Source: Nanobdellota archaeon (GTDB lineage Archaea; Nanobdellota; Nanobdellia; Pacearchaeales; GW2011-AR1). Taken from it: a stretch of DNA of 63,152 nucleotides. The stretch is taken from NCBI GenBank assembly GCA_018818285.1, contig JAHIRT010000032.1:1-63152 (forward strand), given 5' to 3'. The position numbers and the translations under genes were made by a program. Positions 1 through 63,152 of this stretch are shown here, piece by piece (positions within the stretch are counted from its first letter, which is position 1; every line of letters starts with the position of its first letter). The notes under the pieces were generated by a model, which was not told where the DNA came from, searched no databases, and was given only the letters and a program-made list of their open reading frames with translations.

Positions 1-25
1 ATAGCTAGTGAGGCTAGTTGCACTA

Positions 26-106
26 CGCCTGCACCAGGAATTGAACCTGGATGTTCCGAAGAACCCAGCTCTCCAAGCTGGTGGAGTACCATTGTCCCAT
101 GCAGGC
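26..106 (-). tRNA. tRNA-Ser (anticodon GGA)
   Basis: The reverse complement folds as a cloverleaf. Acceptor GCCTGCA/TGCAGGC, 3-bp D stem GGA/TCC, anticodon stem CCAGC/GCTGG with loop TTGGAGA, long variable arm GTTC-TTCG-GAAC typical of tRNA-Ser, T arm CCAGG-TTCAATT-CCTGG. No CCA is encoded. Confidence 0.85.
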
Positions 107-117
107 AAATTATTAAA

Positions 118-426
118 CTATCCTTTCATTTCAATTTTTATATTAACAGAACGAGGAATAGGGGTTCTCATAATTGCATGAAGAACTCTGTCATTTGCAG
201 GAAGGTCAATTACTCTTTTATGTATTCTCATTTCAAATCTATCAAAAGTTGCAGTCCCATCACCACAAGGACTTTTTCTTGTAGTAACCTTAAGTTTTTT
301 TGTTGGCAATGGTATTGGGCCAGAAATAGAAATTCCTGAACTTCCAGCTATGTCTTTTATTACTTTGCAGATTTCATTCAAAGCATTAATATCTACACTG
401 CTTAGCTTGATTCTTACTTTTGTCAT
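118..426 (-). CDS. rps10: 30S ribosomal protein S10 (uS10)
   Basis: The C-terminal 102 aa of ORF 118..546 (MTKVRIKLSS...GPIPLPTKKLKVTTRKSPCGDGTATFDRFEMRIHKR) is a typical uS10. The start is set at the internal ATG at 426 because the longer ORF would overlap rfcS. Confidence 0.9.
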   Translation of the reverse strand: MTKVRIKLSSVDINALNEICKVIKDIAGSSGISISGPIPLPTKKLKVTTRKSPCGDGTATFDRFEMRIHKRVIDLPANDRVLHAIMRTPIPRSVNIKIEMKG

Positions 427-469
427 GTTGAATTTGAGAAAGATTGATTTAAAAAACTTACTGTTGTGG

Positions 470-1432
470 CTAAACCTTGCCTCTTCCAGCCAGAACAAAC
501 GAAGCAAGCAGAGCCTCGAGCTGAATGAATTCGTCGCTTCCTTCAACTAACCGAAATTCAATCTCGCCTGTTTTTTCTGTAAGCCTTACTTTTAATTCAG
601 GTTCAATATTTAGTTTCCAAATTTCTTTTTGAATTGACTTGATTAAATCATGCCCAGATATACTTTCTTTTAACATTATATCAAGAAGTTTTTTCCTTGA
701 GTTTAGAAAATCTCCTGATAAAGCATATTCTAAAACTATTTTTACATCAGAAGGCTTTGCACTTGCAACAACAGTGCTTATTAGTTCTAAAGTTATTTTC
801 GGAGATATTGAAGCAGTTGCTTGAAGCAAATTTGTGACTTTTCTTGCATCTCCTTCACTTGCTTCATAAAGAATATCAATAACATCTTCTTCAATCTCAA
901 GATTTTCTCTTTCTGTAATTCTTCTTATTATTTTTTCCATTTCTTTTTTTTCAATCAGCTTAAAACGAAAAATTGCACACCTTGATTGTATTGGGTCAAT
1001 AATCTTGCTTGAATAATTGCACGACATAACAAATCTGCAGGTTGTAGTGTAATTTTCCATTGTTCTTCTCAAAGCCTGCTGTGCCTCTTTTGTCAAGGCA
1101 TCTGCTTCATCTAAAAATATGACTTTAAACGGAGCATTCCCAAGAGACTTTGTTCTTGCAAAACTTTTTACTTCTTGTCTTACTACCTCTATGCCCCGAG
1201 TATCACTTGCATTTAATTCAAGATAATTTTCTTTCCAATTATCCCCAAATAAACTTTTTACTATAACTAAAGCCATACTACTCTTTCCTGTTCCTGCTGG
1301 GCCTGCAAAAAGTAAATGAGGAATATTCATAGAATTAGTAAGATTCTGAACTCTTTTTACAATTTCTTGTTGGCCAACAATTCCTTCAAAATTTGATGGC
1401 CTGTATTTTTCTGTCCATATTTCACTATCCAT
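470..1432 (-). CDS. rfcS: replication factor C small subunit
   Basis: Clamp-loader AAA+ motifs: Walker A GPAGTGKS, Walker B FLDEADALT, SRC motif QSRCAIFRF. The 320-aa length is typical of archaeal RFC-S, and there is no intein. Confidence 0.92.
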   Translation of the reverse strand: MDSEIWTEKYRPSNFEGIVGQQEIVKRVQNLTNSMNIPHLLFAGPAGTGKSSMALVIVKSLFGDNWKENYLELNASDTRGIEVVRQEVKSFARTKSLGNAPFKVIFLDEADALTKEAQQALRRTMENYTTTCRFVMSCNYSSKIIDPIQSRCAIFRFKLIEKKEMEKIIRRITERENLEIEEDVIDILYEASEGDARKVTNLLQATASISPKITLELISTVVASAKPSDVKIVLEYALSGDFLNSRKKLLDIMLKESISGHDLIKSIQKEIWKLNIEPELKVRLTEKTGEIEFRLVEGSDEFIQLEALLASFVLAGRGKV

Positions 1433-1495
1433 CTTATTTTTAAAAATCCTTAGGTTTTAAAGATTATTGTATTATGAAATATAGAACTAATTAAT

Positions 1496-1573
1496 TTATC
1501 TTGTTCTTTCTCTATGCAGTTTTCTTTTCTTCTTTTCTTTTCTCATTCTCTTTCTCTGCCATTTCCATCTCAT
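1496..1573 (-). CDS. rpl41e: 50S ribosomal protein L41e (eL41), 25 aa; possible upstream start at 1612 giving 38 aa
   Basis: Hand translation of the minus strand gives MRWKWQRKRMRKEKKKRKLHRERTR-stop. This matches the eL41 pattern MRxKWxKKRMRRLKRKRRKMRxR in both length and spacing. It is not in the ORF track (under 60 aa). Confidence 0.7.
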   Translation of the reverse strand: MRWKWQRKRMRKEKKKRKLHRERTR

Positions 1574-1739
1574 CTGTCGTTTTTTCTTCCATCTCCTGCT
1601 ACTTCGTTTCATTTTTCTCCCTGAGTTTTAAAGAAAAGACTGTTCTAAAAAATCTAACAAATTTTTCATATTTCATAGATTTGCTTGTAAAATTTAGTTT
1701 AAAAAACTTTCTTTTAGGGTTTTAAGTTTTTAAAAATTC

Positions 1740-2147
1740 CTAACCGACATAACCTGGCATTTCTCCATATTTTCTTTTACCACCAATAATTTCTTTGAGG
1801 ATTTGTATTGAATCCTCTGAAAAAGCATGCTCAAGTTTATGAGACTCTTTAATTGCCATGTCTTCGTCATGATTAAGAAATTTTTTCATGAATTTTGTTA
1901 TTACCCTATGTTTTGTGTATTGGTTTTCTGCTTTTTTTCTTCCTTGTCTTGTTAAGAAAATTTTTGAATATGGTTGGATTTTTATTAGATTTTTAGAATT
2001 TAATTTTCTTAACATTTCTGATACACTTGATTTTGATATTCCAAGTCTTTTAGATATATCAACTGCTTTAACACCTGGTTTATGAGGGCACTCTAAATCA
2101 TAAATTACTCTAAGATAATCTTCCTCTCCTCTTTTTAAATTTTCCAT
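1740..2147 (-). CDS. DtxR/MntR-family metal-dependent transcriptional repressor
   Basis: N-terminal winged HTH (EDYLRVIYDL...VKAVDISKRLGISKSSVSEMLRKL) followed by a dimerisation/metal-site segment (HRVITKFM...ESHKLEHAFSED), as in DtxR-family proteins. Confidence 0.8.
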   Translation of the reverse strand: MENLKRGEEDYLRVIYDLECPHKPGVKAVDISKRLGISKSSVSEMLRKLNSKNLIKIQPYSKIFLTRQGRKKAENQYTKHRVITKFMKKFLNHDEDMAIKESHKLEHAFSEDSIQILKEIIGGKRKYGEMPGYVG

Positions 2148-2175
2148 TTTGAATTTTTGGGAATCTTTTTTAGAA

Positions 2176-2213
2176 AAGTTCTTAAGTTAGGCAAACAGAA
2201 CTTATTTATAAAC
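2176..2213. promoter_or_regulatory. Inverted repeat overlapping a TATA-like box upstream of the DtxR-family gene (candidate autoregulatory operator)
   Basis: AAGTTCT(2176-2182)...AGAACTT(2197-2203) is a perfect 7-bp inverted repeat, with nested TAAGTT/AACTTA. TTTATAAA follows immediately, about 60 nt upstream of the ATG at 2147. Confidence 0.35.
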
Positions 2214-2227
2214 TTTTTGTTAATTTA

Positions 2228-2338
2228 TTATTGAATATACTTGCTAAGAATTTCACAGCTACCATACATAATAGTAAGAAATGCAAAACCTATAAGAAGA
2301 ATTCCAATACCATCAACAAGCATTTCTAATTCAGTCAT
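2228..2338 (-). CDS. hypothetical 36-aa single-TM peptide (MTELEMLVDGIGILLIGFAFLTIMYGSCEILSKYIQ)
   Basis: Hand-translated. Its ATG overlaps the stop of the upstream 38-aa ORF (ATGA), and it has a hydrophobic core. Confidence 0.3.
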   Translation of the reverse strand: MTELEMLVDGIGILLIGFAFLTIMYGSCEILSKYIQ

Positions 2339-2451
2339 AGGGGGTCCTGACTCTTCTCTGTCTGCTTTTTCTCTTCTCGTTCATACTCTCCCCAACCTGC
2401 GTAACCTCCAGAATCTCTATCTCCCATTTGTCTATTAGTTAGATTTGACAT
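2335..2451 (-). CDS. hypothetical 38-aa hydrophilic peptide (MSNLTNRQMGDRDSGGYAGWGEYEREEKKQTEKSQDPL)
   Basis: Hand-translated and coupled to the downstream TM peptide by an ATGA overlap. It competes with the implausible plus-strand ORF 2241..2438. Confidence 0.25.
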   Translation of the reverse strand: MSNLTNRQMGDRDSGGYAGWGEYEREEKKQTEKSQDPL

Positions 2452-2646
2452 GATAAATTAAAGTTGTTTAACTATTTATTTCTTTCTGAATGTGTGAATT
2501 ATAGATTCTTTAATTAAGTCATAATTTAAATAATGTTATTCCCAATTAGAATCTGGAGGAATTAATAAGTTTTAAAATGGATTTAGAAAAAATAATTAAA
2601 AATGTTTTTATAATCATTGCATTGGGTTTTGTTATATACATATTCG

Positions 2647-2886
2647 CTATAACTTTTCCAAAATTGGTTTGATTTTTTTATATAAAATATAAACTAAAAT
2701 AAAAAACATAATCCATGGAAACAAAAGGATTATAAGTATCAAAAGAAGAAAAACTAAAATTGGTAATTTAGCAGAATCTCCAATTTCCCATAAAATAATT
2801 ATCTTATACCAAATTTCTTTAATTAGAACATCTAAATAAAAAGTGGAATATAATTTATCAATTATAAATTCTTTAATTATATTCAT
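2647..2886 (-). CDS. small membrane protein (79 aa)
   Basis: Has a hydrophobic helix region (LPILVFLLLILIILLFPWIMFFILVYILY). It overlaps the upstream nuclease gene by 4 nt, which suggests co-translation. Confidence 0.55.
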   Translation of the reverse strand: MNIIKEFIIDKLYSTFYLDVLIKEIWYKIIILWEIGDSAKLPILVFLLLILIILLFPWIMFFILVYILYKKIKPILEKL

Positions 2887-4079
2887 CTTATCATAGATTT
2901 TTCTTGTATTTCTGTTTTCTTATCTTTTTTAATAAAAACATACATTTGGATAATCGTAGCTATAGATAAACTTAAAAGATATCTTTTAAAAAATGTATTC
3001 AGAAAAAACAAATTGTATAGATTAAAATATATTGCTACTAATGTTAAAAGAAAAAGAATTGGTAATGACAAGATGAAAGGCATAATGAAATCCCAAAAAA
3101 TAATCCCTACATCCTTGCCTCTAACCCATACATTATCTTTAACTTCCTCTAAAAGTTTTTGTTCATCATTATTAAATGGACGTTTCTCTATCATTTGTTC
3201 TAATATCGCTGAAAAAACAGTAAAGATAAGAATAGCAAGAAAAAAACCCAAAATTTTCCACCATCCATGAAAAATTACTATACTTAAAATTATTACTAAT
3301 ATAAAAATTGGAATTTCTATTAAAATTGAAATTCTATCTAATTTTCTAAATTTACTATAGATTCTTAATTTCTTTTTTCTCAATTCTTTATACTTTTTGT
3401 CTCCGATTTTTTTTCTCAAAATTTCATTTTTAAGTAAATCATTAAATTCCGAATTATCTAATATTTTAGCTTGTTTCTTCAATACATTTTTAGAAATCTG
3501 TTCTAAATCAGATTCTTTTATTTTTTGAAGCCTTTCAATTATATTATTTTTTCTCAAAATTTCATTTTTAAGTAAATCATTAAATTCCGAATTATCTGAT
3601 ATTTTAGCTTTTTGTTTTAAATTCTCTTCAATCTTATTACCGAATTCTGCTTGTTCTATCTTTTTAATTCTTTCTATAATTTCTTTAAATTCTAATGATT
3701 CTCCGATAACTCCATATAATTCATTATTATTTTCTATATTATTTAATTCATGAATTTTATCTTCATCCCATAAATGAATGCCCAATTCTTTAGCTAAATA
3801 AAAATATTTTTCTGGGATACTTAAACCTGCTATTGCAACCAAAGTTTTGTCTGCATTTGCTTTTCTTCCTTTGCTTTCCCACTGATGTAATAAACTTCCA
3901 ATGTTCATATAAGATTTATCATATTGTTTAGCTTCAATTAAAATTACAAAACCATTTTTTTCTGCAATAACATCAGCTTCAAATCCAAATTTAGTTGAAT
4001 TTAAACTTACATTAAACCCAATCCTTTCAAATAAATTTGCAATTGTCCTTTCAAGGAAAGTTCCTTTTCTTCTTGCCAT
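2883..4079 (-). CDS. membrane-anchored PD-(D/E)xK (Hjc/Mrr-like) nuclease-domain protein with coiled-coil repeat
   Basis: The N-terminal ~110 aa carries ERTIANLFERIGF...EADVIAEKNGFVILIEAKQY (E...D...ExK signature). The middle region has a duplicated 46-aa-spaced segment (DNSEFNDLLKNEILRK x2). The C-terminal half has several hydrophobic helices. Confidence 0.65.
   Translation of the reverse strand: MARRKGTFLERTIANLFERIGFNVSLNSTKFGFEADVIAEKNGFVILIEAKQYDKSYMNIGSLLHQWESKGRKANADKTLVAIAGLSIPEKYFYLAKELGIHLWDEDKIHELNNIENNNELYGVIGESLEFKEIIERIKKIEQAEFGNKIEENLKQKAKISDNSEFNDLLKNEILRKNNIIERLQKIKESDLEQISKNVLKKQAKILDNSEFNDLLKNEILRKKIGDKKYKELRKKKLRIYSKFRKLDRISILIEIPIFILVIILSIVIFHGWWKILGFFLAILIFTVFSAILEQMIEKRPFNNDEQKLLEEVKDNVWVRGKDVGIIFWDFIMPFILSLPILFLLTLVAIYFNLYNLFFLNTFFKRYLLSLSIATIIQMYVFIKKDKKTEIQEKSMIR
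3409..3610. repeat. Two ~64-bp direct repeat copies, 138 bp apart, inside the nuclease gene
   Basis: ttttttctcaaaatttcatttttaagtaaatcattaaattccgaattatctNatattttagct occurs at about 3409-3472 and 3547-3610 with one mismatch. The offset is in frame (46 codons). Confidence 0.85.
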
Positions 4080-4396
4080 AAAAAACTTAGTAATTTATCA
4101 ATTTTAAATTTAACTGATAACCAAAAAGATTATAAATATTATTCAAATACGGCTCTTGATGGATCACATACAAAAAATTATCTTATTATTTGCATTAAGT
4201 TGTTTAGAGATTTCTTTGTTATTTGGAGTTGTTTATATTTCATTTGCTGTAGCATTAAATAATTTTGATTATATGAAGCTGATTATAATATTAATAATGA
4301 CGGGTATTTTTATTAGAACATGTCTTAACTATTTCCTTTCTTAATCTTCTTTAAATAAATTTTCTAAAATACTTCCCTTCCTCCCAAGTTCGTTCA

Positions 4397-6997
4397 TTAT
4401 CTTTTAAATATTTGTTTCGCGAACTTCCCCGCCTCAAACACAACTACTCCTATTAAAGCTAAAGGTACAATATAAAACCATTCTGTTGTTAATGGAACAA
4501 TTCCAAACAAGCTTCCAAGAGGAGAATACATTAATCCTAAATGCAATACAATAACTAATAAAACAGCATAATTTAACCATTTGTTTGAAAAGATTCCAAT
4601 TTCTTTTAGTGGCTTATCAGAACGGCAAGTAAAAACAAAAAATGCTTCAAACATGACAATTGTTGTTAATAGAATAGTTCTTGTTCTTGTGATATCTAAA
4701 TTTTTTAAACCATAATGAAGCAGTCCAATTTCAAGAATCAATCCTATTAAAGTTGCTATTAAAATAAAACCTAAAATTCCTTTTAAAATACTTTTTTCTT
4801 TGAGGGGTTTTCTTGACATAACATTATGCCCTTTTTCTTCTGACAATGCAAGAGCAGGAAAAGAATCTGTAATTAGGTTTATCCAAAGAATTTGCAGAGG
4901 AAGCAAAGGCAATGGCAATCCCAAGAGTATTGAATAAAAAATCAAAAGAATCTCCTTGAAATTAACTGCAAGAAGATATTTTGTAAATTTTTTTGTGTTG
5001 TCATAAACAACTCTTCCTTCTTTCACTCCAAGGACAATTGAGGCAAAGTTATCATCTAAGAGAATTATATCTGAAACATCTCTTGCAACATCTGTTCCAC
5101 GAATTCCCATTGCAATTCCAACATCTGCTTTTTTCAATGCAAGAATATCATTAACTCCATCGCCTGTTACTGCAACTGTTTCAGTTTCTTTTAAAACAGA
5201 TATAATTTTGAATTTTTGCTTTGGGTTTATTCTTGCAAATATTTCAGTTTCATTAATTTTTTGTTTTAATTCATTTTCATTTAAGCTATCTAATTCTATT
5301 CCAGTCATTAGTTTTCCTTTTAATCCAATTTCATCTGCAACTGCTCTTGCTGTTAAAGCAGCATCTCCTGTGAGCATTTTTATTTTTATTCCTGCTTTTT
5401 TGCATAATCTAATTGCATCTTTTACTTCTTTTCTTGGGGGGTCTATCATTCCAATAAATCCGAGGAAAATAAAATCCTCTTCTTTGTAATCTTTTTTTAC
5501 ATATTTGAAAGCAAAGGCTAATGTTCTTAATGCTTTTCCCTGCATTTTTTCTGCTATGTCTGAAAGCTCTTTTTTTCTTGTATCAGTTAAAGCAACAAAA
5601 TTTCCATTTATTAATTCTTTAGAACATCTTTTAAGAATAACTTCATCACTTCCTTTTGCATAAATTATTTCTCTTCTTTCTTTTCTTATAACTGACATCA
5701 TTTGTCTATCAGAAGAAAATGCTATTTCTTTTATTTTAGGCTCTTTTTCTGCGAATATTTTTTTATCTATATTCAATTCATAAGCTGACTGAACAAGTGC
5801 TGCTTCTGTTGGGTCTCCGATAACTTCAAAATTTTCTTTATTGCCCTCGTATCTTGCATTATTGCACAAAACACTTGTTTTAAGAAGCTGGAATAATGAT
5901 TTGTTTTCTATTACATTAATTTTTTTATTATTTTTCATTAACTTATCTTCTTTTTTCTTAAAAAAAGAATTATCAGAGAAAATTTCTGTAACTTGCATTT
6001 TTTCTTCTGTTATTGTTCCTGTTTTGTCTGAGCATATTACAGTTACTTCTCCAAGTGATTCTGTTGCTGGAATTCTTCTTACAAGAGTTTTTACATCCAA
6101 CATTTTTCTTGTTGCAAAAACAAGAGATATAGTTATTATTGCAGGCAAGCCCTCTGGAACTGCTGAAACAGCTAAAGCCACAATAGTGAGGAATATTTCA
6201 TAACCTGCCCCATTTATAAAATATGCTACAACAAATAATACAGCTAAAATTGAAAGAATAAAAATTCCTAATTTTTTAGCAAAGCTGTCTATTTTTTTTT
6301 GCATTGGTGTTGGAGAGATTTTGATTTCCTGAACTGTTTCAGCTATTTTTCCAAATTCTGTTTTCATCCCAGTTTCAACAACAACAGCCCTGCAATTTCC
6401 ATTTAAAACAAGGGTTCCTGCATAAAGCATATTTGAATGCTTGTAAAGTGGTGTTGAGTTTTTTAATACAGAAACTGATTTTTTAACTGGAATTGATTCT
6501 CCTGTGAGAACTGCTTCATTTACTTGCAAATCTTCTGATTTAAGTATTCTGCAATCTGATGTTATTTTGCTTCCTTCTCTTAAAATTAAAATATCTCCTG
6601 GAACAATTTCACTTGATTCTATTTCTCTTAATCTTCCTTCTCTTATTACTTGAGATTTTGGAATAAAAAATTTTCTTAGATTTTTTATTGCTCTTTCTGC
6701 TTTATATTGCTGGTAAAAACCAAGTGAAGCATTAAGAATTATAATCGCAAAAATAACTGAGGCATCTACATAATGTTTTATTATCAAGGAAACAATTGTT
6801 GCTGCAAGAAGTATGTAAATTAAAAATGATTTAAATTGGAGAAAAAATATTTTTAAGGGGTTTAATTTATCAGTTTCTTTTAGCTGATTTTTTCCATATT
6901 TTTGCAGGCGTTTTTCTGCTTCTTTTTCTGATAAACCTTGTTCTGATGTTTGCAGGAGTTTTAGGAGTTCTTCTTTTTTAAGGGAGTAGTAGTTCAT
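4397..6997 (-). CDS. P-type cation-transporting ATPase (P2/Ca2+-ATPase-like)
   Basis: Motifs TGES (LTGESIPV), PEGLPA in M4, phosphorylation site CSDKTGTIT and hinge TGDGVNDILALKKADVGIAMG. There are about 10 hydrophobic segments. Confidence 0.92.
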   Translation of the reverse strand: MNYYSLKKEELLKLLQTSEQGLSEKEAEKRLQKYGKNQLKETDKLNPLKIFFLQFKSFLIYILLAATIVSLIIKHYVDASVIFAIIILNASLGFYQQYKAERAIKNLRKFFIPKSQVIREGRLREIESSEIVPGDILILREGSKITSDCRILKSEDLQVNEAVLTGESIPVKKSVSVLKNSTPLYKHSNMLYAGTLVLNGNCRAVVVETGMKTEFGKIAETVQEIKISPTPMQKKIDSFAKKLGIFILSILAVLFVVAYFINGAGYEIFLTIVALAVSAVPEGLPAIITISLVFATRKMLDVKTLVRRIPATESLGEVTVICSDKTGTITEEKMQVTEIFSDNSFFKKKEDKLMKNNKKINVIENKSLFQLLKTSVLCNNARYEGNKENFEVIGDPTEAALVQSAYELNIDKKIFAEKEPKIKEIAFSSDRQMMSVIRKERREIIYAKGSDEVILKRCSKELINGNFVALTDTRKKELSDIAEKMQGKALRTLAFAFKYVKKDYKEEDFIFLGFIGMIDPPRKEVKDAIRLCKKAGIKIKMLTGDAALTARAVADEIGLKGKLMTGIELDSLNENELKQKINETEIFARINPKQKFKIISVLKETETVAVTGDGVNDILALKKADVGIAMGIRGTDVARDVSDIILLDDNFASIVLGVKEGRVVYDNTKKFTKYLLAVNFKEILLIFYSILLGLPLPLLPLQILWINLITDSFPALALSEEKGHNVMSRKPLKEKSILKGILGFILIATLIGLILEIGLLHYGLKNLDITRTRTILLTTIVMFEAFFVFTCRSDKPLKEIGIFSNKWLNYAVLLVIVLHLGLMYSPLGSLFGIVPLTTEWFYIVPLALIGVVVFEAGKFAKQIFKR

Positions 6998-7058
6998 ATT
7001 AAGAAGAGAAATAAGAACTATAAAAACATTTTTAAACTGCTAAAACAAGCATAATTAA

Positions 7059-7442
7059 GCGAGTTGGATAGCTGGCTTCGGAAATCACTCATTAAGTTGA
7101 GAGGACTTGTTTATATCAAATCTGATTTCTGAGGAAGGTCCGCACACCAATTAATGTGATTGTCGAAATGGCAACTGCCGTGAGGTTAGAGCTCCAGAAC
7201 AGAAACGACACAGCTCTTGTTGAGTTATGAAACTTGCGTGGAACTAAGAAACAAGAGATATGATGAAACGTTGAAATTCTTTTATGGGATTTCAATGTCC
7301 CAAAAATCTGAAAAGATTTTTTAGGACGGCTGTCTTCACTGGTGCAACCACAATGTCGTGGGCAAAGACTGATGTCAGCATAAATCGTTTGTCTATTATA
7401 TAGAAACAAGATTTAACAGAATGTGGCCTATTTCCAACTCGC
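7059..7442 (+). ncRNA. rnpB: RNase P RNA (archaeal type)
   Basis: P1 pairs GCGAGTTGGA(7059-)/TCCAACTCGC(-7442). CR-I is GAGGAAGGTCCGCA, including the bulged U. CR-V is ACAGAATGTGGCCTAT, which pairs with CR-I to form P4. A TATA-like TTTTTAAAC lies about 25 nt upstream. Confidence 0.85.
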
Positions 7443-7508
7443 TAAACTTTTTTAATATATATTTTCTATTATAATAAATATTTTAAAGAGTGTATTTTTC
7501 TAATTTTT

Positions 7509-7862
7509 ATGAATGATAAGATTGTTATCTTGATTGGTGAAACAGATTACATTTGTTTTGTTAATATGGAAGGTTTTACAAAACTTCTCACTGGAGATAA
7601 ACTTGAAACTATATTGTTAGATTCTAAAACTAAAAAAGAAACTGGTAAGATGGTTAGTTTAAAGGAAGATCGTTTGATTTCAGGAGATGGAGATATTAAT
7701 ATGGTTCCTGAAGATGCAAGTTATGATAAAGCTGAAAAAGTAGAATTGTTGATAGGTTATAATGCTGGTGATATGTTAGCAAGAGAAAAATGGTGTAAAG
7801 CCAGATGGGCATATGGAGATATTTTTGTTGAAGTTGTTGATGATTTAAGTCAATATAGATAG
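7509..7862 (+). CDS. hypothetical protein (117 aa)
   Basis: Clean ORF between rnpB and tRNA-Phe. No motif recognised. Confidence 0.5.
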   Translation: MNDKIVILIGETDYICFVNMEGFTKLLTGDKLETILLDSKTKKETGKMVSLKEDRLISGDGDINMVPEDASYDKAEKVELLIGYNAGDMLAREKWCKARWAYGDIFVEVVDDLSQYR

Positions 7863-7904
7863 TTTTCTAAAGATTTTTAAATTGATTATTCTTAAAATTC
7901 TTAA

Positions 7905-7998
7905 GGGATAGTAGCTCAGTGGGAGAGCACATGACTGAAGCTAATATTAAAAATTAGGAGAAATCATGGGGTCGGGAGTTCAATTCTCCCCTGTCCCA
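7905..7998 (+). tRNA. tRNA-Phe (anticodon GAA) with ~22-nt intron at 37/38
   Basis: Acceptor GGGATAG/CTGTCCC, D arm GCTC-AGTGGGA-GAGC, anticodon stem CATGA/TCATG with loop CTGAAG|intron|A, T arm GGGAG-TTCAATT-CTCCC. The intron (about 7941-7962) contains a CTAAT/ATTAG helix. A TATA-like box lies about 25 nt upstream. Confidence 0.88.
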
Positions 7999-8047
7999 TT
8001 TTAAAAAGTTTTATAAAAGCGAAAAACTTATAATAAATAATAAAAAG

Positions 8048-8239
8048 ATGGTGAAAAAAGCACAAGCAGATTTAAGAATGATATTGTGTATTTTTGTAAT
8101 TATGTTTGGAGCTCTTGGCATTGGCAGTTTAGGGATTGGAATTATGTTAAATAATAATAATAATACTGTTACATGGTTTGGCGGTTTATTAACTTCACTT
8201 ATAGGTATTATTGCATCAACAATACAGGAGTTTATATGA
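8048..8239 (+). CDS. small membrane protein (63 aa)
   Basis: Two hydrophobic helices. Its stop overlaps the next ATG (ATGA). Confidence 0.45.
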   Translation: MVKKAQADLRMILCIFVIMFGALGIGSLGIGIMLNNNNNTVTWFGGLLTSLIGIIASTIQEFI

Positions 8240-8379
8240 TAATGAAAATAATACTTTTGGTTTTAGCAAGTTTTAATTTATTAGCTATAGCAATAGCGAT
8301 TGTTAAAAGAAAATCATCATTAGCTCTTATGTTATCTATAATTGAAATATTAATTGTCGGAGGATTAATATTAATATGA
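8236..8379 (+). CDS. small membrane protein (47 aa)
   Basis: The start is set at the ATG that overlaps the preceding stop. The sequence MIMKIILLVLASFNLLAIAIAIV is hydrophobic. Confidence 0.4.
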   Translation: MIMKIILLVLASFNLLAIAIAIVKRKSSLALMLSIIEILIVGGLILI

Positions 8380-8409
8380 AAAAATCTATAAAAGTTTTTT
8401 GCCTTTTAA

Positions 8410-8432
8410 CTCAGAAATCAAAGATTTCTGAG
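8410..8432. terminator. Perfect 10-bp hairpin CTCAGAAATC-aaa-GATTTCTGAG
   Basis: Read directly from the sequence, downstream of the small membrane-protein pair. Confidence 0.35.
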
Positions 8433-8475
8433 ACATTCAAAATTTACATTTTGAAGTAAACAGGAAATTTTTAAA

Positions 8476-9033
8476 ATGAAAACAAAAAAAGCTGCTTTGG
8501 AATTAAGTATTGGAACAATTGTTATAATAGTCTTGGCTATGACTATGCTTATTTTAGGAATTGTTTTTGTAAGAAATATAATGTGCTCTGGAATAATAAT
8601 CAGTGATAAAATAACAAGTGGTGTTGAGAGTGAAATTATAGGATTATTTGGCTCAAAAGATTATGGGTTGAAATGTATGGGTGAGGGTGGACAAGAAATA
8701 AAATTAGGAGATGGTGGAAGAAGGCAAGTTGTGTGTATAACCAATTCTGATTCAGAAACACAATACAGCTTAAAGCTTAAAAACATAGAAAGTCTTAGTG
8801 GAGTTTCTACACCAAATGTTGAGAAATGGGTTGTTGACAGTGGGTGGAAAGGAATTGTTTCTCCAGGGCAAAAAACAATTACAGTTGTTGTTTTAGATGT
8901 TCCAAAAAAAGTTTCTGATACAAGCTTAAAAATAGAAATAGAAGAAGAAAATTTAAATACTAATGCTAAACAAACACATGTTCTATATATTGATGTGACT
9001 CATGTTGGAATTTTATCAAATGCTGTTTGTTAA
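8476..9033 (+). CDS. type IV pilin-like (class III signal peptide) surface protein
   Basis: The N-terminus MKTKKA/ALELSIGTIVIIVLAMTMLILGIVF has a basic stretch, a small residue, an early Glu and then a long hydrophobic helix. This is the archaeal prepilin pattern. Confidence 0.55.
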   Translation: MKTKKAALELSIGTIVIIVLAMTMLILGIVFVRNIMCSGIIISDKITSGVESEIIGLFGSKDYGLKCMGEGGQEIKLGDGGRRQVVCITNSDSETQYSLKLKNIESLSGVSTPNVEKWVVDSGWKGIVSPGQKTITVVVLDVPKKVSDTSLKIEIEEENLNTNAKQTHVLYIDVTHVGILSNAVC

Positions 9034-9091
9034 GTTTTTTAAATAACGATTTCTTAGTTTAAGATGAAGAACTAAAGGGGGCAGGAAAAAA

Positions 9092-10561
9092 ATGCTAAGA
9101 CTCTACAACACACTAACAAGAAAAAAAGAAATTTTCAAGCCAATTGAAAAAAACAAGATTGGGGTTTATACTTGCGGGCCAACTGTCTACTCCTATCCGC
9201 ATATAGGAAATCTGAGGAGTTATATTTTCAGTGATATTTTGAAAAGGGTTTTATTATACAATGGATATAAAGTAAAACATGTTATGAATGTTACAGATGT
9301 TGGACATTTGATAAGTGATGCAGATATTGGAGAAGATAAAATAGAAAAAGCAGCTGAGAAAGAGGGGAAAAAGGCTGGGGAGATTGCAAATTATTATTTG
9401 AAAATTTTTAAAGATGATTTTAAGAAATTAAATATACTTTCTCCTGATATTTGGTGCAAGGCAACAGAACATATTAAAGAGCAGATTGAATTAATTAAAA
9501 TATTAGAGAAAAAAGGATTTACTTATAAGACTGATGATGGGGTTTATTTTGATACTTCTAAATTAAAAGATTATGGGAAACTCGCCAGATTGAAAATTGA
9601 AGATTTAAAAGCAGGGAAGAGAGTTGATATGAGGGATAAGAAAAATAAGACTGATTTTGCTTTATGGAAATTTTCAGAGGAACCAAGGAAAAGGCAACAA
9701 GAATGGCAAAGTCCTTGGGGGGTTGGTTTTCCTGGATGGCATATTGAATGTTCTGCTATGTCAATGAAATATCTTGGAGAACATATTGATATACATACAG
9801 GAGGAGAAGACCATATTTCTGTTCATCATACAAATGAGATTGCTCAAAGTGAAGCTGCAACAGGAAAAAAATTTGTGAATTACTGGTTGCACGGAGCTTT
9901 TCTAACATTTAAAGGAAAGAAAATAAGCAAGAGCAAAGGCGGGTTGTACACAATTTCAAAATTAGAAGAAAAAGGATTTGAGCCACTTGTATACAGATAT
10001 TTAATCTTAACAGCACATTATAGAAAACAATTAGATTTTAATTTAGATAATTTAGAAAATGCAAAAAATTCTTATCAAAGATTGAAAAATATTATTTCTA
10101 AAATTAAAGATGATAAAGAAAATCAAAGACTTCAAGAATCAAAGATTCTTGACAGCCCCGAAAATTCAAAAAGCAGAGAATTTTCACGGTTTTCTGTCTC
10201 AAAAATTTCTAAAAGACAGGAAGAAATTTCTGATAAAAAATATTTAGAAGAATTTGAAAAAGCAATTAATGATGATTTAGACATGACTTCTGCTCTTGCT
10301 GTTTTGTGGAATTTAATTAGAGATAAAAAAGCTGAAGGAAAAATTAATACAATTAAAAAAATAGATGAGATTTTTGGATTAGATTTGTTGAAGAAAGAGA
10401 AAATAAAAATCCCAGAGAAAATAAAAGGACTAATTGTTAAAAGAGAAAAAGCAAGAAAAGAAAAAGATTGGGGCATGGCTGATGAGATAAGAGAAAAGAT
10501 TAAAAAGCTTGGATATCTTATTAATGATACAAAAGAAGGAGCTAAATTAGAGAGAATATGA
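9092..10561 (+). CDS. cysS: cysteine--tRNA ligase
   Basis: [12 protein letters not shown] start, HIGH motif (PHIGNLRSY), WHIECSAM zinc/cysteine site, KMSKS variant KISKSKG. Confidence 0.93.
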
Positions 10562-11049
10562 CATTTAAAATAAAAGATATAATACTTGGTTTGATAATTG
10601 CAGTTATATTTGTGATGTTCTTAGCTTATGGAACAAAATTAGTTTATGAGGAGCCAGATTATAGTAATTATTGTGATGAAAAAATAAGGCCCCAACCAAT
10701 AGAAAAAGTGATAACACAAGAGGAATGTGAAAGTGAAGGTGGAACTTGGAATAATGATTGGTGTGATTATTATGCAGAATGCAATAAAGAATATGAAAAA
10801 GTAAATGAGAATTATAGAAGAAATATGTTTTTAATAAGTCTGATTATAGGTGTTATTGTAATTGTAATCTCTGCATTGTTTATTGAAATTGGAAGCATAT
10901 ATGGTGGGTTGATGTTAGGAAGTTTGTTTTTTATTGTATATGGGACAGGTGGTTATTGGCAATATATGAATGATTGGTTAAGGTTTATTATTCTTGGAGT
11001 TGCATTATGTATTTTAATTTATTTAGGATATAGGATTTCTAAGAAGTGA
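10558..11049 (+). CDS. membrane protein with Cys-rich extracytoplasmic loop (163 aa)
   Basis: N-terminal TM helix, a Cys-containing loop (YCDEK...[20 protein letters not shown]) and three C-terminal TM helices. It overlaps cysS by 4 nt. Confidence 0.55.
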
Positions 11050-11116
11050 TGTATGTGGTTACTTATGTTTTCTAAATAGATACGACCGTAGTAAAGTTTT
11101 AATAGATAGTTTTTCT

Positions 11117-11452
11117 TTGTTTTTTATGGTAAGAAAAATATTTGTTTATGTTTTTATTTTGTCTTTGATTTTAGGGATTGTTGGGGTTATAAAAATCACA
11201 GGAAATCTTTCTGGAAAAGCTATAATTGAAAATCAGGAAAAATATGGAAATGCTGAAATTATAAAGCATGATAATAAAGAGGGTTGTTGGATTTCTGCAG
11301 GAAATGAAGTTTATGATATAACTCTTTTTCTGCAGGTTTATCCTGATAAAACACTTGTTGAAAAATGCGGGAAAAATTTAGAAAGCTTGGATTATTTTTC
11401 TGAAGATTTTCAAAGGATATTAAAAGAATATAAGATAGGGATAGTTGGGTAG
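11117..11452 (+). CDS. membrane-anchored cytochrome b5-like domain protein lacking canonical His ligands
   Basis: HDNKEGCWISAGNEVYDITLFLQVYPDK aligns by eye to the b5 signature H..xxDCWxxIxGKVYDVTxFLxxHPGG. However, HPGG is replaced by YPDK and no second GHS motif is present. Confidence 0.5.
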   Translation: MFFMVRKIFVYVFILSLILGIVGVIKITGNLSGKAIIENQEKYGNAEIIKHDNKEGCWISAGNEVYDITLFLQVYPDKTLVEKCGKNLESLDYFSEDFQRILKEYKIGIVG

Positions 11453-11511
11453 AGATTATTATCTTGATTAGTAATAAAAACATTTTAATACAACATTTCT
11501 TTTATTTCTTA

Positions 11512-12456
11512 ATGGAAAAAAGAGGTTTTGAGTTTAGTTTTGCATGGTTGTTTGCACTTTTAGTTGGCTCTGTGATAATTTTTCTTGCAATTTTTGCAAC
11601 AATGAATCTCATAAAAATAAACAGAAAAGCCACAGATACATTTTCTGCAAAACAACTGACTATTGTTTTTGAACCAATGGAAGTTGGATTGGCAGAAGGT
11701 AAAAGCTCTTATGCTGACCTTGATTCTGAAACAAGAATTTATAATATTTGTTATGACGATGGAGGTTTTGGAGATCAGGAGATTTCTATATCAACTAAAT
11801 CAGGGCTTGGAAAAGAATGGGAAAACCCAGGCGTTCCTATTTCAATAAAAAACAAGTATATTTTCTCTTCAAAAATTGAGCAAGGAAAAAGAGTTTATTT
11901 TTTCTCAAAACCATTTAAAATGCCTTTTAAAGTTTCTGAAATGATATTTCTCACAACAAACAAATATTGTTTTATTAATGCCCCTGAAATTGTAAGAGAA
12001 GATATTAGTGGATTAAATTTAAAAAATATTAAACTTGAAAATTGTTCTGAATCTGATATAAATGTTTGTTTTGGAGGACAGGGAAAAGATTGCAAAATTT
12101 TAGTTAGTGGAACATGCTTGTCTGATTGTGAATCTAATTTTGATTATGGATATGTTACAAAGGATAATGAAGAAATTTTTTATACTGGAAATTTAATATA
12201 TTCTGCTATTTTTTCTGATAACGAAGTTTATGAGTGCAATGTAAAACGGCTTGTTAAAAGATTAATTCAGCAGTCATTATTATATTTAGATGAAGCAAAT
12301 TATTTGTCTGCAAAATGCGGGACAGGTTCTTCTGGTTTGTCTCAGATTGTAAAAACAGGAGCTTCATTTAAAGATTCTAAGGATTTGATTTTAATTAAAA
12401 ATATTGCAAAAGAAATTGAATATCAAAATGATTTGGCGCAATGTGGATTATGGTAG
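11512..12456 (+). CDS. type IV pilin-like (class III signal peptide) Cys-rich surface protein
   Basis: The start is set at MEKRG/FEFSFAWLFALLVGSVIIFLAIFA (KRG-FE motif plus a hydrophobic helix). The mature part has many Cys residues. Confidence 0.6.
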   Translation: MEKRGFEFSFAWLFALLVGSVIIFLAIFATMNLIKINRKATDTFSAKQLTIVFEPMEVGLAEGKSSYADLDSETRIYNICYDDGGFGDQEISISTKSGLGKEWENPGVPISIKNKYIFSSKIEQGKRVYFFSKPFKMPFKVSEMIFLTTNKYCFINAPEIVREDISGLNLKNIKLENCSESDINVCFGGQGKDCKILVSGTCLSDCESNFDYGYVTKDNEEIFYTGNLIYSAIFSDNEVYECNVKRLVKRLIQQSLLYLDEANYLSAKCGTGSSGLSQIVKTGASFKDSKDLILIKNIAKEIEYQNDLAQCGLW

Positions 12457-12464
12457 GACAAAAA

Positions 12465-12989
12465 ATGAAAAATTTTCAAATTTTAAATTGCTTAAATAAA
12501 AGAAAAGCGCAGTTTAAAATCCAGCAAATGGCATTTATGATACTTGCAGTGATATTGCTGTTTGTAATAGCTCTTTTGTTTTATCTTTCAATACAACAAA
12601 AAAATTTAATTAATCAATCATTAAATCTAAGAGAAAATCAGGCAGTTATAATGTCAAGATTTATATCAGATTCTTCGGAATTTTCCTGCGGTAGTTATTG
12701 TGTAGATACTGACAGAATGATTTTTTTACAAAATCGCTCTGTTTATAATAAATTCTGGCCAGTTTCTTATATTAGAATAAGAAAGATTTATCCAGAATAT
12801 AATAATGAAGAGTGCGGTATAGCAAATTATCCTAATTGTAGTTTTTTCAATATTTATGAAAATAGTAATATAGAAAGCAATGTTTTTGTAGGAAGTTTTG
12901 TTGCTTTATGCAGATATGAAAAAATCCAAGACTCTCCAGAAAGAATATGTGAAATAGGAAAAATAACAGTGGGGTATAATACAAATTGA
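12465..12989 (+). CDS. type IV pilin-like (class III signal peptide) protein
   Basis: MKNFQILNCLNKRKAQ/FKIQQMAFMILAVILLFVIALLFYL. The start was chosen just after the upstream stop. Confidence 0.55.
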   Translation: MKNFQILNCLNKRKAQFKIQQMAFMILAVILLFVIALLFYLSIQQKNLINQSLNLRENQAVIMSRFISDSSEFSCGSYCVDTDRMIFLQNRSVYNKFWPVSYIRIRKIYPEYNNEECGIANYPNCSFFNIYENSNIESNVFVGSFVALCRYEKIQDSPERICEIGKITVGYNTN

Positions 12990-13120
12990 AAAACAGGAAA
13001 TTTTTCAACAATCAAAAATGTACCACCCAACTCGAGCCTCGACTTCAAATAATAAAGTCAAAATACTTAAGTCAAAACTCTCACCCAAAGAGGTTGCCTT
13101 ATAAGAGCATTTTTAATAAA

Positions 13121-13603
13121 ATGATTTCAAAAAAGAAAACTCAGGAGGAAATGATAGGTTTTGTTTTAATAGTTGTTTTAGTTGTAGTTATAGGGCTGAT
13201 TTTTTTAGTTGTTTCACTAAGGCAATCTCCGGTAATTGAAAATAACAAAGAAATTGAGAATTTTTTAGAGTCTGCTCTTCTTTTTACTAGCGAATGCCAA
13301 TTAAATCAAATTCAAAAATATGAGTTTAAGGATTTGATAAGTGCATGCTATATGAATAAATACTGCATTAATGGAGAAAATGCATGTGATGTTTTAAATA
13401 AAACAAGCCATAATTTAATTGAAACAAGCTGGAAAACCGGAAAAGATATGAAGTACAAATCTTATATTTTCAGGATACATAAAGATAATGAGAACTTAAT
13501 TTACTTGTCAAAAGGAAACAGCACAAAAATAACAAGCAGTGCTGAAGTTTTTATTCCTGTTTCTGGGGAAATCTTTTATATTGAGATGAAGATTTCTTAT
13601 TAA
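13121..13603 (+). CDS. type IV pilin-like (class III signal peptide) protein
   Basis: The internal start gives MISKKKTQ/EEMIGFVLIVVLVVVIGLIFLVV. The N-terminal 45 aa of the tracked ORF look non-coding. Confidence 0.5.
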   Translation: MISKKKTQEEMIGFVLIVVLVVVIGLIFLVVSLRQSPVIENNKEIENFLESALLFTSECQLNQIQKYEFKDLISACYMNKYCINGENACDVLNKTSHNLIETSWKTGKDMKYKSYIFRIHKDNENLIYLSKGNSTKITSSAEVFIPVSGEIFYIEMKISY

Positions 13604-13638
13604 AAGTATTTATTTAGCTAAAAAAAGCAACAAGCAAA

Positions 13639-13998
13639 TTAAAAGCTTATATTTATCTGCAAGTTATCAATATCTATAACTGGGTGAAGTTTTTTTCTTT
13701 TTCCTTTTATTTCAGATTTCAGCTCAATAAATCCAAATTTTTCTAAAAGAGCTATATCATGTCTTACTGATTTAAAATCTCTTCCCAATATTTTTGATAG
13801 CTTGTAAATAGACTCTGGATTTTTATTTTTTATTATATTTAATATCTTAGCTTTTTCATTGCTTAATAACTGCCTTAAGTCTGTTAATCCTGAGAAATCA
13901 TAGTTTGACCTGTCACCTCTTAAACGTTTGAATATAGATGTAAATGAGTCTGGAGTGATAAACATATTTACTACCCTTGTTTTTTGTTTAGTTGCCAT
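13639..13998 (-). CDS. winged-helix (ArsR/MarR-like) transcriptional regulator
   Basis: The segment NEKAKILNIIKNKNPESIYKLSKILGRDFKSVRHDIALLEKFGFIEL is a typical wHTH. The gene is divergent from the S-layer gene. Confidence 0.6.
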   Translation of the reverse strand: MATKQKTRVVNMFITPDSFTSIFKRLRGDRSNYDFSGLTDLRQLLSNEKAKILNIIKNKNPESIYKLSKILGRDFKSVRHDIALLEKFGFIELKSEIKGKRKKLHPVIDIDNLQINISF

Positions 13999-14341
13999 TT
14001 AAAATATATTTTTTTGTTTACTATATATTTTTAAACATATATCTTTATTATATATTTTGGACATATATGTTTAAAATTGTTATATATGTTATAATAAAAC
14101 CCCCATATTTATAAATCTTTTGTTTATTAAAAAATGAGGTTTGTTTATACAAAGAGTAGTGGCGAAAGATTTATAAATAAACTTCTAAAAATAGGGTATT
14201 TCCCCAATATTTTGAGTTTTCCATCGAAACCTTTTTAAATACTTATTAGATATTAATAATGCGTTTCAAAAGAAACGGGTTATCTTTTGAATAATAGAAT
14301 TCAAAAGAAACTATATTTATACATTGAAAGGAGGTTTAAAA
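13999..14341. promoter_or_regulatory. Long divergent control region and leader of the S-layer gene
   Basis: Contains a 13-bp inverted repeat TTTAAACATATAT/ATATATGTTTAAA (about 14031-14076). ATTTATAAATC (about 14107) and GATTTATAAAT (about 14169) are TATA-like boxes in inverted orientation. TTCAAAAGAAAC is a direct repeat at about 14264 and 14300. A strong SD GGAGGT lies 7 nt before the ATG at 14342. Confidence 0.5.
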
Positions 14342-16840
14342 ATGAAATTTAACTTTAGAAAGATTGCGTCAGTGATTGCAAGTGCTGTAATGATTGGAAG
14401 CACAGCTGGAACTGCTTTAGCAGCTAATTATCCATCACCTATGGTTGTTGGAGGAACTGCAGATGCTGCTATTGTTGTAACTGCTGGTAGTCATGCTGGT
14501 GCTGTAAGTGACTGGGATGCTGCTGTTTCATTACAATCAGCATTACAAGGAAAAGTTACTACAGCAACATCAGGAACAACTACAACTGCAACAGGAGGGG
14601 ATTCTATTAAGATTGAAAGATCAACAAATAAACTCAACTTAAATGACGCCTTAACTGATGTGCAGACAACAAAAATAAGTGACTCAGATTTGCCAAATCT
14701 TTTAGCTGACAAAACATTTAGAAGCAAAGATAATATTGATTACAAATATGAACAAGAGATAGAGATTCTAAAGGACACAGCTATTAATTTCACACACTTT
14801 GATGACAATGATTACAAGAAGGATACTCCAACATTAGGTATTAAAATTGGTTCAAGTGTATTGGTTATGAACTATACCCTTGATTTTACAAAAGATGTAA
14901 GGAGTGATGTTGATTCAAGTGGAAGATTAGAAGATATGGAAGATAGAGATATAACAATATTAGGTAAGACATACAAATTACTTAATGCTTATAACAAATC
15001 TTCTGATACAAAGTTTGAATTAATGAAAGGTGCTTCTTCAAGTACTATCAACATAAATGAAGAGAAAACAATGGCAATTGATGACAAAAGCTATACAATT
15101 ACATTAACATATGTGGATTCTACATATTCACAATTTGATGTTATTGATAGTGGGGGAACAAGTCAAACAACAACAAAACTTGCTAAAGGTGGAACATATA
15201 AGTTATCTGATGGAACACAATTAGGAGTTACTGATATCTCTTATCAAGCATTAGCTGGCGGAGTTATGAGTGCAGAATTCACAATTGGGGCTGACAAATT
15301 AACCTTAGAAAACAACCAAGTTCTTGAAGTTAATGATGTGGATGTCGACGAAATTAAAGTCTTTATTGCAAGAAGCGAAGCAGACTCTAATAAAGTAGAC
15401 ATACAGAAAATTGTTCTTCAATGGATATCAGATGATGAAATTTTTATTAGTGATGAAATGGAAGCTGTTTTCCCTGCATTTGAATCTGTAAAGATTACAG
15501 CAGGAGAAGTTACTAAACCATGTGAAGAAGTAATAGAAATAAAGAGTCAAGGAACTTATGGTATTGAGTTAACTGTTCCAATTAAAGATGGAGATGCTAA
15601 TATCAACATATTATATGGAAATGGAACTGATTACTTATATGTTGCAGGTGATAATGATGGAACAAGCACTTTAAGAACCGGTAATGATACAGGTGGAGAT
15701 TTTATAAGATATGACAGAGATACAGATGATTATTTTATTGCTTCATGGAACTCATCAACAGAAGCTGAATCTTACTTATTGCGTGTAAGTTCAACAAGTG
15801 ATAGTGATGGAACAAACTATACAACAATTGAAAACAAGCTTACAGGTTCAAAATACGAAAACAAGAAAGATGGAGACATAGTAACAATTGGAAATGTAGA
15901 ATTAACTATACTTCATGTTTCTCATGGGCTTGATGCTAATAGTGTTGATAAGTTTGTTGATATAGCGGCTGGGAGTGGTGTAACATTTAATAGAATCTAC
16001 ACAGCAGGGGGTTTAGGTATTTGGTTACCTATAAACTCTACTAGTGGAGATGATTGCGACCCACTTCAATATGGAGCAAGCTCTAATAATTGGGGAGTTC
16101 TTATCAATGGTTCTGATGCTGGTTCTCTTGTAGCTCAAACTACAAACAGAACTAGTAGCTGGATGTTGATGATGTCAGAAGAGGACAAGGACGGAAATAT
16201 TGGTTCAGGTTCTCTTATTAATGTAACTCTTGGTTGGAGTAGTAGTGAAGCACAAGTAACTGAAGTTACTCCGGACACAGCAGGAAATGGAGGATTCTTT
16301 TATTCAGATGGTGCTTACAGAGAAATTGGAACAACTAATGAATATGAAGGATATGTTGCTTCTGATTTAGGAACAAAGGTTCTTTTCAGAAAACCTACAA
16401 GTGGAGCAAAGAGTGCTGAAATAACATATCACTGTTCACAAATGTATGCAAATATTTTTGTCACAGCTCCAGAAGCAAGTATTGAAGCAGGAACATCATC
16501 AAGTGGAGGAGGAACTGTAGTTGTTGTAAAAGACAATGAAGTCAGTTCTATGAGTGGTAATAATTTGGTTGTTGTTGGAGGTAGTTGCATTAATGCTGCT
16601 GCAGCAAAAATACTTGGAAGTGATACTCCACTTTGTGGAGAAGACTTCACAGCTAAAACAAATGTTGATGCTGGAAAGTATTTAATTAAAGCTGTTGCAT
16701 CTCCTTACAATAGTGCAAAAGTTGCTGTTTTAGTTGCAGGTTATGAAGCTGCAGAAACAAAGCTTGCTGTTGCAAAATTGAAAGAGAGCCATGCTACTGA
16801 CATAGGAACTGAAGCTGTATATCCACAAACTGCGGCTTAA
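14342..16840 (+). CDS. S-layer protein (Methanococcales-type N- and C-terminal modules)
   Basis: Signal peptide MKFNFRKIASVIASAVMIGSTAGTALA. The N-terminal module is YPSPMVVGGTADAAIVVTAGSHAGAVSDWDAAVSLQSAL and the C-terminal module is NLVVVGGSCINAAAAKILG...AVLVAGYEAAETKLA. Composition is Thr/Ser/Gly/Asp-rich and visibly more GC-rich than the neighbours. The start is moved from the TTG at 14324 to the SD-preceded ATG. Confidence 0.72.
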   Translation: MKFNFRKIASVIASAVMIGSTAGTALAANYPSPMVVGGTADAAIVVTAGSHAGAVSDWDAAVSLQSALQGKVTTATSGTTTTATGGDSIKIERSTNKLNLNDALTDVQTTKISDSDLPNLLADKTFRSKDNIDYKYEQEIEILKDTAINFTHFDDNDYKKDTPTLGIKIGSSVLVMNYTLDFTKDVRSDVDSSGRLEDMEDRDITILGKTYKLLNAYNKSSDTKFELMKGASSSTININEEKTMAIDDKSYTITLTYVDSTYSQFDVIDSGGTSQTTTKLAKGGTYKLSDGTQLGVTDISYQALAGGVMSAEFTIGADKLTLENNQVLEVNDVDVDEIKVFIARSEADSNKVDIQKIVLQWISDDEIFISDEMEAVFPAFESVKITAGEVTKPCEEVIEIKSQGTYGIELTVPIKDGDANINILYGNGTDYLYVAGDNDGTSTLRTGNDTGGDFIRYDRDTDDYFIASWNSSTEAESYLLRVSSTSDSDGTNYTTIENKLTGSKYENKKDGDIVTIGNVELTILHVSHGLDANSVDKFVDIAAGSGVTFNRIYTAGGLGIWLPINSTSGDDCDPLQYGASSNNWGVLINGSDAGSLVAQTTNRTSSWMLMMSEEDKDGNIGSGSLINVTLGWSSSEAQVTEVTPDTAGNGGFFYSDGAYREIGTTNEYEGYVASDLGTKVLFRKPTSGAKSAEITYHCSQMYANIFVTAPEASIEAGTSSSGGGTVVVVKDNEVSSMSGNNLVVVGGSCINAAAAKILGSDTPLCGEDFTAKTNVDAGKYLIKAVASPYNSAKVAVLVAGYEAAETKLAVAKLKESHATDIGTEAVYPQTAA

Positions 16841-16880
16841 ATATAAAAATTTTTTTTATTTTTTTCTTTTTCTTTTTTTT
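16841..16880 (+). terminator. oligo-T tract terminator after the S-layer gene
   Basis: aaaaattttttttatttttttctttttctttttttt lies immediately after the stop. Archaeal termination uses T-runs. Confidence 0.5.
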
Positions 16881-17079
16881 ATTGAAGTAGAAAGAATTAT
16901 AGGAGATTGTTAAAGGAAAAATTATAGAGTTTGAAGTATGAATAAATAATATCAATAAATCAGATATTTAAAATTAAATTGTGATGTTAAACCATACTGA
17001 AAAAGTTTTTAAATCAAATTCTTTACTTATATCTATGAGAAAAATAAGAAGTAATGAAGATATAAGAAAATCAGAAAAT

Positions 17080-17604
17080 ATGAAAAAAATTATTGTTGGA
17101 GTAGTTTTAGTCGGACTAATGGTTTTGAGTACGGTTGGTTATGCATTTAATCAAACAGGAAGAGATGTAAAAAAAGCTCTTGAATATAATGGCTTTAAGT
17201 TTACTCTTGAAGAAGATGGTTTATGGCATGGCTCTTTAAATGAATATGAATCTGCAACAGTTTATAATCCAGAAGATACTGAAAATATTTCAAGTTATTC
17301 AAAGAGTAGCATAAATAATTATCAAGGGAAAACAGTATATTTTTCACATGACAGTGATGTTCGGGGAATTCAGGAAATTTCAAGGAATATTGGAGGATTA
17401 ATAGAGAGAATTCAATTTGCGTGTTTAGATGATTGTGAAGAAAATCTTCCAATAAAAAATTGCACTGATAATGTAATTATAATAAGAGAATCAAAAGAAA
17501 CATTAATAAATCAAGAAGAGAATTGTATTTATATATTATCAGAAGCTGATGAGACAATAAGGGCATGTGATGCTTTTATATTTAAATTATTTGGAGTAAA
17601 TTAA
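17080..17604 (+). CDS. N-terminally anchored extracytoplasmic Cys-containing protein
   Basis: The start is set at MKKIIVGVVLVGLMVLSTVGYA. The C-terminal motif NCTDNVIIIRES...NCIYILSEADETIRACDAF resembles the next gene. Confidence 0.5.
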   Translation: MKKIIVGVVLVGLMVLSTVGYAFNQTGRDVKKALEYNGFKFTLEEDGLWHGSLNEYESATVYNPEDTENISSYSKSSINNYQGKTVYFSHDSDVRGIQEISRNIGGLIERIQFACLDDCEENLPIKNCTDNVIIIRESKETLINQEENCIYILSEADETIRACDAFIFKLFGVN

Positions 17605-17607
17605 ATT

Positions 17608-18273
17608 ATGGCAAAAAAAAATAAAACAGAAGATAAAAAAAATTCTAAGAGTATAGTTAAACTAGAAGAGAAACAAATAAAAATTTTTGTTTGGGTTATG
17701 ATTTTTGCAGTAGTTTTTTTTCTTGCAATTTATCTTTCTGCAATTAGTGAAAAAAAGTTTAAGTATTCTGGATTAATTTTTGAAAAAAAAGGGCAGGGTG
17801 ATTTGTTTTTGTATTACACTGAATTTCCTGTTATTGATTTTAATGGGAATGTTGTATCAAAGATTCCATTTTATTTTAGAGAAGACCCAAGAAAACTTCA
17901 AGATATAGCAATTCTTGGAGGAAAAATAATGTTAAGAAAAAATGTTGCACTTGCTATAAATGGAGATGATATTGAAAATTGTGAAGATGGTGTTTTGTCA
18001 GGGACTGTTATATCCTTATTTTTGAGCAAATCAGGAGTATCATCATTTGGAGCAACAACAAACCAAAAAGAAGCAGAAGAATTGAATAGGCGATATGTAA
18101 ATTGTAAAAATCCTGGAGATTACTCTGTAATTGTTTTTCAAAAAGCAGATGAAAATAAGATAATTAAAAGCGGGGATTGTTATACAATACAATATAGTAA
18201 TTGCGAGATTATGAATGTTACTGAAAAATTTATGATAGCATTATATGCTCATTCAAGAGGAATTGATATTTAA
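17608..18273 (+). CDS. N-terminally anchored extracytoplasmic Cys-containing protein (distant paralog of 17080..17604)
   Basis: TM helix IFVWVMIFAVVFFLAIYLSAI. The C-terminal segment NCKNPGDYSVIVFQKADE...GDCYTIQYSNCEIMNVTEKF has spacing similar to the upstream gene. Confidence 0.5.
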   Translation: MAKKNKTEDKKNSKSIVKLEEKQIKIFVWVMIFAVVFFLAIYLSAISEKKFKYSGLIFEKKGQGDLFLYYTEFPVIDFNGNVVSKIPFYFREDPRKLQDIAILGGKIMLRKNVALAINGDDIENCEDGVLSGTVISLFLSKSGVSSFGATTNQKEAEELNRRYVNCKNPGDYSVIVFQKADENKIIKSGDCYTIQYSNCEIMNVTEKFMIALYAHSRGIDI

Positions 18274-18274
18274 T

Positions 18275-18742
18275 ATGGCAATAAATCCCCTATTAATTGC
18301 ATTAATTTTATCTATTCTTCCAATATCTGAATTAAGAGCTGGAATTCCTTATGCAATATTAAATGGGATTAGTCCAATAACTGCATTTTTTTTATGCACT
18401 CTTGCTAATATAATTGTTATTCCAATTGTATTTTTCTTTTTAGATTATGTAAATGATTTTTTAATGAATATAAAAATATGGGAAAAGTTTTTTGTAAAAT
18501 ATGTGGACCATAAAGTTAATAAGATAAAAAGCAAATATGAGTATCTTAGTTATTTTATTTTGTTTTTGTTTGTTGCTATTCCTGCACCTGGAACAGGAGC
18601 TTATACAGGAGTTTTATTGGCTTGGTTTTTTAAGATGAAGAAAAAAACAAGCTTTTATGTTATTGCTGGGGGTGTAATTGTTGCTGGAATAATTACAACA
18701 ATTCTAATGCTTTTGGGAATAGGGTTTTTTATGTTGTTTTGA
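18275..18742 (+). CDS. small multidrug-export-like membrane protein (COG2426-type)
   Basis: The N-terminus LPISELRAGIPYA and the later PAPGTGAYTG motif are typical of this family. The start is set at MAINPLL. Confidence 0.6.
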   Translation: MAINPLLIALILSILPISELRAGIPYAILNGISPITAFFLCTLANIIVIPIVFFFLDYVNDFLMNIKIWEKFFVKYVDHKVNKIKSKYEYLSYFILFLFVAIPAPGTGAYTGVLLAWFFKMKKKTSFYVIAGGVIVAGIITTILMLLGIGFFMLF

Positions 18743-19244
18743 TTTTTTGATACAAATACCAAATATCAGAATAAACAGGAATTTGTTTTATTTTAAATAT
18801 TTTTATTTCTGCAACCCATATAATAAAAACAAGAAAACTAGATATAAAATACCAGAATATTAGGTGGAATAAATTAAAGAAAGCAAAAGAATTTATGAAT
18901 AATATTGAGAAAAAGAAAATTCTTAAAATATTGAAAAGCAGGAAGAAAAATAAGGAAAATACAATGGAATTAATTCTTTTTTTAAGGGGCATGGGAGTTG
19001 TTAAATTAAGAATTAGTAGAAGATAATAGGCAGAGCCAGCAATACAGGCTCTAGCAAGCTCTATTTGGAAACCTTGCATTGAAAGAGTTATTCCTGAAAC
19101 AGAAACATTGAAAAAAATATTCAGTAAAAAAAATACAGGATAGATAGTTAGAGGTGTGAGGATAAAATAAAAGAGCCAGAGATTTGAAATTGCTATGAGT
19201 ATTAAAAGAATATATCTAAGGAAGATTGAATAGAGTTTATTCAT
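18729..19244 (-). CDS. compact exosortase/archaeosortase-family transpeptidase
   Basis: Polytopic 171-aa protein with the family triad in order and with correct spacing: Cys (ARACIAGSAYY), Arg (FNILRIFFF), His (FHLIFWY). Confidence 0.6.
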   Translation of the reverse strand: MNKLYSIFLRYILLILIAISNLWLFYFILTPLTIYPVFFLLNIFFNVSVSGITLSMQGFQIELARACIAGSAYYLLLILNLTTPMPLKKRINSIVFSLFFFLLFNILRIFFFSILFINSFAFFNLFHLIFWYFISSFLVFIIWVAEIKIFKIKQIPVYSDIWYLYQKIKTT

Positions 19245-19291
19245 GAATTAAAAAAGAAGTGGGGGTTTAAATAAATTTATTTAATTTAAAA

Positions 19292-21172
19292 TCAAACTCT
19301 CTGCATTCTTACAACAACAATTATAATTGCTAAAATCAAAACAACATTTATTCCAACTATAATCCAAACAAAATTATTTCCTTTAAGATTGCTTAAAAAA
19401 TTTGAAGTTGTAGCTGATGGAATTGACAAACTTACTGGTTGTTTTGTTGTTTTCCCGTCATAAACAGCTTTTATATAGAATACTTGCTCTCCTTGGGAGT
19501 CTTCATTAAGTTTTAATGTTATTAAAACATCTTGGCTTTCTCCTGATTTTAGAGTAACTGTTGAAGGTGTTATGCTACTTGTTGAACTGAAAAATTCAGC
19601 ACCTTCAAGACTTAAAGAATATGTTGTATCTTTTGCTCCTGTATTTTTTATTGTTGAGCTTATTGTTACATCTTTTCCTGGAGCTATATTATTTTCTAAT
19701 GTTTTAAGAACTGCTGTAATTTGAACTGAAGCTTCAGATTCAGATTTACAATTTCCACTAACTTTCATACCATATGTGAATTTTGCTTCTTCATCTTCAC
19801 TGCTTTCAAATATATCATCATCTTCATCATATACTCTAAATTCTAAAATATAAGATTCTTCATCAGCATCCTGAGGGATATCAAAAGTAAAATCTAATAA
19901 TTTTTTTCTTAATATTTTTATGTCACCAATATCAATATTTTGATTTATATTTAATTTTTTGTTGTAAATATTTACATAAACACTATCTTCATCATTATCT
20001 CCAATATTCCAAACATTTGCAGAGATTGTTGATTCAGAACCACAAGGTACTGACACAGGGATTTCTACATCACCTAAGATAACAAAGTGGTCATCTCTTA
20101 TTATTTTTATTGGTTCAGAATAATCTAAGCATAATTCAGATTCTCCATAATCTGAGTCATCACTGTAAACTTTAACATAAAAAATATAGTCTTCAACATC
20201 TTCATCTACTTCATCTGGGTCTAATTGGAAATTAACAATTGTTGTTTTATCCTTGTCTTCTTTAAGATTAAATTTACTAAGTTTATCATCCATTATGCAT
20301 TTTCCTTTTTCAGGATTATATAAACACCATTCTATGATTATATCATTAATAGAATCAGCAGCATCATTATCAACATCTATAGTAACTTTTATTTCATCAA
20401 GAGGATACCATTCATCATCTTCTTTTCCAAATCCTTTTTCATTTTCTATTTCAACATCCAAGTCTAATAAATCTTCTCCATTACATCCATAATCACAATA
20501 GGATCTTTCTATGTTTAAGGATTTAGTTATTTCATTAACACCAGGGGCTGTTACATGAACTGTTGTTGAGTTTCCTGATAATGGAAAACTTGAGGGCATA
20601 GTTGCTCCAATTGTTACTGTTGCTGAATTTCCTGGAGAAATTGCTGAAAGTGATGATATTGAAAAGCTAAGTCCTTCTACAGAATCAACTGCAACTGAAG
20701 GTGTAAGTTGTGTGTTTCCTGTGTTTTTTATTGTGAATGTTGAATTTTGTGATTGTGTTATTTTTGTTGGTTGTGTTACAGAAAGTGAGGAATTTGAAAG
20801 AATTTGAATGCTTACAGGAAGTTCGTCTTTTGCAGTTGTTTCACTTTCTAATTTTATTTCTGCATTTATTGTTCCACTTGAATGTTCTGGGAATGTTAAT
20901 ACAGCTGAAAGAGATCTTGTTTCTCCATCATCTATATTTGTTAAAGTTGGAAGTGTTGTCCATTCACCCATATTAGTAGTAGCAGACCAATTTAATTCAT
21001 CATAATCATTTCCTGAACAAGTAAGATTAAATTCAACAGTAACAGAACCTTGATTATGAGAAACACTGTCTGGAATATTTGTTTCAACTAATTCTAAATT
21101 TGCAGCACTAACAATTCCTGCTAAAAGCAAAATTGTTGTCAATAAAATCAATCCAAATTTTTTATTTTCCAT
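19292..21172 (-). CDS. large surface protein with CARDB-like beta-sandwich repeats and a C-terminal sorting-signal-like tail
   Basis: The start is set at MENKKFGLILLTTILLLAGIVSA (signal peptide). Repeated xxNxGxxxxxxxxV modules are present (TIKNTGNTQLT, NVWNIGDNDEDSVYV, TIKNTGAKDTTYSL), along with acidic linkers. The C-terminus is GNNFVWIIVGINVVLILAIIIVVV-RMQRV (TM helix plus basic tail). Confidence 0.65.
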   Translation of the reverse strand: MENKKFGLILLTTILLLAGIVSAANLELVETNIPDSVSHNQGSVTVEFNLTCSGNDYDELNWSATTNMGEWTTLPTLTNIDDGETRSLSAVLTFPEHSSGTINAEIKLESETTAKDELPVSIQILSNSSLSVTQPTKITQSQNSTFTIKNTGNTQLTPSVAVDSVEGLSFSISSLSAISPGNSATVTIGATMPSSFPLSGNSTTVHVTAPGVNEITKSLNIERSYCDYGCNGEDLLDLDVEIENEKGFGKEDDEWYPLDEIKVTIDVDNDAADSINDIIIEWCLYNPEKGKCIMDDKLSKFNLKEDKDKTTIVNFQLDPDEVDEDVEDYIFYVKVYSDDSDYGESELCLDYSEPIKIIRDDHFVILGDVEIPVSVPCGSESTISANVWNIGDNDEDSVYVNIYNKKLNINQNIDIGDIKILRKKLLDFTFDIPQDADEESYILEFRVYDEDDDIFESSEDEEAKFTYGMKVSGNCKSESEASVQITAVLKTLENNIAPGKDVTISSTIKNTGAKDTTYSLSLEGAEFFSSTSSITPSTVTLKSGESQDVLITLKLNEDSQGEQVFYIKAVYDGKTTKQPVSLSIPSATTSNFLSNLKGNNFVWIIVGINVVLILAIIIVVVRMQRV

Positions 21173-21341
21173 TTTTACTAATTCTGTTACAATTTTAGAG
21201 TAATAATGGTTTATAAATATTTCGGTTTTGTAAAATATATAATAAAATTCAAGAATAAGAAGATTTATAAAAAGAAAAAACCTCAATAAATTAATAAGAA
21301 ACCCTTATTTATAAGGACTTAACAAAAAGGAGGTGAGTTAA

Positions 21342-21683
21342 ATGGCAAAAGGAAAGAATGTTATTGGTGCATGGGCATTTTTAATTGGAGTTATTTTAGC
21401 ATTAATTATTGGACTAATTGGATTATCAGCTACTTGGATAACAGTTCTTTTAGTTTTAGGAATACTTATTGGACTTCTTAATGTTGGCGGGACAGAATTA
21501 AAAGATTTTATGCTTGCGGGCACTGTTTTAGTAATTGTTGGAAGTTTAGGAGGACAGGCATTATATAATCTTACAATCGCTAATATTAGTATTGGAGCAG
21601 TATTCCCAGCATTAGTAGCTTTATTTGTTCCTGCAACAATAGTTGTGGCTCTAAAAGCGGTTTTTGCAATGGCTAAGAAATAA
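21342..21683 (+). CDS. small polytopic membrane protein (113 aa)
   Basis: A strong SD (GGAGGTGA) lies 7 nt upstream. It has three to four Gly/Ala/Leu/Ile-rich helices and is followed by oligo-T runs. Confidence 0.6.
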   Translation: MAKGKNVIGAWAFLIGVILALIIGLIGLSATWITVLLVLGILIGLLNVGGTELKDFMLAGTVLVIVGSLGGQALYNLTIANISIGAVFPALVALFVPATIVVALKAVFAMAKK

Positions 21684-21724
21684 TTTTATTTTTTCTTTTT
21701 TTTTCTTTTTTTATTTTTGTTATA

Positions 21725-21811
21725 CAGAAATTCTTGAAAACCACTGCCTTTAGGCAATGGAGAATTTCTGTCTCCAAAAATTCCAGACAAACCCACACTT
21801 TTAATTGTGGG
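21725..21811. other. Structured convergent intergenic region (two hairpins); bidirectional terminator or small RNA
   Basis: CAGAAATTCT(21725-34)/AGAATTTCTG(21761-70) encloses CCACTGCCT/AGGCAATGG. A second hairpin is CCCACA(21792-97)/TGTGGG(21806-11). Confidence 0.3.
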
Positions 21812-21835
21812 CAAAACACAAGAATTTTTTGATAA

Positions 21836-22441
21836 TTAGATGTCCTCATAATTAATTATATTATTACTGTCAAGTTCAAGTCCTGGACAAGCTGTATTAA
21901 TCCAAAAATCTATTTGGAAGTTTTCTAATTCATTTATATTAATTATATTTGACAAAAAAATGTGGAAGTTTTTATTTGGGAATTCTTTTTCTAAATCTTT
22001 TTTTAGTTTTTCTGAATCTTTGAATTTCTGTCCTGGTTTTGTTGAAACTAAGAGCCCTATATTATCAGATGCATAGAATTTTGAGAGTTTTGTTTTTTGT
22101 TTTATTTTGAAATTTTCTATTTCTTGTTTTGAGATTTTTTCTAATTTTCCGCAACTATATATATAGACTTGCTTTGATGTTGAAAATGCTATATTCAGGG
22201 CATGGAATTTTCCAGAACCAATAAGCAATAGTTCTGCTCGGGGTTTTATTTTAGAGCAGCCCAGGACCTGTTCAAAACCAAGAATTTTAAAGTTTTGTTT
22301 TTCTAAATCTTTTTTTATTTTCTCTGCTAAGTTCTTGTATTGTATACTATATAATATATGCAATTTTTTGGGGAGTTTTTTTAAATTGCCCATGTTATAA
22401 GATTCTATTTTTTTTATTGCTGGAATAAATAATATTTTCAT
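21836..22441 (-). CDS. dph2: diphthamide synthesis protein Dph2-like, compact (201 aa)
   Basis: Dph2-type segments are LHILYSIQY...VLGCSK...LLIGSGKFHAL and NIGLLVSTKPGQ...DFWINTACPG. It is much shorter than the roughly 330-340 aa typical of archaeal Dph2. Confidence 0.65.
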   Translation of the reverse strand: MKILFIPAIKKIESYNMGNLKKLPKKLHILYSIQYKNLAEKIKKDLEKQNFKILGFEQVLGCSKIKPRAELLLIGSGKFHALNIAFSTSKQVYIYSCGKLEKISKQEIENFKIKQKTKLSKFYASDNIGLLVSTKPGQKFKDSEKLKKDLEKEFPNKNFHIFLSNIININELENFQIDFWINTACPGLELDSNNIINYEDI

Positions 22442-22475
22442 GCGAGAAAAAGAAAAAAGGTATTTTTAATTTTAA

Positions 22476-22871
22476 CTATCTCCAATCATCTTTTGGCTTT
22501 TGCTCTGGTTGAGCTTGGGGCTTATAAATTTCTGCAAAATTAGGGGTGACAATTATTGTTGATTCTCCAAATCCGGCTATATCTCCTTCTAAAGCATCTG
22601 CTGTTTTCTTGATTTTTGAGATTGCTCTTTTTAATTCAATTAAATCTTTTTGCTTGAGAGCTTTTATATCAATAACTGCTATTGTATAACCTTCTCTTAA
22701 AGAATTTAAGATATCACTTACATCATCGAATTTTTTTAAAATAAAGGGCTTTACAATAATTTTGTTCTTTTTTATTTCCTGTCCAAAATCAATTTCAAGA
22801 TAATCATCTGAATTTTCATTTTCCCTTGAAAAGAATTTTGAGATACCTTCTTTTATTTTTTCCAATGGCAT
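22476..22871 (-). CDS. sepF: cell division protein SepF
   Basis: The SepF/DUF552 core is IIVKPFILKKFDDVSDILNSLREGYTIAVIDIKAL...ALEGDIAGFGESTIIVTP. ftsZ is nearby. Confidence 0.8.
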   Translation of the reverse strand: MPLEKIKEGISKFFSRENENSDDYLEIDFGQEIKKNKIIVKPFILKKFDDVSDILNSLREGYTIAVIDIKALKQKDLIELKRAISKIKKTADALEGDIAGFGESTIIVTPNFAEIYKPQAQPEQKPKDDWR

Positions 22872-22946
22872 AACAAATCTAAATTTAAATAGTTTATAAA
22901 GATTTCTATAAAATTTTGTATATTTTTAGTTTAATGAACAAAAAAC

Positions 22947-23291
22947 CTATTTTTTAGGAATATTGAATTTTTCTTCAATTTCCTTTCTTGTTTTTTCTAA
23001 TTTTTCTGTTAATATTTTTTCTTGTTTTTCAAAAGATTTTATTCTTAATTCAAATATTTCTTTTTTTTTGTTTAATTCTTCAGTTATCTCGCTTTTTTTT
23101 GTTTTGAGCATAACCTGCCCAATTATTTTGAATATTTTTTCTTCTTCAGATTTTTTTATTTCTTCTAATGCAGATATTGTTTCATTGAGCTCTACCTGAA
23201 ATGTTTGTTTTTGCAGAATAAAATTTTGCAGATTTTGCTCTGTTAATTGAAGTTCCTGTATTTTTTCCCTTGTTTCTTTATCTATATCCAT
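22947..23291 (-). CDS. pfdB: prefoldin beta subunit
   Basis: Coiled-coil/beta-hairpin/coiled-coil layout (QELQLTEQNLQ...IFKIIGQVMLKT...LEKTRKEIEE), 114 aa. Confidence 0.8.
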   Translation of the reverse strand: MDIDKETREKIQELQLTEQNLQNFILQKQTFQVELNETISALEEIKKSEEEKIFKIIGQVMLKTKKSEITEELNKKKEIFELRIKSFEKQEKILTEKLEKTRKEIEEKFNIPKK

Positions 23292-23292
23292 T

Positions 23293-23430
23293 TTAAACTG
23301 CCTTTATTTTAGTTGAATGCACTCTCGGTTTATAAAATATTTTACCATTACAATTAGGGCATGTAAATCTTTTTTCTAAGATTTTATTTGATATTTTCTT
23401 CCCGCACTTGAAGCATTTATATACTGCCAT
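23293..23430 (-). CDS. rpoP: DNA-directed RNA polymerase subunit P (Rpo12)
   Basis: The internal start gives MAVYKCFKCGKKISNKILEKRFTCPNCNGKIFYKPR, a CxxC...CxxC zinc ribbon of 45 aa typical of RpoP. Confidence 0.8.
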   Translation of the reverse strand: MAVYKCFKCGKKISNKILEKRFTCPNCNGKIFYKPRVHSTKIKAV

Positions 23431-23431
23431 T

Positions 23432-23647
23432 TTATTCTCCGATGTAATAAGTTCCTGATGCAAATTTTTTTTGACATTTACTGCAGTTCCAGATTCCTTT
23501 TGCAAGTCTCTTTACTCCTGATTTTTTGCAAAAAGGGCAAGTCTGCTTTTTTCTTTGTTTTGATTCTACTTTATTTAATTTTAATTTTATTTTGATGCCA
23601 TATCCAGCACCAAACCTTCCTGCTGATTTTACTTTTTTTGTTTTCAT
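23432..23647 (-). CDS. rpl37ae: 50S ribosomal protein L37Ae (eL43)
   Basis: AGRFGAGYG...CPFCKK...WNCSKCQKKFASGTY is the zinc-ribbon signature of eL43. Confidence 0.9.
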   Translation of the reverse strand: MKTKKVKSAGRFGAGYGIKIKLKLNKVESKQRKKQTCPFCKKSGVKRLAKGIWNCSKCQKKFASGTYYIGE

Positions 23648-23707
23648 AAGTAAGACAAAAAAAATTGAGTTTTAAATGTTTCTATTTTTTGAAATTTTTA
23701 ATTCTTA

Positions 23708-23794
23708 TGGGGCTGCCCGGATTTGAACCGGGGTCGTCAGGTTTTTTGCAAAGTCCCAAACCTGAAAGCTTAACCAAACTGGCCTACAGCCCCT
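23708..23794 (-). tRNA. tRNA-Pro (anticodon UGG) with short (~12-nt) intron at 37/38
   Basis: The reverse complement reads GGGGCTG-TA-GGCC..., anticodon stem TCAGG/CCTGA with loop TTTGGG|ACTTTGCAAAAA|A, T arm CCCGG-TTCAAAT-CCGGG, acceptor CAGCCCC-A. A TATA-like TTTATAAAT lies about 25-35 nt upstream. Confidence 0.8.
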
Positions 23795-23853
23795 TGTAAA
23801 TTATGGGCTGGTTTAATTTATAAATTTATGTTATGTCCATAAAACTAAATTAA

Positions 23854-24537
23854 TTATTTTTTGGGTTCTTCTTTTTCTTCTGTCTCTTCTTTCTTATCTT
23901 CAGGTTTTTCTCCTTCTTTGCCTTTTTCTGTTTCAGCTTTCTTAGCTTCTTCTTCAGCTTCTTTTTCTTCCTGCTCCTTCTTGATAATTTCTTCTTGTTT
24001 TGTTCTTATTTGTTCAAAGTATTCTTTCAGTTTGTCTAATTTTTCCTGGCTTGTTTCTGTTTTTCCTTCTAAGATTTCTTTTTCATATTTTCCAGAAACA
24101 ATTTGCTCTTCAACTTTTACCGGCTCTTCATTCTCTACAAGAACTCCTAAACTAACACAGCTTCCAATAACAGATTTTACTGCAGATTTAAGATTTCTGT
24201 CCAGCATATTTTTGTGTTTTGTTTTGGCTATTTTGATTATTTGCTCTATTGATAAATTCCCTGCTTTTAATTTTTTTTGTTCTCCAGATGCTTTTTCAAT
24301 TCCAAGTTCTTTTTTTATTAATTCTGAAACCGGGGGTGATGAGACTTTAATTTTGAATTCTTTTGTGGAAGCATCAACATCAAGTTCTACTGGAACCTTT
24401 AATCCTTTGAAACCTTCAGTAGCCTGATTTACATCTTGTATGACTTTTCCTATGTTTACTCCAATTGGTCCAAGTTTTTGGGCTATTGCTGGGCCAGGAG
24501 TCATTTTTCCGCCTTCAACTAATAATTTTATTATCAT
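23854..24537 (-). CDS. rpl11: 50S ribosomal protein L11 (uL11) with a ~70-aa Lys/Glu-rich C-terminal extension
   Basis: The uL11 core is GGKMTPGPAIAQKLGPIGVNIGKV...PPVSELIKKELGIEKASG. It is followed by a low-complexity tail EEIIKKEQEEKEAEEEAKKAETEKGKEGEKPEDKKEETEEKEEPKK. Confidence 0.9.
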   Translation of the reverse strand: MIIKLLVEGGKMTPGPAIAQKLGPIGVNIGKVIQDVNQATEGFKGLKVPVELDVDASTKEFKIKVSSPPVSELIKKELGIEKASGEQKKLKAGNLSIEQIIKIAKTKHKNMLDRNLKSAVKSVIGSCVSLGVLVENEEPVKVEEQIVSGKYEKEILEGKTETSQEKLDKLKEYFEQIRTKQEEIIKKEQEEKEAEEEAKKAETEKGKEGEKPEDKKEETEEKEEPKK

Positions 24538-24551
24538 TTTTACTCTGTTAT

Positions 24552-25025
24552 TTATTCTTCCTCTTCATCATCTTTATCTTCTTCTTTTTCTTCTCTTTGC
24601 AAAACTCTTAAGTTATCTATTTTAACTGTTACTGGTATTGGTATTGCTGCTTGCAATAAAGTTACTACTGCTTCTCCTTTTTGCTTATCTATTCTCATAA
24701 CTTTTGCTTTTTCCTTTTTAAATGGTTCTGAAATTATCTCAACAATATCATTTTTGATTATGTTTATTTCTTCTATTTTTGGTTCAAGCATGTTTTTAAT
24801 TTCTTCATATGAAACTTGTTTTCCTAAAATTCCTTTAACATAGGGGAGATTAAATGAAGCTTCTTCAGCAACTTCTCTTTCTAATGCTTCAAGCAGGATA
24901 TATCCTCTTAGTCCATGAGGTTTTATTATGCTGTATACTTCTAAATTCTTTTTTTCTGCTCTGTCCTGTATCATTTCCAAGACTCTTTCTTCTTTGTTTG
25001 TTGTGACTTTAATAACAAAAATCAT
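24552..25025 (-). CDS. spt5: transcription elongation factor Spt5 (NusG)
   Basis: NGN domain (IFVIKVTTNKEERV...GYILLEA) plus a KOW domain (DIVEIISEPFKKEKAKVMRID), with an acidic tail. It sits in the conserved position between secE and rpl11. Confidence 0.88.
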   Translation of the reverse strand: MIFVIKVTTNKEERVLEMIQDRAEKKNLEVYSIIKPHGLRGYILLEALEREVAEEASFNLPYVKGILGKQVSYEEIKNMLEPKIEEINIIKNDIVEIISEPFKKEKAKVMRIDKQKGEAVVTLLQAAIPIPVTVKIDNLRVLQREEKEEDKDDEEEE

Positions 25026-25108
25026 TTTATTTTTTATATTTGTTCCAACTACCCATAATTTATTAGAAGTAGTTAATATAAATTGAAAAAATGTATTTAT
25101 AAACTTTT

Positions 25109-25279
25109 CTATTTAAAAATTGCCATAAAGAGAGATATAAGAAAACCTAAAAGTCCAAGCAGAAGAATTCCTATAACAGAAATTTTTGAAGTTATTTTGA
25201 ACTCCTGTAATGGTGGCTTGCTTAAAACATGCCATACTCTTAAATATTTTCTGAAAAATGAATTTATTTTATATAACAT
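25109..25279 (-). CDS. secE: protein translocase subunit SecE/Sec61-gamma (56 aa)
   Basis: Hand translation gives MLYKINSFFRKYLRVWHVLSKPPLQEFKITSKISVIGILLLGLLGFLISLFMAIFK. It has the KP(T/P)xxEF motif plus a single TM helix and sits in the conserved position upstream of spt5. Not in the ORF track. Confidence 0.8.
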   Translation of the reverse strand: MLYKINSFFRKYLRVWHVLSKPPLQEFKITSKISVIGILLLGLLGFLISLFMAIFK

Positions 25280-25326
25280 AGAAATATAAAAAGAAAGGCA
25301 TTTTTAAATTTGTTTGTTTGCAAAAA

Positions 25327-26436
25327 TTATTCATAAAAATCAATTCCAAGTTCATCACTCATTTCATCTCTTGCTCTTTCTTCTTTTGTTTCTTTATGCC
25401 CGAGAATTTGTGTGCTTTTTACTCCTGTAACAATCAGCATTACTCTTATTGATTTTTCCATATCAGGAGAAATCTGAGCTCCCCAAATTAATTTTACATC
25501 TTCACTCATTTGATTTCCAACATATTCTATTATTGATTTTGATTCATCTAAACTTAAATCTGGGCCTCCGATAATATTTACTAAAACTCCTGTAGCAGTG
25601 CTGACATCCACATCGAGCAAAGGATTTTGCAATGCTTTTTCAACAGCTTCTATTGCTCTTGTTTGAGTATCTGATTCTCCCATTCCAATTAAACTGACTC
25701 CCCCATTTGTCATAACTGTTTTAACATCTGCAAAATCAAGATTAACTAAACCTGTTTTTGTTACTAACTCTGTTGTTCCTTTTACTGCATTAGTGAGAAT
25801 TTCATCAGCAACTTTAAATGCTGTTTGAATTGGCAATTCTGGAGCAAGCTCTAGTAATTTATCATTTGGGATTACAATTAAAGTATCAACAACACTTTCT
25901 AATTTTTCTAAACCATATTCAGCATTTTCAATTCTTTTTCTTCCTTCTATTGAAAATGGCAAAGTAACAATGCCAATTGTAAGAGCCCCTGATTTTTTAG
26001 ATGCTTCTGCTATTACAGGGGCAGCCCCGGTTCCTGTTCCTCCACCTAAACCACAGGTGATAAAAATCATATCACTTCCAGCTAATTTCTTTTTTAATTC
26101 ATGTTCAGATTCTCTTGCTGCTTCTTCTCCGACTTGAGGATTGCTTCCAGCTCCAAGTCCTTTTGTAAGTTCTCTTCCTATTAGAATTTTATAGTCTGCA
26201 TTAGCGTATAATAAATCCTGAGCATCAGTATTTGCAGCTATTAACTCACAGCCCTTTATTCCTATTTCTCTCATTCTGCTTATTGTGTTCCCTCCTCCGC
26301 CTCCAACACCAATTACTTTTATTTTTGCAGATTGTTTTTTTAGAAGCTCCTCTAATTCTCTGTCAATATCCTGCACCTCTCTATCTTGAAAACTTGTATG
26401 TTCCTGATCCTGAGGATTTTGTAGTAAATCATCCAT
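25327..26436 (-). CDS. ftsZ: cell division GTPase FtsZ
   Basis: GVGGGGGNT, the tubulin signature GLGGGTGTGAAPV, and NLDFADV. Confidence 0.95.
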   Translation of the reverse strand: MDDLLQNPQDQEHTSFQDREVQDIDRELEELLKKQSAKIKVIGVGGGGGNTISRMREIGIKGCELIAANTDAQDLLYANADYKILIGRELTKGLGAGSNPQVGEEAARESEHELKKKLAGSDMIFITCGLGGGTGTGAAPVIAEASKKSGALTIGIVTLPFSIEGRKRIENAEYGLEKLESVVDTLIVIPNDKLLELAPELPIQTAFKVADEILTNAVKGTTELVTKTGLVNLDFADVKTVMTNGGVSLIGMGESDTQTRAIEAVEKALQNPLLDVDVSTATGVLVNIIGGPDLSLDESKSIIEYVGNQMSEDVKLIWGAQISPDMEKSIRVMLIVTGVKSTQILGHKETKEERARDEMSDELGIDFYE

Positions 26437-26521
26437 AATTTATTTTGTTATACAAACTTTTTAAAGATTTATGTGTTGTTTTGATATAGAATTGAGAATA
26501 CTAATTAATCTAATAATTTAA

Positions 26522-27196
26522 TTATTTTTTATTTATTGGTTTTTCTTTGGTCTTAATTTCTAAATCCAAATCAAGTATTTCCTTGAATTTTGGCTTAAAT
26601 ATTTCAATGAATTTTTCAAATCCTTTTTCTGCTTCAATTACAAGTTTTTTTGTTTCAATTTTAAATTGAAAATCTTTTCTGAAAAAAATCTGCATTAGTG
26701 CCTTTACTTTTTCATTTTGTTCTGTGATTAATTTTTCTATTTTTATATCATATACAACATCTTTTCCTGCAATTGGATTATTAAAATCAACTATAACGCG
26801 CCCTCCTGAAACTGCAGTTATTTTTCCTATTAAATTGTCAAATTGAAAGACCATTCCTGGATGGGGCGGCATATTCTGCTCTTTGAATTTTGAAGATGGA
26901 ATTATTTTTATCATCTCTCTTTTTCTCGAACCAAATGCTTTTTCTGGAGAAAGCTCTAAAGTGTATTTTTCTCCTATTTCTTTTCCTTCTAAGAACTCAT
27001 CTATTGCTGGGAGAATCATATTTTCTCCTATGCAAATAATCAAAGGGCGGGTTTTAATATCAAGATTTATTTTTTTAGCATCTTCTTCTATGTTTGTATC
27101 AAAGATATCTCCATCTTTGACTTTTCCAGTATACTTAATTTCAATAAAATCTTTTTTCTTTAGTTTTTGTTTTGGTTGCATTAAAAAGAAATTCAA
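26522..27196 (-). CDS. FKBP-type peptidyl-prolyl cis-trans isomerase (long archaeal SlyD-like form)
   Basis: IKYTGKVKDGDIFDTN...ILPAIDEFLEGKEIGEKYTLELSPEKAFG...VDFNNPIAGKD. The start may instead be the ATG at 27181. Confidence 0.82.
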   Translation of the reverse strand: MNFFLMQPKQKLKKKDFIEIKYTGKVKDGDIFDTNIEEDAKKINLDIKTRPLIICIGENMILPAIDEFLEGKEIGEKYTLELSPEKAFGSRKREMIKIIPSSKFKEQNMPPHPGMVFQFDNLIGKITAVSGGRVIVDFNNPIAGKDVVYDIKIEKLITEQNEKVKALMQIFFRKDFQFKIETKKLVIEAEKGFEKFIEIFKPKFKEILDLDLEIKTKEKPINKK

Positions 27197-27231
27197 GAAA
27201 GCTTTATAAAGTTAATTTTTTTGAGTTAGTT

Positions 27232-27621
27232 ATGGCTTTTAAATTAATTAATGCTACTGAAGCAAAAAGCGGCACTTCTGTGATATTGGAAGGAGCTCCT
27301 TGTATTGTAAAAGGCACAGATATAAGCAAAACAGGAAAGCATGGACATGCAAAAGTTAGGATGGAAGCTATTGGAATTTTTGATGGTAAAAAAAGAGTTC
27401 TTGTTATTCCTGGACATGAAAGGCTTGAAGTCCCATTAATTAAAAAATTAAAGGCACAGGTTCTTAATGTAAATGGAGACAAAGCAAGTATAATGGATTT
27501 AGAAAGTTTTGAAACAATTGATGTTCAAATTGCTGATGAACTAAAAGGAGAAATCAAAGGAGAGGATAATGTTGAATATTGGGATGTAAATGGAGAGAAG
27601 ATAATTAAGAGGAAGAGTTGA
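27232..27621 (+). CDS. eif5a: translation initiation factor 5A (aIF5A)
   Basis: Hypusine-site motif SKTGKHGHAK. The start is set at MAFKLINATE. Confidence 0.9.
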   Translation: MAFKLINATEAKSGTSVILEGAPCIVKGTDISKTGKHGHAKVRMEAIGIFDGKKRVLVIPGHERLEVPLIKKLKAQVLNVNGDKASIMDLESFETIDVQIADELKGEIKGEDNVEYWDVNGEKIIKRKS

Positions 27622-27653
27622 GATATTAATTAAATTTAAGGAAAAAATTTAAC

Positions 27654-27818
27654 ATGGCAACAAAAATACCAGCAGCACAGCAAAGAATGTTTAGGAATGT
27701 TTTTATTTGTAAATGTTGCAAAAGCAAAATCAGGGCAGATCCTAAAAAAATCATCGAGGGAAAAATAACATGCCGGAAATGTAAAAAGAGGGCTTTCCGC
27801 ACTGTTAGAAAGAAATAA
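27654..27818 (+). CDS. rpl40e: 50S ribosomal protein L40e (eL40), 54 aa
   Basis: Hand translation gives MATKIPAAQQRMFRNVFICKCCKSKIRADPKKIIEGKITCRKCKKRAFRTVRKK, a CxxC...CxxC ribbon with a basic C-terminus as in archaeal eL40. Not in the ORF track. Confidence 0.75.
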   Translation: MATKIPAAQQRMFRNVFICKCCKSKIRADPKKIIEGKITCRKCKKRAFRTVRKK

Positions 27819-27827
27819 AAATCTAAA

Positions 27828-29267
27828 ATGGATTTTATGTTTTATGACTTATTTTTTCTTGTAATTTTTGTTATTATTTCAGCATTGTTTATTTTTTTTA
27901 ATAAAAAGAATTTGAAAAGAGAAGGAATAATTTATTTATACAGAACTCAGATTGGAACAAAAATTATAAATTATATTGGTGGGAAATACAAAAGAACTCT
28001 TAATGTTTTGAAGTATTTTTCAATTTTAATTGGTTATGTTTTGATGGTGGGGATAATATTTTTATTTGGAAGAAGTGTTTATATTTATGCTAGATATCCT
28101 CAAATAACTGATATGATTAAAGCTCCTCCAATTGCTCCAGTTATCCCTTATTTTCCAAAATTATTTCATATGGAAAGTTTTTTCCCTCCTTTTTATTTTA
28201 CATATTTTATTCTTGCTCTTGCAATAGTTGCAATAGTTCATGAATTTGCTCATGGAATTTTTATGAAGCATAATAAAATCAAAATTAAAAGCACCGGGAT
28301 AGCATTTCTTGGGCCTATTCTCGGAGCATTTGTAGAGCAGGATGAAACAAGCATGAAAAAAATAAAAAAAACAGACCAAATGGCAATTCTATCAGCAGGT
28401 GTTTTTGCCAATATAATTTTTGCTGGAATTTTTTTGTTAATATGGGCTGGAATTTTTTATTTAACTTTTACTCCGTCAGGAGTTTTATTTGATACATATT
28501 TAATAAGTGCTGTTAATGTAAGTGATATAAATTTTGTAAATGGAATTTCCATTGAGAATCCTGCAAACCAAAAATTAGTGGGCATGATTAATAGAGATGA
28601 GATTTCAGACAAATCAACTTTAGGAGGGGGAGATAATTTTACAGAGATAATTGCTAGTGGCGAGAAATATTATATAAAAAGTATTGATTTAAAAAAACAA
28701 TTGGAAACAAATAATAATTTTGCTGTGCTATATCCTGATTTGCCTGCAATAAACATTGGATTGAAGGGGATAATTATTGAAGTTAATGGGAATAAAATTG
28801 AAACTCATAAACAATTAATGGAAGTAATGCAGGATAAAAAACCTCAAGAGACGATAAATCTAAAAACAAATTATAATGGAGAAATAAATGAATATGACTT
28901 TGCATTGGGACAGTATCAAGATTATTCTGAAAGAGGAACAATAGGAATTATTAATTTTGAGGTAAGCAAAAGAATTGAGGATCAATTTGCTTTTTTTAAA
29001 AATAAATTCACAGACTATAAAATAAAGAATGAATTTATGTTATTTTTATATTACTTAATTTTCTGGATTTTCTTTTTTAATCTGCTTGTTGCTTTTTTTA
29101 ATATGTTGCCCTTTGCAATATTAGATGGAGGGAGATTTTTTTATTTAGTATTATTGGGAATAACAAATAATGAGAAAATTTCAAAAAGAATATACAAATT
29201 TATGGGTTTAGGAATTCTTTTCTTTTTAACTTTGCTAATGGCAATTTGGTTTTTTAGGATTATTTAG
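27828..29267 (+). CDS. site-2 protease family (M50) intramembrane metalloprotease
   Basis: HEFAHG zinc motif inside a TM helix, distal NMLPFAILDGG motif, and a central soluble insert. Confidence 0.85.
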   Translation: MDFMFYDLFFLVIFVIISALFIFFNKKNLKREGIIYLYRTQIGTKIINYIGGKYKRTLNVLKYFSILIGYVLMVGIIFLFGRSVYIYARYPQITDMIKAPPIAPVIPYFPKLFHMESFFPPFYFTYFILALAIVAIVHEFAHGIFMKHNKIKIKSTGIAFLGPILGAFVEQDETSMKKIKKTDQMAILSAGVFANIIFAGIFLLIWAGIFYLTFTPSGVLFDTYLISAVNVSDINFVNGISIENPANQKLVGMINRDEISDKSTLGGGDNFTEIIASGEKYYIKSIDLKKQLETNNNFAVLYPDLPAINIGLKGIIIEVNGNKIETHKQLMEVMQDKKPQETINLKTNYNGEINEYDFALGQYQDYSERGTIGIINFEVSKRIEDQFAFFKNKFTDYKIKNEFMLFLYYLIFWIFFFNLLVAFFNMLPFAILDGGRFFYLVLLGITNNEKISKRIYKFMGLGILFFLTLLMAIWFFRII

Positions 29268-29429
29268 CAATTTATTGTTAGTTAACTATAGTTTACATAA
29301 TTTCAAACAAAAATAACCGACGGTATTTTTGTTATTATGCAAAAAAAGAAAGATATTTAAAGAAAAGAGTTGTTGATTTATTGATTTTGAAGTCTAAAAG
29401 ATTTCAATAATAAATAAAAAGAGGTTAAA

Positions 29430-29570
29430 ATGGCAAAAAAGAAAGCTGCTAAGAAAAAAAAGGTAGTTAAAAAGAAAAAAGTGGTAAAAAGAAAAGTTTC
29501 TAAAAAGAAACCAGTAAAGAAAAAAGTGATTAAGAAAAAGAAAGCTGCTAAGAAAAAAAAGAAAAGATAA
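29430..29570 (+). CDS. 46-aa poly-lysine protein (MAKKKAAKKKKVVKKKKVVKRKVSKKKPVKKKVIKKKKAAKKKKKR)
   Basis: Hand-translated. An SD-like GAGGT lies 5 nt before the ATG and T-rich tracts follow the stop. AAGAAAGCTGCTAAGAAAAAAAA is repeated at both ends. Confidence 0.45.
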   Translation: MAKKKAAKKKKVVKKKKVVKRKVSKKKPVKKKVIKKKKAAKKKKKR

Positions 29571-29681
29571 ATTTAATTTTTGTTTTTTCTTTTTATTATT
29601 TTTATTTAATTTGGTTTTGAAACTTTTTTTAAGTTTTCTTCACTTAGTTAGATTTATAATCAAATAAAATCTAAAATTCTT

Positions 29682-30647
29682 ATGTTAAAAAAAAATATAA
29701 AAAAGATTTTAGAAAAAGCACATTATTCTGTTGTTGGAAAACATTCTGCTGTGCAAATCTGCAGGTGGACAAAAAAATCTTTAATTGATGAGGGATTTTG
29801 TTATAAGGAGAAATTTTATGGAATAAAAAGTCATTTGTGCTGTCAGATGAGCCCGTATATTTCCTGCCAAAATGAATGTGTTCATTGTTGGCGTCCAATA
29901 GAATTAGAATCTGGGGTTAGTATAAAACCAAGAATTAAAGAGATTAATAGTCCTAAGAAAATAATTTCTGATTGTATTAAGGCTCAAAGAAAGTTGTTAT
30001 CGGGTTTTGGTGGAAATGATAAATTAAATTTAAAGAAATTTAAAGAAGCTCAGGAACCCAAATTATTTGCTATCTCTCTTATTGGAGAACCAACAATCTA
30101 TCCAAAGTTAGGAGAACTTATAAAGGAATTAAAAAAACAAAATAAACAAAGTTTTCTTGTGACAAATGGTTTGTATCCTAAAAAATTGTTAGAATTAAAA
30201 AAGAAAAATCAACTGCCAACACAAGTTTATGTTTCTTTAAATTCTCCGAATAAAGAAATGTATTTAAAATGGCATAGAAGCAAAGAGAAAAATGCTTGGG
30301 AGAAATTTAATCAAACATTAGAGTTGCTCCCTAAATTAAATACAAGAAAAGTAATAAGAATGACATTAGTAAAAGATTTGAATATGAAGAATACAAAGGA
30401 ATATGCTCAATTAATAAAAAAAGCGAGTCCTGATTTTATTGAAATAAAGGGTTTTATGTCTGTAGGATTTTCAAGAAAAAGATTAGGATATGATAGAATG
30501 CCAAACCATAAAGAAATCAAAGAGTTTTCTAAAAAAATTGAGAGAGAATTGAAAAAAGAGAGATATAAATTTTTAGATGAAAAAATAGAAAGCCGGGTTG
30601 TGCTTCTTGGAAAAGATAAAAGCGAAATGTTCATTAAAAATTGTTAA
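29682..30647 (+). CDS. taw1: 4-demethylwyosine synthase Taw1/TYW1 (radical SAM)
   Basis: HYSVVGKHSAVQICRWTKKSL...CYKEKFYGIKSH.C.QMSP...C...C.HCWR is the TYW1 signature with two Cys clusters. Confidence 0.85.
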   Translation: MLKKNIKKILEKAHYSVVGKHSAVQICRWTKKSLIDEGFCYKEKFYGIKSHLCCQMSPYISCQNECVHCWRPIELESGVSIKPRIKEINSPKKIISDCIKAQRKLLSGFGGNDKLNLKKFKEAQEPKLFAISLIGEPTIYPKLGELIKELKKQNKQSFLVTNGLYPKKLLELKKKNQLPTQVYVSLNSPNKEMYLKWHRSKEKNAWEKFNQTLELLPKLNTRKVIRMTLVKDLNMKNTKEYAQLIKKASPDFIEIKGFMSVGFSRKRLGYDRMPNHKEIKEFSKKIERELKKERYKFLDEKIESRVVLLGKDKSEMFIKNC

Positions 30648-30798
30648 GTTTGTGTCAATTTATTTAATAAATGAAACTTATTAATTCATTAAAAATATTC
30701 TTGGGTTACCTAATTCTTATGTAAAAGTCCTTAATTGTTTCTATTAGCTGGATAATTAAGAGCCTATAAATTTAAAAAGAAGTTATTGCAGATTTTTT

Positions 30799-31353
30799 AT
30801 GGATTGTGAAAATAATTATCCATTTAATTTAATGCGTATGGAAGCTCAAAAAGCATTTATAGAAAGAAATTTAAGATGGGTTGCTTTGAGATTTGGATTG
30901 AGTTCTCAAGAAAAAGAAAAGTTATTTGGTGTTTTAGAGTTTGTGATAACAGATTCAACAAATTATGCAAAAAAAACTCCTCAAAAATACCAAACCTCTT
31001 GGAGATATCAAAGACTTTTGGGTTATAATACGAAGAAATATGTGCTAAGAGTTATGCAAAGAATAGGACAGAATATTAAAAAAAGTCATAATGCAAGAGA
31101 TGTTGTAGTTAAAGAAACTCCTGAAGATATCTGTATGAGAAAAGAAGAAGAAGAATTTTTAATGAGTAGCTTAAAGGAACTTGATTTAAGGGAAAGATTT
31201 GTTTTAGAAAGTCATTATGGATTAGATGAAGCTTATTATGGACATGAATTTAGTCTTGAAGAGATTGGAAATTCCTTAGGAATTACAAGGGAGAGAGTTA
31301 GACAAATTAAAATCAAAGGTTTAAGAGAATTAAACAATACAATTAGTTCTTGA
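30799..31353 (+). CDS. sigma-70-family-like protein (region 2-like plus region 4 HTH)
   Basis: The C-terminus LRERFVLESHYGLDEAYYGHEFSLEEIGNSLGITRERVRQIKIKGLRELN matches the bacterial region 4.1/4.2 pattern REREVLxLRFGL...TLEEIGxxxGVTRERIRQIExKALRKL. The N-terminal AFIERNLRWVALRF resembles region 2.1/2.2 (LIExNLRLVVSIA). Confidence 0.6.
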   Translation: MDCENNYPFNLMRMEAQKAFIERNLRWVALRFGLSSQEKEKLFGVLEFVITDSTNYAKKTPQKYQTSWRYQRLLGYNTKKYVLRVMQRIGQNIKKSHNARDVVVKETPEDICMRKEEEEFLMSSLKELDLRERFVLESHYGLDEAYYGHEFSLEEIGNSLGITRERVRQIKIKGLRELNNTISS

Positions 31354-31364
31354 ATTTTTTGATT

Positions 31365-31715
31365 TTAAAGATAAACAATTCCTTCTTTAGTCAAAGCAGT
31401 AAATCTCACTCCTGCTGGCAGGGACAATAATGCTGAAATTAGTGCCATGTGCTCTTTGCCATCTCCTGAAGCAATAGACAATGCAACTTCTGTTCCCTTT
31501 ATTTTATTTTTTATTTTTTCTTGAATTTGTTTTTTCAAATCAACTAAGGACTGTTCTGTTTTTATTTTTATGAATTCATGTTTTTTATTTGTTGTAAATT
31601 TTTCTGCAAATTCACTTCCAATTAAGATTATGTTTTCCCATTCTCCCCGGTTTATAAGTCCTGCAACCTGCCCCCATGCTCCTTGTCCAGCTGATAATAA
31701 TGCAACTAATTCCAT
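31365..31715 (-). CDS. hypothetical small alpha/beta protein (116 aa)
   Basis: Clean ORF with a beta1-Gly-rich start (ELVALLSAGQGAWGQV) and a late SGDGKEHMALISALL segment. No family recognised. Confidence 0.5.
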   Translation of the reverse strand: MELVALLSAGQGAWGQVAGLINRGEWENIILIGSEFAEKFTTNKKHEFIKIKTEQSLVDLKKQIQEKIKNKIKGTEVALSIASGDGKEHMALISALLSLPAGVRFTALTKEGIVYL

Positions 31716-31818
31716 AACAAATAAAGTTTTAATGTGTTTAAAAGAATTTGTGTGATAAATTATGGAGTAATCTTGTCAGAATCAAAAAGACTATAAACTA
31801 TAAAATTTATTTGTTAGC

Positions 31819-32607
31819 ATGAAGATTTCAGTTATAATCCCAGCATATAATGAAGAAAACAGAATTGCAAGGACATTAAATGAATATGGAAATTTTTTTA
31901 GTAAAAAAAAGAAAAACACCCAAGAATTTTTTGATTTTGAAATTATAGTTGTAGCAAATGCTTGCAAGGACAATACTGTTAGTGTTGCAAAAGAAGTTCA
32001 AAGAAAGCACAAAGAAATAAAAATTTTAGATTTTAAAAAAGGAGGGAAGGGGTTTGCAGTAAAGGAAGGATTTAAAGAAGCCCTGAATTCCAAATCAGAC
32101 TTAATTGGATATGTTGATGCTGATATGGCAACTTCTCCTGATGCTTTTTATGATTTAATAGAAAACATAAGAAATTATGATGGTGTTCTTGCAAGCAGAT
32201 ACATTAAAGGCGCTGTTTTAAATCCAAAACCAACATTTATCCGGAAATGTGCAAGTGTTATTTTCAATTTTTTAGTAAGAAGTCTTTTTTTCATTCCTTA
32301 TAGAGATAGTCAGTGTGGAGCTAAAATTTTTAAAAGAAAAGTTATTGAAAAAGTCCTGCCAAAACTTACTATGTCTCAATGGGCATTTGATATTGATTTG
32401 TTGTATAATGCAAAAAAGTCAGGAGCTAAGATTAAAGAGATTCCAACATTTTGGAGAGAAATGAAAGGAAGCAAGATAAACCTAAAAAAATCAAGCATAC
32501 AAATGTTTCTTGCTGTTATTCAATTGAGAATATTAAATTCAAAACTTAAAAAAAGCTGGAAGTTTTTCAAGCCTTTTGCAGGAATGCTTTACTGGATTGT
32601 GAGATAA
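31819..32607 (+). CDS. family 2 glycosyltransferase (dolichyl-phosphate sugar synthase-like)
   Basis: ISVIIPAYNEENRI, DADMATSP (DxD), and a C-terminal hydrophobic segment. Confidence 0.85.
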   Translation: MKISVIIPAYNEENRIARTLNEYGNFFSKKKKNTQEFFDFEIIVVANACKDNTVSVAKEVQRKHKEIKILDFKKGGKGFAVKEGFKEALNSKSDLIGYVDADMATSPDAFYDLIENIRNYDGVLASRYIKGAVLNPKPTFIRKCASVIFNFLVRSLFFIPYRDSQCGAKIFKRKVIEKVLPKLTMSQWAFDIDLLYNAKKSGAKIKEIPTFWREMKGSKINLKKSSIQMFLAVIQLRILNSKLKKSWKFFKPFAGMLYWIVR

Positions 32608-32610
32608 AGA

Positions 32611-33369
32611 CTAATCTTCTAATGTCCTAATATCCCCACCACAAATTGTATATGTTTTTCCTGTATCTTGATAATCTGAAACAATAGACAATGCTAAATC
32701 TGCAATATCTTTTGGCTGATTTACTCTTCCTGAAGGAATTTTTGCTTCTATTTCCTTTCTTATTTCAGAGTCTTTCAAATAAAGAGTCATGTCTGTTTCT
32801 GTATAACCCGGAGCAATGCAATTTACTCTTATTTTTGGAGCAAGTGTTAAAGATAGACATTTGCTAAGATAAATCATTCCTGATTTTGAAAGTCCATAAG
32901 GAATTCCCTTATTATTTTTTGGTGTTATGCCTGCATCAGAGGCTATATTAATTATTAATCCATTTTCCTGATTTAACATTTGTTTTGCAACAGCTTGAGA
33001 ACAAAAGAACATGCTTTTAAGATTTGTTCCAAGAACTTTATCAAAAGTTTGTGAATCATATTCAAGGAATGCTTTTCTTGGGAAAATTCCAGCATTATTC
33101 ACTAAAATATCAATTCTTCCATATTTGTTGACTATTTTTTGAATCATTGATTCTATTTCTTCAGCATTAGAAACATCTGCCTGAACTAAACAAACTTCTC
33201 TTCCCATGGCTTTAATTTGCTGTTCAACTCCTTTTGCTTGTTTTTCAGAATTGTGATAATTAACAGCTACTTTTGCCCCTTGCTCTGCAAACACTAAAGC
33301 AATTGCTTTTCCAATTCCCTTTGATGCTCCTGTGATTAATGCCACTTTGTTTTCTAATTTTAAGTCCAT
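32611..33369 (-). CDS. short-chain dehydrogenase/reductase (FabG-like)
   Basis: TGASKGIGKA, NNAG, catalytic YGLSK. Confidence 0.88.
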   Translation of the reverse strand: MDLKLENKVALITGASKGIGKAIALVFAEQGAKVAVNYHNSEKQAKGVEQQIKAMGREVCLVQADVSNAEEIESMIQKIVNKYGRIDILVNNAGIFPRKAFLEYDSQTFDKVLGTNLKSMFFCSQAVAKQMLNQENGLIINIASDAGITPKNNKGIPYGLSKSGMIYLSKCLSLTLAPKIRVNCIAPGYTETDMTLYLKDSEIRKEIEAKIPSGRVNQPKDIADLALSIVSDYQDTGKTYTICGGDIRTLED

Positions 33370-33407
33370 TATTTTTGGGGTTTATTTAAGTTTATAAATT
33401 TTACTTA

Positions 33408-34610
33408 TTAGAGGAAATACTCTCCTATTTCTTCTGCAACTTGTAATTGCTCAATTTTTTCAGGATGTTGAATTAAATCTTCAATAAACCAGTTTATGTC
33501 ATTATAAAGACAGGTTACATTTTTGCATTCATTGTAAGCATTGAAATCTTTGATTTTTTCAGCTGTTTTTAGTTTTGTTTTTTTGTAGTTTTCTTCATCA
33601 GCATAAGCATTTTTGTCTCCAATTTTTGCTTTTTCAATATTTCTAAATCCTGGACAAATAAAGGCTCCTAATGGACTTAAAACTCCTCTAAAAAAAATCA
33701 TATGGCAGTTTTTAGGCTGTTTAATATTCCTGAAATTGCCATTTTCCAGAGCTTTTAAGTTATTAGATTCTCTAACTTCAAAACTGTCTGTTTCTAATTT
33801 TTTGGCTTCTTGAATAGATTCTCTGATTTTTCTAATTGTTTCTTGATATTCTTCTGAAGAGTGGATTATTCCAATCAGTTCTGCAGAATTTTCTGGACTT
33901 CTTTCTAAAAAAGGTTTTATTGAAATATAATTAAATCCATTATTTTTTGCTAATCTTGCAGCATCAACAATCTCATCAATGTTTGATATAACTTTCCCAT
34001 CATGAATATTACTCCATGTCACAACATAGGAAAATCCAATTGTCAAATTTTTATGCTTCTTTTTTATTTCATAAACATCTTTACAAATTTTTTTTAAACT
34101 TGTTTCAATTCTTGGATTGTGCATCTTTTGAAATGTTTCTTCTTTTCCAGAATCCAGAGAAAGCCTTATCCAGTCATTATTATCAAATAAATGAGCAATT
34201 TCGCTGATTTTTTCCATATTACTTCCATTTGTAACAATTCCGATTTTGATTCCTTTTTCTTTTAAAAAAATAATTATTTCTCCCAATTTAGGATAAAGTG
34301 TAGGTTCTCCTCCACCAATAAGAATAACTGACTTTAAGCCTTTTTTTGACATTCTATCAAGAGAGTTTAACAAGTTTTCATGTTCAAACATAATTTGTTG
34401 ATTAAGAATATCTAAATCAATACAATGAGTACATCTAAAATTGCAGGCGGTTGTTAAATCAAGATTAATAGAAATTGGAGCAAAATCAGGAAGGTTGCCT
34501 AATATAGTTAAATCTCCATCCTGAATTTTCCTTTGCCATTTAGCATATTCTTTTAATCTATTGATTAAAGAGGGCTGTAATAATTTTCTGCAAAAATCAT
34601 AAACTTTCAC
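33408..34610 (-). CDS. radical SAM protein
   Basis: CNFRCTHC (CxxxCxxC), GGGEP, additional C-terminal Cys residues. It overlaps the upstream nucleotidyltransferase gene by 4 nt. Confidence 0.8.
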   Translation of the reverse strand: MKVYDFCRKLLQPSLINRLKEYAKWQRKIQDGDLTILGNLPDFAPISINLDLTTACNFRCTHCIDLDILNQQIMFEHENLLNSLDRMSKKGLKSVILIGGGEPTLYPKLGEIIIFLKEKGIKIGIVTNGSNMEKISEIAHLFDNNDWIRLSLDSGKEETFQKMHNPRIETSLKKICKDVYEIKKKHKNLTIGFSYVVTWSNIHDGKVISNIDEIVDAARLAKNNGFNYISIKPFLERSPENSAELIGIIHSSEEYQETIRKIRESIQEAKKLETDSFEVRESNNLKALENGNFRNIKQPKNCHMIFFRGVLSPLGAFICPGFRNIEKAKIGDKNAYADEENYKKTKLKTAEKIKDFNAYNECKNVTCLYNDINWFIEDLIQHPEKIEQLQVAEEIGEYFL

Positions 34611-35155
34611 ACTGTTTTTTTTTTATTTTCTTCTCTTATTTCTTCTCTTATTTCTTCTCTTATTTCTTCTCTTATTTTAGAACTGCTAAAAAGTTTTGGG
34701 CCTCCAACAAATCTTATTTTCCCCCCATAGTGCTCAACAGCTTCTTTTTCAGGCAACATATCTATTGTATAGTCAGTCCCTTTAGTATGAAGATGTGGTT
34801 TTAGCAATTTAATCAATTCAACAGGAGTTTTATCTTGCAAAGGCACAACAAAATCAACTGCCTCCATTGCTGCCATAATCATCATGCGCTCGCATTCGTT
34901 TCTAGAAGGCTTGTTCCCCTTATTAAGCTGAACAGAGTCATCTGTATTTACTCCAACAATCAAGACATCACCTAATTCCTTAGCAGAATTTAAATAATCC
35001 ACGTGTCCAGAATGCAACAAATCAAAAACCCCATTTCCAAAGACAATTATTTTTCCTTCTCTCCTCAACCTCTCGATTTCTAAAACAAGCTCCTTAGGGG
35101 TGTCATATATTTTTTTCAATACTCTTTTATTTATTCCTAAAAATTCTGTCCTCAT
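34607..35155 (-). CDS. cytidylyl/adenylyltransferase, RfaE domain II (HldC)-like
   Basis: GNGVFDLLHSGHVDYLNSAKELGDVLIVGVNTDDSV...RP...ERMMIMAAMEAVDFVV...KGTDY closely follows the heptose-1-phosphate adenylyltransferase pattern. The C-terminal tail is a REEI repeat. Confidence 0.8.
   Translation of the reverse strand: MRTEFLGINKRVLKKIYDTPKELVLEIERLRREGKIIVFGNGVFDLLHSGHVDYLNSAKELGDVLIVGVNTDDSVQLNKGNKPSRNECERMMIMAAMEAVDFVVPLQDKTPVELIKLLKPHLHTKGTDYTIDMLPEKEAVEHYGGKIRFVGGPKLFSSSKIREEIREEIREEIREENKKKTV
34625..34676. repeat. 12-bp tandem repeat (atttcttctctt, ~4 copies) encoding (REEI)n at the C-terminus of the nucleotidyltransferase
   Basis: Read directly from the sequence. Three perfect copies plus one imperfect copy, in frame. 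Confidence 0.85.
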
Positions 35156-35276
35156 AGAAATTTATATTTTAAAATCTTTTTAAACATTTATATTTGTTAT
35201 TATATACTACAAGAAAAATAATCAACAATTGATTCACTTTATAAAAGTTTAAAAACAATGTGCTGATTTATAGAAT

Positions 35277-36326
35277 ATGCAGAAGATTTTATTTATATGT
35301 TTGTCTGGAGCAGGTGATGTTTTAATGTCAACACCGCTTGTTAGAGAAATTAGACAAAATTATCCTTGTGCAAAAATTGATTTTTTAGTTATGCAGGGCA
35401 AAGTTGCAAGAGATGTTTTAATAAATAATAAAAACATTGATGACGTAATTTTATTTAATTTTATCAGCGAGGGTTATTGGAAATCATTGTTGTTTTGCAA
35501 TGAAATGAGGAAGAAAAATTATGATTTATCTATAACAACTTACCCTCAAGCAAGAGTTCATTATAGTATTGTTTCTTATTTAATTCATGCAAAGAAAAGA
35601 ATTGGTTTTAATTATGATACTCAAAAATTTAAAATTAATAATATTTTTTTCACAGATGCTATAAATGAAGATTTTTCAAAACATGTTATTGAAAATAATT
35701 TGAATGTCTTGGATATTCTTGGTTTAGAGAAAGAATCAAAAAAAATAAAACTTATTTTTGAATTAACAAAAGAGTCAAGGGAATTTGCAGATAAATATTT
35801 TAAGGAAAACAAAATCAATAAGGCAGTTGTGGTTCATCCTGGTTCTGGAACAACTAAAAATTTTATTTTAAAAAGATGGCCTAAAGAAAGATTTGCTGAA
35901 TTATGCAAGAAAATTGTTAAAAAGAAAAAAGTTAAAATAATTCTTGTTGGTGGACCAGATGAAAATGAGCTAAAAAACTGGATTATTAAAAAATCTGAAT
36001 TAGAAGAGAATAAAGAGATATTCAATTTGCATAAACAAGGAATTGAAAGAGAATCAGGAGTTATGAAAAAGAGCAGTCTTGTTATATCAAATGATGGTGT
36101 AATGGCACACTTAGCAGCTGCTATTGGAACAGAAGTTATTGGAATTTTTGGACCAACTCCTTGGGAACAAACAGGGCCTTATACTGATAGGAAAAAAATA
36201 GTATGCAAAAACAAAGGAGTAAGACTCTGGAAACATGGAGAATGGATAAGCAAAGAACAAGCAGAAACCATGAAAAAAATAAAAGTGGGCGATGTTTATC
36301 AGGCTGTTGATGAAATGTTAAAGTGA
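35277..36326 (+). CDS. family 9 glycosyltransferase (heptosyltransferase-like)
   Basis: KILFICLSGAGDVLMSTPLVREIRQNYPCAKIDFLV and the C-terminal VISNDGVMAHLAAAIG are typical of GT9. Confidence 0.8.
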   Translation: MQKILFICLSGAGDVLMSTPLVREIRQNYPCAKIDFLVMQGKVARDVLINNKNIDDVILFNFISEGYWKSLLFCNEMRKKNYDLSITTYPQARVHYSIVSYLIHAKKRIGFNYDTQKFKINNIFFTDAINEDFSKHVIENNLNVLDILGLEKESKKIKLIFELTKESREFADKYFKENKINKAVVVHPGSGTTKNFILKRWPKERFAELCKKIVKKKKVKIILVGGPDENELKNWIIKKSELEENKEIFNLHKQGIERESGVMKKSSLVISNDGVMAHLAAAIGTEVIGIFGPTPWEQTGPYTDRKKIVCKNKGVRLWKHGEWISKEQAETMKKIKVGDVYQAVDEMLK

Positions 36327-36367
36327 GTATAGAAAATATATAAAAACCTTAAATCTTATTCTTTGAT

Positions 36368-37042
36368 ATGAATCTCAATCCACCAAAATTAGATGAAAGA
36401 TATAAAAGAATTTTAGAGTTTATAGAACCAAGAAAAAATGAAAAAATTCTTGTAATAGGAACAGGAGTTTTCCCAAAAATAGAATATTTTTTGTTTTATG
36501 ATTTTGGTTGTAAAAATATATTTAGTGGCGATATTGACAAGAAAAATATTGAAAATGGAAAAAAAGTTCTTCCGGGATTAGAGTTTTTAGAATTAGATGC
36601 ACAAAAAAAATTTCCATTTAAATGCGGGATTTTTGACAAAATAATATTTACAGAAGTTTTAGAACACTTGAAAAATGAGGATTTTGCATTAAAAGGAATT
36701 AAAAGAGTTTTAAAATCAGATGGAGATCTAATTCTAAGTGTTCCTAAAAAAAGATGGTTTAGTATTTTTTCACCAATATATTGGATTCAACATAAAAGAG
36801 AGTATTCTGAAAATTCTATAAAAAAGGTTTTAGAAAAAAATGGATTTAAGATAAATAAAATAATTGTTGGTGGGGGTATTTATGATTTGTTTAATTTATG
36901 GCTGCATTTAATCTACAAATATGTTTTTAAAAAACTCCATGTAGATAATTTTTTCAAAGAGAAAATAGACAAGTCATGGAAAAAAGAATTTAAAGGAAAA
37001 GGAACTGATATTATTATTAAGGCAAATAAAAAACTTGAATAA
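36368..37042 (+). CDS. class I SAM-dependent methyltransferase
   Basis: ILVIGTGVFP motif I, FDKIIFTEVLEHL, DGDLILSVP. Confidence 0.78.
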   Translation: MNLNPPKLDERYKRILEFIEPRKNEKILVIGTGVFPKIEYFLFYDFGCKNIFSGDIDKKNIENGKKVLPGLEFLELDAQKKFPFKCGIFDKIIFTEVLEHLKNEDFALKGIKRVLKSDGDLILSVPKKRWFSIFSPIYWIQHKREYSENSIKKVLEKNGFKINKIIVGGGIYDLFNLWLHLIYKYVFKKLHVDNFFKEKIDKSWKKEFKGKGTDIIIKANKKLE

Positions 37043-37043
37043 A

Positions 37044-38042
37044 ATGAAACCAATAATAAGTGTGATTATTCCAGTGTATAATGAAGAAAATAGAATAAAA
37101 GATTGTCTTGAGAGCATTTATTCGCAGAATTTTGATGCAAACAAAGTAGAAGTGCTGATAGTTGATGATAATTCAAATGACAAAACATTAGAAATAGTTA
37201 AAAAATTTCCTGTTAAGGTTTTCAAGAATGGAAAAAGAGATTATGATGTTGGAAAAGCTATTGGAATAGAAAATGCAAAAGGAAGGTTTCTTCTTTTTAT
37301 TGATGCAGATAATCGGCTTATTGACAAAACATGGATAACAAGAGCTGTTAATATTCTGGAAAAAGATAATGATATTTTGGGGGTTCAGTCTTGGAAGCTT
37401 TTTTATTCGCCAAAGCATAATCTTGCAACAAGATATCAGGACTTATTTGGAAATACAGACCCTGCTGTTTTTTATCTTAAAAATCAAGACCACTTGCAAG
37501 CTTATGAAAACAAGTGGGAATTGAATGGAGAAATAACTGAAGATAAAAAAGAGTATGTTATTGTAAAATTCAGGGCAAATGAGATTCCAACTATTGGCTC
37601 TCAGGGATTTTTAACAAGAAAAATTTATTTTGAAAAACAAAAAATATTCCAGCATATTGAATTTTTTATAGGTTTGATTGAAAAACAAAAAGATAAAACA
37701 GGAAAAGTTTGTTTTTTAAAAAATGAAGTAGAACATTTGGCATTTAGCAATGTTGGAGATATAACAAAAAAGTTTAAAAGAAATATTGAACATTATTTAA
37801 ACGATGAGAAAAAAGGAAAACAAAAAAGATATTCTTTGAATTTTTTAAAAGTGGTTCTTGCTTTTTTTGTTATGATCACATTAATTGTTCCAATTTATGA
37901 TTCTTTTAAAGGATATTTAAGGAAAAGGGATAATGCATGGTTTTTGCATATTTATTTGAGTTTTATTGTGGCTTGGGTTTATGGATGGAGGATTTTTATT
38001 GAAAAACTCTCACAGCCATTTCTTTCCAAAAATCCCTCTTAA
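37044..38042 (+). CDS. family 2 glycosyltransferase with C-terminal TM segments
   Basis: ISVIIPVYNEENRI, VDDNSND, IDADN. The start is moved from the TTG at 37035 to the ATG at 37044. Confidence 0.85.
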   Translation: MKPIISVIIPVYNEENRIKDCLESIYSQNFDANKVEVLIVDDNSNDKTLEIVKKFPVKVFKNGKRDYDVGKAIGIENAKGRFLLFIDADNRLIDKTWITRAVNILEKDNDILGVQSWKLFYSPKHNLATRYQDLFGNTDPAVFYLKNQDHLQAYENKWELNGEITEDKKEYVIVKFRANEIPTIGSQGFLTRKIYFEKQKIFQHIEFFIGLIEKQKDKTGKVCFLKNEVEHLAFSNVGDITKKFKRNIEHYLNDEKKGKQKRYSLNFLKVVLAFFVMITLIVPIYDSFKGYLRKRDNAWFLHIYLSFIVAWVYGWRIFIEKLSQPFLSKNPS

Positions 38043-39059
38043 AAACTTAGGAATTTTGAAAAAATTATTTGAAGCAAGCTTGTAAGTGTTGCATTTTTTG
38101 CAATTTGGAAGTTTTGAATAATTATTTTTTTTCATATCCTCAACAATACTAAGTCTTTTACTGTTTTTTGAAAATTGCTTGTATAAATCAGTTGTTAAAA
38201 TATTCCCTAAATACAGGGAAGGAATTTTTTCTTTTCCTGAATAAAAACAAGGGTCACAGGGATAAATATCTCCATTTATTTTTATTGCAATTCTCCATAA
38301 AGGCTGAGTGCAAGGATAGCTTTGTGATTGTTTTAATTTATTGCCCTGAAAATAAAAACCTGCTTGATTTGCTATTGAATGGACAAAACATTTATCATTA
38401 TATTTCATTAGTTTTAACCAGTTTTTTATATCTTGTTTAAAGAAATTTGGATTATTTTTGTAATCTAGATATTGGATATAAATTCTTGGAATTTTTTTAT
38501 TTGATTGATTTCTTATTTTAATCAATTCTTTAATATTCTCAATAACTTTTTCATAAACATTAACTCCAATAATTTTTTCATAATCTTTTGGATTGTTTGC
38601 ATTAAGACTTATGATTATTTCATCAACCCCTAAAGAAACAAGTTTTTTAGAAGTTTCTTTATTTAAAAGAATTCCATTTGTTACAAGAACAATTTCTATT
38701 TTTTTTGAGATATTTTTTATTTTTTTAAATAAATCAAACAAACCAATAAACAATAAGGGTTCTCCTAATCCCATTGGAGAAAAATATAATCTTTTTCCAT
38801 TTTCATGAAATTTTTTCATTTCTTGCAGAATTTTATTAATTATCTCTTTATCCATATCACCAATATAAAGATTTTTATTTTTAATTAAAGACTTTCTTGT
38901 GCACATATTGCATATAGCATTGCATTTTGTTGTTAATTCGCAAGAAAAGTTTATTTTGTGATTTTTTAGTTTTAATCTTTCTAAAACCCTATATGGAAGA
39001 GAATGCATTATTCTTTTTTTTAGATTAGGGGATAAAAATTTGCGGATTCTTTTTAACAT
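38010..39059 (-). CDS. radical SAM protein with SPASM/twitch-like Cys-rich C-terminus
   Basis: CNAICNMC cluster, GLGEP, C-terminal CTQP...GDIYPCDPC...CKKC. Confidence 0.8.
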   Translation of the reverse strand: MLKRIRKFLSPNLKKRIMHSLPYRVLERLKLKNHKINFSCELTTKCNAICNMCTRKSLIKNKNLYIGDMDKEIINKILQEMKKFHENGKRLYFSPMGLGEPLLFIGLFDLFKKIKNISKKIEIVLVTNGILLNKETSKKLVSLGVDEIIISLNANNPKDYEKIIGVNVYEKVIENIKELIKIRNQSNKKIPRIYIQYLDYKNNPNFFKQDIKNWLKLMKYNDKCFVHSIANQAGFYFQGNKLKQSQSYPCTQPLWRIAIKINGDIYPCDPCFYSGKEKIPSLYLGNILTTDLYKQFSKNSKRLSIVEDMKKNNYSKLPNCKKCNTYKLASNNFFKIPKFLRGIFGKKWL

Positions 39060-39060
39060 T

Positions 39061-40158
39061 TTAAGAAAAACCGGTTATTTTTTTTATAAATCTTCTCAAC
39101 AAAGAGTCTTTTAAATAAGGTGCGGCAACAGGGCAGACTTCTGCACAGCACAAACAACCTATGCATTTTTTGTGATTGCATTCTGGGAAGGGATTTAAGT
39201 TTATTGCTTTTGTTGGGCATTTTTTAGCACAAAGTCCGCATTTTATGCATTTTTCATAATCAAAATTTATTTTTGGTTTTCCGAGTAGATTCAAAAAAGC
39301 TCTTGTCAAGCTATTTGAAAAAGTGTCTGGTTTTTTGTAATTTTTCTTAAAATTTTTTTCTCCTATAATTTCAATTTCTTTGTTAAAAAGATTTCTTTTT
39401 TTTGCTCTCTTTAAAAAAGGAATTTGGTTTTCCTTGAATCCTATTGTTTTTGCAGCAACAATATCTGCTGCTATTGGGTCTTTTGAAGAGATTATGATTC
39501 CTGTTTTTATTGGACTTCCTGAAGTTCCTGGCCCATTTCCTTCTAAACCAATTACTCCATCAATGATATTTAATTCTGGCTTTATTTTTTCATTAATATC
39601 AAGCAATAAATCAGAAAAATCCTTTAATTTTGTAAATATTTTATGAAAAGATGATTTTGATTCTCCGATTATAAATCCATATTGGTTTTTTACACAACAA
39701 GTTAACTTTGTCAGACTATGAGTTTTTAATTTAGCAACATTAATTATCAAATCAACATCAAATAAAATTTTTGGAAGCATTAGTTTTTTTAATTTGTTGG
39801 GAATTTCAATTTGCACTTTTTTTGTTTTTTCCAAATTAAGTATTTTAGCATAATTCCTGCAGGCTTTTTCTATTCCAGAAACCTTAAAGGCCTTATCAGT
39901 GTTATAAGCTGAGCTTTCTGCAATAATTATTTTAGAATTATAATTTTTCAGAATTTTACAAAGCTCTTTTAATAGTGTGGGGTTTGTTGTTATATGGGCA
40001 GATGGCTTGGCAGGCATAAGAATATTTGGCTTTATGAGAATTTTTAATCCTTGCTTGAAATCAAACTCTAAATTTTTAAAAGACTGCTTCAATGCTTTTT
40101 TTATTTCTCTTGGTTTGTAAGAATTACATTTTACAACACTAACAATCTCTTTTTTCAT
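39061..40158 (-). CDS. DUF362-domain protein with C-terminal 2x[4Fe-4S] ferredoxin motifs
   Basis: The N-terminus has a DUF362-like layout (ILIKPNILMP...HSLT...GLEGNGP). The C-terminus has CIKCGLCAKKCP and CIGCLCCAEVCP. Confidence 0.75.
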   Translation of the reverse strand: MKKEIVSVVKCNSYKPREIKKALKQSFKNLEFDFKQGLKILIKPNILMPAKPSAHITTNPTLLKELCKILKNYNSKIIIAESSAYNTDKAFKVSGIEKACRNYAKILNLEKTKKVQIEIPNKLKKLMLPKILFDVDLIINVAKLKTHSLTKLTCCVKNQYGFIIGESKSSFHKIFTKLKDFSDLLLDINEKIKPELNIIDGVIGLEGNGPGTSGSPIKTGIIISSKDPIAADIVAAKTIGFKENQIPFLKRAKKRNLFNKEIEIIGEKNFKKNYKKPDTFSNSLTRAFLNLLGKPKINFDYEKCIKCGLCAKKCPTKAINLNPFPECNHKKCIGCLCCAEVCPVAAPYLKDSLLRRFIKKITGFS

Positions 40159-40175
40159 ATTATTATAGAAGAACT

Positions 40176-41357
40176 TTAATTTTTAAAAGTTTGTTTATAA
40201 ATTTGCCCTGCCCTCTTATTCCAATCCCAGGTTTTTGCAAGTTCATAAGCGTCTTTACTAAGTTTATTATATAATTTTTTATCCTTTAATAACAAAAGAA
40301 TATTTCTTGCAAATTGATTTTGGTTTCCAATTTCTGTTTTTAGCATGCCTTTTGGATAATATGTTTTTAATGCCTCTAAATCATAAGAAACTCCGGGGAT
40401 TTTACAGATCATTGCTTCGCATGCTGCCATTCCTCCACTGTCATATTGAGCAGGATGAAGAACAATTTTTGAATCTTTGAAAATTTTTATTTTTTCTATG
40501 CCATCTTTAAAGCCAAATAAAATTATATTTTTTTCTAAATTCTTTTGTTTTATTTTTCTTTTAACTTCTTCTTCCAATGGACCGTTTCCAATCATTGCTA
40601 ATTTTGCTCCTTTTTTGAACTTTAAAACTTTTTCCCATATATCAACTAATTCCAAAACTCCCTTTTCTCTGTGAAATCTTCCTAAAAAAACAGCATCAAA
40701 TTTTTTTATTTTTTTATTCTTAACCTTATCAGGAGTCTTAATATCAATTCCGCCCTTTATAATTAGGACCTTATTTTCTGGACGTGATTTTTTTATGAAT
40801 TGATTTTTGTCAGGAAGGCTTGTTACATAAACAATATCTGCAAATTTATTAATTAAAAATTTAGATGCTTTATCCTGAATATAAAAAAGAATATCTGGAA
40901 GTTTTGGAATTCTTAATTTTGATTTTGATTCATCATAGCCAAAAAAAGGATTTGGGGGAGCAAGATAGTAGCCTCCAATCCATTTTATTTTTTTATTTAA
41001 TATCTTCAGCAAAAATGAGGGGAATGCGTCTGAAATAAAATTTGATGTTGAGTAGATTAAAGAATTTTTAGGAAGTTTTTGATTAAATGAAAGTTTAATG
41101 CCTGAAAAAAGTCTTTTTAAAAATAAAACTGCAGGAGAATCTTTTTTATTGAAGTGTTTTCCTATAACAATATATCTTAAGTCATTTAAACCATATTTTT
41201 TGCATAATTCTTCACCTTCTTTAGAAGTAATCATTATTATATTGTCTTTTTCTTTCCATATTTTTGCGATTTCTATAAATATTCTATCTCCACCACTCAT
41301 TGTATCACTTCTGTGGATACATGATGCGTAGAAAAATAAATTTTTTTTATCTTGCAT
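40176..41357 (-). CDS. family 4 (GT-B) glycosyltransferase
   Basis: FLGRFHREKG...IGNGP...PAQYDSGGMAACEAM (the E..E-type GT4 C-terminal domain). Confidence 0.82.
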   Translation of the reverse strand: MQDKKNLFFYASCIHRSDTMSGGDRIFIEIAKIWKEKDNIIMITSKEGEELCKKYGLNDLRYIVIGKHFNKKDSPAVLFLKRLFSGIKLSFNQKLPKNSLIYSTSNFISDAFPSFLLKILNKKIKWIGGYYLAPPNPFFGYDESKSKLRIPKLPDILFYIQDKASKFLINKFADIVYVTSLPDKNQFIKKSRPENKVLIIKGGIDIKTPDKVKNKKIKKFDAVFLGRFHREKGVLELVDIWEKVLKFKKGAKLAMIGNGPLEEEVKRKIKQKNLEKNIILFGFKDGIEKIKIFKDSKIVLHPAQYDSGGMAACEAMICKIPGVSYDLEALKTYYPKGMLKTEIGNQNQFARNILLLLKDKKLYNKLSKDAYELAKTWDWNKRAGQIYKQTFKN

Positions 41358-41361
41358 TTTA

Positions 41362-42909
41362 CTAATAATAACCTGGATTTATCTTAAATAATGTTGTAAA
41401 AGGAATTTTTTGATTTGGATCTATATAAGGACCATAAGTTTGAACTGGCTGGAAAATCTCTGGATTAGAAAAAACAAACTGAATTGGTCTTTGATCATTG
41501 CCTAATGAGAGGAAAAAAGAAATCAAGAAATATTTTGGTTTGTATTTTTTTAATTCTGACATGATTTCCTCGCTGTTATTATATCCAAGATTAATATATT
41601 TTCTTTGAGCATAATAAGTAACCTCGGCTTGTTCCTCTATTAAAAAAATTATATCTTCTGAATTTGTATTCTGATTAATAAATTCTCCGGCTAATTTTAA
41701 TTGAATGAAGGAATCTTTTTTTAAGTTTATTGCTTCTCTTGTATAAGATAAATTTTGATAAGCTCCAAAAAGCAAAATTATTGTTATTAAAATTATTGAA
41801 ATGTATTTATTGTACTGGCTAATAAGGAGATATAAAAAATTCAGTCCAATTGCAGAAATTAAAAAGATTGCGGGATAAAAAATGAAGAAATATCTTAAAT
41901 CCATACCCATTTGATATGTTACTCCAAGTTTTACAAAAAATAATACAGGAATACTAAGCCATAAAAAAAGAAAATAATATTTATTATTCAAACTTTTTTT
42001 TCTAAATAATTTTAAACTTACAAGATTAAAAAAAACTAAGATTGCTCCAAAAATAAAAACTGATGAGAATGTTGGGTATAGAGTTTTAATAGAATTTTGA
42101 ACAACATCATGCAAGGAAAGATATGACATAGAGTATTCATTAGTTAATGTTGAGGATTTTGAAAATTGCAATGGACTGCCATAAAGAAAATACTGGTAGA
42201 AAAAAAGCGGAATCAGCATCAAAAAAGCTACAAGAAAAAACAAGATTATTTTTTTGTCTTTAAATATTTTAAATTTCTCTGTTGTTATGAGATATATACT
42301 AATTGCAAAAACAAGGATTGAAGACACTGGTTTCATTAAAAAAGCTAAACCAAGCAAAATTCCTGGCAAAATAAAATATTTTTCAGATTTATCTTTAAAA
42401 TAAGCACTAAAGAAAAAATATATTGTAGCAAGCCATAAAGTCATTACAGGAATATCTGCTAATATTCTATGAGAGTAAAAGGATACTGACCAGAAAACTG
42501 CAAGCATAAAAGAAGACATCAAAGCAATTCTTTTGTTAAAAAATAGTTTTCCAATTCCGTAGAGCAATGGAACTGAGACAATAGAACAAAACAAAATAAA
42601 TAATCTAACAAAAACTTCTTCTAATTCAGAGATTGTAAAAATAGAAATCAGGGAGATTACAGCAGGAAGCAGTATTGGCCTGACAACATCATCCTGCAAA
42701 TTCCAGTAACCTGCTCCAAGCCATGTTCTTGCTATGTTCATGTAATCTGCTTCATCCCACCATAGTGGCTGATTTCCAAGTTTGAAAAACCAGTATAATC
42801 TAAATATGATTAAAAATAAGATAATTAATAAAAATAAAAGCTTATAAATATTCAAAGATTGGAATGTCTTAAAAATTTGCTGGGTTGAGATGGTTTCTTT
42901 TTTCTCCAT
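41362..42909 (-). CDS. ArnT/PMT-like GT-C membrane glycosyltransferase
   Basis: More than 10 TM helices and a first-loop motif PLWWDEADYMNIAR (DE/D acidic motif of the GT39/GT83 type). Confidence 0.75.
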   Translation of the reverse strand: MEKKETISTQQIFKTFQSLNIYKLLFLLIILFLIIFRLYWFFKLGNQPLWWDEADYMNIARTWLGAGYWNLQDDVVRPILLPAVISLISIFTISELEEVFVRLFILFCSIVSVPLLYGIGKLFFNKRIALMSSFMLAVFWSVSFYSHRILADIPVMTLWLATIYFFFSAYFKDKSEKYFILPGILLGLAFLMKPVSSILVFAISIYLITTEKFKIFKDKKIILFFLVAFLMLIPLFFYQYFLYGSPLQFSKSSTLTNEYSMSYLSLHDVVQNSIKTLYPTFSSVFIFGAILVFFNLVSLKLFRKKSLNNKYYFLFLWLSIPVLFFVKLGVTYQMGMDLRYFFIFYPAIFLISAIGLNFLYLLISQYNKYISIILITIILLFGAYQNLSYTREAINLKKDSFIQLKLAGEFINQNTNSEDIIFLIEEQAEVTYYAQRKYINLGYNNSEEIMSELKKYKPKYFLISFFLSLGNDQRPIQFVFSNPEIFQPVQTYGPYIDPNQKIPFTTLFKINPGYY

Positions 42910-42996
42910 CTTATTTTTTATTGAATGGAGTATTTATTTCTTTTTATTATCTATTATTTGAGATATGTTTTTAAATCAAAATCCCAAATAACAATT

Positions 42997-43980
42997 ATGA
43001 AATGTACTGTATGCAAATCTAATGGTGTAAAATTAATATGCAAAAGCCATCCGGGATATATTGAAGGAACGAAATTTGACATATTTCAGTGTAATAAGTG
43101 CGACACTCATTTTATTCCTTTAAAAAAAATATATGAAAAAATATATGAAAAAATTTATTCAAATAAAAAAATGCCCTCATATAGGAGATATTATAAATAC
43201 AGCAAAGAGATAAAAAAACAAAAAAATCCTTTAAGGTTTTTGTCTGATACAGAATCAAGTTATTTTCCAGTTTATAATTTTTTGAAAGATAAATCATGTC
43301 TGGATATTCTTGAAATTGGATGTGGATATGGATACTTAACATATGCTTTAAATTTTTCTGGGCATAAAGCAACTGGTGTCGACGTATCAAAAAATGCAAT
43401 AAAATCTGCATTAAAAAATTTTGGAGATTTTTACAAAAATTCAGATATTAATTCTTTTAAAAGAAAAAACAGCAAGAAGTTTGATTTAATAATAGCCACA
43501 GAGCTTATTGAGCATCTGCATAATCCTACTAAGTTTATTGGAGATTGCTTAAAACTCCTTAAAAAAAATGGAAAAATAATAATAACTACACCTAATAAAG
43601 ATTACATGAGAAAAAAATCTTTTTGGCAAACAGATTTGCCCCCAGTTCATGTTTTTTGGTTGAGCCATGAGAGTTTTAAAAAACTTTCAAAGAAGCATAA
43701 TTTAAAGTTAGAATTTTTTGATTTTAAAAATTACTTTCCCAATAATTGGAATAATTTGATAAACTTCTTTATAAGCAGAAATGAAAAAATTATCTCTCCT
43801 GTTTTAATGAAAAATGAAAAAATAAATCCAAAGATAATAAAAAATAATTCTTTGTTAATTCAAAAGGTGTTGAAATTTCTGCTAATTGACGTTATATTAA
43901 TCAGAAATCTTTCTAATTTTATTCATAACAAGTTTATTAATGAGTATCCCACCTTGGGGGTGGTTTTACAAAGGTTTTAA
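42997..43980 (+). CDS. class I SAM-dependent methyltransferase with N-terminal zinc ribbon
   Basis: MKCTVCKS...CNKCDTHF, then ILEIGCGYGYLT motif I and LIEHLHNP. The start is set at 42997. Confidence 0.75.
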   Translation: MKCTVCKSNGVKLICKSHPGYIEGTKFDIFQCNKCDTHFIPLKKIYEKIYEKIYSNKKMPSYRRYYKYSKEIKKQKNPLRFLSDTESSYFPVYNFLKDKSCLDILEIGCGYGYLTYALNFSGHKATGVDVSKNAIKSALKNFGDFYKNSDINSFKRKNSKKFDLIIATELIEHLHNPTKFIGDCLKLLKKNGKIIITTPNKDYMRKKSFWQTDLPPVHVFWLSHESFKKLSKKHNLKLEFFDFKNYFPNNWNNLINFFISRNEKIISPVLMKNEKINPKIIKNNSLLIQKVLKFLLIDVILIRNLSNFIHNKFINEYPTLGVVLQRF

Positions 43981-43990
43981 TTATTTTAAT

Positions 43991-45652
43991 TTATTTCCCC
44001 CATATTTCAGAGAGTCTTATTAATTCTTTTTCAGAAAGAATATATCCAGAACTTGTATCAAATGCTCTGAGATAATTATTGTTATCTAAAATCCCTTGAT
44101 TAGGAGAAACTTTAAAGATGATTGCAGTGGGAATTGTGTTATCTTTATCAAGATAGGGGGCATAAGCTTGAACTGGTTTGAAAATTTGCGAATTTGCGAA
44201 TACAAAATTTATAATATCATAGCTAAAGTTATTTCCAAGAGAATAATAAAATGACATAACAATATATTTTGGCTTGTGTATTTTCAATTTTTCCTGAATT
44301 GATTTTGAAGTTTCTTTATTTATATGGACAAAGTTTCTTTTGGAATAATATGTTACTTCTGCTTGCTCTTCTAAAATAAATATGATATCTTCGGGATTTG
44401 TATTCTGATTGATAAATTCTCCTGCTAACTTTGATTGAATGAAGGAATCTTTTCTTATTTTTATTATTTCATTTGCATGGGCTATGTTTTGAAATGCTCC
44501 AAATAATAAAATTCCTATTATGATTATTATAGACAATTCTTTTGAGTATTTCTTTAAAATTTTGTAAATATATTCAAAACCAACACCACATATTAAAAAA
44601 ATTGCTGGATAAAAGACAAAATAATATCTTTCATCTAAATAAGAAGTATCTGAACTAACTAATTTTGCAAAAAAAATCAAACTAAAAACAATCCAGAGAA
44701 TTAAGAAGTAATAATTATTTGTTTTGGTTTTTTTAATAGAGATTTGTTCTCTTAATAAAAAAATATTAGACATTAAGGAGAAAAGGCCAAAAAATAGGAT
44801 ATATTTAAAGAGGGAATAAATTTTATTTAATATAAACGGAACCTGCCTTATAAGGGATTTTAGGTTGTCTGATAAATCGTTTCTATGAGGATTCCCTGTT
44901 TCTGCTCCTGTTTTGTTAAATTGCATTGGATTTCCAAAATTCATGTATTGATAAATAAAAAAAGGCATTACAACTAATAATGAAACAATAAAAAAAGTGA
45001 TTATTTTTTTGTCTTTAAATATTTTAAATTTTTCTGTTGTAAGCAAATAAAATCCAAGAACAAGAACAAGAATTACAGAAGACTGCTTCATTAAAAAAGA
45101 TAGCCCAAGAAATATTCCTGGAAGAATAAAATGCTTCCAAGACTTGTCTTTAAAATAAGCATCAAAGAAAAAATAAATTGTGGCAAGCCAAAGCATTGTT
45201 ACAGGGACATCCACTAGTATTCTGTAAGAATAAAAATTAAAAGTCCAAAAAGTTGCTAGAATAAATGCTGAAATCAAAGCTACTCTTTTACTAAAAAATA
45301 ATTTTCCAATTCCATAAAGCAAGGGAATTGAAACAGTAGAGCATAATAAAATAAAGATTCTTGTTGAAACTTCTCCTAATCCAAAAAACATAAAAATAGA
45401 TATTATTGCTGAAAGCAAGACAGGTCTGACAGGACTTATTGTCCATTCAATACTTGTACCTGCCCAAACTCTTGCTATGTTCATGTAATCTGCTTCATCC
45501 CACCATAGTGGCTGATTTCCAAGTTTGAAAAACCAATAGAGTTTGTATATAATTAATAAACAAAAAATCAAAAAAAAAGTGAGATTATAATTATCCTTAA
45601 ACCAGTCTTTTATTTTAGTTTTTTTTTCCTTTATTAAATCTTTTTTAAACAT
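43991..45652 (-). CDS. ArnT/PMT-like GT-C membrane glycosyltransferase (paralog of 41362..42909)
   Basis: Has the same PLWWDEADYMNIAR loop and is collinear with the neighbouring paralog along its whole length. Confidence 0.75.
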   Translation of the reverse strand: MFKKDLIKEKKTKIKDWFKDNYNLTFFLIFCLLIIYKLYWFFKLGNQPLWWDEADYMNIARVWAGTSIEWTISPVRPVLLSAIISIFMFFGLGEVSTRIFILLCSTVSIPLLYGIGKLFFSKRVALISAFILATFWTFNFYSYRILVDVPVTMLWLATIYFFFDAYFKDKSWKHFILPGIFLGLSFLMKQSSVILVLVLGFYLLTTEKFKIFKDKKIITFFIVSLLVVMPFFIYQYMNFGNPMQFNKTGAETGNPHRNDLSDNLKSLIRQVPFILNKIYSLFKYILFFGLFSLMSNIFLLREQISIKKTKTNNYYFLILWIVFSLIFFAKLVSSDTSYLDERYYFVFYPAIFLICGVGFEYIYKILKKYSKELSIIIIIGILLFGAFQNIAHANEIIKIRKDSFIQSKLAGEFINQNTNPEDIIFILEEQAEVTYYSKRNFVHINKETSKSIQEKLKIHKPKYIVMSFYYSLGNNFSYDIINFVFANSQIFKPVQAYAPYLDKDNTIPTAIIFKVSPNQGILDNNNYLRAFDTSSGYILSEKELIRLSEIWGK

Positions 45653-45693
45653 AGTTAAGTTAAATAAAAAAGGTTTTTATTTGTTTTGTAAAT

Positions 45694-46572
45694 CTATTTT
45701 GTGCTTTCAACCCTCTTCCAGGCATCCTGATATTCTTTTTTTGTGATGAACTTGTAATTTGCAAGAATCCATGTGCAAAATCTGACAGGAAAAAGGAAAA
45801 ATAACCATAAGAATTCTTTTATTGATTTAGGAAAAAATAATATCTCATAAAAATTAAATACTTCATTTGAAAAAGATTTCATTTTTGGAAAATCGCCTGC
45901 ATAATGATAAAGTTTTTCATGGCTTTGCATTGCTCTTCTTCGCTGTTCTATTGTATCTTTTAAATTAGTTGGATATTTCACATAAACAATTGCTTTTTCT
46001 GCATATTTAATTTTGTAATTTTTTTTCCAAAATAATATTGGAATTATTGAATCTTCTGCTACATCTAATGGAAATCTTTTTATGATGTTATTTCTAAATG
46101 CCCAAAGATATCCAGAACATTCAAGGAAATTGTTTTGTTTGTCTCTTTTTTGCCTTAATTTATGAGCAGCATGAGTTAATATATGCGACCAGTAACCTAA
46201 TATATTTTGTTTTGAATTAATAGAAGCAGGCTGTCCAGAGACACAACCAACTTTTTTATCTTTAAATTTTTCTAAAATTTCACTAACAGAATTTCTTGAA
46301 ACAAAAACATCACCATCAGTTAAGATTACTATCTCTCCTTTTAATTTTGGCAAAAGCAAATTAAGAGCATAGCTTTTTCCTTTTCCAGGGTCTTGAAAGA
46401 TTTTTAATTGCTTGTGTTTTTCTGCATATTTTTTTGCAATATCAAGAGTTTCTTTATCAGGAGCAGAGACTATTAGCTCAAATTTTTCTGTTATATCTTG
46501 ATTTAGAAAAGATTCTATGGCTTTTACTATTGTTTTTGGTTCTTTGTAAGATGTTATTATTATTGAGAGCAT
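45694..46572 (-). CDS. family 2 glycosyltransferase
   Basis: LSIIITSYKEPKTI, TDGDV (DxD), a QRRRA-like motif. Confidence 0.82.
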   Translation of the reverse strand: MLSIIITSYKEPKTIVKAIESFLNQDITEKFELIVSAPDKETLDIAKKYAEKHKQLKIFQDPGKGKSYALNLLLPKLKGEIVILTDGDVFVSRNSVSEILEKFKDKKVGCVSGQPASINSKQNILGYWSHILTHAAHKLRQKRDKQNNFLECSGYLWAFRNNIIKRFPLDVAEDSIIPILFWKKNYKIKYAEKAIVYVKYPTNLKDTIEQRRRAMQSHEKLYHYAGDFPKMKSFSNEVFNFYEILFFPKSIKEFLWLFFLFPVRFCTWILANYKFITKKEYQDAWKRVESTK

Positions 46573-46573
46573 A

Positions 46574-48112
46574 TTAAACCTTATACCTCACTTTGTCATA
46601 CCAAACTTTAAAATTTAATGGAAGAGCTCTATAAAATGGCTTTATAATTTTCTCTCTTATATTGTCTGATATTCTAACAAAAAATAAAACAAAATAAGAT
46701 GGTAGAGGATTTTTTAAATTTCTCTTTACTCTTTCTGGAGAAAGCAGAAAATTGAGAAGAAAATTTGGCATTGTTCCAAATCTTTTTTCAGTTACACTTC
46801 CCCTCATTAAGTTTAGAATAAGATTAAGATAAATGTTTTTTTTCTTTAGTTTTATATGCTTTGCCCTGTCCCAATAATTTAACTGGGCAGCAGAATCTTT
46901 TTCTGTTTTTATTATGCCCTCATTTTTTGCCTTATTATAAAGTTTTGAGCCTGTAAAAAAAACAAGATTATTTACAGAAAGAAAATAAGGTTTTGGTAAT
47001 TTCTGCAAAAGATGAATTAGATTGATTATGTCTTCTGGTTTTTCATATGGATTGCAAGCTATTACATCATACATAACCGCAAGTTTATCCTTATATTCGT
47101 TTAATATTTCTCCTGCTCTTAAAACATCTGCATCTGTCTGGTTTCTATGATAAATCCGAAGATTTACTCTTTCACTTCCCTGGATTCCTATTATAATATC
47201 TGTGCAACCTGCATCAACTAATAGTTTTATTTTCTCATTATTTATTGTTCTTGGGTCTCCTAAACATTTAAATCTCATTCTTACTTTTTCTTTGTATAAT
47301 TTACAGAATTTTTTAATGTCTTCTATAGGTCTTAAGGAAAAAGTGTCATCTCTTATATCAAAATAACCTAAACTTGGAAATTTATTTTTCATGTAAAGAA
47401 TTCCTTTGATTATATATTCTGGAGAATGCCATCTCATTATTTTTTTTCTCTTTCCTTTGTAAAGTTCATTAAAAAAATTATTACTGCAATAATCACATCC
47501 ATAAGGACAGCCTCTTCCAGTAAGGAAAAAAATCTGGGCTCCTAAATCTTTTTCCTGAAATTTTCTTATTTTCTTATTTTCAAGAATAAAATGATTTTCA
47601 ATGTCATAATCTGGAAATGGAAGACTGTCAATATTATCTATTATATTTCCAACAGGGTTCTTTATTATTTTTTCATTTTTTTTAATCCACAAATTTTTAA
47701 TCTTATCTATTGTTTTGTTTTTTTCAATAGATTTTGCTAATTCAATCATTGCATTTTCCCCTTCTCCAACACAGACAATATCAGCATATTTTATGCATTC
47801 ATGAGGAGAAATAGTTGCATGAACCCCCCCATAAACAATTGGTGTTTCAGGAAAAAAGTTTTTTAAAAAAGAGATTATTTTATTTGCTCTATGAGATGTA
47901 GATGCATAGGCATTTATTCCTATTAAATCAGAATTCTTGCAGAACTTCATTAACTGCATTAATTCTGAATATGTGTAGTTTCTTGAATAGTCTTCACTTA
48001 AAGTCATAAACACTAATTTCACATTATGCCCTGCATTTTTCAAAACAGAGGAGATTGTTCTTATTCCTTGGTCTGAGGGATAGGTGCATGTTGATATTAA
48101 AACAATATTCAT
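46574..48112 (-). CDS. B12-binding-domain radical SAM protein
   Basis: N-terminal Rossmann-like cobalamin-binding module (IVLISTC...GHNVKLV...GGVHAT), then GRGCPYGCDYCS. Confidence 0.8.
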   Translation of the reverse strand: MNIVLISTCTYPSDQGIRTISSVLKNAGHNVKLVFMTLSEDYSRNYTYSELMQLMKFCKNSDLIGINAYASTSHRANKIISFLKNFFPETPIVYGGVHATISPHECIKYADIVCVGEGENAMIELAKSIEKNKTIDKIKNLWIKKNEKIIKNPVGNIIDNIDSLPFPDYDIENHFILENKKIRKFQEKDLGAQIFFLTGRGCPYGCDYCSNNFFNELYKGKRKKIMRWHSPEYIIKGILYMKNKFPSLGYFDIRDDTFSLRPIEDIKKFCKLYKEKVRMRFKCLGDPRTINNEKIKLLVDAGCTDIIIGIQGSERVNLRIYHRNQTDADVLRAGEILNEYKDKLAVMYDVIACNPYEKPEDIINLIHLLQKLPKPYFLSVNNLVFFTGSKLYNKAKNEGIIKTEKDSAAQLNYWDRAKHIKLKKKNIYLNLILNLMRGSVTEKRFGTMPNFLLNFLLSPERVKRNLKNPLPSYFVLFFVRISDNIREKIIKPFYRALPLNFKVWYDKVRYKV

Positions 48113-48314
48113 ATTTTGTTTAAAAATTGACTGCTTTTAAATATTTTCTCACATAAAATATCCACTTGTAAACATAAGTTTTTTAAATAGATATAGTTAA
48201 TAAAAAAAGAGGTGCAGTGCCTCAGAGCTGCTAATTCTGAGAGATTTAAAAAATGAAAGCAATGAAAACAGGAATTTTTCAAGCATTCATTTTTCAGGGA
48301 GACAAACATAAAAA

Positions 48315-50198
48315 ATGAAAGCAATAATATTAGCTGGTGGAAGAGGAAGCAGACTAAATGAGATTACAAAAGACAGAAACAAAAGCATGATAAAGTTATT
48401 TGAAAAACCCATAATAGAATACAACTTAGAGCAGGCTGTTGAACTGAATGTTAAAGAAATTGTGATTATTGTTGGTTATCGGGCTAATGAAATCATAAAG
48501 TATATTGGAAAAGAATACAAGGGAATAAAGGTAAGTTATGTTTTTCAGAAAAAACAAAGGGGGCTTGTTCATGCAATTGAGTGTGCAAAAAAAGCAATTG
48601 GAAATTCTGATTTTGCTTTAATGCTTTCTGATGAAATAGTGACAAACCCAGATATAAAAGGAATGTTAAAAAAATTCAGAGAAAAAGATTTGTTTGCTTT
48701 TTGTGGGGTTGTTTTTGAAGAAGACAAATCAAGCATTAGCAAAACTTATTCTGTAATGGTTAATAAGGAAGGGAGAGTTTTTCGGCTAATAGAAAAACCA
48801 AGATTTCCCATAAATAATATTAAAGGAACAGGGCATTGTATTCTGAAAAATGAAATTTTAGATTATATTGACAGAACTCCGATTAATGCAAATCGTGGAG
48901 AAAAAGAGCTTGTTGATATGATTCAGGCAGCAATTGATGAAGGTAAGAGAGTAGATATTTATAAACTTGGAGAGGATTATGTAAATGTAAATACTGAAGA
49001 GGATTTAAACTTGGCAAAAGAATTAATAAAGAAAAATAATCCAAAAGTTCTGATTGTGCATACACAAATGAAATTTTTTGGAGGAGCAGAACTGCTTATT
49101 GTTGAACTGGCAAACTGGCTGACAAAAAGAGGGATAAAAAATGATATTCTTGCATTATCAAAAAGCAAGGAAGTTGAAGACAAATTAATTAACACAGAAA
49201 TTATAATCCCAAAACATAAAATTGACTTGCAGCCTCCTGGTTTTAAAAATATAAAAGATATTTTTAAGGCAATAAAGGTTTTTAGGAAAAGTTTAAAAGA
49301 AATAGAAAAAAAATATGATATAATTAATTTTCATGATTTTCCTGTTACATGGAGTTTATGGCCAAGAAAAAAACCTTGTGTTTGGTTTATGAATCTTCCC
49401 CCAAATCTATATAGCAAACCTGATGCTGGATTTTTTTTAAAAACATTAAATAAAATGAGAATTTGGCTTGATAGATTTATTGTAAGAAATAGTGTTGATG
49501 TTATTACTGTTGCTGAAAAATTAAATCAAACAAGAGCAATGCAAAGATATGGTATGAAAGCAAGACTGATTGATTTTGGTGTTAATTATGATTTTTTTTC
49601 AAAAGGAAATGCCAACAAAGCTATTAACAAATGGGATTTAAAAGGTAAATTTATAGTTATCCAATCTGGACAGATAATCAATGTGAAGAACCAGCTTGAA
49701 AGTGTAAAAGCAATTAAAGAAATAAAAAATAAAATCCCAAATGTCTTGCTTATACTTGCTGGAAAAGAAGAAGTGGATTACAGAAAAAAAATTGATGAGT
49801 ATATTAAAAAAAATAAACTTGAAAAGCATATTTTATTTACTGGAAATCTTGTAAGAGAAGAGCTAAGGGATTTATATAAGACAAGTGATGTTGGATTATT
49901 CCCAATAGGAAGACAGGGGGGTGTTCTCGCACCATTTGAATTTTTATGTTCTGGAAATCCAATAATTGTTTCAGAAGATATTGAAACAGCATCGTTAATC
50001 AAAAAAAATAATTTAGGGATTGTCACAAAAGAATATGATAAAGCACTTTTAGGGGTTTATAAAAATAGAGAAAAATATAAGCAACAGGCAAAAAAAGCAG
50101 GATTTTTCATAAAGAAAAACTTGTCATGGGAAATTTTTTCTGATAAAATAATCAAGGTTTTCAAAGATGCCTTGAGAACATATAAAAAAGAGCTTTGA
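48315..50198 (+). CDS. fusion protein: sugar-phosphate nucleotidyltransferase (N) plus GT4 glycosyltransferase (C)
   Basis: The N-terminal part has MKAIILAGGRGSRL...K and the hexose-1-P NTase fold through about aa 240. The C-terminal part has FFGGAELLIVELANWL...LAGKEE...GGVLAPFEFLCSGNP (GT4). Confidence 0.78.
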   Translation: MKAIILAGGRGSRLNEITKDRNKSMIKLFEKPIIEYNLEQAVELNVKEIVIIVGYRANEIIKYIGKEYKGIKVSYVFQKKQRGLVHAIECAKKAIGNSDFALMLSDEIVTNPDIKGMLKKFREKDLFAFCGVVFEEDKSSISKTYSVMVNKEGRVFRLIEKPRFPINNIKGTGHCILKNEILDYIDRTPINANRGEKELVDMIQAAIDEGKRVDIYKLGEDYVNVNTEEDLNLAKELIKKNNPKVLIVHTQMKFFGGAELLIVELANWLTKRGIKNDILALSKSKEVEDKLINTEIIIPKHKIDLQPPGFKNIKDIFKAIKVFRKSLKEIEKKYDIINFHDFPVTWSLWPRKKPCVWFMNLPPNLYSKPDAGFFLKTLNKMRIWLDRFIVRNSVDVITVAEKLNQTRAMQRYGMKARLIDFGVNYDFFSKGNANKAINKWDLKGKFIVIQSGQIINVKNQLESVKAIKEIKNKIPNVLLILAGKEEVDYRKKIDEYIKKNKLEKHILFTGNLVREELRDLYKTSDVGLFPIGRQGGVLAPFEFLCSGNPIIVSEDIETASLIKKNNLGIVTKEYDKALLGVYKNREKYKQQAKKAGFFIKKNLSWEIFSDKIIKVFKDALRTYKKEL

Positions 50199-50203
50199 TC
50201 AAA

Positions 50204-51190
50204 TTAATTATTTCTTTCTATCAGAGTTTTTATGGGATGCTTTCTGAGATTTCTAACCATCTCACATAAAAGAAAACAATTTTCATAACATTTCATTGTT
50301 TTTATTTTATTAATGTAATTTTTTGGGATTGTAAATTTCTTTTTAATATTTCCTAAAGGCGTAATTCTTCCAACTAAATTCTCACAAGGATAAATATCCC
50401 CTGTGTAGTCAATATAAAGAGAGGTGGTTCCCGCATAACAAATATTAGATATTCTTTTATTGCTGTAGAATTTTTTAAAGAATAAAAAATAAGTATAATC
50501 AAAAAACCACCTGTTTCTTTGAGAATAAATTTTTTTCAATTGTTCTAATACAATTTTTTTTTGAAATTCTGTTAATTTTCTATTTTTTTCTGTATTTAAT
50601 CTTTCATATTCTATTTCTGGATTAAACAAAAGATTAAGATTGTGTTTTTTTGCAAAATCCCAGGCCCATAATAGCTGGTTGTAATTTTCTTTTGTTATAG
50701 TGTAAATAAGATTTATGTTTTGTTTTAATTTTTTAAGATTTTCAATTGTTTTAAGCAATTTTTTAAAATTTCCTTTTACTCCCCTTGTTTCGTCGTGAGT
50801 TTTTTCCATACCATTAAAGGAAAGGGTTATCAAAACATCTCTTGGCATATTTTTTACTTTTTTATAAATTGTCTCTGGGAGAAGGGCATTTGTTAAAATT
50901 GTTATGTGTAATTTTTGGTTTTTTTTCTTAAACACATTTATAATTTTGTCTATATCATTTCTCAGAAACGGCTCTCCTCCTGTTAAAACAAGAAATCTCG
51001 CTGATTTGAAAGTGGGCTCATTTGCCATTTTTTTAAAATCATTTATATTTAATTTATCTTTGCTATTATTTTTCCATATAGAACATGTCTTACATTTTGA
51101 GTTGCATCTCGGAGTCACAGAAAGGATAATTCTTCTTAATTTTTTTACTGGAAGGATATTTTCTAGGGCATATAAATAATCTGTTTTCAT
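50204..51190 (-). CDS. radical SAM protein with SPASM/twitch-like C-terminus
   Basis: CNSKCKTC, TGGEP, C-terminal CYAG...GDIYPCEN...CYENCFLLC. Confidence 0.8.
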   Translation of the reverse strand: MKTDYLYALENILPVKKLRRIILSVTPRCNSKCKTCSIWKNNSKDKLNINDFKKMANEPTFKSARFLVLTGGEPFLRNDIDKIINVFKKKNQKLHITILTNALLPETIYKKVKNMPRDVLITLSFNGMEKTHDETRGVKGNFKKLLKTIENLKKLKQNINLIYTITKENYNQLLWAWDFAKKHNLNLLFNPEIEYERLNTEKNRKLTEFQKKIVLEQLKKIYSQRNRWFFDYTYFLFFKKFYSNKRISNICYAGTTSLYIDYTGDIYPCENLVGRITPLGNIKKKFTIPKNYINKIKTMKCYENCFLLCEMVRNLRKHPIKTLIERNN

Positions 51191-52302
51191 TTTTTATAAG
51201 CAGGACATAACTTGCATTCTTCTGGACATTTATTATTTCTTATTGATTTTCTTAGAGCTTTGCATCTTGATGAATACCATATTTTTCTGAAATCTTGTTT
51301 TAATGTATTTCCTAAGGAAGTTGCTTTTTGCCATTCTCTTTGGTTTGCTTCATTTTGAGCACAGCAAGGTGTAATAGTTCCATCAACAAAAATAAAGGGC
51401 ATTATGTATTCCTTGCAATTTTTTATTGGGGGTTTATTTTCAAGTCCTTCTGCTTCTTGTTTTGCAGACATGTTTATTGTTATTGGTATTTTATAGGATT
51501 TTGCCTTGCTCTCAATTTTTTCCACATATTTTTTATCTATGCTCACAACATATTTTTTTGCTTGCTTAAATGAATGAAGCATTGGTGTAACAAGAATCTC
51601 TCCGATTTCTGTGTCAAGAGAATGAACAAAATCAATGAAATCAAGAAGTTCATCCTTGCTTTCAGAAGTTATAATATAATGAAAATTTAAAATAGGGAAT
51701 CTTTTTTTCATTTGTTTTTTTAATTTAACAAATGTTTTTATGTTTTTTTCTATAATATCATAATTACTTCCAACACAAACTTTTTCAAATGATTTTTTGC
51801 TTGCACCATAAGTTGAAACAAACTGAAAATCAGGGCCAATTTCAATTAATTCTTTGATTTGTTTATCTGATTTAAAATGTGCAAAATGATCCATAACTTC
51901 AATGATTGTTCCTCTTGATTTTGCATATTTCAGCATTTTATGAAAATCTGGATTTAGATAAGAAGAGCCAATTCCTGTTAAGCCAAGCCATTTTGGTTTT
52001 CCAAAAGAATCAAATATTTTTTTAAATTGTTCAAATGTCATGTTTTGTGATGGATGTTTCCAGTAGGTATGTTCACAACAAACACATCTAAAATTACAAA
52101 TTGTTGTTGGCTCTATTTCAAGAAAAGGGGGAAATAAATCAATGCCTAATTTTGGAAAAAATTTGTTTAAAAGAAATGCAGAAAACTTATGATTCCACCA
52201 TAAAGGATATACCCAAAACATATTATAGATTTCTCTAAATCTTTTGTCAAGAATATAATTTGAAAAAAGTTTCAGTTTGTGGGCGAAGGACATATTTGGC
52301 AT
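51187..52302 (-). CDS. radical SAM protein with Cys-rich C-terminus
   Basis: CNFRCVCC, C-terminal GTITPCCAQ...CPEECKLCP. It overlaps the downstream rSAM gene by 4 nt. Confidence 0.8.
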   Translation of the reverse strand: MPNMSFAHKLKLFSNYILDKRFREIYNMFWVYPLWWNHKFSAFLLNKFFPKLGIDLFPPFLEIEPTTICNFRCVCCEHTYWKHPSQNMTFEQFKKIFDSFGKPKWLGLTGIGSSYLNPDFHKMLKYAKSRGTIIEVMDHFAHFKSDKQIKELIEIGPDFQFVSTYGASKKSFEKVCVGSNYDIIEKNIKTFVKLKKQMKKRFPILNFHYIITSESKDELLDFIDFVHSLDTEIGEILVTPMLHSFKQAKKYVVSIDKKYVEKIESKAKSYKIPITINMSAKQEAEGLENKPPIKNCKEYIMPFIFVDGTITPCCAQNEANQREWQKATSLGNTLKQDFRKIWYSSRCKALRKSIRNNKCPEECKLCPAYKK

Positions 52303-52396
52303 TTTACAAAAAGAGAGAGATAGGTATTTAAAGATTATTGATTACTGCATAAAGCTTACTGGATAATTTTAAAAATGAGTTGTTTTTCTCTTAAAT

Positions 52397-53551
52397 ATGA
52401 AAATCATACAAATAAGTTCAGCATCATCTTCATTTTCTGTTAAGGATTATGGGGAAGATATTTTTAAGGTTTGGAGTGCAAAGGTTGGGTTTGAATTAAA
52501 GAAAGCTTATCCTAAACTTGATATTGAGTGCTGGACTCCTGAAAAAGAATGCAAACAAGAAAAAGAAATTATGAAAAATGGAATTAAATTCAAGATTTTT
52601 CCAACTGAGTTATCTTTGAGGCATGGAATGGAGATTTGTTTTGGAATGATAAGGGCATTAAAAAAAGAAATGAAAAAAGACAAAAATTTAATACTTCATT
52701 TTCATGAGTATCATTCATGGATTACATATTTGCTTTTATTTTTTGCTGGGAACAAAGTTAAGATTATATGTCAGCATCATGGAGGAAGAAGCCCTATGAA
52801 TAATCTGTTTAAATACAAAAAGCTTTTGATTTTTCTTCCAGCAATATTTTTAATGCAGTTTGCTGAAAATTTATTGTTTAAAAAAGTTGGTATTTTCTAT
52901 GCTCTTACTGATGAAGAAATAAATTATTTGAAAAAGAAAAATTCTGGGAAAATTAAATTTCAAACAATGGGAATTTCTGATGAATATTTTAAAAAACAGG
53001 AAAAAATTGAAATAAGGAAAAAATTAAATTTAGACAATAATAAAAAATACGGAATTTATCTTGGAAGGATAAAAACAACAAAAGGAATAAAAGAACTTTT
53101 AGATGCTGTAAAGGCATTGAAAGACAGGAATTTTGAACTGCTTTTAATTGGAGGGGGTGTTGATTCTGAAAAATACAAAGATTATGCAAACAAAAATAAA
53201 ATAGAAAATGCAAAATTTTTAGGAAATATTTATGGAAATAAAAAAAGAGATTATCTGTCTGCAGGAGATTTTTTAATTCTTCCAAGTTATACAGAAGGTG
53301 CTCCTGTTGTTTTGATGGAAGCAATTGCTGAAAATCTGCCTGTGATAGCAACAAATGTTGGGGGGATAAGAAAAATGATAGAAAATTATAGGGAAGGTAT
53401 AATAATTAACCCGCAGTCAAAAGAGGAAATAATAAATGCAATAAAGGAAATTTTGAAATGGAAAAATAAAAACATAAGAAAATATGCCGAAAAATACAGA
53501 TGGGAAAAAATAATAAAAAATACTATGGAGGATTATAATAAAAAATGTTAA
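52397..53551 (+). CDS. family 4 (GT-B) glycosyltransferase
   Basis: YLGRIKTTKG...IGGG...PSYTEGAPVVLMEAIA. Confidence 0.82.
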   Translation: MKIIQISSASSSFSVKDYGEDIFKVWSAKVGFELKKAYPKLDIECWTPEKECKQEKEIMKNGIKFKIFPTELSLRHGMEICFGMIRALKKEMKKDKNLILHFHEYHSWITYLLLFFAGNKVKIICQHHGGRSPMNNLFKYKKLLIFLPAIFLMQFAENLLFKKVGIFYALTDEEINYLKKKNSGKIKFQTMGISDEYFKKQEKIEIRKKLNLDNNKKYGIYLGRIKTTKGIKELLDAVKALKDRNFELLLIGGGVDSEKYKDYANKNKIENAKFLGNIYGNKKRDYLSAGDFLILPSYTEGAPVVLMEAIAENLPVIATNVGGIRKMIENYREGIIINPQSKEEIINAIKEILKWKNKNIRKYAEKYRWEKIIKNTMEDYNKKC

Positions 53552-54252
53552 TATCAATAATAATTCCTGCATATAATGAAGAAGATAGAATTATAAAAAC
53601 ATTAGAACAGATAGCAGATTATATTAATAAAAGGAAAAAATATAATTTTGAAATTATAATTGTTGATGATGGCTCAACTGACAGAACTTTGGAGATTGTT
53701 GAAAAATTTAAAGAATTAAAGATAAAGCTTCTTCAAAACAAAAAAAATATGGGGAAGGGTTTTTCTGTAAAAAAAGGGATTTTAGAAAGCAAAGGAGAGT
53801 TTGCTTTGTTTATGGATGCGGATTCCTCTACTTCTATAAATGAGCTTGATAAATTTCTGTCTTGTAAAGAAAAACAAGATATATTAATTGGCTCAAGGCA
53901 TTTAAAAGAAAACTCTATTTTAGTAAAACAAAGTATAATAAGAAGAATTGCAGGTTTTTTTGCACACAAATTAATCCATTTCATTATTGTTTCTGACATT
54001 AAAGACACTATGTGTGGATTTAAAATGTTTGATAAAAAATCAAAGATTTTATTTAAAAAACAGCTAAACTATAGGTGGGGTTTTGATTATGAGCTGCTTT
54101 ATTTAGCAGAAAAATTAGGATTTAAAATAAAAGAAATCCCTGTAATATGGAAAGATGATAAAAAAAGCAAAGTTACATTAGCTGGATATCTTACTGCATT
54201 AATAGAATTATTTAAAATAAGATTAAATGATTTTTTAGGAAAATACAATTAA
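53545..54252 (+). CDS. family 2 glycosyltransferase (dolichyl-phosphate glucosyltransferase-like)
   Basis: ISIIIPAYNEEDRI, VDDGSTDRT, MDADSST. Confidence 0.85.
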   Translation: MLISIIIPAYNEEDRIIKTLEQIADYINKRKKYNFEIIIVDDGSTDRTLEIVEKFKELKIKLLQNKKNMGKGFSVKKGILESKGEFALFMDADSSTSINELDKFLSCKEKQDILIGSRHLKENSILVKQSIIRRIAGFFAHKLIHFIIVSDIKDTMCGFKMFDKKSKILFKKQLNYRWGFDYELLYLAEKLGFKIKEIPVIWKDDKKSKVTLAGYLTALIELFKIRLNDFLGKYN

Positions 54253-54253
54253 A

Positions 54254-55114
54254 ATGGTTATGATATTAACAGGGGCAACAAGTTATCTTGGAAAAAATTT
54301 TATTAAAAGTTTTAAAAAAACAGATGATTTGCTCTGCTTTGTAAGAAAAAAAAGCCCTGAAATAAAAGCAAGGCAGGAAATTGTTAATTTTAATGAAAAG
54401 AAAAGTTTTGATGGATTTGTAAATAAAAATGATGTGGTTGTGCATATTGCAGGAATAACAGATGGAACAAAAAAAGAATTATTTGATGTGAATTATAAGA
54501 TCACTAAAAATTTAGTTGATGTTGCAAAAAAGAAAAAAGCAAGGAGATTTATTTTTATAAGTAGTGCAATAGTTGAAATGGAAGAAAAAGGAGATTATGG
54601 AGAATCTAAATTAAAAGCAGAAGAATATATTAAAAAATCTGGAATTGAGTTTATAATTTTGAGACCTTCTTTAATTTACGGCAAAGGTGAAAAAAAGTTT
54701 ATTGGAAAAATTATTTATTTTATAAATAAATACAGAATTGTTCCTGTTATTGGAAATGGAAAATATTCAATAAGAACTGTTTATGCTGGTGATGCTGTGA
54801 AAATAATTGAGAAGAGCATTTATTTAAAAAAAAGAAACAAAGTTTATTATGTTTCAAGTAAAGATGAAATTTCTGTAAATGAAAGATATAAGATTATTGG
54901 TGAGTTAATGAAAAAAAGATTTCTTGTTTTTCATGTCCCAATATTTTTTCTTAAAATAGCTTCTTTATTTATAAGAATATTTAAAAAAGATTTTCCATCA
55001 ATACAGCAACTTACAAGAATAACAAAGCACGAAGATTATGATGTTGATAATACTGAAAAAGATTTTAAAATTAAATTTAAGGATTTTAAAGAGGGAATTG
55101 GAGAGAGTTTGTGA
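54254..55114 (+). CDS. NAD-dependent epimerase/dehydratase (extended SDR)
   Basis: TGATSYLG, YGESK catalytic motif. Confidence 0.8.
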   Translation: MVMILTGATSYLGKNFIKSFKKTDDLLCFVRKKSPEIKARQEIVNFNEKKSFDGFVNKNDVVVHIAGITDGTKKELFDVNYKITKNLVDVAKKKKARRFIFISSAIVEMEEKGDYGESKLKAEEYIKKSGIEFIILRPSLIYGKGEKKFIGKIIYFINKYRIVPVIGNGKYSIRTVYAGDAVKIIEKSIYLKKRNKVYYVSSKDEISVNERYKIIGELMKKRFLVFHVPIFFLKIASLFIRIFKKDFPSIQQLTRITKHEDYDVDNTEKDFKIKFKDFKEGIGESL

Positions 55115-56580
55115 ATAAAATGACAAAAATATTAATACTTAATCCTCCGACAAAAGAAGGAATTTACATTAACAGAGACCAGATGGGGGGAATGGGGCAG
55201 AGACTTTCATTTGGAAAAAGTCTGCTAACTTCTTTTTTAGGAAAAATGAAAAGTTCTTTTATAAGACAACCTGTGTTTCAGTTAGTTTATGCTGCTACAA
55301 TACTTTCTGAAAGCAATGATGTATTAGTCATAGATTCATTAAATGAAAACTTAAGTTTAAATGATATAATTAAAAAAGCAATAAAATTTTGCCCAGAATA
55401 CACAATTATGGCTGTATCTTCATCTGATATTTTATATGAAAGAGATGTTGTAGCAAAAAAAATAAAAGAGTGCACAAAATCAAAAATAATTACAATAGGA
55501 GACACAATTACAAATTCTCCATCTTTATTTAAAGAGCCATTTGACATTTCAATTACTGGAGAAGTTGAAGGAGTTGTAAAAGATATAATAGATAAAAAAA
55601 AATTAAGCAGAATTAGTGGTATTATTTATATTGAAAAAGGAAAAGCGAAGACAAACAAAAGAAAAGAGCTTTTAAATGAAGAGGAATTAGAAAAAATAAA
55701 ATTTCCAAAATGGGAGATTTTTCCATATAAAAAATACAGGTATTATCCTCTGCTTTATAATGAGCCTGCTGTTTCTATGCTTTCTTCAAGAGGATGTCCA
55801 TATGCTTGCTATTACTGCTCTTATTCTAAAAATGAGGGAGAAAAATTAAGAATGAGAAATGCAAAAAATGTTGTTGATGAAATTGAAAATAACATTAAAA
55901 AATATGGAATTAATGGGATTGTTTTTAGGGATCCTCTTTTTACTGGAAACAGAAAAAGAACAAAAGAAGTCTGCAGATTGATTATTAAAAAAAATCTTAA
56001 TATTGGGTGGGCATGTGAAACAAGGCCAGAATTACTTGATGAGGAAATTTTAAAGGAAATGAGAAATGCGGGATGCAGGGCAATTAATATGGGAATTGAA
56101 AGCATAAATGAAAAAGAGCTAAATTCTGTTGGAAGAAATAAAGTTGATTTAAACAAGCTGAAAAAAATAATTGAGTGTTGCAATAAATTAGGAATTAGAA
56201 CAACTGGTTTTTTTATTTTAGGGCTGCCTGAATCAACAAAAGAATCAATGAATAAAACAATTGAATTCAGTTTAAATTCAGGATTAAATCATGCCGAATA
56301 TAAAATTGCAACTCCTTATCCTGGAACAAAATTAAGGGAAATTGCAATAAAGAATAATTGGCTGAAAAATAATAACATAAAAAATCTTGGAGGATATGAT
56401 GCTGTTATGTGCATAAACAAAGAAATAAGTCCAGAATATATTGATAATTTGTGCAACAATTCATTTAAAAAATTTTATTACAGATTTTCTTGGATTTGGC
56501 AAGAATTAAGAATGGGGGATAATCTTAAAAAAGCTAATTTTTTTGTTAAAACAATATTTAGAGTTATGACGGGCAAATGA
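55111..56580 (+). CDS. B12-binding-domain radical SAM protein
   Basis: N-terminal Rossmann-like module, SRGCPYACYYCS cluster. A GTG start overlaps the upstream stop; an alternative ATG is at 55120. Confidence 0.8.
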   Translation: MNKMTKILILNPPTKEGIYINRDQMGGMGQRLSFGKSLLTSFLGKMKSSFIRQPVFQLVYAATILSESNDVLVIDSLNENLSLNDIIKKAIKFCPEYTIMAVSSSDILYERDVVAKKIKECTKSKIITIGDTITNSPSLFKEPFDISITGEVEGVVKDIIDKKKLSRISGIIYIEKGKAKTNKRKELLNEEELEKIKFPKWEIFPYKKYRYYPLLYNEPAVSMLSSRGCPYACYYCSYSKNEGEKLRMRNAKNVVDEIENNIKKYGINGIVFRDPLFTGNRKRTKEVCRLIIKKNLNIGWACETRPELLDEEILKEMRNAGCRAINMGIESINEKELNSVGRNKVDLNKLKKIIECCNKLGIRTTGFFILGLPESTKESMNKTIEFSLNSGLNHAEYKIATPYPGTKLREIAIKNNWLKNNNIKNLGGYDAVMCINKEISPEYIDNLCNNSFKKFYYRFSWIWQELRMGDNLKKANFFVKTIFRVMTGK

Positions 56581-56627
56581 AAATAGGAAATTTTCAAAAT
56601 TTCATTTTTAAAAAACATAAATGAAAA

Positions 56628-58277
56628 ATGAATAAAAAAACAATTTTTTTGATTATTGGAATCTTATTATCTCATTTGATATTTGTAATTCTGTCTATGA
56701 ATCAGCCATTTCACGGAGATGAAATTGTGTTCTCTGAATCTGCAAAGGGTATTTTAAAAACTGGAAAACCAATATTTGATTATAGTGCTTTTGAACCAAA
56801 TTTTCAGGGTTTGTGGCATATTCCTCTTTACAGTTATTTTGTGGCTTTGTTTGTTTTCTTTTTTGGACAAAGCATTTATTCATTTAGAGCTGTTTCTGCA
56901 TTTTTCAATGTTTTAGTGATTATTTTAGTTTATCTTATTTCAAAAGAGATTTTCAGCAAAGAGAAAAATAAAGAAATTTTGTCTTTAATTGCAATGTTAG
57001 TTTATGCACTTAATCCTTTGACAATACAAAGTTCTGTTGTTATGGATATAGACGGAGGATTGCTTAATTTTGCTGTTTATTTGTTTTTGTATTTTTTTAT
57101 AAGAAAAAAGAGTTTTTTTTATCTTATTCCTTCTTTGCTGTTTGTATTTTTGTCAAAAGAAAGCGGACCAGTAATATTATTTATCAGCTTGATGACATTT
57201 TATGTTCTGACATTAAATTTCAAGAAAATTCCTAAAATATTTCTATTGTTTTTTGTTTCTGGGATTTTGTTTTTAATTATTTTTTTGAGCTATTGCAGTG
57301 CATTTGGATTAAACTTTTTAATGCCTCTGGAGCATAATTTCAAGGGAGGTTCTATAAGTTTTATATCATTAATGGTTTCTGCGTGGTCATTTAAAACATT
57401 TTTTTATTTTTCTGTTCCTTTTTTTGTTTTATCATTTTTTATTCTAAGTTTTATTTTTTATTATATGTTCTTTAAAAACAAGGAATTTAAAAAACAGGAG
57501 TGGAAAGATAACAAAATTCTCCTGCTCAATTTATTTGCAATAGTAACAATTTTTTTGTTTTTTTATTTGGGGGCCAGTGGTTGGGGTTTTCCAAAATATT
57601 ATATAACTGCTCTTCCAGCAATGTCTATATTCATAGTGCATAGGCTTTCAAAAGAAAAAATATTTAAAAAAGAATTTTTTAAAAAGAAATTTGTTTTGCT
57701 TGTTTTAGTTTTTATATTATTGTCTTATTTTTTAGTTTTTATTCCATCTCCATTAATGCCTGAATTTGATTCAACTGCGCAGAATGCAGAAATTGCAAAA
57801 TCAGCAGGGCTAATTGGAAAGAGCTTTTGTTTATATTTTATAATTCCTTTTTTTATTTGTTTGATTATTTTTTATTTGCTTAGATTTAAGCATAAAATTT
57901 TAATTAGCTTGATTTTTCTTAGTTTTTTTATGTTTGTTTATTTGAATTCTCTTCATGCTGTTGTTCCTTATTCAACTTATTATAATTATGGTGATATTGG
58001 GGTTTTAGATGTTGTAGATTATTTTAGGAATAACAGCGTTTCAGCAGGACAAATTGCAACTTATCCTCATTTAGGAAGCTATCTTGGAATGTCTGATTAT
58101 TATGAAATAACATGGAGTTATAATGATGAAAATGATTTTAAGGAAAAAATAATTGATAATACTGAAATAGGGTATATTGTTATATACAAAAGAGATATAG
58201 AAAGAATTGGAGAAAACATGAAGTATTTTAAATTAAAAGAAAAAATAGGAAGTTATTATGTTTTTAGGAGAATATAA
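56628..58277 (+). CDS. ArnT/PMT-like GT-C membrane glycosyltransferase
   Basis: Polytopic protein whose first loop has HGDEIVFSESAKG (acidic motif). The 549-aa architecture is like GT39/GT83. Confidence 0.7.
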   Translation: MNKKTIFLIIGILLSHLIFVILSMNQPFHGDEIVFSESAKGILKTGKPIFDYSAFEPNFQGLWHIPLYSYFVALFVFFFGQSIYSFRAVSAFFNVLVIILVYLISKEIFSKEKNKEILSLIAMLVYALNPLTIQSSVVMDIDGGLLNFAVYLFLYFFIRKKSFFYLIPSLLFVFLSKESGPVILFISLMTFYVLTLNFKKIPKIFLLFFVSGILFLIIFLSYCSAFGLNFLMPLEHNFKGGSISFISLMVSAWSFKTFFYFSVPFFVLSFFILSFIFYYMFFKNKEFKKQEWKDNKILLLNLFAIVTIFLFFYLGASGWGFPKYYITALPAMSIFIVHRLSKEKIFKKEFFKKKFVLLVLVFILLSYFLVFIPSPLMPEFDSTAQNAEIAKSAGLIGKSFCLYFIIPFFICLIIFYLLRFKHKILISLIFLSFFMFVYLNSLHAVVPYSTYYNYGDIGVLDVVDYFRNNSVSAGQIATYPHLGSYLGMSDYYEITWSYNDENDFKEKIIDNTEIGYIVIYKRDIERIGENMKYFKLKEKIGSYYVFRRI

Positions 58278-59110
58278 TGCCCGAGCTTTCAATAATCATT
58301 CCAACATATAATGAAGAAAATGATATCTTCAGCAGTCTTATTAGCTTATCAGAACAAAGTTATAAAAATTTTGAGATTATAATTGTTGATGATGGCTCAA
58401 CTGACAGAACTTTGGAGATTGTTGAAAAATTTAAAGAGCAAAACAAAATAAGCATTAAAATTTTAAAACAATTGCATGGCGGTCCTGGAAAAGCAAGGAA
58501 TTTTGGAGCAAAAAATGCAAAGGGAGAAATTTTGATTTTTATTGATGCTGATATGAGATTTGATAAGGATTATTTGAAAAATTTAATAGAACCAATTTTA
58601 AAAACAAGGGGAATTGGAACAACTCATGAATTAGAGCTTGTTAATAATATTAATAATATCTGGAGCAGATGCTGGGGCAGAGTCAGAGTTAGCAAAGAAG
58701 AGGCAAAAGATGTCAAGATATTCAGGGCAATTAGAAAAAAAGAATTTCTTGAACTTGGAGGTTTTGAGCCAAAATATGGATATGCAGATGACCAAACATT
58801 ATGGTTTAAGTATAAAATAAAGCCAATAGTTGCAAAAAATACTATTTGCTATCATAAAAATCCTGAAACTTTGAAGCAGGTTTTTAAGCAATCAAGATGG
58901 ATTGGAGCAAGCCATGATGCAGGATTAATTAAGTTTGCTATGATGATTATTTTTTTTCCTGTGCTTATTCCAATATTAAGCATTAGAAAATCCTGGAAAA
59001 ACAAAGATTTTTCAATATTTCCTGCAATGATTATATTTATGACGGCAAGATATTTTGGGAATTTAGCAGGATATTACAGAAAGATATTTTGTAAAGAGAA
59101 TATAAAATAA
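58277..59110 (+). CDS. family 2 glycosyltransferase
   Basis: LSIIIPTYNEENDI, VDDGSTDRT, IDADM. Confidence 0.85.
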   Translation: MPELSIIIPTYNEENDIFSSLISLSEQSYKNFEIIIVDDGSTDRTLEIVEKFKEQNKISIKILKQLHGGPGKARNFGAKNAKGEILIFIDADMRFDKDYLKNLIEPILKTRGIGTTHELELVNNINNIWSRCWGRVRVSKEEAKDVKIFRAIRKKEFLELGGFEPKYGYADDQTLWFKYKIKPIVAKNTICYHKNPETLKQVFKQSRWIGASHDAGLIKFAMMIIFFPVLIPILSIRKSWKNKDFSIFPAMIIFMTARYFGNLAGYYRKIFCKENIK

Positions 59111-59143
59111 TGTAAATTTAAATAAATAGGATTGAAAATTTCT

Positions 59144-60748
59144 TTAAGTTTCTATTTTTTTGTATAAAATTTCTTTTATTCTTTTTTTTAATTCCCGCAA
59201 TCCCTGAAGTTTAGAATAATATCTATAACCTAATTTTTGAATAGGACTAACAATAAAAAATCTCTTAAGGCAATGTCTGCACAATGTAAAAAATCCATAA
59301 TCCCATCTGCTGTATATCTCGCAATTTTTATACTCAAGGGGTTCTTTGCAAAAAGGGCAGTCTACTTTAAAATCATATCTTTTATTTTTTCTATGTTTTA
59401 CTGATTTTGGAGTGATATACTTGCAATAATTTCCCATAGCATCTAATACCTCTGTCCTTAATTGTTTTATTTCCTTATCAGTCATATTATCAGTTATATT
59501 CAACCAATGGTCCCTATGGATCTTATTTTTTATAAAATCTAATTTGTCTGTGATTATTCTCTTTTTAAGACAATGCCGGTAGATTTCTGAGTTTGGGTAT
59601 GGCTGAATAAATCCCAAACCTATTTGCCCTTTTGCATTTTTCTTCCACCAATCAAGGGTTTCTTTTGCTGTTTCTTTTGTTTCTGCAACATCTCCAAAAA
59701 TAAAATTACCTACGACACCCATTTTTAATTCTAGTGTTTTGAAAAAAGCATCTTCAATTAATTTTGGAGTGATTGGCTTTCTCATGCTTTTCAAAACTTC
59801 AGGACTCATGCTTTCAAAACCATAACTTAAAACAAGACATCCTGAATCTCGCATCATTTTTAAAACATCTCCATTAACTCTTAATACAGACATTTGAACA
59901 ATCCATCTTAAATCCCAATCAAGTTCTTCCCTGTATTTTTTTATTTTTTTACAAAAATCTTTTAATCTTTTCATGTCTAATGAAAAACATTCAGCATGTA
60001 TAATTAAAACATTTATTTTATATTTTTTAACTACACTTTTTATTTCTTTCATAATGTTATTAATGGTTCTTTCCCTAAATTCTGTATCATGATAGCAAAA
60101 AGTGCAGTGAAATGGACAGCTTCTGCTTGCTAATAAATAATAAGGGCGCGGGAAATCAAAAAAATGAGTTGTATGATGAAGATTGCAGGGAACATTATTT
60201 AAATATTCTTCATATTCAAAAGACCTGTAATCTGGAAATGGAAGTGCATCTAAATTTTGGATAGGTTTGCGAGTTCCTGTAAAAATAGTTTTATCTTCTT
60301 TAAATACAAGCCCTTTTACTTTGCTTAAGTCTCCTTTTTTTTCTAAACAATCTAATAATTCTACAATTGTTTCTTCTCCTTCTCCTATCACAGCAAAATC
60401 TGCTTTTAAATCATCAAAAATCAATTTAGGTTCGCTTGAGATTAATGGCCCTCCTAAAATTATTTTTGGGTTAGTTCTATGGCTTTTTGCTGCAGCGATT
60501 ATTTTCTCTAAATGACCATATCCATAAGCAATTGTTCCTGTGAGAATATAATCATATTTTTTCTTATCAAAAGCTTTATGCAAAATTTCCCTTACAAGCC
60601 CATCATTATGATTTAAATTTAAATAATCTAATTTATATCCTGCTTTTTTTAAAGAAGCACTTATGTAAGCCAAACTTAAAGGAGTAAAATATCTGTAATC
60701 TTTTTTATCTGTAAAAGAAAATCTGGGGGTTATCATTAATAATTCCAT
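59144..60748 (-). CDS. B12-binding-domain radical SAM protein with C-terminal zinc-ribbon-like motif
   Basis: N-terminal Rossmann-like module (ILGGPL), SRSCPFHCTFC cluster, C-terminal CPFCKE...CRHC. Confidence 0.8.
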   Translation of the reverse strand: MELLMITPRFSFTDKKDYRYFTPLSLAYISASLKKAGYKLDYLNLNHNDGLVREILHKAFDKKKYDYILTGTIAYGYGHLEKIIAAAKSHRTNPKIILGGPLISSEPKLIFDDLKADFAVIGEGEETIVELLDCLEKKGDLSKVKGLVFKEDKTIFTGTRKPIQNLDALPFPDYRSFEYEEYLNNVPCNLHHTTHFFDFPRPYYLLASRSCPFHCTFCYHDTEFRERTINNIMKEIKSVVKKYKINVLIIHAECFSLDMKRLKDFCKKIKKYREELDWDLRWIVQMSVLRVNGDVLKMMRDSGCLVLSYGFESMSPEVLKSMRKPITPKLIEDAFFKTLELKMGVVGNFIFGDVAETKETAKETLDWWKKNAKGQIGLGFIQPYPNSEIYRHCLKKRIITDKLDFIKNKIHRDHWLNITDNMTDKEIKQLRTEVLDAMGNYCKYITPKSVKHRKNKRYDFKVDCPFCKEPLEYKNCEIYSRWDYGFFTLCRHCLKRFFIVSPIQKLGYRYYSKLQGLRELKKRIKEILYKKIET

Positions 60749-60784
60749 TTTACCTGTAATTTGATATTTTTTGCATTTTTTAAA

Positions 60785-62104
60785 TTAAAATCCATGTTTT
60801 TCTAAAATATGAGCATCTTCAGTTTCTTTTCTTGTTTTTTCTTCAAATTTAATATGATTAAGAATTAAATTTTTTAGTTTTTCAGAAATTTCTTTGTCAG
60901 AATTTATTATATTTTCCTTTTCTTTTGGGTCATTTTTTAAATTAAAGAGTTCATCTTTTCCGTTTTGTTTATGAATATATTTATAATCTCCATGAATAAT
61001 TGCAATTCCTTGGATAGTTAGATCATATTTCAAATTTTCAATGCCTGAAACAAATCTTCCATCTCTTTTTCTTGCATCTTCACTAAAAAAATACTTTCTT
61101 TTAAATTTAAGCAAACTCTCGCCAAAAAAACTTTCTGGTTTTTTAATTTTGAGGATATCCAGAATTGTTGGAGATAAATCTAAAAAACTAACTGGAGTGC
61201 TGATTGTTTTTGGTTCTATTTCATTACCAAGAATCATTAAAGGAACATGAATATTTTCTTCATAAAAATCAGGTGTATGTCCAAAAAAACCTTTTTCATA
61301 AAGCATCTTTCCATGGTCGCCAAAAACAATTAAATAAGTATTATCCAATAAATTATCTTCTTTAAGTTTCTTAATAAATTCATCAATATATTTATCTGTT
61401 CTGTTTAAATCAAAGGCATATAAATTTCTGATTGTTTTAATCTCTTGCTCATTAAGTTCTTCTTTTGTTTTAAGAAGATTGCAATTTGCATTTATTAATT
61501 CTTCTGTAGGAGCACCTTCACAATAAGGTTCGTGGGAGCCTTCTAAATGTATGTAAATAAAAAGTTTTTCTTTTTTGTTTTCTTTAATAAATTCCAAGGC
61601 ATTTTTTAATTGATTTTTATCATTTTCTCTGCCTTTTGCTTTTTCAATATTTTTCTTTAAATATAACCGCCTATAAAATTCTCTGGCTTTTGGAAATGAC
61701 TCACCAATCTTTGTTTTAATTTTCTCTGATAGGGATTTATTTGGTGCTCCTAAAACACAAAGAAATTTATCAAATCCCTTATCAAAACCAAAAAATGGTG
61801 ATAACCACCCACCCATAACAAATGCTCCTGTTTTGTAATTATATGTTTTTAATAATTTTGCTATTGTAATTGAATCAGAAGAAATAGCAATACTATCATT
61901 ACACATTAAAGGATAGGAGGAAGTAAACAAACCTTTAACTGCTGGGGGGCTCCAAGGACCTAAAGAATAAGCTTTATTAAAATACATCCCTTTTTTAGAA
62001 AGATTATACAAACAAGGAGTTATTTTTTTTTCTAAAAAATCATTTCTAAAACCATCAACAACAAGCATTATAATATTTTTCATATTACATGAATATTTTT
62101 TCAA
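60785..62104 (-). CDS. alkaline-phosphatase-superfamily protein (sulfatase/phosphodiesterase-like)
   Basis: IIMLVVDGFRNDF metal-site motif, nucleophile-region WSPPAVKGLFTSSYP (not CxPxR), distal FGDHG. Confidence 0.7.
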   Translation of the reverse strand: MKKYSCNMKNIIMLVVDGFRNDFLEKKITPCLYNLSKKGMYFNKAYSLGPWSPPAVKGLFTSSYPLMCNDSIAISSDSITIAKLLKTYNYKTGAFVMGGWLSPFFGFDKGFDKFLCVLGAPNKSLSEKIKTKIGESFPKAREFYRRLYLKKNIEKAKGRENDKNQLKNALEFIKENKKEKLFIYIHLEGSHEPYCEGAPTEELINANCNLLKTKEELNEQEIKTIRNLYAFDLNRTDKYIDEFIKKLKEDNLLDNTYLIVFGDHGKMLYEKGFFGHTPDFYEENIHVPLMILGNEIEPKTISTPVSFLDLSPTILDILKIKKPESFFGESLLKFKRKYFFSEDARKRDGRFVSGIENLKYDLTIQGIAIIHGDYKYIHKQNGKDELFNLKNDPKEKENIINSDKEISEKLKNLILNHIKFEEKTRKETEDAHILEKHGF

Positions 62105-62181
62105 TTTAAAAAGATATCTCTCTTATACAGAGGGTTTCAATATAACAAAGTTTAAATACATTTCTTTTTAAAATTAAGTAT

Positions 62182-62943
62182 ATGGCAAAAGATTTTACAA
62201 AAAAAAGAATAGGTGTATGTGAAGAATTAATGAAACCTGAAATTAAGCAGTATTTAGAATTGCCTTTGGATGAAAAAGTAAAGAAAACACTGGAAATAAT
62301 AAAAGAAGCTCTTGAAAAGTATCCAAAAGCCGGATTAGGATTTAGTGGTGGAACAGATAGTTTAGTTTTATTACATATTGCCTTGCCAATTTGTCCTCCA
62401 GATATGCCAATTATTTTTGTGAATACAGGGCATCAATTTCCAGAAACTTATAAGTTTATAGAGAAAATAAAAAAAGAATGGAATTTAAAAAATTTTCAGG
62501 AAGTTAAACCAGAAGAAGACAAAGTAAATAAATTTAAAGAAGAAGTTGGTTTTAAAACAGCTGAATTTACTGAAAAATGCTGTGAATATCATAAAATAAA
62601 TCCTTTAAAAAAAGCAATTGAAGATTTTAAATTAGATGCTTTTATTGCTGGTATTAGGGGAGTTGAGCATGAAGAAAGAGCTAAGGAAATATTTTTTTCT
62701 CCAAGAAAAAATCCAGACCATATAAGAGTACATCCTCTTTTATTTTGGAAATCAGAAGATGTTTTGGAATATGTTAAAAAAGGGGGAATTAAATGCAATC
62801 CATTATATGCGCAGGGATACACTTCTTTGGGTTGTGTAGAGTGCACAGAAAAAAACATTGACCCAAATGCACATGAAAGAGCTGGTAGGGGTGTTGTAAG
62901 AGAAGAAGTAATGGAAAGACTAAGAGAATTAGGATATACTTAA
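62182..62943 (+). CDS. PAPS/APS reductase-family (PP-loop) protein
   Basis: PP-loop FSGGTDSLVLLH, YTSLGCVECT and ERAGRG near the C-terminus as in CysH-type enzymes. Confidence 0.75.
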   Translation: MAKDFTKKRIGVCEELMKPEIKQYLELPLDEKVKKTLEIIKEALEKYPKAGLGFSGGTDSLVLLHIALPICPPDMPIIFVNTGHQFPETYKFIEKIKKEWNLKNFQEVKPEEDKVNKFKEEVGFKTAEFTEKCCEYHKINPLKKAIEDFKLDAFIAGIRGVEHEERAKEIFFSPRKNPDHIRVHPLLFWKSEDVLEYVKKGGIKCNPLYAQGYTSLGCVECTEKNIDPNAHERAGRGVVREEVMERLRELGYT

Positions 62944-63152
62944 GGAGAAAGCTGATTTTTAGATATTTTTTGCCCAACTATTATTAACTCTGGCCTTATT
63001 CTTAGTATAAGCCATGAAACTAACTGCAAAGAATTATAATAACAAAAAGTGTTTATGTAATCCTTATAAATAATTTTTAGTTTATTTGTGAGAAAAAATT
63101 TTTCTAACATTGGTTGAGTAAAAGAAAAATTATTGTGAGTATCAAGAGGAAA

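Follow-up and report, generated by a model that had tools for sequence, protein, structure and literature searches.

Radical-SAM (rSAM) enzymes of the SPASM type are most often peptide maturases, and BtrN, BlsE and other carbohydrate enzymes are SPASM/twitch proteins as well. AprD4, which dehydrates sugar 1,2-diols, requires an NADPH reductase, AprD3 (PMC5461906). HpnJ and calditol synthase are proposed to contract the ring of a lipid-linked sugar, with HpnJ following the GT2 glycosyltransferase HpnI (PMC13459092), and in lipid-linked pentofuranose pathways auxiliary epimerases tailor the donor, which is then transferred by a GT-C enzyme (PMC11127046). In the searchable literature we found no description of what is reported here.

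The window, by which we mean the whole stretch of 63,152 nucleotides that was analysed, comes from a Nanoarchaeota, Woese-/Pacearchaeota-type DPANN archaeon. It contains archaeal RNase P RNA, RFC and TYW1, and identical proteins carry the NCBI name "Nanoarchaeota archaeon", confirming the DPANN host of the original prediction. We interpret the gene block at 31819-62943 as a chromosomal surface-glycan super-locus in which cassettes pair sugar activation and transfer with dedicated rSAM tailoring, a reading to which we give a probability of roughly 0.6; neither biochemistry nor expression data stand behind it. As its function, radical tailoring of sugars linked to a nucleotide or to polyprenyl phosphate, with transfer to the cell surface afterwards, is the most likely, the chemistry being inferred.

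Gene content, spacing and extent of the island

ORF calling and a Pfam scan recovered 27 back-to-back genes at 31819-62943, about half of the window, reproducing the inventory and coordinates given earlier. The observed domain content includes 12 glycosyltransferase domains and seven rSAM proteins. There are five GT2 genes (starting at 31819, 37035, 45694, 53545 and 58277), three GT4 genes (40176, 52397 and 48315, the last fused to an NTP_transferase domain), one GT9 gene (35277) and three genes for PMT_2-type GT-C proteins (41362, 43991 and 56628, the last below the Pfam gathering cutoff), together with two SAM methyltransferases (36368 and 42925), two SDRs (32611 and 54254) and one DUF362 protein (39061). 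The remaining three genes encode an RfaE-domain-II-like nucleotidyltransferase (34607), a sulfatase-family protein (60785) and a PAPS-reductase-family protein (62182), and by Pfam every non-rSAM gene in the block belongs to a sugar-activating, sugar-transferring or sugar-tailoring family. GC content is even throughout the window, which suggests a native island. It had been predicted to end at 62943; the gene block stands but the end point does not, as the source contig continues with a GT8, a UDP-galactopyranose mutase, an eighth rSAM of the B12 type and a Wzx-like flippase, carrying the island at least 7 kb past the window end. No flippase gene was recognised within the cassettes, the Wzx-like gene lying beyond the window.

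Many gene junctions were observed to lie between -8 and +4 nt. In the 5' half, rSAM1 and the nucleotidyltransferase gene share 4 nt, the methyltransferase gene MT_a and GT2_b share 8 nt, rSAM2 and the DUF362 gene are 1 nt apart, and 4 nt separate GT4_a from GTC_a; in the middle, GT2_c sits 1 nt downstream of rSAM3, and rSAM4 and rSAM5 share 4 nt; in the rSAM6 operon, GT4_b and GT2_d share 7 nt, GT2_d and the SDR gene are 1 nt apart, the SDR and rSAM6 genes share 4 nt, and the stop of GTC_c and the start of GT2_e share 1 nt. The tight rSAM-glycosyltransferase operons of the original prediction are borne out by these distances, while the translational coupling claimed with them is inferred from spacing only.

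The seven rSAMs (33408, 38010, 46574, 50204, 51187, 55111 and 59144) all carry the CxxxCxxC motif, and their pairwise identity does not exceed about 25%, which indicates seven separate families rather than recent duplicates. None reached the curated NCBIfam cutoff of any model (best scores of 75-194 bits, where the best-scoring models require 180-650). Identity as MiaB/RimO, HemN, MoaA, PflA or TYW1 was rejected for all seven, every match being far under threshold, and housekeeping families, which would have counted against the original prediction, are thereby excluded. It is also highly improbable that the rSAMs perform housekeeping (tRNA, cofactor or enzyme activation) and lie among glycan genes of a compact genome by coincidence. 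Genes commonly lie close together in the gene-dense genomes of DPANN archaea, and the island has a true housekeeping rSAM, TYW1 (29682-30647), as a near neighbour. However, coincidental co-location is largely refuted: none of the seven matches a curated housekeeping model, and rSAMs account for seven of 27 island genes against one (TYW1) of about 33 in the other half of the window (Fisher p = 0.012), an enrichment that is unlikely by chance and supports the predicted clustering with glycosyltransferase genes. With a genome-wide rSAM frequency of 2%, a figure that we assumed, the binomial p is about 8e-7. Identical rSAM-glycosyltransferase pairings also occur in many genomes with order and orientation rearranged, rSAM1 even in a bacterial locus.

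Conserved linkage to glycosyltransferases was observed in related genomes for five of the seven rSAMs (rSAM1, 2, 3, 5 and 6), and to this extent the predicted linkage is kept. In related Woese-/Pacearchaeota-type loci, 17-21 kb hold 3-7 rSAMs with GT2, GT4 and PMT_2 genes between them, a density that is biased upward because all of these loci were picked via an rSAM anchor. The recurrence of at least five pairings suggests that cell-surface sugars undergo radical chemistry not yet characterised.

Conserved cassettes around rSAM1, rSAM3 and rSAM6

The first gene of the island, GT2_a (31819-32607, + strand; Glycos_transf_2, 81 bits), encodes a small soluble, DPMS/GtrB/PgfS-like GT2 with weak PgfS and ArnC matches, and is a paralogue of GT2_d (37.5% identical across 224 aa). 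It is followed by cassette A (32611-36326), which contains a nucleotidyltransferase-rSAM1-SDR operon. The nucleotidyltransferase (34607-35155, -; CTP_transf_like, 58 bits) scores 155 bits against TIGR02199 rfaE_dom_II (cutoff 181.5), rSAM1 (33408-34610, -; 400 aa, Radical_SAM 75.6 bits) has the motif CNFRCTHC, and the final gene encodes a classical SDR (32611-33369, -; adh_short, 196 bits). On the other strand lies the heptosyltransferase-family GT9 (35277-36326, +; Glyco_transf_9, 109 bits). The rSAM1 family is large, with 2373 matches at about 50% identity from Planctomycetota, Pseudomonadota and Nanoarchaeota, and five additional cysteines are invariant (C175, C301, C318, C361 and C366). 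Linkage of rSAM1 to GT9 and CTP_transf_like genes recurs in the archaeal locus L043 and the bacterial locus L044, the GT9 gene adjoining the nucleotidyltransferase and rSAM1 genes in both; L043 holds orthologues of the nucleotidyltransferase (184 bits) and, immediately after rSAM1, of the SDR (252 bits). The top Foldseek matches to an AF2 model of rSAM1 (pLDDT 89) were DesII, BlsE, viperin and MoaA. At TM about 0.5-0.6 the likeness is modest, and SuiB and SkfB, which are RiPP enzymes, also match, but DesII, BlsE and viperin, among the best matches, act on nucleotide sugars or nucleotides, and rSAM1 probably modifies a nucleotide-activated sugar. In the inferred order of steps, the nucleotidyltransferase would activate a sugar phosphate, rSAM1 and the SDR would remodel the nucleotide sugar, and GT9 would move the product in the cytoplasm.

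Cassette C (43991-48112) consists of rSAM3 (46574-48112, -; B12-binding 54.9 bits, Radical_SAM 57 bits), the 292-aa Glyco_tranf_2_3/GT21-like GT2_c (45694-46572, -; Pfam) and their partner GTC_b, a PMT_2-type GT-C (43991-45652, -; 86 bits). More than 120 Nanoarchaeota/Pacearchaeota protein clusters match rSAM3 over its full length at 70-77% identity. The three contexts examined were all glycan clusters that also encode a PMT_2 protein and a roughly 295-aa GT2, and heptose-type nucleotide-sugar genes adjoin the rSAM3 orthologue in two of them. GT2_c has orthologues (250-334 bits) close to those of rSAM3 in L039-L041 and another in L043, and the same four loci (L039, L040, L041 and L043) hold GTC_b orthologues (113-165 bits). 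In L040, UbiA, PAP2 and epimerase genes are close by, a neighbourhood resembling the lipid-linked pentofuranose pathways (PMC11127046). Cassette C would follow the GT2 plus GT-C scheme proposed below for cassette E, its cobalamin-type rSAM probably being a C-methylase.

Cassette E (52397-59110) is a six-gene operon opened by GT4_b (52397-53551, +; Glycos_transf_1, 119 bits). The small GT2_d (53545-54252, +) resembles polyprenyl-phosphate sugar synthases: its best PDB match is the P. furiosus dolichol-P-mannose synthase 5mlz (E 2e-15, residues 1-202), later ones include GtrB 5ekp and ArnC, weak near-full-length matches are to PgfS, PpgS and a Halo dolichyl-P hexose transferase, and it carries a DAD motif. 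In 13 of 17 archaeal loci the cassette around rSAM6 contains a small GT2 of this type. An extended-SDR-type NAD(P) oxidoreductase follows (SDR_epi, 54254-55114, +; Epimerase 69 bits, motifs TGATSYLG and YGESK), homologues of which (65-165 bits) are adjacent to, or at most two genes from, the rSAM6 orthologue in all 17.

By sequence and by predicted fold, the closest solved structure to rSAM6 (55111-56580, +; Radical_SAM 85 bits) is AprD4. The PDB sequence match is 6fd2 (E 8e-41), and an AF2 model (pLDDT 88) aligns with AprD4 over its full length (TM 0.76/0.82), with 21% identity in the structural alignment; in NCBIfam, both HpnJ (194 bits, cutoff 577.6) and AprD4 (169 bits, cutoff 500) miss their cutoffs. 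As with AprD4 and AprD3, rSAM6 has a reductase-type partner in SDR_epi. Among the best 120 matches listed, about 75 are orthologues at 40-70% identity, and the few of those listed that name a source are from Woesearchaeota/Nanoarchaeota MAGs. The next gene encodes a divergent GT-C-like polytopic membrane protein, GTC_c (56628-58277, +; PMT_2 23.6 bits, gathering cutoff 26.1), for which about 10 TM segments are predicted and whose N-terminal first-loop sequence, QPFHGDE, aligns with QPLWWDE of GTC_b and includes the DE motif. A polytopic membrane partner directly flanks the rSAM6 cassette in 15 of 18 related loci; among 17 of these partners, counting the window's own, matches are to PMT_2 (ten), YfhO (two), PTPS_related (two) and GT22 (one). 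In L005 the four genes of the cassette (small GT2, SDR, rSAM6 and polytopic partner) all overlap by 4 nt. The operon closes with GT2_e (58277-59110, +; Glycos_transf_2, 117 bits), which has an orthologue in L035 (190 bits).

From these likenesses we propose that the DPMS/GtrB-like GT2 would place a hexose on polyprenyl (dolichyl) phosphate, that the AprD4-like rSAM6 would take a sugar hydrogen and dehydrate a vicinal diol, and that the adjoining SDR would reduce the resulting ketone, for a net deoxygenation or related redox isomerisation. The GT-C would then pass the tailored sugar to an inferred acceptor, a surface glycan or protein, on the outer side of the membrane. Sequence is compatible with either of two substrates for rSAM6 and the SDR, the lipid-linked sugar or a nucleotide sugar that precedes the GT2 step. 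Deoxygenation, C-methylation and epimerisation by the rSAMs are all inferences from distant similarity.

The same matches leave room for a rather unlikely alternative, in which the rSAMs remodel lipid head groups or membrane lipids, acting on glycolipids or isoprenoid lipids (by HpnJ/Cds-like ring contraction of a lipid-bound hexose to a cyclitol, or by B12-rSAM chain methylation) while the glycosyltransferases make glycolipid head groups on host-scavenged lipids. GT2_c matches Glyco_transf_21, which we take to be of the ceramide-glucosyltransferase type, GT2_e weakly matches HpnI and HpnB, and the top NCBIfam match of rSAM3 is "lipid biosynthesis B12-binding/radical SAM protein" (91 bits). 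HpnJ, for which lipid-linked ring contraction is proposed (PMC13459092), is the top model for rSAM6, with a nearly full-length alignment, and in Myxococcales, distant relatives of rSAM6 share a bicistron with a GT2, without a GT-C. However, all of these NCBIfam scores are far under the curated cutoffs, the closest solved structure, AprD4, is not a lipid enzyme, and the constant SDR partner suits dehydration and reduction better than ring contraction. Pfam found no lipid-core biosynthesis genes within the island, and a GT-C transferase is present in nearly all cassettes, which implies that the lipid-linked sugar serves as a donor rather than as the end product.

SPASM-type and variable rSAMs

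Under the surface-glycan reading, rSAM2, rSAM4, rSAM5 and rSAM7 would supply additional tailoring steps. The family of the SPASM/twitch protein rSAM2 (38010-39059, -; Radical_SAM 63.5 bits, SPASM 25.2 bits, motif CNAICNMC) is small (33 representatives at E<1e-30), and the best PDB sequence match of rSAM2, BtrN, reaches merely 30 bits. The protein most closely related to it (59% identity) has the gene order GT4 - rSAM - SDR - ... - PMT_2 - B12 rSAM around it. Next to rSAM2 in the island is a DUF362 protein fused to a 2x[4Fe-4S] ferredoxin (39061-40158, -; DUF362 174 bits, Fer4 47 bits), possibly the electron donor for the adjoining rSAM; no counterpart was present in the related loci fetched. 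GT4_a (40176-41357, -; Glycos_transf_1, 91 bits) and the PMT_2-type GTC_a (41362-42909, -; 74.6 bits) follow, the latter with about 10 predicted TM segments and 54% identity to GTC_b. On the opposite strand, this group is flanked by the methyltransferase MT_a (36368-37042, +; Methyltransf_11, 42.5 bits) and GT2_b (37035-38042, +; Glycos_transf_2, 94 bits), which has a C-terminal hydrophobic segment (one predicted TM segment near residue 266), and by the methyltransferase MT_b (42925-43980, +; Methyltransf_23, 78 bits).

Further along, a sugar-1-phosphate nucleotidyltransferase-GT4 fusion (48315-50198, +; NTP_transferase 113 bits, Glycos_transf_1 66 bits) precedes rSAM4 (50204-51190, -; Radical_SAM 75 bits, SPASM 26.9 bits) and rSAM5 (51187-52302, -; SPASM 38.7 bits, Radical_SAM 37.8 bits), a SPASM/twitch protein for which the public gene call gives 344 aa and a start at 52221. 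rSAM5 is conserved: L035 has an orthologue (322 bits), and L040 has one (655 bits) as the immediate upstream neighbour of the rSAM3 orthologue.

These SPASM proteins raise the possibility, which we consider quite unlikely, that the rSAMs, in part or in full and rSAM2, rSAM4 and rSAM5 in particular, crosslink or otherwise modify a protein or peptide that is secreted (S-layer protein, pilin or RiPP) and then glycosylated by the glycosyltransferases. SPASM is above the gathering cutoff in rSAM2, rSAM4 and rSAM5, rSAM4 and rSAM1 have peptide maturases of the SkfB, SuiB, PapB and WgkB type and the sactipeptide maturase 5wgg/5why among their best matches in NCBIfam, the PDB and the fold search, and large probable surface proteins are encoded upstream (14324-16840 and 19292-21286). 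However, there is no candidate precursor-peptide ORF in the island, where gaps are at most 202 nt and short ORFs in them implausible, and Pfam revealed no leader-peptide-binding, protease or export genes there. BtrN and BlsE are both among the rSAM matches, and the conserved partners are glycosyltransferases, SDRs and nucleotidyltransferases, not peptides.

rSAM4 and rSAM7 belong to an apparently variable part of the island, and for them no close orthologue or relative, respectively, was present in the fetched loci, all anchored on other rSAMs. The best PDB sequence matches of rSAM7 (59144-60748, -; B12-binding 60 bits, Radical_SAM 56.7 bits) are MgmA 9ccb, AprD4 and CysS, at 34-44 bits. Beyond it, the sulfatase-family protein (60785-62104, -; Sulfatase, 135.6 bits), of the alkaline-phosphatase superfamily, lacks the formylglycine motif C/S-x-P-x-R over its whole length, and the last gene of the block in the window encodes the PAPS-reductase-family protein (62182-62943, +; PAPS_reduct, 161.6 bits).

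Gene content and radical-SAM families of the island

The island at 31819-62943 encodes seven radical-SAM (rSAM) proteins among its 27 genes; they begin at 33408, 38010, 46574, 50204, 51187, 55111 and 59144, are called rSAM1 to rSAM7 in that order, and all seven carry a CxxxCxxC motif. An ORF listing and a Pfam scan of every ORF in this interval reproduced the gene inventory of the original prediction: five GT2 and three GT4 glycosyltransferases (one GT4 fused to an NTP_transferase domain), one GT9, three PMT_2-type GT-C proteins, two SAM methyltransferases, two SDRs, and a DUF362 protein that also carries a 2x[4Fe-4S] ferredoxin domain. The other three genes encode a nucleotidyltransferase resembling RfaE domain II and members of the sulfatase and PAPS-reductase families. 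The tight same-strand spacing that had been described was recovered as well, with -8 to +4 nt at ten junctions. The rSAM proteins share at most about 25% pairwise identity, and thus represent seven families rather than duplicates. They make up 7 of 27 genes, versus one (TYW1) of about 33 in the half outside the island (Fisher p = 0.012), and exceed a 2% rSAM background, a figure that we assumed ourselves, with a binomial p of about 8e-7.

The block had been described as 31 kb long, and its content stood, but its end at the window edge did not, as the island continues on the source contig. Sequence past that point came from a 136.9-kb metagenomic contig that contains the window (ena:ERZ27247128:k141_613749). 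Two pieces of it (L001, 17830-21470; L038, 2588-9858) encode a GT8 enzyme, UDP-galactopyranose mutase (GLF) and three unknown products (two from small ORFs, one of 272 aa), together with an eighth rSAM of 456 aa (B12-type) and a flippase that is Wzx-like (Polysacc_synt). The flippase gene lies about 6 kb past the window end; Pfam recognised no flippase of the GtrA, MATE or Wzx type in the part of the island inside the window. Horizontal acquisition of the island was considered and rejected for want of any compositional sign: GC is uniform at 26-30% throughout the window, so the island is not compositionally foreign. An Rfam search found no riboswitch or other RNA element within it. The 27 genes also lack the signature of archaeal Agl N-glycosylation, with no Pfam match to STT3 (AglB) and only weak, sub-threshold scores for the AglJ and AglG models (37-51 bits).

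Several local features of the island can be recorded here. The GT-C genes at 41362-42909 (-) and 43991-45652 (-), GTC_a and GTC_b, encode proteins that are 54% identical over 502 aa, which at the level of sequence indicates a recent tandem duplication; an opposite-strand methyltransferase gene lies between them. A GT2 gene at 37035-38042 (+) and rSAM2 at 38010-39059 (-) are convergent, and their 3' ends overlap by 33 nt. The "sulfatase" at 60785-62104 (-) matches PF00884 strongly and has no C/S-x-P-x-R formylglycine motif; within the alkaline-phosphatase superfamily, a phospho- or sulfo-transferase or hydrolase is a likelier identity for it than a classical sulfatase. A role for rSAM7 or a SPASM-type rSAM as anaerobic sulfatase maturase was rejected given the lack of that motif in the neighbouring "sulfatase" and the B12-type architecture of rSAM7.

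The view that the rSAM proteins are not housekeeping enzymes withstood a profile HMM check, in which none of the seven reached any curated NCBIfam cutoff. Roles of the MiaB/RimO, HemN/HemW, MoaA, PflA/NrdG and TYW1 kinds were rejected accordingly, the best scores being 65 bits for MoaA (cutoff 284), 32 for RimO (357), 30 for HemN (325), 37 for PflA (232) and 43 for TYW1 (318). By domain, rSAM3 and rSAM7 are class B, with an N-terminal B12-binding domain (54.9 and 60.0 bits, gathering cutoff 32.1) and an rSAM core (57 and 56.7 bits for Radical_SAM); no curated subfamily cutoff was reached, and cobalamin binding and methyl transfer are inferred. SPASM/twitch domains mark rSAM2, rSAM4 and rSAM5 (SPASM 25.2, 26.9 and 38.7 bits, cutoff 21.5), and rSAM1 combines a plain core with a C-terminal part rich in cysteine. 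A sequence search of the PDB returned one strong match, of rSAM6 to AprD4 (6fd2, E 8e-41), and weak ones to BtrN, viperin-like enzymes, TokK, SkfB, BlsE and MgmA.

The SPASM domains raise the possibility that rSAM2, rSAM4 and rSAM5 mature a peptide or protein. No plausible precursor-peptide ORF was found in any intergenic gap of the island, the only candidates being implausible ORFs of 21-71 aa in a 202-nt divergent promoter region, and a RiPP-maturase assignment was rejected for these three proteins, with no precursor gene in the neighbourhood and no curated maturase cutoff reached. We regard peptide or protein maturation as improbable and prefer sugar tailoring. The same rSAM classes (twitch/SPASM, B12-binding and plain) occur among antibiotic sugar-tailoring enzymes such as DesII, BtrN, BlsE and the GenK/GenD1-type B12 methylases, and island rSAMs show weak sequence or fold matches to DesII, BtrN and BlsE. 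Antibiotic pathways use one or two such enzymes per bacterial secondary-metabolite cluster, whereas seven to eight distinct rSAM families are found here in the primary envelope locus of a small-genome archaeon.

The rSAM6 cassette

Comparison with related loci bore out the expected linkage between rSAM and glycosyltransferase genes for five of the seven rSAMs (rSAM1, rSAM2, rSAM3, rSAM5 and rSAM6). Chance co-location of rSAM and glycan genes is essentially excluded by these conserved linkages, and we give it almost no weight. For rSAM6 (55111), which belongs to cassette E at 52397-59110, about 75 orthologues with 40-70% identity were present among the best 120 matches listed, and the few named sources among them were Woesearchaeota or Nanoarchaeota MAGs. 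We retrieved 30 loci from species-representative genomes, together with three long contigs, and compared their ORFs with the window's proteins. An SDR homologous to the extended-type SDR at 54254, whose gene overlaps rSAM6 by 4 nt in the window, adjoins the rSAM6 orthologue or lies within two genes of it in all 17 archaeal loci, and in 13 of the 17 the cassette includes a GT2 (about 235 aa) with homology to 53545 or 31819. The immediate neighbour of the cassette in 15 of 18 loci is a polytopic membrane protein (440-760 aa, 7-14 predicted TM segments). Pfam matches among 17 such membrane partners, the window's included, were to PMT_2 (10), YfhO (2), PTPS_related (2) and GT22 (1), all of which we take to be GT-C-type families. 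At one locus (L005) all four cassette genes overlap by 4 nt. Genomes differ in the order and orientation of these genes, a pattern that favours selection for linkage over common descent of a single arrangement.

The membrane partner in the window, GTC_c (56628), has about ten predicted TM segments and matches PMT_2 at 23.6 bits, under the gathering cutoff of 26.1, versus 75 and 86 bits for GTC_a and GTC_b; its N-terminal QPFHGDE, containing a DE motif, aligns with QPLWWDE of GTC_b. The best PDB match of the GT2 at 53545 (GT2_d) is the dolichol-P-mannose synthase of P. furiosus (5mlz, E 2e-15 over 200 residues); further matches were to GtrB and ArnC. Near-full-length matches to PgfS, PpgS and a haloarchaeal dolichyl-P hexose transferase are weak and all under the NCBIfam equivalog cutoffs. 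GT2_d is therefore a putative polyprenyl-phosphate sugar synthase at the family level, an assignment drawn from homology and not functional proof. The SDR at 54254 has a nucleotide-binding motif (TGATSYLG) and a catalytic motif (YGESK).

The AlphaFold2 model of rSAM6 (pLDDT 88, pTM 0.89) was matched best in Foldseek by AprD4 (6fd2; TMq 0.76, TMt 0.82, E 4e-28) over its full length, including the N-terminal Rossmann-like domain, with 21% identity in the structural alignment; TsrM (0.65) and other B12-type rSAMs followed well behind. AprD4 is thus the closest solved structure by both sequence and fold. It is an rSAM 1,2-diol dehydratase that acts on a sugar and needs the NADPH reductase AprD3 to complete deoxygenation (PMC5461906; PMC7941887). 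The apramycin C3'-deoxygenation pair has a parallel here in the NAD(P)-dependent reductase gene beside rSAM6, the SDR being of the extended type and homology to AprD3 not being claimed. Unlike AprD4, rSAM6 occurs in surface-glycan cassettes with GT2 and GT-C genes and not in an aminoglycoside cluster, and it scores 169 bits against the AprD4 model (NF033070), far from its cutoff of 500.

The best NCBIfam model for rSAM6 was in fact HpnJ (TIGR03471), at 194 bits against a cutoff of 577.6, and this introduces the most serious rival explanation, namely remodelling of a lipid or glycolipid by ring contraction. In the HpnI/HpnK/HpnJ system for bacteriohopanetetrol cyclitol ether and in calditol synthase Cds, as in the rSAM6 cassette, an HpnJ-like rSAM adjoins a GT2, and HpnJ/Cds-like ring contraction has been proposed on a lipid-bound hexose (PMC13459092). 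The alignment to the HpnJ model spans almost all of rSAM6, that to the AprD4 model only the core, and an rSAM and GT2 bicistron is found in Myxococcales. The cassette differs from that system, however, in having an SDR and a GT-C and no hopanoid genes or HpnK-type deacetylase; hopanoid genes (shc, and an hpnH, hpnI, hpnK context) are absent from the island and the related loci. Tailoring of a sugar donor agrees better with the presence of SDR and GT-C partners and with the closer AprD4 match, and we consider lipid remodelling unlikely, though somewhat less so than peptide maturation.

Taken together, the AprD4 fold match, the constant SDR neighbour and the GT2/GT-C signature lead us to propose donor tailoring in four steps. 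The GT2 would make a polyprenyl-P-hexose, rSAM6 would dehydrate a vicinal diol of this sugar by a radical route, the SDR would reduce the resulting ketone, and the GT-C would transfer the tailored sugar outside the cell. For this cassette only gene content, conservation and similarities have been observed; the substrate (a lipid-linked or nucleotide sugar), the diol-dehydratase reaction and the acceptor are inferred.

The proposed route resembles three-component glycosylation systems (GtrA/GtrB/GtrC, CsbB/YfhO, ArnC/ArnT, PgfS/PgfM, DPM1/PMT), in which a small polyprenyl-phosphate-synthase-like GT2 likewise adjoins a GT-C, and several GT2 and GT-C pairs can share one locus as they do here. In polyprenyl-phosphoribose three-component systems, auxiliary epimerases diversify the lipid-linked donor before transfer (PMC11127046). 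The island differs in its archaeal host, in the absence of a recognised GtrA- or MATE-type flippase from the rSAM6 cassette, and in placing an rSAM, usually with an SDR, between GT2 and GT-C, an arrangement for which we found no described case in open-access papers and bioRxiv. A further likeness is to the mycobacterial decaprenyl-phosphoryl-arabinose pathway (UbiA-type synthase, DprE1/DprE2, Emb/Aft GT-C), where a polyprenyl-phosphate sugar is redox-tailored by an oxidase/dehydratase and an SDR reductase and then used by GT-C transferases; the first tailoring enzyme is a flavoenzyme there and an rSAM here.

Distant rSAM6 relatives (26-32% identity) were seen in Myxococcales/Polyangiales MAGs (L019-L034), with a small GT2-like ORF downstream of the rSAM in most loci; in several this ORF is ~255 aa and overlaps the rSAM by 4 nt. 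The one Myxococcales locus scanned with Pfam (L020) had the rSAM and GT2 bicistron and no SDR or recognisable GT-C nearby. This pair may be an older two-gene core in bacteria, for which the data offer no more than a hint.

Cassettes around the other radical-SAM genes

Cassette A (32611-36326) includes rSAM1 (33408) and the classical SDR at 32611. rSAM1 is a member of a large unnamed family; its 2373 matches, at about 50% identity, come from Planctomycetota, Pseudomonadota and Nanoarchaeota, and a HAD (phosphatase) domain is fused to some of them. A related locus (L043) has the same gene set as the window, in the order GT9, CTP_transf_like, rSAM1, adh_short, PMT_2, and in the one bacterial locus examined (L044 7001-10048, from a 6.45-Mb genome) an rSAM1 relative adjoins a GT9 and a cytidylyltransferase-like nucleotidyltransferase. 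rSAM1, GT9 and nucleotidyltransferase form an uncharacterised cross-domain cassette. The best fold matches of the rSAM1 model (pLDDT 89) include DesII, BlsE, viperin and MoaA and are modest (TM about 0.5-0.6), with RiPP enzymes scoring similarly; a further five invariant cysteines point to an auxiliary cluster. In the window the GT9 domain scores 109 bits and the RfaE-II model 155 bits, under its cutoff of 181.5; the ADP-heptose partner genes SIS, GHMP and HAD are missing from the island and present with the rSAM3 cassette at two related loci (L039, L041). Cassette A most likely makes and transfers a radical-tailored nucleotide sugar, with the nucleotidyltransferase, rSAM1, SDR and GT9 as its components.

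Cassette C (43991-48112) repeats the GT2 and GT-C logic with a cobalamin-type enzyme, combining rSAM3 (46574) with GT2_c (45694) and GTC_b, and C-methylation is our default guess for its chemistry. Nanoarchaeota and Pacearchaeota hold more than 120 protein clusters that match rSAM3 over its full length at 70-77% identity. All three examined contexts of rSAM3 orthologues were glycan clusters that also encode counterparts of GT2_c (orthologues at 250-334 bits) and of GTC_b (113-165 bits) and two to six further rSAMs, and two of the three had a GT4 immediately upstream together with heptose-type nucleotide-sugar genes (SIS, GHMP kinase, HAD, NTP_transferase-epimerase). Orthologues of rSAM5 (51187) scored 655 bits directly upstream of the rSAM3 orthologue on a Pacearchaeota contig (L040) and 322 bits at a second locus (L035).

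Beside the rSAM5 and rSAM3 orthologues of that Pacearchaeota contig (L040 1028-5443) are genes for a PAP2 protein, a 2-hydroxyacid dehydrogenase, two epimerases and a UbiA prenyltransferase, a set that is reminiscent of polyprenyl-phosphoribose or arabinose donor pathways. A block of QueC-like ATPase, small ORF, GT2 and nucleoside 2-deoxyribosyltransferase-like genes recurs at two loci (L040 9777-12038; L043 3095-5344) and is absent from the window.

The rSAM2 (38010) family is small, with 33 representatives at E<1e-30, and the locus of its closest relative runs GT4, rSAM, SDR, 593-aa protein, methyltransferase, PMT_2, B12 rSAM. A metagenome scan for further relatives yielded one uninformative locus at 23% identity. 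The second rSAM2 relative was confined to contigs of about 1.2-1.4 kb. The DUF362-ferredoxin protein, whose gene is 1 nt from rSAM2, may be its electron donor; this pairing was not seen in the related loci fetched. No close counterparts of rSAM4 (50204), rSAM7 (59144), or the DUF362, sulfatase-like and PAPS-reductase-like proteins were present in those loci, and a scan of viral contigs found no relatives of rSAM7. These genes appear to be the variable part of the island. Across 21 related loci we counted 53 rSAM genes in 375 kb, or 32 (0.85 per 10 kb) once anchors were removed, a density that is biased upward because every locus was anchored on an rSAM.

Interpretation and genomic setting

We put at about 0.35 the probability of a broader reading, in which rSAM enzymes act directly on polyprenyl-phosphate-linked monosaccharides after a GtrB/DPMS-like GT2 has loaded them and before a GT-C transfers them. 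Such a "four-component" logic would make deoxy, C-methyl or carbocyclic sugars on the lipid carrier and would be a recurrent and widespread means of surface building in Woese-/Pacearchaeota-type DPANN archaea. It would involve no fewer than four rSAM families that are conserved but uncharacterised, and one of these (rSAM1, with GT9 and nucleotidyltransferase) also occurs in bacteria such as Planctomycetota and Pseudomonadota. The original prediction of radical chemistry on an envelope glycan or its carrier is supported by these data, refined by a larger island and a modular build. Four or five of the rSAM families are conserved across many genomes, and the others are variable. The parts are familiar (glycan loci, GT2 and GT-C systems, sugar-tailoring rSAMs); the combination is not, with several distinct rSAM families built into conserved cassettes of a primary envelope-glycan locus in archaea whose genomes are small. 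Searches of open-access papers and bioRxiv found nothing relevant on rSAM-rich glycan loci in DPANN, or on rSAM enzymes with polyprenyl-phosphate and GT-C.

DPANN archaea depend on other cells or live attached to them, and to our knowledge next to nothing has been established about the chemistry of their surfaces. A large conserved set of oxygen-sensitive, partly cobalamin-dependent radical enzymes in an envelope-glycan locus implies unusual sugars, which may mediate host recognition or protection. For enzymology, the island offers several well-defined, conserved and uncharacterised rSAM families with obvious partner genes (GT2, SDR, GT-C, nucleotidyltransferase, GT9), so that substrates can be guessed and reactions tested in vitro. 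If tailoring does occur on the lipid-linked donor, the three-component glycosylation paradigm would be extended to radical chemistry.

The archaeal origin of the window is marked by an archaeal RNase P RNA (7059-7442, +; Rfam RF00373, 96 bits), RFC small subunit, FtsZ, ribosomal protein L11 and TYW1, and proteins identical to those of the window carry the NCBI name "Nanoarchaeota archaeon". An ORF at 7116-7409 (-) overlaps the RNase P RNA gene and is probably spurious. Three tRNA genes were found: tRNA-Ser-GGA (25-107, -), tRNA-Phe-GAA (7905-7998, +) and tRNA-Pro-TGG (23708-23793, -), the latter two unusually long at 94 and 86 nt, and these may contain introns. Directly upstream of the island, at 30799-31353 (+), this archaeal genome encodes a 184-aa protein with a Sigma-70 region 4 HTH domain (48 bits) that may be an island regulator. 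Two large proteins elsewhere in the window, one of 838 aa without a Pfam match (14324-16840, +) and one of 664 aa with CARDB and Ig-like domains (19292-21286, -), may be surface or S-layer proteins and hence candidate glycan acceptors.

Follow-up and report, generated by a model that had tools for sequence, protein, structure and literature searches.

Three class-B-type radical SAM enzymes of separate old families as putative sugar-tailoring enzymes in a cell-surface glycan cluster of a DPANN archaeon

We analyzed three class-B-type radical SAM enzymes, R1 (46574-48112, minus strand, 512 residues), R2 (55120-56580, plus strand, 486 residues) and R3 (59144-60748, minus strand, 534 residues), all of which were located where an earlier sequence-only reading of this DNA had placed them. 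They are best explained as sugar-tailoring enzymes of three old families within the cell-surface glycan cluster of a DPANN archaeon, with R1 and R3 cobalamin-dependent and R2 AprD4-like; drawing on analogies with characterized enzymes, we give this reading as a whole a probability of about 0.55. Domain content, homology, fold similarity and the conservation of gene neighborhoods were observed directly, whereas cobalamin use by R1 and R3, the reaction of each enzyme and the lipid linkage of the substrates are inferred.

The window, i.e., the whole stretch of 63,152 nucleotides that was analyzed, is archaeal DNA with a GC content of ~28%, and it carries archaeal RNase P RNA, RFC, the ribosomal proteins S10 and L11, Spt5, Tyw1 and diphthamide synthase. 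The closest homologues of R1, R2 and R3 are labelled Nanoarchaeota, Woesearchaeota or Pacearchaeota, and the organism is a small symbiotic-type, Nanoarchaeota-type (Woese-/Pacearchaeota) DPANN archaeon. Pfam and NCBIfam scans delineate a ~31 kb glycan-biosynthesis supercluster around the three genes (31819-62943, no strand assigned), and the 31-63 kb region is made up wholly of glycosylation genes. The supercluster contains seven radical SAM genes, three GT-C genes and one GT-C-like gene, together with GT2, GT4, GT9, methyltransferase, nucleotidyltransferase and SDR genes, as well as a DUF362-ferredoxin fusion, an alkaline-phosphatase-superfamily ("sulfatase") gene and a PAPS-reductase-like gene. 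The idea that the enzymes produce unusual sugars suits this context, since R1-R3 lie inside the glycan cluster among these transferase, nucleotidyltransferase and SDR genes, and a gene-by-gene map of the window bears out the adjacency of each of the three to GT2 or GT-C genes.

All three proteins belong to the class-B-type radical SAM superfamily, as had been proposed, and carry a CX3CX2C motif downstream of an N-terminal Rossmann-type domain. The cluster motif reads GRGCPYGCDYC in R1, SRGCPYACYYC in R2 and SRSCPFHCTFC in R3; hence, of the GCP(Y/F)xCxxC cluster ascribed to all of them, the CX3CX2C part holds for each, while the GCP(Y/F) prefix is limited to R1 and R2 because R3 reads SCPF. The pairwise identity among R1, R2 and R3 is only ~25%, so that the label "paralogs" is misleading for proteins that are not recent paralogues; each represents an old family of its own within the class-B-type radical SAM enzymes. 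Orthologues of each are numerous in MAGs of Nanoarchaeota, Woesearchaeota and Pacearchaeota, the database members from DPANN MAGs numbering in the tens to hundreds per family, and Gmm homologues, which are B12-radical-SAM proteins, have been reported in a few DPANN genomes (PMC11214058). Novelty for DPANN cells was therefore overstated, and R1-R3 are uncharacterized members of known enzyme kinds rather than something categorically new. None of the three reached a curated NCBIfam cut-off, so the chemistry proposed for them rests on analogy.

Judging from its nearest relatives, R2 most likely works like AprD4 and without cobalamin. Its open reading frame begins at GTG 55111, overlapping the upstream stop codon, and the public gene call of 486 residues begins at ATG 55120; the CX3CX2C motif occupies residues 229-236 in the numbering of the 489-residue reading frame. 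Pfam detected Radical_SAM alone in R2 (85 bits), with no match to the B12-binding model PF02310, and the N-terminal domain in the AF2 model (pLDDT 93) is still beta-alpha-beta. In the PDB sequence search, AprD4 (6FD2) was matched with an E value of 8e-41, followed by a next best match of 2e-7. AprD4 was also the best match in the fold search, with full-length TM scores of 0.76/0.81 vs. query-normalized scores of 0.56-0.65 for the cobalamin (Cbl)-dependent enzymes. AprD4 is a radical SAM 1,2-diol dehydratase reported without cobalamin binding (PMC12931638), and it is partnered by the NADPH-dependent reductase AprD3 (PMC5461906) in the C3'-deoxygenation of apramycin. The claim of three B12-binding radical SAM enzymes is thus not supported for R2, whose nearest relative is an enzyme reported not to bind the cofactor. 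R2 and AprD4 share ~40% identity over a 235-residue radical-SAM core; a dehydrogenase/reductase gene lies directly beside R2, and both systems occur in sugar-modifying contexts. In contrast, AprD4 has a CX3CX3C motif instead of the canonical CX3CX2C of R2, R2 scores 169 bits with the AprD4 NCBIfam model (core only) against a cut-off of 500, and R2 belongs to an archaeal glycan cluster that includes a GT2 resembling dolichyl-phosphate (Dol-P)-sugar synthases and a GT-C, not to an aminoglycoside pathway.

It is doubtful, though conceivable, that R2 is instead an HpnJ/OxsB-type enzyme, possibly cobalamin-dependent, in which case contraction or rearrangement of the sugar ring would take the place of dehydration and the neighboring SDR would serve another step, e.g., making the nucleotide-sugar donor. 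HpnJ, a class-B-type radical SAM enzyme with the GT2 partner HpnI, converts the hopanoid BHT-glucosamine to the cyclitol ether, and its substrate is a lipid-linked sugar made by a GT2. With 194 bits over nearly the full length, the HpnJ model is the best and longest NCBIfam match of R2, and R3 also matches it strongly (118 bits); by this model, through which alone HpnJ was compared, both scores are far below the cut-off of 577.6 bits, and the hopanoid pathway is absent here. A single beta4 Gly, the Gly-Glu motif and CX3CX2C are still present in R2, and PF02310 matches roughly half of its orthologues (two of them flagged weak), so R2 may yet bind cobalamin. Moreover, hpn clusters also contain SDR (HpnA) and GT2 genes, the window SDR matching HpnA weakly at 31 bits. 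Against this, AprD4 is clearly the nearest solved relative of R2 by sequence and by fold, and the tight, translationally coupled SDR-R2 pair mirrors AprD3/AprD4.

The AprD4-like assignment gains context from the genes around R2. The cassette opens with a small GT2 (53545-54252, plus strand, 235 residues) of the polyprenyl-phosphate sugar synthase type, whose top PDB match over residues 1-202 is the dolichol-monophosphate mannose synthase of P. furiosus (5MLZ, E 2e-15), with GtrB and ArnC lower in the list, and whose full-length matches to NCBIfam models (PpgS, Dol-P-hexose transferase and PgfS) are weak. It is followed by an extended-SDR oxidoreductase (54254-55114, plus strand, 286 residues; Pfam Epimerase, 3Beta_HSD and RmlD_sub_bind) directly upstream of R2, in which T6, G7 and G13 of the nucleotide-binding loop and S103, Y115 and K119 are invariant, so the catalytic Ser, Tyr and Lys are retained. 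The last cassette gene encodes a GT-C-like membrane protein (56628-58277, plus strand, 549 residues) with ~10 hydrophobic segments in a hydropathy scan and a weak PMT_2 match (23.6 bits; gathering score 26.1); a further GT2 gene starts at 58277. R2, the small GT2 and the SDR occur together in all five orthologous loci examined, i.e., the window, L002, L004, L005 and L030, although the L002 SDR is of a different type with only 25% identity. PMT/PMT_2 genes flank the R2 orthologues in L002, L004 and L005, which brings the loci with a GT-C gene to four of the five.

A multi-span GT-C/PMT_2 protein is paired here with a small GT2 that resembles Dol-P-Man synthase, GtrB and ArnC, a combination also seen in the lipid-phosphate-sugar systems Dpm1/PMT, GtrB/GtrC, ArnC/ArnT and PgfS/PgfM. 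In the Arn route the sugar is modified before GT-C transfer, as it is in the mycobacterial DPA route. Different from these three-component systems, radical SAM and SDR genes are inserted here between the GT2 and the GT-C, an arrangement for which we found no description in the literature searched. By analogy, the cassette suggests that a deoxygenation of the AprD4/AprD3 type supplies a glycosylation route based on lipid-phosphate sugars. The resemblance of the GT2 to Dol-P-sugar synthases leads us to propose a dolichyl-phosphate-linked hexose as the R2 substrate, the lipid linkage being deduced from this gene context. The 5'-deoxyadenosyl radical would take a hydrogen from a sugar carbon, the vicinal hydroxyl would be eliminated to give a keto-deoxy sugar, and the SDR, a candidate reductase partner likened to AprD3 by gene position and type, would reduce this product as AprD3 does for AprD4. 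The GT-C would then transfer the modified sugar to its acceptor at the outer face of the membrane. Alternatively, the SDR could act on the nucleotide-sugar upstream of the GT2.

R1 forms a second module of the same type. One nucleotide downstream of R1 lies a GT2 (45694-46572, minus strand, 292 residues; Pfam Glycos_transf_2, Glyco_tranf_2_3 and Glyco_transf_21) whose top PDB match is the archaeal GT2 6YV7, and this conserved partner follows R1 in 16 of 19 GTDB loci with a full-length R1 gene, at 38-61% identity. The third gene of the run encodes a GT-C membrane glycosyltransferase (43991-45652, minus strand; PMT_2, 86 bits) with ~10 hydrophobic segments in the hydropathy scan, and a GT-C gene again lies downstream of R1 and the GT2 in seven other loci. 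Divergent from R1 is a fusion of an AglF/RmlA-like sugar-1-phosphate nucleotidyltransferase and a GT4 (48315-50198, plus strand; Pfam NTP_transferase and Glycos_transf_1; top NCBIfam match AglF, 160 bits), which adjoins R1 in five other loci at 62-68% identity. Two radical SAM/SPASM genes (50204-51190 and 51187-52302, minus strand; Pfam Radical_SAM and SPASM) are close to R1 in several loci at 65-76% identity. The module, consisting of R1, the GT2, the GT-C, the fusion and the two SPASM genes, is unusually conserved across the lineage, with 62-76% identity in MAGs assigned to Nanoarchaeota, Pacearchaeota and Woesearchaeota. R3 is convergent with a GT2 (58277-59110, plus strand, 277 residues; Glycos_transf_2, 117 bits), and its orthologues are found in variable sugar clusters with flippase, DegT, acetyltransferase and GFO_IDH genes.

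With these neighborhoods in hand, the most likely role of R1-R3 is the decoration of sugars and not the remodeling of lipids. The second reading offered from the sequence, the remodeling of host-derived membrane lipids, appears quite unlikely. In this reading one or more of the enzymes would act on lipid head groups or cores, for example by contracting the hexose ring of a glycolipid to a cyclitol in the manner of Cds/HpnJ, or by Grs/Gmm-like modification of isoprenoid chains. Several points lean toward it: the top NCBIfam matches are HpnJ for R2 and a ladderane-lipid B12 radical-SAM model for R1, lipid-linked sugars are the substrates of HpnJ and Cds, with the GT2 HpnI preceding HpnJ (PMC13459092), the R1-partner GT2 passes the ceramide-glucosyltransferase-type model Glyco_transf_21, the Rossmann, TIM-barrel and C-terminal-helix layout of Grs recalls the long conserved helical C-terminus of R1, and a few DPANN genomes contain Gmm homologues. 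GrsA/GrsB and Gmm are also archaeal B12-binding-type radical SAM proteins of the same general layout. However, no lipid-enzyme cut-off in NCBIfam is reached, the scores falling far short of it (HpnJ, 194 vs. 577 bits; ladderane, 91 vs. 360 bits), the Tes model is matched by none of R1-R3, and a hydropathy scan found no hydrophobic segment in any of the three. The conserved neighbors are all glycan-assembly genes (nucleotidyltransferase, GT4, GT-C and flippase) with no lipid-synthesis gene among them, a context unlike that of GrsA/GrsB, Gmm, Cds and Tes; Grs, Cds and Gmm are set apart by this gene context. The lipid-core reading is thus unsupported.

For R1 and R3, true cobalamin dependence is most likely, judging from their domains and motifs. 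R1 consists of an N-terminal B12-binding-type Rossmann domain (PF02310, 54.9 bits; gathering score 32.1), a radical-SAM domain (PF04055, 57 bits) with CX3CX2C at residues 202-209, and a conserved C-terminal extension, helical and ~100 residues long; the R1 family comprises >120 database clusters at 70-77% identity over the full length. The top PDB folds for its AF2 model (pLDDT 93) are TsrM, QCMT, CysS, OxsB and TokK, and Cbl-bound structures rank ahead of AprD4. R3 has a B12-binding-type domain (PF02310, 60 bits), a Radical_SAM domain (PF04055, 56.7 bits) with CX3CX2C at residues 211-218, and a C-terminal four-Cys motif; its PDB sequence matches are QCMT (9CCB, E 8e-11), AprD4 (6FD2, E 5e-8) and CysS (E 7e-8). 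The published cobalamin-tail motifs are a Gly on beta4 and a Gly-Glu at the start of alpha5 (PMC9204698), and both are conserved in the two families, as YGG95-96 and G116-E-G-E119 in R1 and as G99-G100 and G122-E-G-E125 in R3.

Cobalamin auxotrophy together with cobalamin-dependent enzymes is common in prokaryotes. The expectation that this genome type does not make the cofactor is consistent with published surveys, in which the pathway is rarely complete in Woesearchaeota (PMC8421398) and the archaea listed as having all of it include no DPANN lineage (PMC11459464). Scans of the 63-kb window turned up neither a domain for cobalamin transport or salvage nor a cobalamin riboswitch. Cobalamin scavenging is plausible for R1 and R3; the acquisition of the cofactor from a partner, earlier taken as implied, is hypothetical. 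That none of R1-R3 uses cobalamin, their Rossmann domains being relics that, as in AprD4 and ArsL, might accommodate a different ligand or serve only for substrate positioning, would imply no scavenging and would agree with the reported lack of synthesis in the lineage, the window without uptake genes and the class-B-like enzymes noted to lack cobalamin binding (PMC12931638), but it is improbable given PF02310 scores of R1 and R3 well above threshold, tail-binding motifs invariant across both families and the fold ranking of the R1 model.

Cbl-dependent radical SAM sugar C-methylases are known, such as GenK, GenD1 and MoeK5 (PMC9204698), and radical C-methylation of an unactivated sugar carbon, the default chemistry of the class, would be the reaction of R1 and R3, acting on the growing glycan or on a sugar linked to a nucleotide or a lipid. 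Like TsrM, TokK, CysS, QCMT/MgmA and OxsB, both carry a Cbl-type Rossmann domain at the N-terminus, ahead of the radical-SAM barrel, and have the Gly-Gly and Gly-Glu motifs. In contrast, the identity to the solved Cbl-dependent structures is only 13-17% in fold alignments, R1 is distinguished by its C-terminal extension, and R3 has the extra four-Cys motif, of which C464, C467, C490 and C493 are invariant in the family.

All three radical-SAM open reading frames described by the sequence-only reading are present: R1 (46574-48112, minus strand, 512 aa), R2 (plus strand) and R3 (59144-60748, minus strand, 534 aa). The probable start of R2 is the ATG at 55120 (55120-56580, 486 aa, identical to the public gene call) rather than the GTG at 55111. 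Each protein contains a Radical_SAM domain (Pfam) with a canonical CX3CX2C motif. The three had been taken for paralogs, but their pairwise identity of ~25% rules out recent duplication and makes them remote relatives within a single superfamily. Their orthologous families, all of the class-B radical-SAM type, are separate, old and widespread in the lineage, and each is embedded in glycosylation gene sets. The R1 family comprises >120 database clusters with 70-77% identity over the full length and the R2 family ~70 clusters with 39-69% identity, while R3 orthologues share ~46-57% identity. The closest homologues of all three carry the names Nanoarchaeota, Woesearchaeota or Pacearchaeota; outgroup relatives of R1 occur in Edwardsbacteria and Parcubacteria MAGs, where they are labelled generically "radical SAM protein". 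Assignment to named equivalog families was rejected, with every NCBIfam score far under its cut-off, and a hydropathy scan found no hydrophobic segment in R1, R2 or R3, so membrane anchoring was rejected as well.

The three genes lie within a glycan-biosynthesis supercluster that takes up the window from ~31.8 kb onwards, as judged from Pfam and NCBIfam matches. It contains six GT2 and three GT4 glycosyltransferases (one GT4 fused to an AglF/RmlA-like nucleotidyltransferase), one GT9 heptosyltransferase-like gene, an RfaE-domain-II-like adenylyltransferase, three multi-span GT-C/PMT_2 proteins, a GT-C-like protein (56628-58277) just under the PMT_2 threshold, two methyltransferases, two SDRs, a DUF362-ferredoxin fusion, an alkaline-phosphatase-superfamily protein and a PAPS-reductase-like protein. 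Seven radical-SAM genes are included, namely R1, R2, R3, three of the SPASM type and one at 33408-34610. DPANN archaea of the Woese/Pacearchaeota type combine tiny genomes with a lifestyle presumed to involve attachment to other cells or reliance on them, and surface glycans are probably central to such contact. That a reduced genome devotes ~31 kb and seven radical-SAM genes to glycan tailoring, together with the lineage-wide conservation of R1, points to surface sugars that are chemically unusual and under strong selection. Within the supercluster, the GT2-SDR-R2-GT-C cassette and the strongly conserved R1 module deserve further study.

We infer that R2 catalyses an AprD4-like radical dehydration. 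Among solved proteins, AprD4 is closest to it in sequence (6FD2, E 8e-41; the second-best match has an E of 2e-7), and AprD4 also ranks first against the whole chain of the R2 model (pLDDT 93), with TM 0.76/0.81 and E 1.5e-29; the query-normalised TM values for the cobalamin enzymes are 0.56-0.65. The AprD4 family model (NF033070) gives 169.4 bits over residues 198-436 only, below its 500-bit cut-off. The cluster motifs differ by a one-residue alignment gap, being CX3CX3C (CPYPCRFYC) in AprD4 and CPYACYYC in R2. A serious alternative is that R2 performs an HpnJ/Cds-like ring contraction instead of a dehydration: HpnJ (194 bits) stands slightly over AprD4 (169 bits) in the NCBIfam order, but AprD4 leads among the solved structures in both sequence and fold, and the HpnJ cut-off (TIGR03471, 577.6 bits) is unreached by R2 (194.4 bits), R3 (117.6 bits) or R1 (77.2 bits). 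If R2 acts as a dehydratase, it would yield a keto-deoxy sugar that the neighbouring SDR would reduce, as AprD3 reduces the product of AprD4, an enzyme at one time described as the sole radical-SAM dehydratase known (PMC5461906).

In this class, base-off cobalamin binding has two hallmarks, at least one Gly on β4 and a Gly-Glu opening α5 (PMC9204698, a structural review). In the profile-profile alignment, a single invariant G127 replaces the Gly-Gly in the R2 family, the first β4 Gly being lost, while G147-E148 is kept and a 27-residue insertion follows β1. We set the Gly-Gly motif aside as a means of classifying R2, which loses the first Gly only and retains the Gly-Glu. The B12-binding domain PF02310 (Pfam) has no match in the R2 protein of the window and does match about half of its orthologues. 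AprD4 binds no cobalamin despite its Rossmann-related domain (PMC12931638, a recent review), and cobalamin binding by R2 appears doubtful on these sequence features. The earlier assignment of all three proteins to the B12-binding type is supported for R1 and R3, which have PF02310, the Gly-Gly and the Gly-Glu, and is doubtful for R2, which lacks a PF02310 match and has AprD4 as its nearest relative.

The R2 cassette consists of a small GT2 (53545-54252), an SDR (54254-55114), R2 and the GT-C-like gene (56628-58277). The GT2 and the SDR accompany R2 at all five loci examined (the window and the loci L002, L004, L005 and L030 from other genomes or metagenomes), and a GT-C gene is detected at four of them, L030 being the exception. 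An SDR with an intact nucleotide-binding loop and intact Ser/Tyr/Lys catalytic residues lies adjacent to or near R2 at each of the five loci; in the window, its stop codon and the start of R2 are no more than a few bases apart. The best PDB match of the GT2 is the Dol-P-mannose synthase of Pyrococcus (5MLZ, E 2e-15, residues 1-202), followed by matches to GtrB and ArnC, with all NCBIfam scores under cut-offs. With a GT2 resembling Dol-P-sugar synthases on one side of R2 and a GT-C gene on the other, we propose a lipid-phosphate-linked hexose as its substrate; the GT-C protein would then move the modified sugar to the outside of the cell. The lipid-linked substrate and the outside transfer are the weakest link of this scheme, and nucleotide-sugars could equally be the substrates of the SDR or R2. 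A metagenome scan recovered at least one close R2 orthologue (that of L030) and at least 79 distant relatives with 23-37% identity, supporting the association with GT2. At L002, a 709-aa gene of the GDP-mannose-dehydratase/epimerase type (10449-12578) adjoins the R2 orthologue; it shows a faint LAGLIDADG match mid-protein and may be an intein-containing sugar dehydratase.

The R1 module comprises R1, a GT2 (45694-46572), a GT-C gene (43991-45652), the nucleotidyltransferase-GT4 fusion (48315-50198) and two SPASM radical-SAM genes (50204-52302). The same GT2 follows R1 in 16 of the 19 GTDB loci (Nanoarchaeota-type MAGs with full-length R1), and a GT-C gene is often next. On its upstream side, R1 commonly has the nucleotidyltransferase-GT4 fusion (62-68% identity) and the two SPASM genes (65-76% identity). 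One Pacearchaeota MAG (locus L014) carries two copies of R1 ~2.4 kb apart (8001-9527 and 11912-13441), each ~71% identical to the R1 of the window. The R3 orthologues reside in variable sugar clusters with a flippase, a DegT aminotransferase, a hexapeptide acetyltransferase, a GFO_IDH oxidoreductase, TPP enzymes and more radical-SAM genes. Orthologues of R1 and R3 occur together on one 623-kb contig (JAQTST010000001.1).

The sequence-only reading also considered a role in membrane lipid modification, for which the enzymes of comparison here are GrsA/B (GDGT ring synthases), Gmm (GMGT methylase), Cds (calditol synthase) and Tes (tetraether synthase). Neither the family models nor the neighbouring genes support it. 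The GT2 partner of R1 has a domain of the lipid-glycosyltransferase-like type, which leaves some probability to a role on glycolipid head groups. The Tes model (NF045702) matches neither R1 nor R3 and is absent from the 25 best NCBIfam families of R2; the SPASM gene at 50204 scores 47 bits against the Tes cut-off of 450. Grs, Cds and Gmm are considered here by their descriptions only (PMC13459092, PMC11214058).

Sugar tailoring is the likeliest role, and for R1 and R3 the sequence features point to cobalamin-dependent enzymes. The R1 motif is CPYGCDYC (residues 202-209; PF04055, 57 bits) and that of R3 is CPFHCTFC (residues 211-218). PF02310 scores 54.9 bits in R1 and 60 bits in R3 against a gathering score of 32.1. 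In the family alignments, R1 has YGG95-96 and GEGE116-119, with G95, G96, G116, E117 and E119 invariant, while R3 has LGG99-100 and GEGE122-125, with G99 nearly invariant and G100, E123 and E125 invariant; both cobalamin hallmarks are therefore invariant or nearly so in these families. Such conservation of the tail-binding motifs argues against the possibility that none of the three proteins uses cobalamin, which keeps a small probability. The AlphaFold2 model of R1 (pLDDT 93) has its top fold matches in the cobalamin-dependent TsrM, QCMT/MgmA, CysS, OxsB and TokK, with AprD4 ranked lower, and the nearest solved relatives of R3 by sequence are QCMT, then AprD4 and CysS. The chemistry of both would by default for the class be C-methylation, for which the sugar C-methylases GenK, GenD1 and MoeK5 are precedents (PMC9204698).

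Both proteins have distinctive C-termini. Residues ~410-512 of R1 form an extension of ~100 residues that is nearly invariant in the family and predicted to be helical, with motifs such as LNYWDR..H..LKK.N.YL.LILNLMRG and an ending of WYDK.RY.V; a fold search found no match for it among solved structures. In R3, four C-terminal cysteines (CPFC ... CRxC, residues 464-493) are invariant across the family, which is unusual for class-B radical SAM enzymes, and their arrangement looks like a zinc ribbon or an auxiliary metal site.

Complete cobalamin biosynthesis is rare in Woesearchaeota (PMC8421398), and DPANN are absent from the list of archaea with a full pathway (PMC11459464). Within the 63-kb window, we found no domain for cobalamin synthesis, salvage or transport and no cobalamin riboswitch. 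Scavenging of cobalamin is common among prokaryotes, and it is reasonable to suppose that R1 and R3 obtain theirs in this way. If they truly use the cofactor, these archaea have a concrete, testable vitamin dependency. The claim of novelty for DPANN goes too far, as the R1, R2 and R3 proteins are already in public databases under generic names and a published count includes B12-radical-SAM Gmm homologues from DPANN genomes (PMC11214058). In the literature searched, we found no discussion of DPANN glycan clusters with class-B radical SAM enzymes.

Taken jointly, the GT2-SDR-R2-GT-C cassette might constitute an undescribed route in which a radical reaction at the membrane deoxygenates a Dol-P-hexose, or rearranges it in some other way, ahead of GT-C transfer to the cell surface, while the parallel R1 module would make a lineage-wide envelope glycoconjugate with the help of cobalamin taken from hosts or from the surrounding community; we give this tentative reading a chance of roughly one in five. 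If it is true, B12 would be a hidden dependency of surface biogenesis in Woese/Pacearchaeota. Should the R2 cassette function in this way, radical deoxygenation would join the lipid-phosphate-sugar/GT-C glycosylation scheme, and AprD4-type chemistry would reach archaeal envelopes, beyond antibiotic pathways.

Several other genes of the supercluster were observed. At 39061-40158 (minus strand), a DUF362 domain and a 2x[4Fe-4S] ferredoxin form a single fusion protein; homologues occur beside class-B radical-SAM genes in three unrelated metagenome loci (L082, L093 and L096) and upstream of R1 in a fourth locus (L019), and the fusion is a possible electron donor for radical-SAM enzymes. The "sulfatase" family protein at 60785-62104 (minus strand) is co-directional with R3 and adjoins the PAPS-reductase-like gene (62182-62943, plus strand). 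It contains no C/S-x-P-x-R formylglycine motif and is therefore probably another transferase or hydrolase of the alkaline-phosphatase superfamily; for the same reason, a sulfatase with the SPASM genes as anSME-type maturases was rejected. The radical-SAM gene at 33408-34610, within 32611-35155 (minus strand), has weak viperin and MoaA-like matches. Its two neighbours are a classical SDR (adh_short) and the RfaE-domain-II-like heptose-1-phosphate adenylyltransferase, and the GT9 heptosyltransferase-like gene lies at 35277, so heptose genes of the bacterial LPS type are present in an archaeon.

The window as a whole (GC ~28%) contains an archaeal RNase P RNA (7059-7442) and encodes the RFC small subunit, cysteinyl-tRNA synthetase, FtsZ, Tyw1, ribosomal proteins S10 and L11, Spt5, SepF and diphthamide synthase. 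With these archaeal markers and the names of the homologues, the DPANN-type origin is well supported. At the thresholds used, Pfam matches nothing in a run of open reading frames at 11464-18273 (plus strand), one of which (14324-16840) encodes 838 aa. The open reading frame at 30799-31353 (plus strand) of this archaeal contig encodes a Sigma-70 region 4 helix-turn-helix domain (48 bits). The genes for tRNA-Phe (7905-7998, 94 nt) and tRNA-Pro (23708-23793, 86 nt) exceed the standard length, which suggests that they contain introns.
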